Shown here: piece after piece, positions 1 to 42,943 of the stretch
How positions within the stretch are numbered: the stretch's first letter is position 1
Layout: the number at the start of each line of letters is the position of its first letter
Assembly: GCA_019973955.1 (NCBI GenBank)
Contig: BMAV01004705.1
Span: 117,886 to 160,828 of the forward strand
Source of the DNA: Trichonephila inaurata
Lineage: Eukaryota
Reading direction: 5' to 3'
Length of the DNA stretch: 42,943 nt
Made by a program: the position numbers and the translations under genes
Notes under the pieces: generated by a model
What the model was told of the DNA's origin: nothing
What the model saw: only the letters and a program-made list of their open reading frames with translations
The model's database searches: none

Positions 1-846
1 ACTATTAGCTATAAAAAAGGATAAAGTAATGAAAAGGAAAAAAATGATATAGTCTAAAAAAAATACAGTACTGTAATTAAATGTTTTTGTTTCAGAAAGT
101 ACATATTTTTTAATAATTAATTCTAATCTTAAAAACTTAGTATGAAAAACAATCGATGTTATGCAATAAATAAGCTTTGAATAAATATAACCAAATAAAT
201 TTCAGTAAAATATTTAATCATTTCGGAGAATATGGAAGCGATAATCTTCAGTAATTTAATGAGTCAAGAAAAAAAAATTTAGTTTATTTATCAAGGTGAT
301 AATAGAGATAAAAAAAAAAAGATATTAATTCAGGAAAAAAAGATATATGAACTTTTTTTTTTTACATATTAAAAACCTTAGTTTACCTCTCCCCTTTTAT
401 ATATATTTTTAAACGGCTCATTTTAATAGTGTCTCATATAAAATATTCAAAAGAACTTAAATGCCAGTACATATACAATGCCTTCGAATGTAATTTTTTT
501 TCATAATTGTAAATAACTATTTTGACTAGAACTGGCAAAAAAGTAAAATTATACACAGTTTAATATTTATGTCATATTTTTAAAAGAAAAAAATGACTTA
601 CCTTTGTATTTAAATATTTATAATGCATTGCTTTGCATGATAAAAAAAAATATGAAGTTTTTTTATTGTTGATTTAACGAAGTATGTGTTGTCTCATTTT
701 GAAATTAATAAATTTTAAAAATTGAATTTGAGAGAGCTCAAACTTAAATGCTCAACCTATACCAATAATATTTTCTGGAAACATCAGTCTTCCAGAAACA
801 CGCAATGTCAAGACTACAATATATTACCATGCGGAGAGTTTTCCAA

Positions 847-960
847 GTGGATGATCTAGAGCAGGGGTGGGCAGACTTTTCCAGGGTACGGGCTACTTCT
901 AATTTTTTAAAGGTGTTGCGGTCCACCTAGTGGAGTAGGTGTAGTGAGCTAAACGAAAGT
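847..960. repeat. Dispersed short GC-rich repeat fragment (family shared with 19855-19925 and 1530-1580)
   Basis: gagcaggggtgggcagacttttccagggtacgggctac (847-) is similar to ccagaggtgtccaaactttttgggaaaagtaccac (19857-). The gcggtccacct and gatctagagca motifs recur at 1537-1580 in permuted order. Confidence 0.35.
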
Positions 961-1148
961 ATACAAGGCAGTCGGACCTACATTTTACGAACCTTTATTT
1001 TAAAATTTCTCTAGTTAGCGAACTTTTTCATGTAACCAAGAACCTTTTACGATTTTCGTCGTAAAATAACCTCCAAATAGTGAAGTGCATTTTCTATTCA
1101 ACGAAATTTTCTCTTATAATTCGATTTTTTCCTTCTTACTTTTTAAAA

Positions 1149-1455
1149 TACCGTATTTACTCGAATCTAAGCCGTATTTTTTCCCCAGTGAATGCAATTG
1201 AAAATAGGGCACGAAGGGAGAAAAAATTTGTTGGCTGGAGTATTTATAGCAATTACAGCTTCATGCATGTATTTATAATACTGATAAACTAATTATTCAC
1301 TTCTCTATATATAATTAGTTTTCTTCTTAAATTTATTTTAATAAAATTGGACATCGATTAATCATTTTAGACTATTTTTCAATTTTCATAAATACTTGTT
1401 GAGAATTTGGGGCACTACTTGGAATCGGTGGTGGCTTAGATTCGAACAAATACGG
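1149..1455. repeat. MITE copy A (about 307 bp) with 23-bp TIRs
   Basis: 5' end CCGTATTTACTCGAATCTAAGCC. 3' end GGCTTAGATTCGAACAAATACGG is its reverse complement with 2 mismatches. Internal sequence ..ttacagcttcatgcatgtatttataatactgataaactaattattcac..ttgttgagaatttgggg.. is shared with copy B. Confidence 0.7.
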
Positions 1456-2089
1456 TTTTTCTAGACCTTCGTATGATGGAATGATTATTAGGTCTTAGTA
1501 AAAGCGGCCACTCCAAAATGTCTTGGCGGTCCACCTGTCGATCACGATCGACTTAATGTTTACCTTGGATCTAGAGCATAGTTACTACAAACCAGTTAGT
1601 TCCATTCAAGGATACGCCTTGGAGGTAAATCACAAGCTAGAAAACAAAATTTTGATTTAAAAAATTTTTAACCTATGAAGATCTCCTAATTTGCCTTGTG
1701 CTTATCTATGTGAAAATTTAAATAGCAAGATATACGTCAGCCTACAAAACTTAAATGACTTTCCAAAATGTTTCGTAATTCCGAAAAAAATCTACTGGGT
1801 GACACGAAATTCACACTACAGAATCACAACGCAACACTTAAAGGTTGGTAGACAAAAAATTAATTATACTCAAAAAATTATGGAACAAAGCAACAAAAAA
1901 AAAAAAAGGCTTTTTGATAGACTTGTGTTAAAAAACATTATTTTGTCATGAGGAAGAACAAACTAATGTCCCTTAGAAAGGGACATGACCTCCCCTAACT
2001 GCAATGGTTACATGAGGCCGTTTTTCATTCTCGATACTAAATTATCCAGTAATTCTTGAGGTAAGAGGAGCCGCTTTTCAAGAACAATC

Positions 2090-2950
2090 TGTTTCAGTTT
2101 TGTCTGGGACTCTCCGAAACACCTACATCTTCGATGGAATTTAAATCAGGAGTGTACGCTGGCCAATCCATTCTGTAGATATCCTCACTTTGTAGAAGAT
2201 CCTCAAAAGCAGAGGACCTGTGTGTACGACGTATATTGTGATCGACAAAAATAAAATCTGCCCCCATAGCACCTTGGAACAGATGCACGAGTGAATTCAT
2301 AATTTCCCCTTTGTAAAGATCTCTGGCAAGAGAGCCACTGTCGAAAATACGGAGTTCTCTCTCTCCTTTCGTCCATTCAATACATACCTCTCCCCACAAG
2401 CACTCCAGGATTACTTAAATGAGCTCTTTCCTTGATTTTAGTGGGATGTAGCTGTATCCCTACCTACCTCCATATTAGTTGGCGCTCAGAATATTTGCTC
2501 GCCCAGTCTTTGTATTATTGACACCACTGTAAAAGACACCCCCAATGGGCTGCTCTTAGTGGCATGCAGCGTTCACAATGACGGGTGAATAAGCCACCTT
2601 ATAGAAGACGTCTGGCCACAATATACAATACTTGTCGTCTGGTTGCCATATGTTACCCGGTGTGCGATTGCGGTCTTTTTCACCTACAGACTAACATACC
2701 GGTCATTATTTGCCATTGTTTTCATTGATCGACTACTGCCAACCTTTCTTACAACTGTACCTGTCATTTAGAAGGCATTCAAAGTTCTCGAAACAACACT
2801 TTTGTCGATTTCACACTCTTGTGCAACACACTTTCTTCAAGCTTGCTGATAATTCTACCACGTGTAAAGGTATCCTGATAGTTTCCTTGTAGCCATTATG
2901 AATGCATGTAATTTCCCTATCTCTATTACTTGCAGGGAATGTGAGGAGAT
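2090..2950 (-). mobile_element. Tc1-like (DD34E-type) transposase remnant downstream of MVP
   Basis: ORF 2094..2399 (-): MWGEVCIEWTKGERELRIFDSGSLARDLYKGEIMNSL..IFVDHNIRRTHRSSAFEDLLQSEDIYRMDWPAYTPDLNSIEDV matches Tc1 ..VMVWG..FQQDNAPCHT..DWPSQSPDLNPIE..W. Further upstream on the minus strand is an HTH-like ..RKVGSSRSMKTMANNDRYVSLQVKK.. with stops between. TIRs not identified. Confidence 0.6.
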
Positions 2951-5900
2951 TCATCCTTCCATCTTCTTAATTTGCCTTGGCACTAAATGCTCGCATTTTT
3001 CACATTTGTTACTGTAATGTCCTCACAGATGTTATAATTGTATATACATCATCCTTCTAATGAGCTGTCTTTTTATTGAACTAATCTCAAAAATCTCTTT
3101 TCAACAATTTCATGATTGTCTGTTAGAAAATCCATTTGATGCCTAAGTTTTGCATACTAGTGTATAAATACACTAGTCGGTAACCGCTCGCTTTTCTGAG
3201 TAGATAAATTTTATTCATAAATGAGAGGGAAAATATCAAATATTTAAGCTACTCAATATTTGTTTTCTTATTCAATGACTGCAATTTTAATTATTTAAAT
3301 TGAATGATAATTATATAATTTCAATCGAATTTAATACAAATAATCTGAACCCAAATTGGTCAGATGAAGTATTAAATATTTTTCCCTTGATTGAAAATCA
3401 TTTTAATTTAAAAAAAAAAAAATATGTAAACAAATAAATCAAAGCATTTTATTAAGTAGGCTACAATTTACAGAACAATTTCTGAACATATTCATATTAC
3501 AAAAAAACATGTAGATTTGAAAATCAATATGAAAATTTAATAAAAATGGATAATTTTCTGAAAAAGGAAATAACCAGAAAAATACAATTTCATTTGAATT
3601 ATATACACATATATATAATTTGTTTAACACTTAAACAGGATTAAGTTTAAAAAAAAACAAAATTGGAATAATGATGAAAAAGTATATAAGATTAAGATTA
3701 CAACTCATATATATCAGATAATTAATAAATAATTTGAAAGAATTCTATACTTTTTAATGATTTCATTATCAGAAAAAGAAAAAAAACCAAAAGAATAATA
3801 TAAATTCAAAAAGGTTAGAACAGAAAAATTATTCCATATTTTAATATATATAATGTAATTACATATTAAAATAATTTTTACATAATTTTAAATAAAATAA
3901 TCAATAATAACCCAAATTAACATGGATTATGACTGAAGTTATAAATTTGCAAAAATATAACACGAGAGAATCTGATATGGAAATGAATATACATTTTGAC
4001 AGAGAAAAATTTTTTTTTAATTCACAACTTTATATATTAACAATTCATTGCAATTTTTGAAACAAATAAGATATGAGTAGCAGCATTAAACTTTGTTCAT
4101 AAGCATTCACCTTACTTTTATATAAATTAACTATGTTTTTCTGAACACAATTGAATTCGCAAACACCTTTTACACTATTAGTTTGTAAATTAAAGAAAAG
4201 TTTGTATGAAAAATATTAAATCCCCAATGTGGTACAATATTTATGACTTAAAATAAACCATGTAAATAAGTAGAAATATTAAATAAAAAAAATACTTTTC
4301 TTTAAAAAAATATTTAACTTTTGTTTCATATACAGAAAGCATCTAGTCATTAAAAAAAATTTCAATAAAATCACAAAATAAGATTTAGTTTAATTTCCTT
4401 TATTACTACCAACAATTACAAGCTCATATGATTTATAATTTGTGCTACTAAGTTAAAACTAAATGCAGAAATAGTATAATATTAAACACGAGGAACATTT
4501 TATATATGTATTTCATACAAATCAAAATAACTATTTCATAATAAAAACTCAAACTTTTTTTAATGAATATATTATATAGAGGTATATATATCAATCAGCA
4601 GTATACTTAGTATATTTACAAAAATAGAATTAGCAATATAAGTCCTTTTTCTATTTACATACTAAAAATACAACATTGCTCACTGTGTGGAATGATTTTA
4701 AGCATTTTAACATGTATATTTTTCATGTATTTAGTAGAAAACGTTTACAAAGTAAACAATGGTTGAATATTATAAAACTATGGCTATATATTACATTATT
4801 AATAATACAAAAAATTATAACTGGCAATTCCCTGTGTCCCAAAACTCAACCACAAACTTCAACTTGAGTGTTTAGTCTATCCATAAGATACCAAAGAGGA
4901 AAAAACTTAAAAATTCTTCATAAAGATAAACATTACCTACTTTCCTTTTCTAATAACTTTGGCATTTCTGATTTATATCATGAATTAATTTAACAAGCAT
5001 TTTTTACCCCCAATAGTAAACATTCAAGTAGTAATCACATGTATCAAGATAAATTAAGAACCATACATTTAAGAGATTATATATTATAATTAGTTTCTGT
5101 ACAGCATACTTGGATTTTTCACTTTTATAAATACATAAATGAAGGCACATTAGCTCAAAAATATATTTTCATAATTTTTTTAAAATTGCAAAATTTATTC
5201 ATTGTTTGAACAATATACATAAAAATAATTGCCAGATATATATAATTTTAAAAAGATAAAATATAACATATATAGAATTTTAAGATAAAAATATAACATA
5301 CAGTAAAGCTGTTTACAAATTATTTTCAATGCATATAAAAAACAGATTTTCAATACAGAAGTATAAAATGTTGAACATAAAAAGCACCAAGCATCACATA
5401 TCGCATGATTGTGATCAAGGAATAATAGCCTTTGTTGCTCCATATCCCATAAAACCCGTAACTGTAAGCATCACATACGTTCAAAATACTGATTATCATT
5501 TTATCCAGAGAAAAAAATGAAAGACTACAATATGTCAGCACAAACCTAATTACATGTGTAACAATAAACATTGTAGTCTAAATCAAATAGATTGCATACT
5601 TAAATGCATTAAAAAACATAGATAAGGAGCTTCACTCTTAAGTACAAAATGTTTTTGTTTAATATATAACATCAACAGCAATATCAAACAATTATGAAAA
5701 CTCTTTACTAATTAGAATTATATGTACTGAGATATAGATAGTATTTCAGTATAGCTGGTATCTCAGTATTTCTATATATATTAATATATATAGATATATC
5801 AGTATGATTTAAAATACTCAACTTAACTCACAAGTTTTAATTATATAATAATTACATATTTATAATACATTTTATTTCAGTAAATTTATACTAAACATTA

Positions 5901-6001
5901 AAGAAGATAATATATTTTGCAAACTTTCAAAATAGAATTTAAAAAATAAAACAAAAACAGGAAAAATTTTTTTTTTCATTTTAAAATAATCAGGTGCTCA
6001 T

Positions 6002-6007
6002 TTTATT
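6002..6007 (-). promoter_or_regulatory. Candidate MVP polyadenylation signal (AATAAA on minus strand)
   Basis: Plus-strand tttatt about 430 nt downstream of the stop codon, followed (minus sense) by a U-rich stretch. No closer AATAAA or ATTAAA was seen between 6008 and 6439. Confidence 0.3.
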
Positions 6008-6438
6008 TATACATAGTAATAAAGTTTACAAAAAAATCTGTGCATGGAATTCCTTAAAAAGTATAGATTTGTAAGTAGTTCAAACACATTGTAATACTCA
6101 ATATCAATAAGTAATCTTCAATTAATAATTCTGCATATTTTTTTAAACTATTACATGGATAGAATTATTTCTTCTTGATGATAATTATGTGCTCAGTTTT
6201 TTTTTACATTAACTCAAATAAAACAGAACTCTTTATAAAGTAATTAATTACAAAATTAGAACAGAAAACTTAATCATTATCTACATGATGAATATTTAAA
6301 AAATTGGTCTGCACTAATAAATGAAAAAGTTCATTTGCTAATTAATTAACAATCATGTGAAAGCCAAAAGATAAATCTAGTTTCCAGTTAATTAAATATG
6401 ACTGGGAATTTAAGATTTAGAATATGAATTATCACACC

Positions 6439-6591
6439 TTAGGAGCTTATTGAATCTCCTCTGTCAAGACGCTGCTTTTTGGCAGCTATAGCACCTCCAA
6501 GGAAACCTTCAGCAGTGTTGAAGAGATTGATAGGTGTATTTCCATCTGTAATCAAAGCTGATTGAATTCCAAGACCTTGGAGAAGTTTAAC
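6439..6591 (-). CDS. MVP: MVP exon 14 (last coding exon, TAA stop at 6439-6441)
   Basis: Reverse-complement translation [50 protein letters not shown] matches human [32 protein letters not shown]. Acceptor ttttttag. Confidence 0.88.
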
Positions 6592-6856
6592 CTAAAAAAA
6601 TTTACCAAAAATTAAATTTTACAATAAAAACAAATTATACATGCATATAATACGATACATATAATTACATCAAAACTTTTAATTCATCTTTTTGCCTACT
6701 TATGCTCAAACTAAGTCTGTATTTGCTTAATGTTAAAGAATAGGACCCATATTTGAAATATTTTTTCAGATATAAAACAACTGATACAAAAATTATTATG
6801 TTCAGGCTTCACTCCTTATAGAGAGCAGGATAGTGAATTGATTTATTTTTTTGGAA

Positions 6857-6868
6857 GGGGGGGGGGGG
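6857..6868 (+). repeat. Poly-G tract (12 G)
   Basis: Direct observation. Unusual in about 30% GC context. Confidence 0.9.
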
Positions 6869-8504
6869 TATAAACTGTTTTGCGTTTTTACTCGTACATT
6901 GTAAAGCTAGTTTTAACTATCCCTTTATGTGATGAAATGAAAAAAATATGTATTTATAGAATATTTTTAAATTTTAAAGCTCAGCATATAGTTTAGACTC
7001 TAAGGCAAAGACAGACTAGAGCAATACATTAGATTATTTAATGATGGTTTTTGTAATTTTCAATTTTGGTCAGATAAGAACAGCATCTTCACTGGGTACC
7101 TCACTCACAAAGCTTCTTCATTATATTTTATGAAGACTTTAGGGCTCAGTTTGATATATAACATGGACCAATTATTATTTTCTATGAAAAAATAAAATAA
7201 GAACTCAAATCTAACAGCTACAAAGTTGACTTTATCCTTGGGTAACTATAGTTTGATTTTAGTGCAAATGAAAAATCCCATTACTGTGCCAATAAAGCAC
7301 CAATTCAAGTTAAACAAAACAAACATTAAATATATAATGAAAAATGCCCTATTTATAAATTACAAAAACTAGATGTAATTAATACATTTTAACTGTTTTA
7401 TGCAAATACATATTTATAGTAATTAAATTATTATTACAATTTGTTTTACCTCATTCATATTTAACACAACAAAGGACACAAATGTATTGGAAACCTATTA
7501 ACTTCTTGAAGGGAAATTATAGAAGTGTGAACAGAAAGAATGAAATACAAAATATAACAATGGAAAAATATTTATCGTACTTATATTGCATAGTAAAATT
7601 TCACAGAAAAAAATATTAAAATTTGTAAATATCCTAGTACTTCATTAATTATAAAGCAGATAGTTAATTTCTTCAAAATTTTATGACTCATTTTTAAAGT
7701 AATTTAAAGTGCATGTGTTTAAGTTAAAATATGATAAGTTTTTATACATAAATCAAAACTTAATAGATAAACACTACTTTTTTACAGCACAAAAAACAAT
7801 TATACCATTGAAATCCACATAAACTATAATAAACTAAATTTAAAAATGTTGGAAAACTCTTTACTCACTAAGTTTAGGTTTTTAATGACAAACTCTTAAA
7901 GAATATGAAATTTCATGAAGGATTTAGTTCCATGATCAATAAAATTAAGAAAGAATTATGAGAAAAGTATATTACATGCAATGACAGACATAAAAGGTAT
8001 TAAAAAAATTTAATTATTTAAAAGTTATATAAAAAACTATCAATACAGATAATTTATGTATAAATTGAGTCCCCCTTTCATACATTTATATAATTATGCA
8101 AATTATCTTCAACACAATTTCTATAATTAAATTCAATTATGAAACAAGAAAAACATGTTTTAAATTTGGCATATTATTTTTTATTTAGTTATTTTGAGAA
8201 ATAAAACCTACTTAAATTTAATTTTATCTTTCCAGAATGAAATACATTTAGATGTGAATAAGAAAAAAAAAATTAATGTTTAAAAGTAATTCAAAATAAT
8301 TTGAAAAACATGATTGTGTGTGTGATTTACAATCTTAATCTGCCAACAAGCAGAGAATTAAAATTCAAAGAAGCCGAAGTTAAAATTTTAAAAAATTATT
8401 TAGTATTATTAACTACATCTAATTAAATAACCACTAATTCTCCCTAAATTAATTTATTCTACTTAATGAAATTAGAAAAATAAATAATCAGAATGGAAAT
8501 GTAC

Positions 8505-8693
8505 TTGAAAATCTTGTCCAGCACAAGCCACAGCTTGAATTGTATTACTTCCAAGGCTTTCAACCATACTTTTAAATTTGTGAACTTCAATATCAGCTAC
8601 TTCTTTCAATTTTTGTACATCTATATTATTTTGCTCTTTACGGTAATTTAGTTCTTCCTCTCTAGCTTTACGAAGACGCTCCAGCTCTGTTTC
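8505..8693 (-). CDS. MVP: MVP exon 13
   Basis: Reverse-complement translation ETELERLRKAREEELNYRKEQNNIDVQKLKEVADIEVHKFKSMVESLGSNTIQAVACAGQDFQ matches human [61 protein letters not shown]. Acceptor tttgtag, donor GTACAT. Confidence 0.85.
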
Positions 8694-8891
8694 CTACAAA
8701 TAGTAAATTTTTTACTGCATCCTTTTCAATTAACAGTTTTGATGCTTTATGTAACACTTCCAATTAGTAGATGATTATTCATATTATGTCCCTTTGTATA
8801 AAAGGAATATAAACCAAAATTTGAAAAAGAAATCATGTAATGTTTTCATTACAAATTATTTAAGCAAAAAAAAAAAAAAAAGTACACATTT

Positions 8892-9183
8892 ATAATAATG
8901 ACCAGTGGTGCACACAGGAATTTTTCAAGGGGAGGGGTTGAGGGTCGCAAGTTTATCATTCTTATATTGTAGCCCAATAAGCTGTCAAACATATTCTTTT
9001 GATTTTGTCAGGAAAAAAACAGTAAAAAACAAATTTTTTAATAATTAGCATTAATTAATAAAAAATAATTAATAACAAATACTTCATTAAATTTTACATA
9101 CTATATACATAGAATTATAATCAATCAAAAGAAAAAAAATCAAGGGTGATGAGGGGGGTGCTCTGCCCTTGTGTGTGCCACTG
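8892..9183. repeat. MITE-like element with CAGTGG..CCACTG termini (Tc1/mariner-type TIR) in MVP intron 12
   Basis: CAGTGGTGCACACAGG at 8892 pairs with CCTTGTGTGTGCCACTG ending at 9183. GC-rich G-run cores (caaggggaggggttgagggt and caagggtgatgaggggggtg) lie just inside each end. Confidence 0.5.
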
Positions 9184-10720
9184 AAAACAACAATACTATA
9201 ACCAATGATACATAAAACATCCATAAACAAAATCAGGTTTATGTATAGTAGAAACCTTAGAGCATTCTTACAATAAAATCTTTAGAATAAGTTGCTTAAC
9301 CCATGAGAATTAGTGCTTAAATCAATAATGAGAAAACTCAAGCATGCCTCGCTTAGCTAATTCATTAACTATTTTGGCATGTATATATGCCTTACCAAAA
9401 TGCAATCTTTTGCAATGTCATGCTATCAGTAAAACTATTCCAAATGCTTTAAAATACAATGAAATGAACTTGAGTGTTTCTGAAGGATTTATTTATTTCA
9501 CAAAAGATTTATTTAATGACACATTTACAATACGCACAATACATTGTATAACTATGAGCACCTATGTGAAAAATGGTGGCACTAGGGAGCGAATTTCATA
9601 ACATTCCTCAGCAAATAAGGGGTTAATAGCAGTGCATAATTTTGTTAAAAGTCAAGATGTATGGCTGATAAATGCAGAGGTGGAACACTAATCAGAAGGA
9701 TTTAACTAACATTAAAATGCCAGAACTCACACAATGAAAAAACTCACACTGGACATAAAATGGAAACAGTAGAACTCTGACAATAAGAATTTCTTTCACA
9801 AGAACTGATGGCCATGTGAAGAATCCCTACTAGCAAAGTACACACAAAAAGTTCATTACTATCCCTAACACTAATGAGGAGTTATAAAACTGGACAGAGA
9901 AAGCAAAACATTTGCTTATTACAATAAACACATTATGCACTTTTTAAAGCATACAAGAAAAAGTCCATGGTTCAAATTCTAGCAGGTTAAATAAAACTTT
10001 GCACTTAATGAATGCAATAATATGATATGATATAATGAATGCAATAATGAAAATATATTTAGTTTTTAAATAAATGAAGAAATTAAGCATAGTAAATATT
10101 GGTTTTTTTCATACAATCCCATAATTTCTGACTGTATTTGTAATTAAAATTATGAAGTTAAAAAGATAAAGGAAGAGAATTATGCAGTTTCAAAAGCTAG
10201 TGACTAGACGCACTTCAGGAGATGACAACAATATAAAATGAAATAAATTTTTTAATAAGGTGGCAAAAAACTCGCATATAAAATTATAAAAAAAATTATT
10301 ATTTTTGAAAAAATATATATCATTTTTCATAAATGAAAATTACATTCTTTAAAAAATTACTTTAGAAATTAATGAATAAATTTCTCTAGATTTTTAAACT
10401 GTTTTATAAAAGAAGCAATGCTTGAAAAAATGTTTAATAGTTATATGAAATGCTATACATTGATGAGATCGCAGTCATGAATGAAAATGATATTAGTAAA
10501 TATAAAAATTAAATCCTAATTTTCAAACCAGCAGCCAAGGGGGAAAAAAATATTCATGTAATTTAGAAATTAAGAAAAATGTACTAAAAGCAAAATTAAC
10601 ATAGCCATTAAAATACAAACTTGTTAAATATTTATCAAAATAATTCAAACTTAATTTACAATTCATACTTTTAACTTTGTAAAGAAAAATTAGTAATTCA
10701 CAAAACAATAAGCAACATAC

Positions 10721-10964
10721 TGCTTCAATTCTCATAGCCTCTGCCTTTGATTTAGCTTGCTCTACAGCAGCTTCAGCTTCGATTCTTTTAGCCTCTGCAC
10801 GACTCAAAGCTTCTGCTTTAGCCTGACCACAATTTTCAATGGACATGCTACTGACTTTTAATTCCAACAAACTTTTTCTTGATTTTTCTGCTTCTACTTC
10901 ATCAGATATTCGCTGTCGTTCAAGGCGACCTCGAGCTTCTTGCTCCCTTCTCTCTGCTTCATGT
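10721..10964 (-). CDS. MVP: MVP exon 12 (Ala/Glu-rich cap-helix coiled coil)
   Basis: ORF 10523..10870 plus upstream codons: (R)[81 protein letters not shown] matches human [84 protein letters not shown]. Acceptor tttgtag, donor GTATGT. Confidence 0.88.
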
Positions 10965-12590
10965 CTACAAAGAGGAGATTAAATAGATAACATTTTTGTC
11001 ATAGTAAATGCAATCACATGTTTCCAGCCAATCAGTTCATGTGTTTCATTACTGCTAACTCTTGTTTTTTTACAAAAATTTCTTTTCAAACTTTCTTTGT
11101 GTTACACCTGATATAAAAATTTTGTTTTGAAAAACTTTCTGAAGAATCTTAATTCTCAGACATCTTTATCAACCATCACATTTGAAATTGTACCTAGATT
11201 TTATAAGTACAAATCAAACATTAGCTTTGAATTCAATCACAATCACAAGATTACATGTATCATGAATTGCGCCTCATAAATTTAGCCCATTTGAAAATAC
11301 GTGTTCAACTATTATACAAAAATTATCCCATTTTTTGCATATTTATTAGTGAAATATAACAAACATTTTTCATTGTTTGATTTAAAGGTTATAATAAATC
11401 TGTAAGCACTTTCATTAGATGTTTCTTTCCCTACTACATCAATACTTTTGTAATTTGATCACCCAAGACAATGAAATAAACTACGATACACACATAAAGA
11501 ATTTCAGAAGTATTTTAAAAATTTCCATGATTTTAAGGAATGTACTTAATCACATATATAACCAAAACACAATAAAATCATATACCCAGTATCCCTGAAA
11601 ATCAATGTATTAATTTTCTCATACTTTAAACTCTGTTTACAAAAAGGGAGCAGGTAACTCAATCTCAGTCTGTTTTATAACTAATAATACCAGTATGCAA
11701 AGAAAGCTCTCTCTCAACTATGGTTACATTATTCATTGTCAGACATTTCTAAATAGCAAATTATTTTTAGAGTTTGTTTAATGATCATATACATCAGACT
11801 CTAAAGGAACCTATATTTTAAAAGTAGATTGAAACAACTCTTTTTATGATAAAGATAACTTATAACTCAGACTAGTTTACCATGCAGGAGGGAAAAAACT
11901 TTAAATAGTAGTAAATAATGACATATTGCACCTAACTACTTAAGCCAATAACAAACCATGAAAAAGAAATTATTCTATAAAAATATAACTAAAATACTGT
12001 AATTGTGGAATGAAATCCCTTTTTTCAATCTTTTGATGAAGCGAGGCCTCAACTGGTTAATTTACAAAAGTTTTTACTGTAATTTAATATAAAGTCCAAG
12101 TAGAGACAAACAACAACTTAAGAGTGACTAGTCTTTTATAGAATGAACAATAAAAATTAGATCTCTCTCAACTAACAAGAGATAATTATCTTTGGAGATT
12201 CTACAGTTTTATATCAAATTGATAAATATTAGACTAACACAACAAAAATTCAATGAGCCAATACTGAATCTCTTGTGTTTTTTGAATATATTTTGTCTTA
12301 TGAAGACACACAAACAGTTAAAAATCATGAACAATAAATGACTTAGAAGTTTGAACTAAAAAAAAAGAATGCAAATAAAATTAATGTGTTGTAAATTTTT
12401 TGGTGTCATCTAAAAAATGCCTTCAGTATCAAATGTTAACATGTGCTATTAATCTCATACTAAACTTATTTCTTCACATATTAGTGCTTAAAAGAATATT
12501 CAGTAATAATAATAACAGGGTGATTAAGTTCTCAATGTTGTATATTTTAAGACACTTTGTTTATAAAATTTTATGAGGGATGATAAAAAA

Positions 12591-13866
12591 AAAGGTTACA
12601 AGCTGCAGCATTTGAAAACTACATACTGTGGAGAAATTTTTTTTCCCCAAAGTGGAGACAGATGGGCACAACTTGTCATACAGTTGGTGTGTGGGTAGGT
12701 AGTGAAAGTTCCCAGATGGTTGAGGATGATTGAAATGGCAAGACAGAAAATTGGTCTCATTTTGAGGTGCGAGCCATGATTAGATTTTTATGGGCAAAGA
12801 ATGTGTTCACATCTGACATTCACAGTCAAATCTAAGGAAGTTGATGGTGAAGAAGCAATGAGCAGACAACAAGTAGCAAAATGGTGTCGCTCTTTTCAAT
12901 CAGACAGACAGGATGTTGAAAACTGCAATAAGGCAGGGAGCGGCCGGCCAAGTTCCTCAATGACAGAAATCAATATGGCATAAATTGAAGAAATGATTCA
13001 AAATGATCAACAGGTAACTCTGTGTGAAATGTCGCCAGTACTGGGACTGAGCTATGGTAGAGTGCAGCATATTGTTTCTGATGTGCGCCTGCTGGGTTCC
13101 ATGTGCGTTATCCAATGAGCCCAAAACCACATGAATGTGAAGTCTCACATTTCTTCATCATTATCCTTCTGATGGTCAGTACTTCATCAAACACATCGTT
13201 ATAGGGGACAAAACTTGGCTTCGCCATTTCGTCCCTAGAAGCAAAAAAGCAACCATGGAGTGGAAACACCCTACATCACCAATTTAAAAAAAATTAAGGT
13301 TACACCCTCTGCCGGTAAAGTTATGGCATTCATATTCTGGGATTCATGTGGCGTTATCCTGATTGATTACCTGGAGCATTGGCCAGACCATCAATGCAGA
13401 TCCTTATTGTGCCACTTTGACAAGGTTGCATGAAGCCATCTGATGTAAACAGTTTAGTATGTTGAGTAAAGGTGTTATCTTCCTGCATGACAATGCCAGG
13501 CCCCATACTGCTCAAGTAATGCAAAAATTGTTGCAACAGTTCAGGTGGGAAATCTGAAGTCACCCACCATACTGGCCAGATTTGGCACCCAGTGACTATT
13601 TCCTATTTCCGAGGTTGAAGGAGCACTTATCCAGCAGATGATTTTCTTCAGACAATGCTGTGAAAACATCCACCAAGACTTGGCTCAATGGACAGGGGCC
13701 TGATTTCTACCATGAAGGGTTAAGCAAGTTGGTTCTGCATTCTGATAAACACTTAAATAGACTTGGTGATTATGTCAAAAAGTGATAGGCACATATGCCT
13801 CTTAATTCTCTTTTGTATTTTCTGTCAATTGTTAATAAATATTTCTTTATTCAACTTGTAACCTTC
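12591..13866 (+). mobile_element. Mariner-like element (about 1.27 kb) with disrupted transposase, inside MVP intron 11
   Basis: Plus-strand translation from about 12726 gives MARQKIGLILRCE.., then ..RQQVAKWCRSFQSDRQDVENCNKAGSGRPSS.. (mariner HTH, cf. WF.KF.SGD..L.D..RSGRP). Further on come ITGDKTWL.., ..VIFLHDNARPHTA.. and ..HPPYWPDLAPSDYFLFPRLKEHL.. (DD..D catalytic signature). Frameshifts and stops interrupt it. The ends share AAGGTTACAAG in inverted orientation (12591-12604 and 13852-13866). Length is typical for mariner. Confidence 0.8.
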
Positions 13867-14464
13867 CTTTTTACCACCCTTCGTACTAGTATTACTATAT
13901 TAACTCAGCTGAATTTTTCTATTCCATTTTATATTAGATTAACACATTTATGCACCACTTCTACTACAAAAATTTCACTGCTTCTAAAAACAAACAATTA
14001 CATTGAAAAAAACTATAAAATTTTAAATCAATATAAATCAGATAATCACTTTAAATAAGCAGAGCATATCAATTAAAGGCTTATTTGCAATTGTAGTCTA
14101 ATATCCAAAAATGTATATATAATCCATAAAACTATTTTCAATTACAGTATTCTACTTGATTTGGCGTGTCTAATATTTGAGACTGATAATTATTTTATTG
14201 TTGAAAAATATTTTTTTTAAATTTAAGTAACTGTACATATAAATTGCATGCATCAAAATTTTTGGCAGTATATTGGCACAAATATGCTTAATACAAACTA
14301 ATTCTATCAAAGAAAAAAATTTGAATTGGTCATAATGATTCATAAAACCAAACAAAATAAATATAAATGTACAAAAAAAAAAATTTTTTTTTTTAATATT
14401 GTATTTAATGATAAATTTGTACACAAAAAAATAAATGGATATACTTTATGAACATTAAATTTAC

Positions 14465-14676
14465 CTAGCTGTGGCTTCTTGACTTTGAGTGGTAATTTCT
14501 ATAGCAAGCTGAACAGACTTTTGTAATGAATCTCTGGTTCGTTGATCTACAGGTTCAACACTTTGAATATCCACACTAGTAATATTCAGATTATTCTGAG
14601 GAAAGTTAAAAGTTCTTCTAACTTTCTTGTTTTCATCCAAGCCAAAAACAGCTGTGCGTATGATTTTGGCAGAATT
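14465..14676 (-). CDS. MVP: MVP exon 11
   Basis: Reverse-complement translation [70 protein letters not shown] matches human [53 protein letters not shown]. Acceptor tttcttccttttag, donor ag|GTAAAT (phase 2). Confidence 0.85.
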
Positions 14677-15110
14677 CTAAAGGAAGAAATGGTGCATAAA
14701 ATATACAGAACTACAAAATTTTTGAAAAAAGTTTTGCATTTTGTAGAAACATACTGCTTTTTCTCAATAAATTTCTTTTTCTAAATATTTTTTAAAAAAA
14801 TTAATCAAACACTATAATTTTCCCAATAAAAATTTCAAAATCAAAAAACATTTTCTTACATCACATTATCTAGTTTTATATATATTGATTTAGCTTCACA
14901 AAATAACAAAACTAAATGACCATACATACAACTAAATAATGTAAATTTAAGAAAATATTTTATATAATCAATTACAAAGACTTTTTTTTAAGATTCAAAG
15001 TAGTGGTTGAAACTATAAAATGTATTTGTATAAATTATTTGACAATTTTCCAAATCCTTCACAATTTCAAATTCCAAAATGCAAATCTTTACTTCTTAGT
15101 ATTCAAAAAT

Positions 15111-15600
15111 TTATTTACAAGCAAACAATCCAGAAAGCAAAATAATCACATTACCAATTAAATTGTGAAATGTGAGGGGGTACCCCTCAAAAAATACTTT
15201 TGCAGCATCAGAGCTTCTATGGTGTGAATTTTCATTCTTGATGGACGAGTGTAGAGCATCTCCCTCTTTGAGTTTAGTCCACCAAAAGGCATCATTTTGA
15301 AAGTGAGACATTTGGGAGGTTTTTTTTTAAAAAAGCAATTTCACATCTCACTCACTTTTTATAATGGCTGATTTAAGAGAACAGCGAGTGACTATGAAAT
15401 TTTGTGTGTTTCCTGTTTGGAAAAAACATCAGAGAAACAACTGTCATAATGTTGAACACGGATAGGCTATTAAAAAACACAATATACAAGCGGTTCTCTC
15501 ATTGATGAACAAATTTATGACCTTGCTTTTGCAGACTAATGATGGACCATTGATGAAATGGGGAAGTTATCTGGATTATTTAAGAGCTTGGTTCAGCTAA
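15111..15600. mobile_element. Rearranged mariner-like N-terminal (HTH) fragments in divergent orientation, in MVP intron 10
   Basis: Plus strand from 15364: MADLREQRVTMKFCVFPV.. (cf. mariner ..KQIRAIFLFEFKLG..). Minus ORF 15111..15311: ..FQNDAFWWTKLKEGDALHSSIKNENSHHRSS.. (cf. ..VQRWFKKFRSGDFSLEDEPRSGRPS..). Head-to-head arrangement around about 15330. Low-confidence family call. Confidence 0.35.
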
Positions 15601-17405
15601 GTTCAGTTAACAGAAAATTTGGGAATGAGATAAGTTGTAGCAAAATGGATTTTTTTGTTGCACTTTGGATTCTTCATTTAAGTGGAAACATAATATGCTT
15701 AGAAAGAACTTACCTTGTAAAGAACTGAGTTCTGAAGCAACCCAGATTTCTTTTCCAAGGTTGTTACTGATGACAAGACATAGTGATATTCTTATGATTC
15801 CAAAACCAAATGGCAATCAAGCCATTAAAAGACATCACTGTCACCTCATCAAGTGTAATCAAAATATCAAGATAATGATAATTGTTTCTTTAATGTGAGG
15901 GATATTGTGCATTTAGAGTTCATTTGATCAGGTCAGATTGCTTAAATTTCTAAATAGAAAGCTTGATGATGAAGATTATGTAAAAAGGTGCAATAAAAAA
16001 GGTACGATTTGTACCAAACAAGAAACTAGTTTATCCACCACAATGCACCTGCAGCCACAGCAATCTCATTGTGCCAGTTTTTGGCAAAAAATGTGTCTCC
16101 CTCGTACTACACCCTTTACTCACCTAACTTCATTCCATTACTTTTGTTCTGTGCTTTTTTTTATTCCATAAATGAAAAGTGACATGAAGAGACAGAATTA
16201 ACACAGAAGAAATGAAGATACAAATAAGAGTTGCTGACAACCATTACAACTGATAAGTTGAAAAATATGGGGGGAAAAAAAGACAAATGTATTAAGTTTA
16301 AAGAAGAGTACTTAAGTGATACTGAAATATAATATATTGAAACTTCGAACATATTGAAAAAAAAAAACAATACATAGCTTTTAAAAAATTTCATTTTTAA
16401 AAGGTGGATACTTCATATATCAACAACTTTCTATACAAAACAGATATAATTTTACTTGATCCTAATTACTTTTAAAAGAATTTCAAAAAATATTTTTATT
16501 TTAAAGTTATGAAAAAATTCCAATATTAAGATAGAGTAGTATATTTAAAAATTACCCAACTATTCTTGTCACTTAATTTTTGCCCCTAATTTCTCTTTCA
16601 CATTCAACTAACATCAGAATTAGTAATTAATACTAAGATTTTACATTTTTTGTAATTTATCAAATATCTCTAGAAGCCAATGATAAAAAAAATTTCCAGA
16701 TAAATAAAAGAATTAACGTAAAAGACAGTTTTGCATAAATTTATATAATATATATCAATTCACCAGTTTACATTCCTTACTTTCATTAAATAATTTTGCA
16801 ATTATGCTTAAAGTTGGGTTTGTTTGCAGATCTATTGAGACCTAATGGTAACTTTTATTTTGAAACTCATAAAAACATCCATAAATAAAAACCATGGAAA
16901 TAAAAATTATTTTATTATAAAAATATTAAATTAAAAACACTTTTTATAACAATTAAATAATACCTATATCTAAAAAAATAAACATTTAACTTTAAAATGC
17001 CAAATAAGATCAGAGCACAGGATAATTTACTTAACTTTGTTACATATGGCTTAAATTAAAAACTGAACTCGAATTATGAATAGACAATTCATTTTTTAAT
17101 CATTAGATAATAAAAAGAATTTATACGAAAATATTTAGCATACACAAAATACATGGTTAGTGTTATAGTACAGAACAATAAGTTCAATAAAAAAGGACAT
17201 TTTACACACTGCTGTTTCACTTTTAGTAAAAGCTTAGTATTATAGTGGCAATCAATTTAACATTTTCAAACACATAATATCATAGTAGGTTATGTCAACA
17301 TAAATTTCAATGTAATTTTCAATTTATAGAGCCACATAACAAATTATAAGTCTGCCAACATTAAATTAAAAAATTAATAATAATTAGTATCTTTGGAGTA
17401 TATAC

Positions 17406-17547
17406 TTTATGAAAATCATCAAAATTTGTCCCAGCAACAGAGCCACGAATTCTGGAAGCTATTGCTTTGCAAAGATCACCAATAAAATCTGGAACGCTGA
17501 ATAATTTAGCAGCTGCTTCAGGGCTTTTATCACCAATATCAAAGTAC
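17406..17547 (-). CDS. MVP: MVP exon 10
   Basis: Reverse-complement translation (W)[47 protein letters not shown] matches human [48 protein letters not shown]. Acceptor ctctgtag, donor GTATAT. Confidence 0.85.
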
Positions 17548-18163
17548 CTACAGAGATGAAATTAAGCCATTATTAAAATAAAACAAAGATATCCAAATAT
17601 CATAATCCAAATCCAATCTGTTACGAACAATTTTTCTCTTCTTTTTTAAACCTTAATGGGGACATTTGATATAATACAGAATGACTGCATTTTTAATTAA
17701 TTAATGCGATTATAAACTTTATTTTTCTACTGGTACGATAACAACTTACATATGCCATCTTAAAAAGCAACATTTAAATGAATGATAATAATTCCACTAC
17801 CATAATAACAAACAATAGAAAAATATATATGACAAGAGGATTGAAAGATTGGATAGTCTAAACAAGGAAGCATTATGCAATTACAAAGGCAATTTAATAA
17901 AATATAGTGTTAAAGCATTAAATAAGTCACATAGTAAAAATCAGTTTCACAACATGATTTAAGGTATAACTTATTATCATTTTTGAATTTCCTTTTTAAT
18001 CTAGTTTTTCAACTTTCCATCTTACTGGCCCATAATTATGAATGTAGGAAACTTCTTTTTGAAATGAAAGAAGCTTAATTAATTTTACGCAATCTTAAAA
18101 AGAAAAATGTGAAATACTTAATAAAACATCATAATAACAAAATAAATTTTAAATACATTCCTT

Positions 18164-18475
18164 CTGCATTTATTCAAATCTAAGCTGCACTTTCCCCCCA
18201 ATGTTAATGATACTGAAAATTGGGTGTGGCTTAGAATCACAGGCAGAAAAATTCATTGGATTGGGGAAATTGAACATGATACTAGAAGAATTACAGGCTC
18301 ATGCATGTGTTTAAAAGTTTTTAATACTGGTAAAATAAATTAATTATTCACTATTTATTTGTTCTCATTTTAAATTTTTGTAAATATCTGATATTTATAA
18401 ACCATTTATCATTTTCTTTACAAAAATTTGTTGAGAATTAGAGGTGAGGCTTAGATTTGAATAAATACAGTAAAT
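18164..18475. repeat. MITE copy B (same family as 1149-1455), in MVP intron 9
   Basis: TIRs TGCATTTATTCAAATCTAAGC and GCTTAGATTTGAATAAATACAG. Internal sequence ..ttacaggctcatgcatgtgtttaaaagtttttaatactggtaaaataaattaattattcac..ttgttgagaattagagg.. is collinear with copy A. Confidence 0.7.
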
Positions 18476-18771
18476 ATATTTTTAAAAAACTATTAACTAT
18501 CTAAAAGCTTTTTTTATACAGCCACTATATTTAAAAACTTAATATTTCTGTTTAGAATAACACCATCTTAAAAACTAATAATTTTTTTCAAATCCAGTAA
18601 TGAATAATTTTATAATTTTTTATTTATGGAATGAGTTAACATAATAAAGTTATTCTTTTTAAATGTTAACAGAGAAAAAAAAACTTTTTAGTGATTAACA
18701 TATTAATTATGATAAAAGCTCATTATTTTCGCAAAATTAATCTTAACAAAAAATAAAGAATAGTAACAAAC

Positions 18772-18969
18772 CAATTATATGAAAGTTGTAGTGAAAGTCT
18801 AGCATGGTCAGCAGTTTCAACAGTAATGATATCTGTACAAAAATCAGGTCCCAAGAGTAAGCAGAGAGTTTTAATAACATTTGGTCTTTTTGGTTTATCA
18901 CCGGAAAGACAAAGTTGTGTAAATTGTTCATCAGGTGCTAGCATTACAAGATCTGGACCAAAAATAACT
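18772..18969 (-). CDS. MVP: MVP exon 9 (shoulder region)
   Basis: ORF 18723..19016: (R)[65 protein letters not shown](W) matches human [66 protein letters not shown]. Acceptor tttcag, donor GTTTGT (phase 2). Confidence 0.88.
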
Positions 18970-19854
18970 CTGAAAGTTAATAAAATTTTTATATTATAAA
19001 ATAACTGGCTACTCATTCACATACAATTAAAATCAGTGTGAATTTAAAAATAAAACACTTATTTAAAATATTTTACAAAATAAATATTTCAAATAGATAT
19101 ATTTGACAAAAGTTTCACAAAATTGATATATTAAAAAATAAATAATAAAGATTGAGGTAATTTAAAGTATGCTGACATACAATACTATATGCGAGTACAT
19201 ATAGAAAAAAAATCATGAATATATATTACATGTAAAAAAAATAATACATTAATGAATGCAATATAATGTATAGCCATACATACAGTATAATGTATCTTTC
19301 TGAAGAAAATAGGAAAATTAAATTTGAAATTTTAAAATCATTTTAAATCACATAAGTTTTATACATTTTTAATGAATTTTTTCATGTAAAAAATACCTTT
19401 AATTCATAAATTATACAATTTAAGATATTTCACAATAAACTAGAACACTTATATAATTTTTAAATATTTAGCATTCCTCTCCAAAAAAAATATATTATTA
19501 CATTAAAAACAATATATTAAACATATTACCAAAATGATTCACTATTTAACCTTTCAGAATAAAAGCTGAACAGGTATTGTTTTTATATAAAGAAATTATA
19601 AAACTCAATCAAAAAGAAGGAATTAAGTTTTCAAAATCATAATGCAATTTTTTTTGAATAACTCACAAATTTTAAGATAACTTGGAAAATAGATCTGAAG
19701 TTCCAAAACAGGAAATTTAAAAAACTTAAACTGTTGAAACCAGAACAATATTTATTAATTCCTTGTTTATTTCTGATTATAATTGAACACATTTAGAAGT
19801 GATTTCAATAGAGAGAAGAAAATTTAAGAAATAACATGATAGCAAGGTCTAAAC

Positions 19855-19925
19855 CAGAGGTGTCCAAACTTTTTGGGAAAAGTACCACTATCTGATTAAA
19901 AAAAACCTACGTGTGCCACTTGCAT
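19855..19925. repeat. Dispersed short repeat fragment (same family as 847-960)
   Basis: See the entry for 847-960: shared motif RGGTG.SCARACTTTT...GTAC. Confidence 0.35.
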
Positions 19926-22035
19926 TTTCAACAAACAAAAAAGTATGAAAAGTAGAAAAAAATGTTACATAAAGGTTTATCATGGGATTTTTGCACAAAT
20001 AACTTCTTTTTTTTATGCAAGTATAAGTAGAGCAAATATAATAAATAAAACCAAACTACAAAGTTAGCTTTTATTGTTAATTAACTTTTTACAGGTTCAA
20101 TGTTATATTTGGTATAAAATGAAAGTGAGTAACTTGAAAGATTTAATTTAATTCCAAATAAATATTAAATAGTCAATACTTGCTTAAGGTGGCTTTTGAA
20201 TTTGCAGTTTTTTTAATTAAGTAATCTATATTAGGATTAGATTAGAAATGGCATAATGGAAAATATTAGGAGCTCCCAGCAAAGTCAAGTTTTGGGCTTC
20301 AATTTTAAAAAGGATTATGTACTTGGGGCCAGTCAGGCATTTTTTTTTTTGGACCCCTAGAATCCACTAGGCCACTGTAAATTAGAGTTCTCTCTTCAAG
20401 ATGCTAACAAAATTGTTTTAGGTGCATATCAGTTAATTTTGAGTTTTTAATTTTATTTTGTTCATAACAGAAAACATTTGTTCACAAATATATGTTGATC
20501 CAAACCTACAGCAATATCTGACAGTCGAATCGTGTAAATTTGGAAAATTGCGTGTAGGTACAAATTTCCAAAATTCAACATAATTCGGATCACTTACAGT
20601 TAAAATAACTTCCTTATACTTGTTTTTTAGGTCACAATTGCGATTTAGATTTCAGGTGGGTAACAATCAACGTCTTGCAGAGATGTTGAAAAAGATTTGC
20701 AAAGAGAACAGCATTTTTTTTATCATCTTGAAAATTAGCAAACTTAGTACTGAACGAATCCTACAAAATGAATATTAAATTTTTTAATCTGTTATAGTTT
20801 GGAGAATTGTTAACTTTAATAAATAGTTCCTGCATTAATGGGAAAAGTGTTAATCTTTTTTGCAAAAGCCTCTTCACAAAAGAAGATATAGGACTTAACT
20901 TGCATAGGAAAAATACAATTTTTCTCTGCGATTATAAATTAAAATTATTTAAATTTTCCATAATATCGGAAAGCCAGCATACACAACATTAGAGATTGAG
21001 TCTCTACATGATTATTTTCTATTGTAATTTAATTAATTAAGTGTATTTCAAATAAATTTTGAGTGTTTTTTTTTTAGTTTAAAACAGCCGCATTTCAATA
21101 AAATTGTTAAAAAAAATTGCTAATTATCATCTTTTCAAATATTTTGAATTTTAAGCAAGTCTTCACATGCCACAAATACAACTTTGCCATTCTACACTGT
21201 GGCATGCATACCACACATTGGCCATCCCTAATCTAAACAAATTAGGAATCTTTTCAAAAGAACATTTACTCTTTCAACATTATTTTTTCATGCTTTTTAA
21301 TTCCTCGATGAAATTTTATCACAAAATATACCACTTTTGCTAAATATTACATACAATGGCATACACGAGATAGAGGTTTGAAGTTTCAAACCTCACCCTT
21401 TTTTTATCCCCATACATTTTTTGCCTACAAAACCCCTTCCATAAAAGTAGTTTTTGTACACCATTGATTACAATACTGGTCTTTGTTTTATATTCTTTGG
21501 TACAAATATAATTTCAGCAGCTAATAGAGATTACTTTTAATTTTCCCATACTCAAGCTTTTAAAACAAATTAAGAAACTTGAAATATACAAAAGAACTTT
21601 AACATGTTGACTGCCAAAAGTTAATTTGTAGTTTCCATTATTGCTCAAGACACCATTTACAAGTTATCAGGAAGTTTGTCTTTTGACTTGCCATATTTGA
21701 GCACCTAATAAAAAAAATAATAGAATAAAAAATTCGTAGAATATCAGAGTAAATATGAATTTCGTAATAGTTGTGTAATTTGTATCACACTGGATACTCA
21801 AATTTTTTTACACCAGAATCCCAAAAACTACCACGGCAGTCAAAACATGAAAAAATAATGTGCATCATAGAAGTTTTAATTCGGTTTGATTGAATGTGCA
21901 TAATTTAAAAGTAATAAAAATAAATTAAAAAAATAAACAGTTCAATTATGCCTTCTCCAGAATCAATCAAGACATAATACACATTCAAATAATTAAAAAA
22001 AAATGTTCCAAATCTTTATTTCTAAAAATACTTAC

Positions 22036-22298
22036 CTTGACTTTTTTTGTTTATAATCATAAATTTGGACAGCAGCATTGTGAGGAACTCTTAAAGTAAC
22101 AGCTCTGGCTCCTTCCTCTTCTGATTTTGTAGCTTTTTGTTTAAAATGAGCAGCATCTGCTTTTAGTCTCCAGGAACCTCTATCGCTTAAAGGGTCATGA
22201 CCTTTATTCAGCAATTCTTCTATTTGGGGTGGCAATTCCTTTACCCAAAGTTCCTCATCTTGGTTAAGCATATAGGTAGAACCAGAAATAAGACGAAC
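22036..22298 (-). CDS. MVP: MVP exon 8
   Basis: ORF 22032..22364: [61 protein letters not shown](R) matches human [62 protein letters not shown]. Acceptor tgtcag, donor ag|GTAAGT (phase 2). Confidence 0.88.
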
Positions 22299-23028
22299 CT
22301 GACACAAAGTAATAAATGTAATTTTAAGCATAATAATATAATTATATACTTCAAATAGAACCAAATTATCTTAAGAAAGAAATTTATAATAAAATATAAA
22401 ACAAGTTAATAGTTAAATTCTTTTAAAGATTTGAAAAAAAATTTTTTTAACTCATTCTTATAGGTAAACATTTTACTATGAAAAAGCTACATTGTAGCAA
22501 ATCATATAAATGAAGATTCAAAGACCAAATAAGAACAATTCATGGCTATTTTTTATTTTATTAAAATGAAATACACCGTAAAATAACTCAAAAAGATTAC
22601 AATCTATGATTAAAAGCAAAAATTAAATGGAAAACGAAACTCATTAATTCATTATTTATCTCTTTATTATTACTTATGATTTGACTTGGTTGCAAACATT
22701 TCTTTGGCTTTATTTTGACTTCTGAGATGTCTAATATTTAAGAGTATTTTTGAAGTTGGAATTTTAGATTTGGTTTTCAAAAAGTAAGGAAGGGTTGACA
22801 GAGTCTTAAAATATACATAATGTACAAGGATGTACTGAAAAAGTAATCAGCATCCAGAAAGATATACATTATAGAAAATATAAACATCCATACATCAAGA
22901 ATATTCAATGTTAGTAATATATTCTAGCATATCAAGGTCTTGTCAGTAAGATGAAAAATCATTTTTGGGGTTTTGTAGAATCCACGTACAAGATTCTGTA
23001 ACCTATGTTTACCAGAACTTAACATGAT

Positions 23029-23042
23029 GGGGGGGGGGGGGG
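23029..23042 (+). repeat. Poly-G tract (14 G)
   Basis: Direct observation: gatgg(g)14cgaagg. Confidence 0.9.
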
Positions 23043-24170
23043 CGAAGGCTAAATGTAATGACCAACAATGGATTTACATTCTACAACATCAATGCTACAG
23101 CTTTAGCAGTTGGCTAGCCTCTTTTTGAAGAAAGTTGATGGTATGCACAAACCATCATTAAGACAACTATCATGTCTTGGTTTTACAGAATGTCCATAAA
23201 GTCAATGATTGATTCACAAACAAGAACTAATTCTTTCACTCTTAGAACAATTACTTTGCCTACAAATCACACAAAGTAATAGTAGCTACAAAGTAACAAG
23301 GCTAATGGATTTTAACAAGTATTGCATAACTTACTACCTTCAAAATATGCATTACAAGAGGACATGGATCCCAAAAGTTATCGAAACAGCTTAAATATTA
23401 TCAATAGCACATTGCAGTGAAACAGTAAACCCCACCATAAAAAATATGTATTATTATTATTATGAATATGTTGAAAAAGTATTGCTCAGTAAGGTTTATT
23501 TGTAATAAAAGGGACATATGAAAGAAATCAAGAATAAATTTAAACAATAAATACATATGAAAATATTTTGTAATTACAATAAATACTAATTTTTTTTAAT
23601 TATAATTTACATTATTTGTGGAACAAGATGAAAACTACTGGCAACACTTCATAATTTTGAGTTACAGTTGAATTAAAGGGACTACACATGAAAGAATTCT
23701 TCACTTTTTAACTTTCATACTAGGCTATGTAGGGATTTTTTTTTAGTCCATATTAAGTTAACATGTAGCGGTTCCCATTATAATATTACTAAACACAGTA
23801 GTCTTTAGTCAAACTAGAACTCAAGCCTATAACAGAACTGGAACACTGCCGGAATTAGAGAGTTCCTCATCATGATCATTAAACAACTGATTGACATTCT
23901 TGAAAAGTTAACCATTATTGAAAGTAAGTCCTTTTCTTAAAGAAAGTAACATAAACAATTACAAATGTAGTGGATGTTATAGTCAAATCATATTATAAAT
24001 AACTTAAACAAGTATATCTTAAATTCTACAGTTAAACATTTTCATATTTCAGTAAATGTTATACAAGATTTGCTTAAAATTCTTACATCTCAAACCTTTT
24101 CTCACTGAAAATGAAAAAAATTCTGAAGTATCTTTTTAAATGCAAACAAAGGCTGTTGATCTATACTTAC

Positions 24171-24320
24171 TTGACCAGACTTAATATTTCTCACATATAT
24201 TCCTTCATTTTCATCTAGTGCAATAGCATATCGTTTGGTAACAATTTCTACTTCAGTTGATGGAATGTATTCAGTAGGACCTTTAATCATCCAACGGTCT
24301 CCAGGATTACGATTAATAAC
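24171..24320 (-). CDS. MVP: MVP exon 7
   Basis: ORF 24102..24290 plus upstream codons: [50 protein letters not shown] matches human [47 protein letters not shown]. Acceptor ttctag, donor GTAAGT. Confidence 0.88.
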
Positions 24321-24764
24321 CTAGAAATAAATATCAATGCAATTTAATAACTGTCTATAAAAAGCCAAAATATAAGTAATGAAGTTTACATAGAATAACT
24401 TTAAACTCAAATTTTGAGAAAATGGAAAGTATAAAGTAAAAAAAAATCATTATCCTTACTTTAATTAAATGTATTTTGCATACAATTAAAATAATATTTA
24501 TTGTTAGCAGACTTCACCACTGAATACATTTTGAGTCAACTTGAGATTCACATAGGTATAAAACAATTTGTAACTTATTTTTAATTTCAGAGCTAAATTT
24601 ATTAATATGTACATGTTTGAAATTTTTTTCCTTTCAGTTAATGGTATTAATAAACTATATAGAATTCAAATATGAAAATAAAGAATTTGAAATCGATACT
24701 TTTAGTGAGCAGAGTGAAATTTCTAGAAATTTTGGCATTTTATTGCAATAAAAAAAACACTTAC

Positions 24765-24896
24765 AGGAGTTTCACTATTGTCTTGAAATGCTTCTCTAGC
24801 TCTTAAAATAAGACCTTCATTTTCACTTAGAACATGAATATCCTGAATACCAGCTTCTAATTTTTCTCCAGGTAGCAAGAAAAATGATTTTTCACC
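24765..24896 (-). CDS. MVP: MVP exon 6
   Basis: Reverse-complement translation [44 protein letters not shown] matches human [41 protein letters not shown]. Acceptor ttag, donor GTAAGT. Confidence 0.85.
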
Positions 24897-25788
24897 CTAA
24901 TTTTAGAAATGAATTTAAAATGTAAGCTACTTTATAAATGACATCAAAAATTAAAAACTATTGCATTACAACCACATTTAAAATATATTTTAAAATTTAA
25001 AGAAGGGTGCCAAGTATATAACTGACATGTATCTAAAGAATAAAGCAAAAAAGAGAAATTTAAGAAAAAATTAATAAGTAAATTATATGAACATGTAAGT
25101 TAAACTCCTTATTTTTAACAATTTGGACTAGTTTAAGTACATATATTTAAAAGCATAAATTTCACTTTCACATGCCTTAACCTGCACAAAATATATATGC
25201 ACTCTTATACATATTTTGTAAATCTCACAAATCATAATTATATAAAAAGATCCCCGAAATTTAGAACTTCATCTTCTAGATAAAACATTTGCAAATATTT
25301 AAAACACTATTATTAATTTTTAAAAGTTATATACTATAATAAATGTACATAAACTTCAAACCAAATGCTAATTTTAAAAAAATTTAAGCAAACGAATTAA
25401 ACTTTAAAGAATCAATTCAAAGGGTAAAAACAATCTCTATAAATCATATACATTTTATAATTGCTTATTTAATCTAACAAGAAATAATAGTACTGATGAC
25501 AGAAATGATAACGAGTTATATTTTTGATAACATTAAGTGATTTGAAAATTTCGTAGAGAATTATTTCTTTTTTTTTAAATTAAGAAACATTTTGAGATTC
25601 AAAATCAGATTACACTTTTATTCTAAAATTATTTCATGAATCAACTGACCCAAATATTAAAAATTAAGTCAAGCAATATTAACCTTGAAAGAGTATGCAA
25701 AAACTTTTTTAATGAAACAGTAAGATTGATAATCACCATATTTCACAAGAACAAATTAGGTAAATTTCAATATATAAAAAAAACTAAC

Positions 25789-26025
25789 CTTTATAAGTTT
25801 TTTCCTTCCTAACTGAGGTTTACCATCTGTATCCAAGGGATCCAGAATAACACAATACTGACGATTAGAAAGAGTTGTGATCTTTACAATTCCTACTACA
25901 TCTTCATAAACACCAGGAATGAAAGTTTCAGTATCTGTTAATGTTATTAGCCATTCCTCCCCATTTTTCCTTGTTTTTCCAAATTCATCTACAAAAGTCT
26001 TCTTTGCTTTGACATGAACAGCTTC
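25789..26025 (-). CDS. MVP: MVP exon 5 (MVP repeat domain)
   Basis: ORF 25756..26046: [79 protein letters not shown] matches human [51 protein letters not shown]. Acceptor is a non-standard ...ttttAAG, donor GTTAGT. Confidence 0.85.
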
Positions 26026-28450
26026 CTTAAAAAAGAAAAAATACATTATGAATTTTAAACAATAACACTATAAGAAATCTGTATTTTGCTAAAAATGAAG
26101 TTGTTTTTAACCTTTGTACTACTTTACCCAACCAAAAAAGTTATTTTGTCTGTGTGAGTCTATTAAATGGTGTTGGGATCATATTTATTTTAGATCACAA
26201 TAAATTTTATAGCTCTCTACTTTTTCTTCCAAAATTATAGAAATTGGTTATGGAGGGCAGGAAAATGAGATTGTTTTCAACTTTTTTTTTACAATAGCAC
26301 ATTCATCAAAAGTGATAACTTTTTAGCTATTTAGATGGCTAGCAGAAAAATCCCTTAGAGTTAAAACAAGTTATTTGAATGGACTTTGTAACACATAAAA
26401 TGTTTTTCATGTTACAAAGTCTTTTTACTTAGTTTTAGTCTTATTAAAGATTTCTTTGAATATATATATTTCCTAAGTCAATAGATTTGTAAACAAGAGA
26501 AAAAGATACTGTAAAAACACCATTGAGCTATTAATTTAGAATAAACACAATTGCATTTTCCAAATACATAGATGAGTAATTAAAACTAATCAGTAGATCA
26601 CCAAATTAAAAAAATTATTTTTTAAAAAAAGATTTGTGATTTGACTTTGTTACTCTTACAAAATCATTATTTTACTACTCATGAATATAACTATCAATTC
26701 AACTAAATAAATTTCTCTTTTCATAAAAAAAAAAGTAAAAACAAATAATATATTGATACAGGAAAAGAATGGTTCATTGTAACACTTATTAAAAACAAAT
26801 CTGTATATAATAAACTATTACAAAGCTAAATAAGGAAAACTAATAATAGCTTTCAGGAACAACAGAATTGGAGAGGTAAATTTTTAAATTTCTCTCTCCT
26901 CTTTTGTTGGAAGCTCTTTAAATTTTAATATAATCTAGTATAATATAGAAAAGAAAGTTATATCTGGATGACATAAGCATTGGTATTGTTTGCTATTTTG
27001 CAAACTATCTGTACTTGTATTATTTTTCATGCCACTTTTTTCTGGAAAATTAATGGGAAGAGAATTTTCAGTGTAGCTTATATCAAACTACAAGTGTTTC
27101 TGTTTTCTGAAAGTTTTATTAAGAGCATGGCTATCCAACATTTCTTTGTAAATAAGAAACACGTTCAAGGATAAGAGGAAAAAACATCTAGAATTAGAGA
27201 TGACAAAATAAAAAGGCTGTTTGTGGTTGTTGGCCTATGTTTCATGTTCTGGATGAAAAACTTGCCACATGATGATCATATATATTTAAACACCTCAACA
27301 CATGGAAAAATTTTACAAATTTGTTGGAATCTGATTATTATGCCAACTTCAAAAGACTTGTATGACTTTTTGAATAAAAAAGACTGAATTCAAAAACATC
27401 CAAAAAGTTAAGAGATCCAAATCATTTGTGTATGGCTAATGGCAATGTTCTTAAAAAAATTATTTTTTCGAAACTATGTTTTTTTTTTCAGGGTTAGCAG
27501 ACCCATATATAAGCCAGCCGCATACTTTAGTTTTAAAAAAGTTACAAAAATTCTTGAATTATACAAGGAAATATATGGTATAAAAATTAATATTTAGGAG
27601 GAATATATATAAAATTATAAATCAGAAAAATGCATTGAAAACTCAATGTTAAGGACTAATTAAATTTAATGAACTATGGAAAAATATTTAAAAAGTCAAA
27701 AATAAGTTTTTTTAGCTTTGATTACATACCACAGTTCACTATAAATATATCTGCAGATTTCTCTCATTCAATGATTTTTTAAAATTTTATTCTACCATTG
27801 TTGGATACAACACTAAAGCTACTGGTAAGACTTGTAATTCTGAACCATGATGAAAGAATGAAAAGTGAAACCTGTGCTTGGACCCCATTCTTCAAAATTC
27901 CATATTCAACATGACGAATGACTATGAACCCTGACAGACTTAACATGGATCAGCTTTAGTTCTTGGCACATCTTCAATAGAATCAAAGACATGACTCACT
28001 TGAAACAGTTATCGGTTTTGAGTTCTCAAGTATGACTTTCTACACAAAGTGTTTTAATGTAAAGTTCCTCCTTCAAAAAAATTACATAATTATGTTTATT
28101 ATATAATGAACTGGCAATGAAAATGAGGAATTTTGAGAATTGCCTTTAATTAAGTCTCATAATTACAAATATCTTTATTAATATAATACATTATGAAATT
28201 TTGCATATTCAAAATTTTAAAATAGAAAAACTATTAATTTGTAAAGTAGGTTGTGACTCAGTCACACACTAAAAACATAATTTGTCTAATTTTCATTCCA
28301 AATGCATAGGGAGCACGGAATAACAAATAACTTATTATACTTTTTCAACATTTCTTTTTTAAAAAGATTTTGATAATTCATTTTTAATCAGCTATCCACA
28401 TAAAAATATTTAAAAAAGTTGAACTAAATTTAAAAAAAAAAAAAACTTAC

Positions 28451-28677
28451 TTTATCTGTTAATACATAAGCATTAACTACATCAACAATTTCTTCATAAG
28501 CTCCAGGCAAATATGCTCCAGTTTTCTTCACTATCCATTCTTCACCAGTTACTCTTTCTTTTCCATCCCTATCTACAGTTTCAGCAGTAGCTCTTAGTTT
28601 GAGGGCTTGATTAGGATTAATCACAATAGCTGAAATAGTTTCCAATACCTCTACTTCTTTCCGTGGAATAAATGTAC
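28451..28677 (-). CDS. MVP: MVP exon 4 (MVP repeat domain)
   Basis: ORF 28430..28645 plus upstream codons: (G)[75 protein letters not shown] matches human [53 protein letters not shown]. Acceptor ctcag, donor GTAAGT. Confidence 0.88.
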
Positions 28678-30190
28678 CTGAGAAGTAGATAGAAAACTTT
28701 TAACAGATGAGTAATTTACACTGCAAAATGAAAAGCAGTCAATTAAATTACCTACAAAAATTTTAATAAATATTACAGTTTATTAGTTCTGGAATAAGCA
28801 TATTTTTCCTCCTAGTGATTTAAAGCTCAAATTCTTAAAAAAAATTTGTGGCAAATTTTATAAATTTTGTATTAGAAAAAAGAAAAGTAAAAATTCTTCA
28901 CTTAAAACAATTCAACAAACCATAATTGGAAAGTCACTTTAATTAGCATCATGCTCAGTGAAAAAATAAGCTACAAGCAAAATAAAGAATTATGTTTACA
29001 CAACAAGAAACATTTTAGCTATCACTATTAACACTGCATTGAAACAATATCAATTTTCAAGAAAACATATTTTATTAATATGAGTATTCCCATAATTTTT
29101 TTTAAATTTTAGGTTATATACATGTATTACAATTCCATAAACAGTAAAATGTATATCAAACAAAAATTTGTTATAAAATATTGAACACATTTTTATTTGT
29201 TTTTGGCATTATTTTAATGTTTAATTATAATTATTACAACACATATTAATAAAGAAAAATCAAGAACCAATATAAAGCTCACATTATTAAACATGTACAT
29301 ACACAGAAAATTCAACACAACTAAAGAAGTAGCCAGAAAATTATGCCAATTTCATGGTAGGTGAACCTCACTTAGTAAAACAAATTGTGTGAAATGCTTC
29401 AGCACACATTAATGGAAAGAAACAGCAGAATAGGTAATAATTATGTTGTTATTTCTGTTAGGGATTGTCGAAATTTTGTTCTTACCTCAGAGGACACACA
29501 TAATAGCAGAGAACGCCTTGCCACCATGAATAGAGGCAATTCCAGAAGACAAATGATATTGCATGGAGACTGAATTGTGAAGGGCAAGTTGGTCCAGATA
29601 TCAAATTTTTGCTGATGCTCACCTAGATGCATCCACAGCCAATTGGCCGAGACAAAGATGGTTAAAATAAGGAAAAGTGGCCAGAGCAATGTCAGCATGC
29701 AGATATTTACATCCTTATACATCCATTGACAAGTGATGGTGGCCTTGTAAGCCATTTCTGGCACTGTATTTGAAACATGTGATATGTTACCATGTCAATC
29801 AGAATCATTAAACAAATTATGCTTATGTTTGTCTAATGATAGTAGCAATGTAGGAAGGTGGCATAAGTCCAATTTGGCTGTATCTGTGGAACATTTCACC
29901 AAGCAATATTGCTTGTGTGGTTTGGGACACAATTGCCTAAGATAGTAGATCCCCTCTGGTTCATATTCAGAGCATTATGAAGGCTTAGCGATACCTAGAT
30001 GATGTGCTGTAGCTTGTGACATTCCCCTTCCTCAAAAGGGTGCCCAATGCTCATTACCAGCAGGGAAACTCCTGACTGCACACATCAACTGAAATTTTCT
30101 CCCCGGTTATTATTCTCCAAGATTTCTCATGAACCAAACAGATCTGGGATGCAACTGGACACCACTTGCATGCCCTGTAAGGGCTGTATT

Positions 30191-30240
30191 AAAAAAAAAA
30201 AAAGAGAGAGAGAAAGAGTTGACACGAGATAGAGAGCTAT
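30191..30240 (+). repeat. A13 tract followed by (GA)n microsatellite
   Basis: attaaaaaaaaaaaaagagagagagaaagag...gatagagagc. Possibly the poly-A tail of a plus-oriented retroposed fragment occupying about 29400-30203. Confidence 0.6.
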
Positions 30241-30488
30241 TCCTCAGAATGCCATCTGTATTCCCTTCCCTTTTATTCTTTTCTTAGACATGCTGCCTCA
30301 TGTATTGCCTTTGGAGGTCGTCAAACCTAACGAGCTGACTTGTTCTCCCCAAATTATGAGTATTATCGGAAAAATCATTGATTGATCTCTCATTATCAAT
30401 ATCTCTCTCTGCTTGCCAAGTTTTTCTTTACTTTCTGACCATTCCATCTTGGTGTTGTATTTTGTATGATATTGGTCATATATATTGT

Positions 30489-30870
30489 CGACTCAGTGGC
30501 TCAGAGATAGCGTTCCTGCTTCGTGAGCCCAAGGTTGCAGGTTTGATCCCAGCTGGTCAATAGATTTTCTGGATGCAAAAATCGTAGGCACCCATGTCAT
30601 AAGATTATAAGGCATGTAAAAGATCCCTTGAGTATCAGTTTGGCTCTGTTACTCTTGACAAAATTAAAATCACTGCAAACATTCAGCATCCAACAAGAGC
30701 TTGAATTAAAATAAACTTGAGCATCAAAATTCAGTAGCGAGAGGTGCCAAAATGAAATGGCTCTCACATTTGGGGACTTGCCATGTCTGCAAAGGCTTAG
30801 CCGCTAATATGCAGCCCATTAGCATGGAAAAAAATATTGGTCATATACTGTATATGCAAACATACATATA
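30489..30870 (+). mobile_element. tRNA-derived SINE-like element (degenerate tRNA head plus tail) in MVP intron 3
   Basis: GACTCAGTGGCTCAGAGATAGCG...GGTTGCAGGTTTGATCCCAGCTGG carries a Pol III A-box-like TGGCTCAGAG and a B-box-like GGTTTGATCCCAG (cf. GGTTCGANTCC). The stems do not close into a valid cloverleaf, so SINE or tRNA pseudogene rather than a functional tRNA. The 3' boundary is uncertain (an AT/TA-rich microsatellite follows). Confidence 0.5.
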
Positions 30871-31044
30871 TATACCCATACATCTAATGTGTGTTTATAA
30901 ACACATAATACTTTATTATGTTTATTATTATTACTTTATTACTTCAGAAACAACTTATTCGATACTGTAATGAAATATGCAAAGTAATATTTCAATCTTG
31001 CATTAAAAAAGCAATACATCTTTAGTAAAATGTGAATAGCATAC

Positions 31045-31165
31045 CTGGTCCTTCAAACAACCATTCATCACCAGCAATTCTTTTGATAGTATCATCTTCA
31101 AAATCTCGAATTGCCTTGAGTCGCAAGGCAGTATTTGATGGTACAACTGTTAACGGGGTCACTTC
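31045..31165 (-). CDS. MVP: MVP exon 3
   Basis: Reverse-complement translation [40 protein letters not shown](G) matches human [42 protein letters not shown]. Acceptor ttgcag, donor GTATGC, ends phase 1. Confidence 0.85.
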
Positions 31166-32122
31166 CTGCAATGTAAATTTAATTTTTTAACTTAAATTTA
31201 TTTAAGCTGTAACAAAATTTTGTATTCAGGTGTTTAAAAAAATTTAATTTTTAAAATACTATAAAAACTTTATATATTTATTAGTTTAAAAGTTTAACAA
31301 AGTGAAATACATATAATTAAAAACATTTATATATAAATGAAACAATATTTAAAAAAATTGATTTGAGAATATTAATTCTTTCTATGGAAATTAATATTTT
31401 AAATATATAATTGTCGGTTAACAAAAATAAGCATTTCATAGTCTAAGAAAGTTCCGTATAATGCGCACCCCCTTTTTTAAGAGGAAATCTGGAATGCATG
31501 AACATAATGCTCTTATGTTTTAAACTCATTTGTCGAGGTATTATTCAAAGCTTTACAAAAAAATAGCATGCTTGTAGAATTAAAACCCTTTAAGTTCATA
31601 AGAAATGTCATTACTTTTAAATAAACTCTATTTTATCTTTATAGAGGTGTATTTTTTCCCTATATTCATCTTTTTTTTTAAAAAATTTTGAAACTCCCCC
31701 TTTTATACCCAGCGTATAAAGCACACCTGTAAATTTCGATCTTATTTTTTGTGTTAAAAGTTTGCATTTTACACCAGATTTTAGGATTAGTATAACCAGA
31801 CGTATGTCGAAACAAGTTAGCCACAGTAGTACATATATATATAAAAAACAATTTTGCTTTTTGTCATTTTTATTATAAATCTTATTTAAACTTTAAAATA
31901 CTCATTAGGAATCATTTTCAGGAATAAAAAATACCTTGAAATAGAGAATTGAAAACTGCACATAAGCAGAACATGTAAAATTTTTGGACAGAAACATTTA
32001 TTTCTAATTTTAAAAAAAAAAATTAGTATGAACCTACCAAGAATTATTGGATATTAATAGATTTAAAAAAAATAATAACATCCACTTATTTAAATACTTA
32101 AAATTAAGATTAATTTTCATAC

Positions 32123-32318
32123 CACATGAATAACTTCTCCAGGATATAATGGAAAAGGATCCTGTTGCAATCTCACTTCCAAATCAGCATGCTTTAACTT
32201 GATTTGACCAACACTATCATAAACTACAGCACTTTCGGCATTTCGAAGCACAGGATTGCGAATGATGCAATAATGATAAGGAGGAATAATAATCATATCT
32301 TGTGGTCCATGAATAACC
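32123..32318 (-). CDS. MVP: MVP exon 2
   Basis: ORF 32117..32428 contains [65 protein letters not shown] (human: ..[42 protein letters not shown]). Acceptor tttacag, donor GTATGA. High-end boundary +/-2 nt (my reading of the sequence and the ORF-track protein disagree by one base here). Confidence 0.8.
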
Positions 32319-33559
32319 CTGTAAATATATTTATATAAATATAATGCTTCTTTAAAATAAAAAAATAACAATGATATTACTTTTCTGTTAAAGCTATACC
32401 ATGCAATTTTTGTTCTAAATAGGTGCATTTGGCCTAATTTCTCTGAAAACCTTTAACTTGATATTCGATTTTTTCCCCCTTTATTTCTTTAAGCCTGTTT
32501 TCCTTTTTGCTAAATTTATAAAAGGTAAGATTTGAATTTATATTGGTTTTCTTCCTAAACCTTTCTAAAAAAAAAAAAAAAGAGAAAAATACAATAAAAA
32601 CACAGAAGCAAAAACAAAACAAATGCAACAGCCTCTATCAAATTAAATGACTAAACACAATATGCAGACCAATTATAAAAAGTTTTTCACTAGCATTGCA
32701 ATTAGCAAATGGATTATTTAAAATAAGCAAGCAATTATTTAAGAAATGCATTTAATACAGTAAAGAACATTTCTTTGGAATGCAGTGTAATGTTTTAAAT
32801 GATTTTCAATTAAATCAGGTCCAAAATGTGTATGGATAAGCTACACCTCCTTATAATTTATTCCTCTTTTTCTCTTAAACTTATATATAACCAACAATTG
32901 GATATGGTACCCATTATCGAGTTAAATAAAAGAAAATTACAGCTATAAATATTCATATAGGCAACTTGTGAGCTCATATTTTATATAAACTCCAATAATC
33001 AAGAAATATAATGGTTTCATTAACAACAATCTTTTGCATCAAACTATAAAAATTTTTGTTACATGTATGAAATAACAAGGAAAAAAAAAACATTCTCTTC
33101 AATTTCACAATACAATCATACAAAACCTATCATAAGTTAAAAAATATATCCTAAATTATTATTATTTTGCTTTATGAATAAAATACTTTCATCTATTTAA
33201 CTTTTTGTGGTCATCAATTATGATTATAAATACACAGTAGTTAAAATTGACATTTCATAAATTGCACATAAAAATTATACCCTAAAATATTTTCATTTAA
33301 AATCTTTTTCAGAAGACTTAATTAAATTTCCTAAACAAGAAAATTTTCTTTTAATTGATAAAAGATGAACAATCTTTTGCCATAATATGAAAAAGCATAA
33401 TGCAATTAAAGGAGAAAAAGTACCTTCTTTTATATTTGCTTTAGATTACCTAAAGGTTTAATATGATAGAAAGCAAGTAAATACTAAGTCACTGTTGATG
33501 TACAACTACAAGGGTCAACTAAGAAATAAAGATCATTTAATTATATGAAATAAAAAACA

Positions 33560-34395
33560 CAATATTCATTGGGGGGAAAAAATTCGGTCGCAAACCAGAA
33601 GCTTCCTTCACTGTACTATATAATCATTACCTTCATTTAAACATTTGTTGTATCTGTTAATGAGCTTCAGAATTTACATGTTATACTCTTCTGCTGCATT
33701 TATTAAGTCATGTGTTCACTACGTCCAGACAAAAGATTGCTCCCACATTTTAGCCATGTACGTCACTCCTCTTACTCTTTTCAGGATCAACTAGCTTTCA
33801 TAATGTGTTTCCACTGTGAGAGCAGGTTGGAAGAAGTCCCCCTTGTACAATTGGAGTGGTCAAAATGAAATCAGACCTTGCAAGACATGCATGCAACTTT
33901 TGACAAATTGCACATTTTGTTTCCAGACATTTCTCATTTTTTGTTTAGTGAAGAAGTGTCACAACATTTCAGTTACAACAAAATTTGTGCATGACGGTTT
34001 CTGTAACAACTCTGAAAGACCAAATCAAAACTAAGAGAATGGACTCAGCATTAACACTCTTGGCATATCACACAGACTTTCAAAGGAACACTTTCTTGAT
34101 CAGACTGTGACTGGTGATAAGACCTTGGTGTCTTGAATCACCCCAAAAAGCAAGCATCATTCATTTGAGTGGCATCATCCCTCATCAGCCACAAAAACAG
34201 AAAATTCAGACTCTCTCAAAATGAAAGATCTTGGCAACTATCTTTTGGGATAAAAAAAAAAGTGTTCCTTTAGAGGATTTCATGCCAAAAGACACTTCAA
34301 TCAAAGCAAACTGTTTTGTGAAACTCAAGGAAATTACAGCAAGCCATCCAAAACAGGAGGTGAGGTCATTCACATGAGGTATTTAAAAAAAATTA
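33560..34395 (+). mobile_element. Second mariner-like transposase fragment (3'-truncated, degenerate) in MVP intron 1
   Basis: Plus-strand translation ..KKCHNISVTTKFVHDGFCNNSERPNQN...FLDQTVTGDKTLVS*ITPKSKHHSFEWHHPSSATKTENSDSLKMKDLGNYLLG.KKSVPLEDFMPKDTSIKANCFVKLKEI. This follows the mariner pattern FLDRIVTGDE.W..YD.E.K.QS.EW....P..KK.....GKV...VFWD..G. Stops are present and the DD..D region is absent. Boundaries are approximate. Confidence 0.55.
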
Positions 34396-35880
34396 ATCAA
34401 AGAGTAAAACATACTTGTAACATTCTTTAGTGATCAGTTTCTCTTTATGAAACATGCTTACAAAAATAAGTTACAAAAATTGAATCAGAACACTAAATAC
34501 AATTATGATTTTTTGCTACTTGGAAATAAATTTCAAGTTGATTATTTTTTTAACCTAAATAAAATGTTAGAAATTCAAAGATTATTCAAGCATATTATGA
34601 TGTACAGTTGTAAAATCAGGGTCATTTGTTATAACAGGGTTCCAAACAAAATACAAATTTTTTGCACTTACATTATGGAAATTCTATAAGCAAATATGCA
34701 AAAAATATCCATAGTTAGAAATTGCATACTTTTTATTCATCAGCTAAAAATATTATTAGTGAATTATTATGTGCTGGTGAATTGGAAATTTTAATATACT
34801 GACTAAAGATGTGCTTGAAAGTCTTCTTGATTCCTGACTCACAAAAGTTCTTCTTTTGACTTCATGCAGAGAAGAAAATACTGTATGATTTACATCCTGC
34901 AGCATAAGAGAGGGGTATGTTTTCACAGTTTCCAAACAATAAAAAACATCAGAAAATGTAAGAGTTTTGATATTAATTTCATTATCAATTTCAGCATTGG
35001 AATTGCTACTTATTGGCTCCAATAAATAACGATTCCTTCAACATCAGTTGTACAGATAGGCAGTTTGTCATCAAATGTATCATTATCATTAAAATCTTAA
35101 AATATCAACCGCATTGCAGATTGGAATGATGGGTTAATGAGCTTACTGTTACCTATCCTGCTCATGATGGGTTACACTCATGACTCATCTACACCTGTAA
35201 AGTATAATAATGGTCTTCACCATTGCCTGTACAAATTTGCTGCTTACAAGAAGTCTTATTCTGTTCTTGCCAAAAAGGATGTCGTTTGAAAAAAAAAATT
35301 TTTTTTCCCAATACAATCTTATAAAAAAAATTACAGCTGCCAAAATAATTCACTAATTCGGGGTTTATTATTCCTTAAATAAGATTTTTTTATCTTCCTT
35401 TTAATTGGGGAAAGAGAAAGATTCATTAAATCATGAAATTTGTTAAATAGGAGTCCGAACGTATATGCATTACAATTGTCTTGTTAAAAGAAGTGACTGT
35501 GCGGTTTGGTGACTTTGCATAATACACAATTGCCATTGGTTGCTACTAATAATATCTGAGCACATACACACACAAAATTTAACATTTCATTAAATTGAAA
35601 TTTTCTGATTATCTCATACATTATAGTAGTATCAATTTCTTTTACATACTTTTCATTTTTCAGCCTTTTTTATTAAATTCATTTTCTGTTTGTTTTAAAA
35701 AAATTTCCTAGGCTAAACATTAAACCTTTTATTTAACTAAAAAAATACACCCATTTTTTTACTCTTTAAATTTTTTTATGCTTGCATCAATGAAAATAAT
35801 TCCTTTTAAATGTACAACAGGAGAAATTTCATAAAATGTAACAAAAAAGAAAACATTTAAAAGATTGAATACTCTAGACC

Positions 35881-36625
35881 ATCAGTTCTTAAACTGTGGT
35901 ACGTGAACCCCTGGGGGTCCCCAGCACCTTTCTAGGGGATCTGCAAAGGTCTCTCTCATTTAATATTCTTACTTTAACAGACTCTGAAAAGCCTCGCGGT
36001 ATAATGAAAAGATGTGCCAACCAAGTCTAGATCACTGAATTACCTACAATGAAAAACCTCTACATGCATTCTGATCAAGAATATTAACTTAGTTTTTTAT
36101 TGCTTAGCCATAATTATAATTTCATTTCAAACTTTAGGGTACACTTGCAGGAAAATGTTTCCAAGTTATCCATGAAAGCTCTGATGCCTTTCCAAACTAC
36201 TGATTTATGTGAAAGAACATTTTCAGCTCTATTTTATCTTAAAAATAAGTGCAGAAACCATAGAACTGGAATTGCAACTGCGAATTACAAATATTGCACC
36301 TGCTATAACAATATTTGTAAAATAAATGCAGCCCATTCCTTCTCATTAAAAATTTTAATTAATACAGTTAAATATGTTACTTGGAATGAGTATTTGGAAA
36401 TATTTTGATATGATTAGATGTTAACAGTTTTCTTAAAAAGAAAAAAAAAAAGAAATGTTAAAAAGTCTATAAGTAGCAGAGGCAGTTTTAGGATTATTGA
36501 GGAACCTTTAAATCACTCATTCATGTGTTGGGAGTCAAGGAGGGGTATTCAAAATCTTGGGGGTCCATGATGTCAGGCTGATAGATAAAGGGGAGCCGTA
36601 GCAGTCGTACATTTAAGAACTGCTG
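35881..36625 (+). mobile_element. Non-autonomous hAT-like element retaining a fragment of the hAT C-terminal dimerisation domain
   Basis: Terminal inverted repeats CATCAGTTCTTAAACTGTGGTACG (35881-) and CGTACATTTAAGAACTGCTG (-36625). Flanking 8-mers CTCTAGAC and CTCAACAC (6/8 identical) are consistent with an 8-bp hAT target-site duplication. Internal ORF 36100..36408 (..MPFQTTDLCERTFSALFYLKNKCRNHRTGIATANYKYCTC..) resembles the hATC motif (..P.TYLCE.AFS.L..IK.K.RNRL..). Confidence 0.5.
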
Positions 36626-37391
36626 CTCAACACTCCTACTCACTTCAATCTTTGAAACTGAATTTTAACTACTGACTTATACTTTTTCTCTACATAAAAA
36701 ATACAATTTCTATTTTTTTTAAATAAATATTTTAATTAATTTATCCCTCTTATTTCTAGCATGTATATTATATAGATAGATAGATGAAATGTACACAATT
36801 AGTAATTTTTTATCAAAAAATATTATTTAATGCAGTTTTATTCATTACACATTAAATTTTACAGCAATAAAATAAAATGCACTAAATATTCAAACATGAT
36901 TAAAAACTACATTAAACATCACATAATCCATGAAGATAAAAATACAAATTATATTTTGAATGGATTGCATTTCTCTAAAAGATGAATGTGCAATAAAATA
37001 TTTCAGAATATGATAATTGTCATATGCAAAATAAAATTGTTTTTAAAAATTTTTTCTTGAAAAAAAGTTTATACCTATAATTTTACAAATGCTCAAACAT
37101 TAAATAAAATTTTGATGACTTATTTTTTCCAGTACAAAATGCTTTACTCTTTCTTTCATAACTATTATTTCAATTTCCCTTTTATAAAAATATCAAACAA
37201 AAAGAATAATATAATTTGTATGAATAAAATGTATTAAAACGCATTAAGCTTTGGAACAAGGCTTTTCAAAATATACAGTGTGAAATTATTCAATGTACAA
37301 AGATATAAATTTTTAAAGCCTCAAAGCCTTTTAAAGCCATTTTTAATTCCTCAAGCATAAATGTTCTTAATTTTTAAGTGAAAAACCATAC

Positions 37392-37552
37392 CGTTCATTT
37401 TCTTGACGAATATAGGTCTTTGGTCCAATTTCAACTCTAGTTATATTAGTTGTTTGATCCAGAACATGCATATATTTATAGGGTGGTATTCGAAAGATGC
37501 TTTCCTCAGAGTGCCCTTTGAAAGATGCATTTGAATCCTTTGGAGGTGCCAT
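37392..37552 (-). CDS. MVP: MVP exon 1 (start codon 37550-37552; ends phase 2 within Arg codon)
   Basis: ORF 37367..37552: [54 protein letters not shown] matches the MVP N-terminus ([33 protein letters not shown]). Donor GTATGG follows aac-g. Confidence 0.85.
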
Positions 37553-37700
37553 GCCTAATAAAGAATTCTAGATCAATAAAAAACATACTTTATAAAAATA
37601 AAAGATTATACTACAAAATTCAAACCTTGTATACACGCTTTATTTAAAAATAGCCAATGTAATAGCAATAAATGAGTATGATTAACTTTTGAAGTAGAGC
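37553..37700 (-). promoter_or_regulatory. Candidate MVP proximal promoter/5' flank, or an intron acceptor 2 nt upstream of the ATG
   Basis: Minus-sense sequence upstream of the ATG: ..acattggctat.. (inverted CCAAT), tagtataatcttttatttttataaag (TATA-like), then ttctttattag|gcATG. The last motif is equally a good 3' splice acceptor, so an upstream non-coding exon is possible. Confidence 0.3.
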
Positions 37701-40700
37701 CTAACAAAAATAAAAATTGTATCTAATTTCTAGCATGCTCATATAAAATGACTGTTAAAAAGAACTTCTATGATTTATCACTTCTTTATTATAATGCAGA
37801 ACAATAGGTGATATGCTTAGGAGATATGTTGTGATAATTTATCTTTCATATCCAGCCTTAAAAGGGTAAATTAAACATTTTTATTCAAACTACAGAATGT
37901 ATCTTCATTGTGTTAAGAATTTATATCACTTTCTGTGATAAAAATTTATCTTAAAACTTATTCAATCAATGAATTCTTTAAATCTGCATGCATGTAAGAC
38001 ATATGTTTTCCATTAAAAAACATGCATGAAAAACAGGATAAAAATTCAGCAGAAATTATTAATATGACAAATATCAAATATCTTTCTTTCTTCTTTCAAT
38101 AATGAAAGTAAACATTAACAACATTAAACTATTCTTAATTTTTTTTCTTTCAAAATTCATTTATTGAAGATTACTTATAAAGTGCAATACTATTTGTAAC
38201 AAAGCCAAAAGCATGAAATTTAAAGTAAAATAAAAATACGTATAATTAAGATTAAATTGCTCTTTTTTTGACATTCTGAAGAATGAATACTTACATTTTA
38301 AATAAAGAAATAAAATCTATTAGCCTTAGCAGAACCTAAATACTACAAAAATTTATCATTTCCTCTGGTTTTTAATATTTGTATCACAAGAAAAAAAAAT
38401 TGGTTTCTTTGCAAGCACTATAGGATGAGGGATATTCTCAGCAAATATGTAGAATTACAAAGTTATCTCAACTGTATTGATAACCTTTACATTTAATTGT
38501 TTTAGATAAATAAAAAGAAAATATGACCAATGTGACTAGTTTCAATTAACTCCTTAGTATATAATGAATGCTAGGCAATCATTTATCTCAAAAGTGCATT
38601 TGTAGACCACGTACAGTCTCCAGTGGAACATTCTTCAAAAATCGTGTCAATACTGTTTTGTTTTGAATGCACTGGCATAGCTAGTCCTAAGTGGGCCCAG
38701 AATCAAAATTTCTTGAGGGCCCTTTTTTGAAGCCCCTTTAATAGCTTAATATATTTTGCTTACACATGTTGGGGCCTCTGAAGCTTGGGAGCCCCTGCAA
38801 ACATTTCTCACTGTTCTATTATAGTACTTTTTCAGCAAAATTTGAAACTATTCAAAATAAGTAACTTTTATTTGTGTATATTTTGTGTGTTATCACCAAA
38901 ATAGTCAGGTAAAATTTATACCAAACCATAAAAAATAATTTTTTTCTTAATTCTCAAAAGAAAAAAAATAATCTTCATACCCTTAAATAAAGAAATAAGG
39001 TATTTGTCAAGAAGATGATGGGATAAAAATGAGCTTCAAAGAAATTAGATCTTTATAATAAAGACAGTAATTATTAGTTCCAAGAATTATCAACTTTTGA
39101 CAAAACCACAATAGAAGGAAGAAAATTGTTTATCTATCAAGATAATAAGCAAGATCCATTTTTGATTATTCTAAATCTGACATTAATGCACAACATTTTA
39201 TGTAAAAGAATACAAAGTACTATTTTCAGAAAGAAAAATTACAGTGCCTGTGAATAATTTACTTTGAATCAAAATTTTTTCTTTACATCATGAATGTAAA
39301 AAAAAAAAAAATGTTGGTACTTTTCTATTTTACCAGCCCAAATCTCACGAAGCAGACTTTATTGGTGAGAACATGCAGCATATACATGAAAGAATGTTAA
39401 ATGTTAGTTTAAGAATTTTTCATACTAGGAGGCATAAACATTTTAATATCGTGCAAGATTTTTCCATATGGGTTTTTCATTTGAAATGTGGAGATAAATG
39501 GCTATCAGTAGGAATATTCTATTTGGAGTCGGTTGTACCATTTTTGACAATTTCATTGTCTGCACTAGCAAAACGGAAAAAAACCGAAAAGTTTATGTTA
39601 ATTTTTTTCATAAAACGCAACAATGTGGTGTATGTATTATCAACAAAACAGAAGTTTTATTTTTTTTACTTCAGAAATTTTCTAGAATGAGAAATACGTA
39701 ATTGACACTCATAAGAATGTAACCAGATAATTGTTTTTAGAGATATCAATTTTTATAAATAAAAATTATATATTTTCTAAATCATATATGACTTACTGAA
39801 CAAATTTATGAATAATAAAATATAATCACATTTTACAGACCACTAAAATATAGTTCCACAATTTATATATCATCATAATTCAAATATACTATTAAAATTT
39901 CATAAGATTCATAAATAATTATATTCTTTAGTATATTCTTTTAGTTTATAAGCCAAAACAATAAGAACAGCTTTTTATTGTTTCAGTTCTGACATAATAA
40001 ATCACAAATTCAAAAGAAAGACCAGCATTAGATACTTAATACACGAACATTTTTGGGAATGGGATACAAATACTTAATTCTATCATATTGAATTTTTACA
40101 TAGTTACATGAAATATTTACAGAACATCAATGAGAATAAGACATACTGAGTTATCAGATACACTGTACCAATTTATTGGCTGCTGATCTGCATGAAAGAA
40201 CAAAGAGTAAAAATGGGATAATACAGGTTAGTTGTATGATTGAAGTTCTACTCTAAGATATTCAGAATTTATGATACAGCACAATGGAACTTTACTACAA
40301 TGGAATAAATTTAAATTCGAAAAAAATAAACTGAGATTGTTCCCATTCAACTCATTTCACACACAACTGAACACTTCACTATTACTTACCTACCTATTTA
40401 ATAAGGAGAAATATAAATATTTCAGAAGTAAATGCTTCCAATTATGTACGTTATATTTTAAGTCAATTTGTTTTGTTTTTTTTAAATATTTATGTCATTT
40501 GCGGAGAAAATAAGAAAAAAAACTATTCAAATGACAGCCGGATTAGAAAGCAGAAAAATAAGTTAAATGCGCAAAAAATGCAACCATATGCAATTTTCTT
40601 TTTACCAAAAGATGTAAGGAGTTGTGGCCAATTGATGTCGTCCAACTCCAGGATAAAAGTAGGTGTGAATCGGAGTTTTATTTTATCTAAATAGAATTAT

Positions 40701-41439
40701 AATCTATCAGTACTCTCAACTTACCAAGCTATTGCATCAAGAAACCGGCAACAGTGTAATCAATTGTCACACCGCACGCAACTTGATGATTAACTTTGTT
40801 TTGTTATATTTGGGAATCGATAAACATGTACATTGATAAATTTATTCTAAATTTTGTAATTTTTTTTGTACAGATTTAAACTTAATTATTGGCAAATGAT
40901 AAGAACAAATTTTAAGCACTTGTTTTAATCAATGAAAAGAAAAGTGTCTTTATTTGTTTGAAAGATTACATGAACCACTGAGCAGCCAGCAACACAATAA
41001 CCCGTTCCCGGATAATAAGAAAAAAAAGAAGAAAAATAGTACGGTACTCCCTCCCTCCCCCGCTTTAATAATAAATATACTCAAGTCCATAAATTAAGGA
41101 TAATGCACATTCAGGCAAAGAAAGGGTCAGAAGAGCAAAACAAATGTGACTAATTTGTAAAGCCTTTTTATTAATCAAAAGGTAAAGAGCAAAAAAGATG
41201 CTATATGTTTGATATCATTAATAAAAAATGCGATTTTTGCTTCCTAGTGCAAATTACAAAAAACCTTATTTACAAAAACCAATATTACATGCTTGGTATG
41301 ATGGTTAATACATAGTATGTTTGCCAGACGATACAGTACAATCCGTACAACGCCTAGGCATGCCGAGTATCAAATTATCGATCTGATCATGGGGAATATA
41401 TATTACACCATTCAACAAACAATACTCTTTAAAGCTCCG

Positions 41440-42100
41440 GTAGACATGTAAGTGGTTGTGACGACGCCGATCTCTTCCCCCTATTTGCTAACAGATCCCT
41501 TGCGCCTTGCCGACAGACGTTGCGAAAATTCCAGGCATGTCTCTAATTGCTGGGAAGGAATTTCGTAACTGAGTGGTCAAGTTTCGGAACCTTTTTCCCG
41601 GGCTGACCGGACTGTCAGAAAGAGGCACCTTAACATTGTGTTTTCATTTTCCCGCAACTAGGTGACGACGGCGCGTCTGAAAACGTGCAAATGTGCACCC
41701 AGCCTCGGCGCCTCTTGGACGAGAGAACAGGAAACGAGACCGATTTGGCGTGGCAAAAGGGTAAGAGATCAAGGAAGCCGAGATCGGAAGGCGGCAAAAG
41801 AATAAAAGAGGGGTTGAGTCCGACAAAGAGATCAGAGAAGGATGATTAGGAGAGATAGAGAGGATATAAGGAGGGCGAGAGAATCCGGACGAGAGACTGG
41901 ATTTTGAAGGGAGCCGTTTGGACGTCCTTTGAGCGATAGAAAAAAGCGATAACGAGCCCGCGAAGTAAAGCGGTCTCCTGGCTTGGAAGAACAGGGAACG
42001 GGAGAGAGTGCGAAAGAGCACGGCGAAGTTTGGAGCCAGCGAACTCACTCAGACTCGGTGTGGAATTACCGAGAGTGAACCATTTTTACTCACGATTTGA
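41440..42100. other. Compositionally distinct GC/CpG- and purine-rich block (CpG-island-like)
   Basis: gacgacggcgcgtctg..cagcctcggcgcc..(GA-rich)..gagcccgcgaag..cacggcgaag. There are many CpGs in an otherwise CpG-poor, AT-rich window. There is no convincing long ORF (ORF 41644..42048 is low-complexity S/L/R-rich). Confidence 0.5.
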
Positions 42101-42240
42101 ATAGGACTTTTCTCTAGTGGGCGAAGTTACGCCCTTATTTTATGTGAAAGAGACTCGAAATCATTACGGACCCTTTTGCTATTGAATTGTAAAAGAATAT
42201 ACTAATTTTATTTTTTTTTTTTGATGATTTTCATACTGAA
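42088..42240 (-). promoter_or_regulatory. Hypothetical non-coding first exon of MVP (minus strand) ending in a GTGAGTAAAA donor
   Basis: Minus-sense ..TCAGTATGAAAATCATC.. (arthropod-type initiator TCAGT, plus 42233-42240) ... ..CCTATTCAAATC|GTGAGTAAAAATGG (strong 5' splice-site consensus at plus about 42088-42095). It pairs with the acceptor ttctttattag 2 nt upstream of the MVP ATG (37555). Confidence 0.2.
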
Positions 42241-42573
42241 ATAAATAGTTATCCAAGAGCTGTGTGAAATCATTACATGGTGGTTGACGGGCTGCAGCTC
42301 GTCGGCCATATATATCCCACACATGTGTGACATCTCTCGCGTTCTTCTTCTAACATAACTCCTACGTTCTTTGACGGCCACGATTAATGGCAAAACTTTT
42401 CCAACCCAATTCCAAGAGGAAAAACGAAGCAACAATGCAAATAAGAAAACCTTTAAAAGGATAGAAAGTTTAGTGAGAAAGAATGGCAATCTTAGAGAAA
42501 GCTTAGTGTGGAACAGTTGGAAGTGAGTTTAGACGGCCTACTCAAGAATCACGGAGACGCCCACCCTCGCTAA

Positions 42574-42657
42574 TATATAAAAGGAGCAACTATTGCACAC
42601 GAGTACATAAGTCTACCTGAACGTATCAGTATCGTTGAGCCTTCAACCAAGGTAGGA
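42574..42657 (+). promoter_or_regulatory. Candidate plus-strand core promoter plus short first exon with donor (neighbouring gene leaving the window)
   Basis: TATATAAAAGG at 42574-42584. ACATAAGTC and TCAGTATCG initiator-like motifs lie 25-55 nt downstream. CAACCAAG|GTAGGAGG donor at 42651/42652. Confidence 0.25.
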
Positions 42658-42904
42658 GGATTTTATATTCTGAACACTAGTTTAATATTGAATTGAGATT
42701 AGGAGGAGCTAATTAGTTATATTGATAAGTGATCTAATTGCGCGATCTGACTAAAGTAAATCGGCATACTTTGGTTTATTCTCACTTAATATAAGTTTGT
42801 TCGTTATATAAGTAATTTAAGTTAAATTCTTAATAAAAGTCATATTAAGAATTATAGAATGTCTCATCCTTCCGATAATCCCACACCTCTAACTTACGCG
42901 GAAC

Positions 42905-42943
42905 CCCCACGACATAGCCATCTGTCGATAGCTATGTCGTGGG
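42905..42943. repeat. Perfect 13-bp-stem palindrome/hairpin at the window edge
   Basis: CCCACGACATAGC-catctgtcgata-GCTATGTCGTGGG. The stems are exact reverse complements and the sequence is truncated by the window end. Confidence 0.8.

Follow-up and report, generated by a model that had tools for sequence, protein, structure and literature searches.

The 42,943-nucleotide stretch of Trichonephila inaurata DNA analysed here (the window) contains a gene that is very probably, at a probability of about 0.95, the functional major vault protein (MVP) orthologue of the golden orb-weaver Trichonephila inaurata madagascariensis, or of a relative whose protein is identical; its product has 874 aa. The gene is already known, annotated in GenBank and ordinary: the 874 aa are an exact substring, residues 96–969, of GFY45221.1, 'major vault protein [Trichonephila inaurata madagascariensis]', from the nephiline genome annotation set covering this spider (cf. 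bioRxiv 10.1101/2021.04.22.441049). Because of this identity the gene is not a new discovery, and vault genes are known from spiders, with MVP found across chelicerates in a 2024 survey (PMC11219742).

Gene structure

A preliminary description, made from the sequence alone, had proposed a complete, intact MVP gene at positions 6439–37552, with 14 coding exons and an uninterrupted frame of about 874 aa. Splicing of these exons on the minus strand gave exactly 874 aa, and the ends of the span coincide with the stop codon and the ATG. The spliced coding sequence (CDS) of 2625 nt encodes 874 aa and ends in TAA; neither premature stop codons nor frameshifts interrupt it. All 13 introns are of the GT...AG type with pyrimidine-rich acceptors, leaving 26 intact splice dinucleotides; they range from 444 to 5073 nt and together make up 28.5 kb of the 31.1-kb span. 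A 14-exon gene can thus be rebuilt exactly from the letters alone, without tools.

The donor of exon 2 was the sole ambiguous junction, with candidates at 32135, 32126 and 32123. With the donor at 32123 (GTG/gtatga), the length agrees with that of the orthologues and the protein is the one in GenBank. Splicing from 32135 or 32126 was dismissed because the resulting proteins are 4 or 1 residues shorter than every spider orthologue and depart from the GenBank sequence. The 13 junctions implied by Table 1 are predicted ones, supported by splice consensus, conservation in three other spiders and identity to the deposited protein.

Table 1 Features of the window, with positions numbered from its first letter
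Feature	Position	Strand	Description
Coding exon 1	37392–37552	-	aa 1–54; ATG 37552–37550; tblastn with T. clavata MVP, 98%
Coding exon 2	32123–32318	-	aa 54–119; vault repeat R2 (Vault_2)
Coding exon 3	31045–31165	-	aa 120–160
Coding exon 4	28451–28677	-	aa 160–235
Coding exon 5	25789–26025	-	aa 236–314
Coding exon 6	24765–24896	-	aa 315–358
Coding exon 7	24171–24320	-	aa 359–408
Coding exon 8	22036–22298	-	aa 409–496; variable loop 450–475 and Vault_3
Coding exon 9	18772–18969	-	aa 496–562; end of R9, start of shoulder
Coding exon 10	17406–17547	-	aa 562–609; shoulder
Coding exon 11	14465–14676	-	aa 610–680; end of shoulder, start of cap-helix
Coding exon 12	10721–10964	-	aa 680–761; cap-helix
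Coding exon 13	8505–8693	-	aa 762–824; cap-helix to cap-ring
Coding exon 14	6439–6591	-	aa 825–874 and TAA; cap-ring and short basic/acidic tail
Upstream mini-exon of GenBank models	40606–40686	-	encodes ..KIKLRFTPTFILELDDINWPQLLTSF-G in frame; probably 5'UTR
Conserved 5' block	40604–40830	-	putative core promoter plus non-coding first exon; mostly 85–95% to T. clavata
GGCCAAT	40626–40632	+	on the gene strand, an inverted CCAAT resembling a Y-box; ATTGGCC unchanged across four spiders from three families
Decayed mariner-like transposon	12572–13885		intron 11; 34-nt terminal inverted repeats; Transposase_1 remnant 13260–13433, Pfam-significant
hAT dimerisation-domain-like fragment	20436–20651	-	intron 8; weak, under the Pfam cut-off

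Domain content and predicted fold

Pfam searches with the 874-aa protein identified all five vault families well over their gathering cut-offs: Vault (4.7e-68, 225 bits, 4 stretches), MVP_shoulder (PF11978; 5e-53, 178.6 bits, residues 536–653, profile positions 1–118 of 118), Vault_2 (5e-35, 120 bits, 2 stretches), Vault_3 (1e-33, 115 bits) and Vault_4 (4e-21, 75.5 bits). A phmmer search of the PDB aligned query residues 15–857 with residues 3–851 of the human MVP chain (E = 0, 1166 bits), and the human, rat and rabbit proteins all gave E = 0 across query residues 15–857, matches well outside chance expectation. The spliced exons therefore yielded both the vault families and a full-length MVP alignment with Pfam/HMMER. 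Collinearity with vertebrate MVP, as previously described, holds through the repeats, shoulder, cap-helix and cap-ring. The layout comprises N-terminal beta-sandwich vault repeats to about residue 535, an SPFH-like shoulder (536–653), a cap-helix of about 155 residues (~653–808), a cap-ring (~809–851) and a short tail. The cap-helix/cap-ring region aligns with human residues 647–851 without gaps. The motif LITDGxxPxNLFxTA is kept in the window protein, with most of its positions invariant across 108 MVPs, and the residues that are invariant or nearly so among those 108 proteins are likewise present.

Mammalian MVP (PDB 4V60, 4HL8, 9BW5, 9Z4W) is about 60% identical to the spider protein (human and rat) and collinear with it over spider residues 15–857 in all domains. 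Relative to mammalian MVP, the spider protein has 12 additional N-terminal residues, a shoulder loop shorter by 10 residues (near query residue 626) and a different R8 loop (450–475).

An AlphaFold model built with a 108-sequence alignment had a mean pLDDT of 74, exceeding 85 over most of residues 21–390, and placed helices at 654–719 and 727–808, followed by cap-ring elements. An earlier run with a 9-sequence alignment (mean pLDDT 47.8) was discarded and kept out of the fold search. The top Foldseek matches of the 108-sequence model were all MVP (E 2e-80), and its R1–R7 superimposed on the murine R1–R7 crystal structure (3GNG/3GF5) with a TM-score of 0.88 and an rmsd of 3.1 Å. SPFH/Band 7 proteins (flotillin, HflK/C, prohibitin and stomatin) resembled the shoulder and cap-helix (Foldseek E 1e-4 to 1e-2), but they lack vault repeats and share 11–19% identity with spider MVP. 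Pfam Band_7 scored 18.5 bits, under its cut-off; the likeness is one of fold only, not of family membership.

By homology, at about 60% identity to vault-forming MVPs, 78 copies of the protein would assemble into a 13-MDa, two-halved vault shell of 39-fold symmetry. The N-termini would come together at the waist, and the cap-helices would form a bundle at each cap. Vertebrate vaults contain PARP4, TEP1 and small vault RNAs inside the shell.

Orthologues and selection

Full-length MVPs of T. clavata (GFR31627.1/GFR31630.1), Caerostris, Argiope, Oedothorax, Uloborus and Parasteatoda are 78–97% identical to the window protein. The window aligns collinearly with the T. clavata locus, where all 14 exon lengths and the splice dinucleotides are identical, and exon boundaries at the Oedothorax and Caerostris loci agree with those of the window gene. 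The structure of 14 coding exons is thus common to the window gene and the three loci examined. The gene spans 31–33 kb in Trichonephila and about 10–15 kb in Caerostris and Oedothorax, the difference being due to expanded introns.

The CDS is 95.6% identical to that of the T. clavata orthologue (exons 92–99%), whereas aligned window DNA is about 81% identical overall. Comparison of the two coding sequences gave a dS of 0.173, a dN of 0.013 and a dN/dS of 0.076, which supports strong purifying selection on the gene. Transposon insertions have built up in the introns, as they might in a pseudogene that is silent or was inactivated recently and is intact in looks only. That reading is effectively refuted by the dN/dS ratio at a dS of 0.17, the open frame of 2625 nt, the intact splice dinucleotides, the excess conservation of exons over the surrounding DNA and the retention of the residues kept across 108 MVPs. 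The description of the gene as complete and intact is borne out by these same data together with the Pfam results. Contamination and a second copy, like the pseudogene, were rejected on the grounds of dN/dS, of the synteny shared with T. clavata and of a lack of further strong tblastn matches.

A paralogue recruited to a role outside the vault was also considered, as MVP paralogues of a copepod, the salmon louse, are located extracellularly in cement (PMC11219742). Such a role is highly improbable for the window protein. The window holds one MVP locus, syntenic with the single T. clavata locus examined, and the polar N-terminus shows by eye no obvious hydrophobic signal-peptide stretch. The protein is also as conserved as those of species with proven vaults, being 66–69% identical to mollusc, echinoderm and cnidarian MVPs.

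The start codon and the N-terminal extension of GenBank models

Translation most probably begins with the ATG at 37552. The acceptor AG of exon 1 lies 2 nt upstream of it, the first exon base being 37554. MAPxK forms the aligned N-terminus in spiders, and the Uloborus and Limulus proteins begin there. The 95-residue N-terminal extension of GFY45221.1, to which the peptide FTPTFILELDDINWPQLLTSFGMAPPK belongs, is not part of the 874-aa protein and is probably translated 5'UTR rather than real coding sequence. Its last 27 residues map to 40690–40604 of the window. Its first ~66 residues had no tblastn match in the window; they derive from an exon outside it and lack a T. clavata counterpart, and so are probably not coding.

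In the alternative model, the true product is the 969-aa GenBank protein, initiated in an exon beyond the window and read through 40686–40606 into MAPPK. The mini-exon, about 3 kb from coding exon 1, is open in frame and would splice in phase to the exon 1 acceptor, giving Gly-Met. Relative to T. clavata it has two substitutions, neither of which alters the protein in the annotated frame, and a 6-nt in-frame indel. This pattern weakly favours coding and leaves the start codon less secure than the other parts of the gene model. D-W-P-P-L also recurs in the N-termini predicted for Caerostris and Oedothorax, and RefSeq isoforms of Argiope and Parasteatoda bear short additional N-terminal peptides. 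However, the D-W-P motif corresponds in the DNA to ATTGGCC, an inverted CCAAT box with otherwise poorly conserved flanks, and conservation reaches far beyond the mini-exon, as expected for a promoter or UTR. The parts preceding the mini-exon are unrelated in the two species (MARLLLISPV... in T. inaurata, MNWGLYAVV... in T. clavata), a second T. clavata model of 879 aa is without the extension, and in Uloborus and Limulus the protein begins at MAPxK. The mini-exon itself contains no in-frame ATG, and a stop codon lies at 40699–40697. The 969-aa product is therefore considered unlikely, and initiation at 37552 is preferred; GFY45221.1 and T. clavata GFR31627.1 probably bear a spurious N-terminal extension.

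A candidate promoter in the conserved 5' block

The mini-exon lies within a conserved block that continues upstream of it and includes a second consensus donor (G/GTAAGT at 40725/40724). Identity in the block was measured in 40-nt windows; other long aligned pieces are about 81% identical to T. clavata. The promoter of the 15-exon human MVP gene lacks a TATA box and contains an inverted CCAAT Y-box (PMC7916137). An inverted CCAAT likewise occurs in the 5' block of the spider gene, which comprises 14 coding exons and at least one upstream exon. It is conceivable, though doubtful, that 40604–40830 is a real core promoter and leader and that ATTGGCC is equivalent to the Y-box used by YB-1 on human MVP.

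Base composition, transposons and other content

The preliminary description of an AT-rich, invertebrate-type genome agrees with a GC content of 28.4% for the window (27.2% in the MVP introns, 37% in the CDS) and with a protein that is a nephiline spider's. The introns had also been called transposon-laden. This held in part, for one mariner-like element that is missing from T. clavata, for a weak hAT-like fragment within a block (19855–21231) unalignable to T. clavata, and for about 8.9 kb of such unalignable blocks, each longer than 200 nt. Seven of ten intronic or flanking ORF fragments had no Pfam match, including a 134-aa ORF (41644–42048) and the fragments at 34759–35037, 36100–36408 and 29444–29794. 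ARAGORN found no tRNA in the window, and so no clear tRNA-derived SINE is indicated. Tandem Repeats Finder returned just two trivial AT-rich arrays. An Rfam scan of the whole window at gathering thresholds found no RNA family and hence no vault RNA, for which linkage is not expected; nor would PARP4 and TEP1 be expected to lie within the window.

The C-terminal tail

The C-terminal residues quoted in the preliminary description proved correct on splicing. The tail was said to be shorter than, and divergent from, the vertebrate one; it is indeed short and unlike the Pro/Gly-rich human tail, but it is no peculiarity, being usual among invertebrate MVPs. The segment after NLFxTA is 23 aa long, against a median of 22 aa over 125 MVPs, a mostly invertebrate set that takes in the query and its close relatives. 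About half of these tails contain a basic cluster, followed by acidic/Ser residues in the examples shown, and spider MVPs conserve K[KR]QRxD[SR]. In place of this basic/acidic tail, human MVP has a Pro/Gly-rich tail of about 48 aa, a long form that would then be derived.

Significance

The T. inaurata gene adds one more verified arachnid that retains the vault shell protein lost by winged insects, a point in print since 2024. The losses of MVP from several lineages mentioned in the preliminary description agree with the literature. An intact spider MVP gene means little beyond bookkeeping, and only its 5' end adds anything. If the promoter reading were true, the extra N-termini of several spider MVP models in the databases would represent promoter or 5'UTR sequence read through as coding, and control of vault expression by NF-Y/YB-1 would be ancient in bilaterians. 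The 5' block with its inverted CCAAT is a candidate promoter element for studies of vault regulation beyond vertebrates.

MVP gene structure

Base composition was AT-rich throughout the window (28.4% GC overall, 23-36% across 2-kb bins). On the minus strand, 14 stop-to-stop open segments with unmistakable MVP-like peptides were found between 37567 and 6442. AG and GT sites were enumerated for each segment, and one phase-consistent chain of acceptors and donors resulted. The spliced exons total 2625 nt, comprising 874 codons and a TAA, with no internal stops. All introns are GT...AG with pyrimidine-rich acceptors; they range from 444 to 5073 nt and make up 28,489 nt of the 31,114-nt span. The donor was ambiguous for exon 2 only, where the site at 32123 (GTG/gtatga) kept the orthologue length and reproduced the deposited protein. 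Given this spliced model and its match to the deposited protein, the coordinates, exon count, length of about 874 aa and C-terminus in the preliminary description were exact.

Coding exons of the T. inaurata MVP gene and the transposon identified in one of its introns (window positions)
Feature	Position	Strand	Location	Basis
MVP coding exon 1	37552-37392	minus		splice chain
MVP coding exon 2	32318-32123	minus		splice chain
MVP coding exon 3	31165-31045	minus		splice chain
MVP coding exon 4	28677-28451	minus		splice chain
MVP coding exon 5	26025-25789	minus		splice chain
MVP coding exon 6	24896-24765	minus		splice chain
MVP coding exon 7	24320-24171	minus		splice chain
MVP coding exon 8	22298-22036	minus		splice chain
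MVP coding exon 9	18969-18772	minus		splice chain
MVP coding exon 10	17547-17406	minus		splice chain
MVP coding exon 11	14676-14465	minus		splice chain
MVP coding exon 12	10964-10721	minus		splice chain
MVP coding exon 13	8693-8505	minus		splice chain
MVP coding exon 14	6591-6439	minus		splice chain
Mariner-like element, decayed, 1.3 kb	12572-13885		intron 11	terminal inverted repeats, Transposase_1 remnant

Protein identity and fold

All vault families in Pfam were matched by the 874-aa product, with scores far exceeding the gathering thresholds: Vault (4.7e-68), MVP_shoulder (5e-53, residues 536-653, entire profile covered), Vault_2, Vault_3 and Vault_4. The Band_7/SPFH score was weak and under threshold. 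A search of solved structures returned human MVP as top match (E = 0, 1166 bits), aligning residues 15-857 with chain residues 3-851, with small indels only in the R8 loop and the shoulder. An AlphaFold model built from 108 homologues had a mean pLDDT of 74, exceeding 85 for most of residues 21-390, and a long helix across 654-808; a model from nine sequences was of too poor quality and was set aside. The top Foldseek matches in the PDB were all MVP (E 2e-80), and the murine R1-R7 crystal structure superposed with a TM of 0.88 and an rmsd of 3.1 A. SPFH proteins appeared only as distant Foldseek matches to the shoulder and cap-helix. Pfam matches and transfer through the human alignment place the shoulder at approximately 536-653, the cap-helix at 653-808 and the cap-ring at 809-851; the domain boundaries of rat MVP are reportedly those of Tanaka and colleagues (2009). 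The open frame, with every MVP domain in canonical order, bears out the earlier claim of an intact gene.

Rat and human vault structures include 4V60 and 9BW5 (reviewed in PMC7916137). By homology, 78 MVP chains would make up two half-shells of 39-fold symmetry that meet at the N-terminal waist, with cap-helix bundles shutting the ends of the shell. The vertebrate shell contains PARP4, TEP1 and vault RNAs (PMC7916137); an Rfam scan of the window found no RNA families.

The tail following the NLFxTA motif had been described as shorter than, and divergent from, that of vertebrates. It is indeed short (23 residues) but not peculiar, the median being 22 among 125 MVPs, a mostly invertebrate set that includes the query and close relatives. 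A basic cluster is present in 64 of these 125, followed by acidic or Ser residues in the examples shown, and spider tails share K[KR]QRxD[SR]. The tail is normal for the group. The human tail is about 48 aa long, so that this long Pro/Gly-rich form would be the outlier.

Relatives and prior annotation

A protein search returned 2544 MVPs, with spiders as the best matches: Trichonephila clavata (97% identity), Caerostris and Argiope (86%), Oedothorax (83%), Uloborus (80%) and Parasteatoda (78%). Next came horseshoe crabs and a scorpion (about 70%), then molluscs, echinoderms, cnidarians and others (66-69%). The best match falls in a 90% cluster together with annotated MVPs from T. inaurata madagascariensis, T. 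clavipes and Nephila pilipes. Residues 96-969 of GFY45221.1, the T. inaurata madagascariensis entry, reproduce the 874-aa product exactly, so the window comes from that species or from one that cannot be told apart from it at this locus. The species is covered by a preprint on nephiline genomes (10.1101/2021.04.22.441049), and its MVP gene is already in GenBank, correctly named.

MVP was reported absent from every arthropod by Daly et al. 2013 (PMC3762200). A survey published in 2024 identified orthologues in 41 ecdysozoan taxa, Chelicerata among them, and recorded loss of the gene from Pterygota, Acari, Malacostraca and others (PMC11219742). The loss pattern first proposed agrees with the literature. 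A spider MVP is therefore expected and already in print.

Functional constraint

Alignment with the T. clavata MVP locus (L001) is collinear, at about 81% identity over BLAST-aligned pieces (80-84% for most long ones). The 14 exons are 92-99% identical, of the same lengths and gap-free, and all AG/GT splice dinucleotides are kept. Nei-Gojobori estimates for the coding sequence were dS = 0.173 and dN = 0.013 (dN/dS = 0.076). Readings as a pseudogene, a contaminant or a second diverged copy were set aside on this ratio, on synteny with T. clavata and on the lack of other strong tblastn matches. The exon boundaries recur in Oedothorax and Caerostris, and residues invariant across 108 MVPs are present, as the definition of that list entails. 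The gene is intact and constrained.

Transposons and intron expansion

The preliminary description of TE-laden introns held in part. The mariner-like element in intron 11 is bounded by 34-nt terminal inverted repeats (79% complementary) and retains a Transposase_1 remnant (13260-13433) exceeding the Pfam cut-off, along with other mariner-like ORF pieces on both strands. The element lies in a block (12564-14017) without alignment to T. clavata, and since the orthologous intron lacks it, the insertion is lineage-specific. A 1.4-kb intron 8 block (19855-21231), likewise unaligned, contains a weak hAT dimerisation-like fragment (20436-20651). The unaligned 3.5-kb block in intron 1 (33497-36964) could be assigned to no class; its ORF fragments at 34759-35037 and 36100-36408 look transposon-like by eye and had no Pfam matches.

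At 30360-30650, translations of both strands carry motifs such as ..PKVAGLIPAG.., resembling a read-through tRNA-derived SINE; ARAGORN found no tRNA there. About 4 kb downstream of the stop codon lies a minus-strand Tc1/mariner-type DDE_3 fragment (2094-2399; E 6e-4, under the Pfam cut-off).

The 14-coding-exon gene spans 31-33 kb in Trichonephila versus about 10 kb in Caerostris (L002) and 15 kb in Oedothorax (L003), so intron expansion is specific to nephilines. The MVP neighbours in Oedothorax are EMC1, a NAC/HYPK-domain gene and RPL23A; the window showed none of these.

The 5' end of the gene

There is an acceptor AG 2 nt before the ATG, placing the first exon base at 37554. Searching by tblastn with the T. 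clavata protein located a mini-exon at about 40686-40606 (donor G/GTAAAA), whose peptide RFTPTFILELDDINWPQLLTSF is identical in T. clavata and whose in-phase splice yields Gly-Met. The GenBank models GFY45221.1 (T. inaurata, 969 aa) and GFR31627.1 (T. clavata, 947 aa) both read through it from exons further upstream, which lengthens their N-termini by 95 and 73 aa, respectively. Translation of the extension would accord with the two synonymous substitutions and one in-frame indel that separate the mini-exons of the two species. It is nonetheless unlikely: the parts upstream of the mini-exon are unrelated between these congeners (that of T. inaurata is not in the window), and the mini-exon lacks an in-frame ATG, with a stop before it at 40699-40697. 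In a four-spider DNA alignment, moreover, conservation of the D-W-P-P-L peptide reduces to an invariant ATTGGCC, the rest being divergent. Conservation between the Trichonephila species also reaches well past the mini-exon: most 40-nt windows across 40604-40830 show 85-95% identity, compared with about 81% in the remaining long aligned pieces, and the interval holds another consensus donor (G/GTAAGT, 40725/40724).

On these grounds the minus-strand 40604-40830 block is a candidate MVP promoter and non-coding leader, the ATG at 37552 is read as the start, and the extensions probably reflect annotation errors. In another T. clavata model (879 aa), the protein begins five codons upstream of the conserved MAPPK by running into the intron.

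Upstream of the block, 41003-42943 loses collinearity with the 10-kb region that precedes T. clavata MVP. Its piece at 41067-41450 matches part of a T. clavata MVP intron (L001 20487-20876) in the orientation opposite to the collinear pieces, and so is a dispersed repeat. Long open frames without Pfam matches occur on both strands of a relatively GC-rich stretch (about 41630-42090).

ATTGGCC is an inverted CCAAT box (GGCCAAT at 40626-40632, plus strand), also present in Caerostris and Oedothorax. The human gene, with 15 exons, has a TATA-less promoter that carries an inverted CCAAT Y-box (PMC7916137), a likeness that is suggestive by analogy. The T. inaurata gene is an annotated member of a well-known family whose presence in the lineage is already documented, and its 5' end is the only part that adds something beyond what is known.
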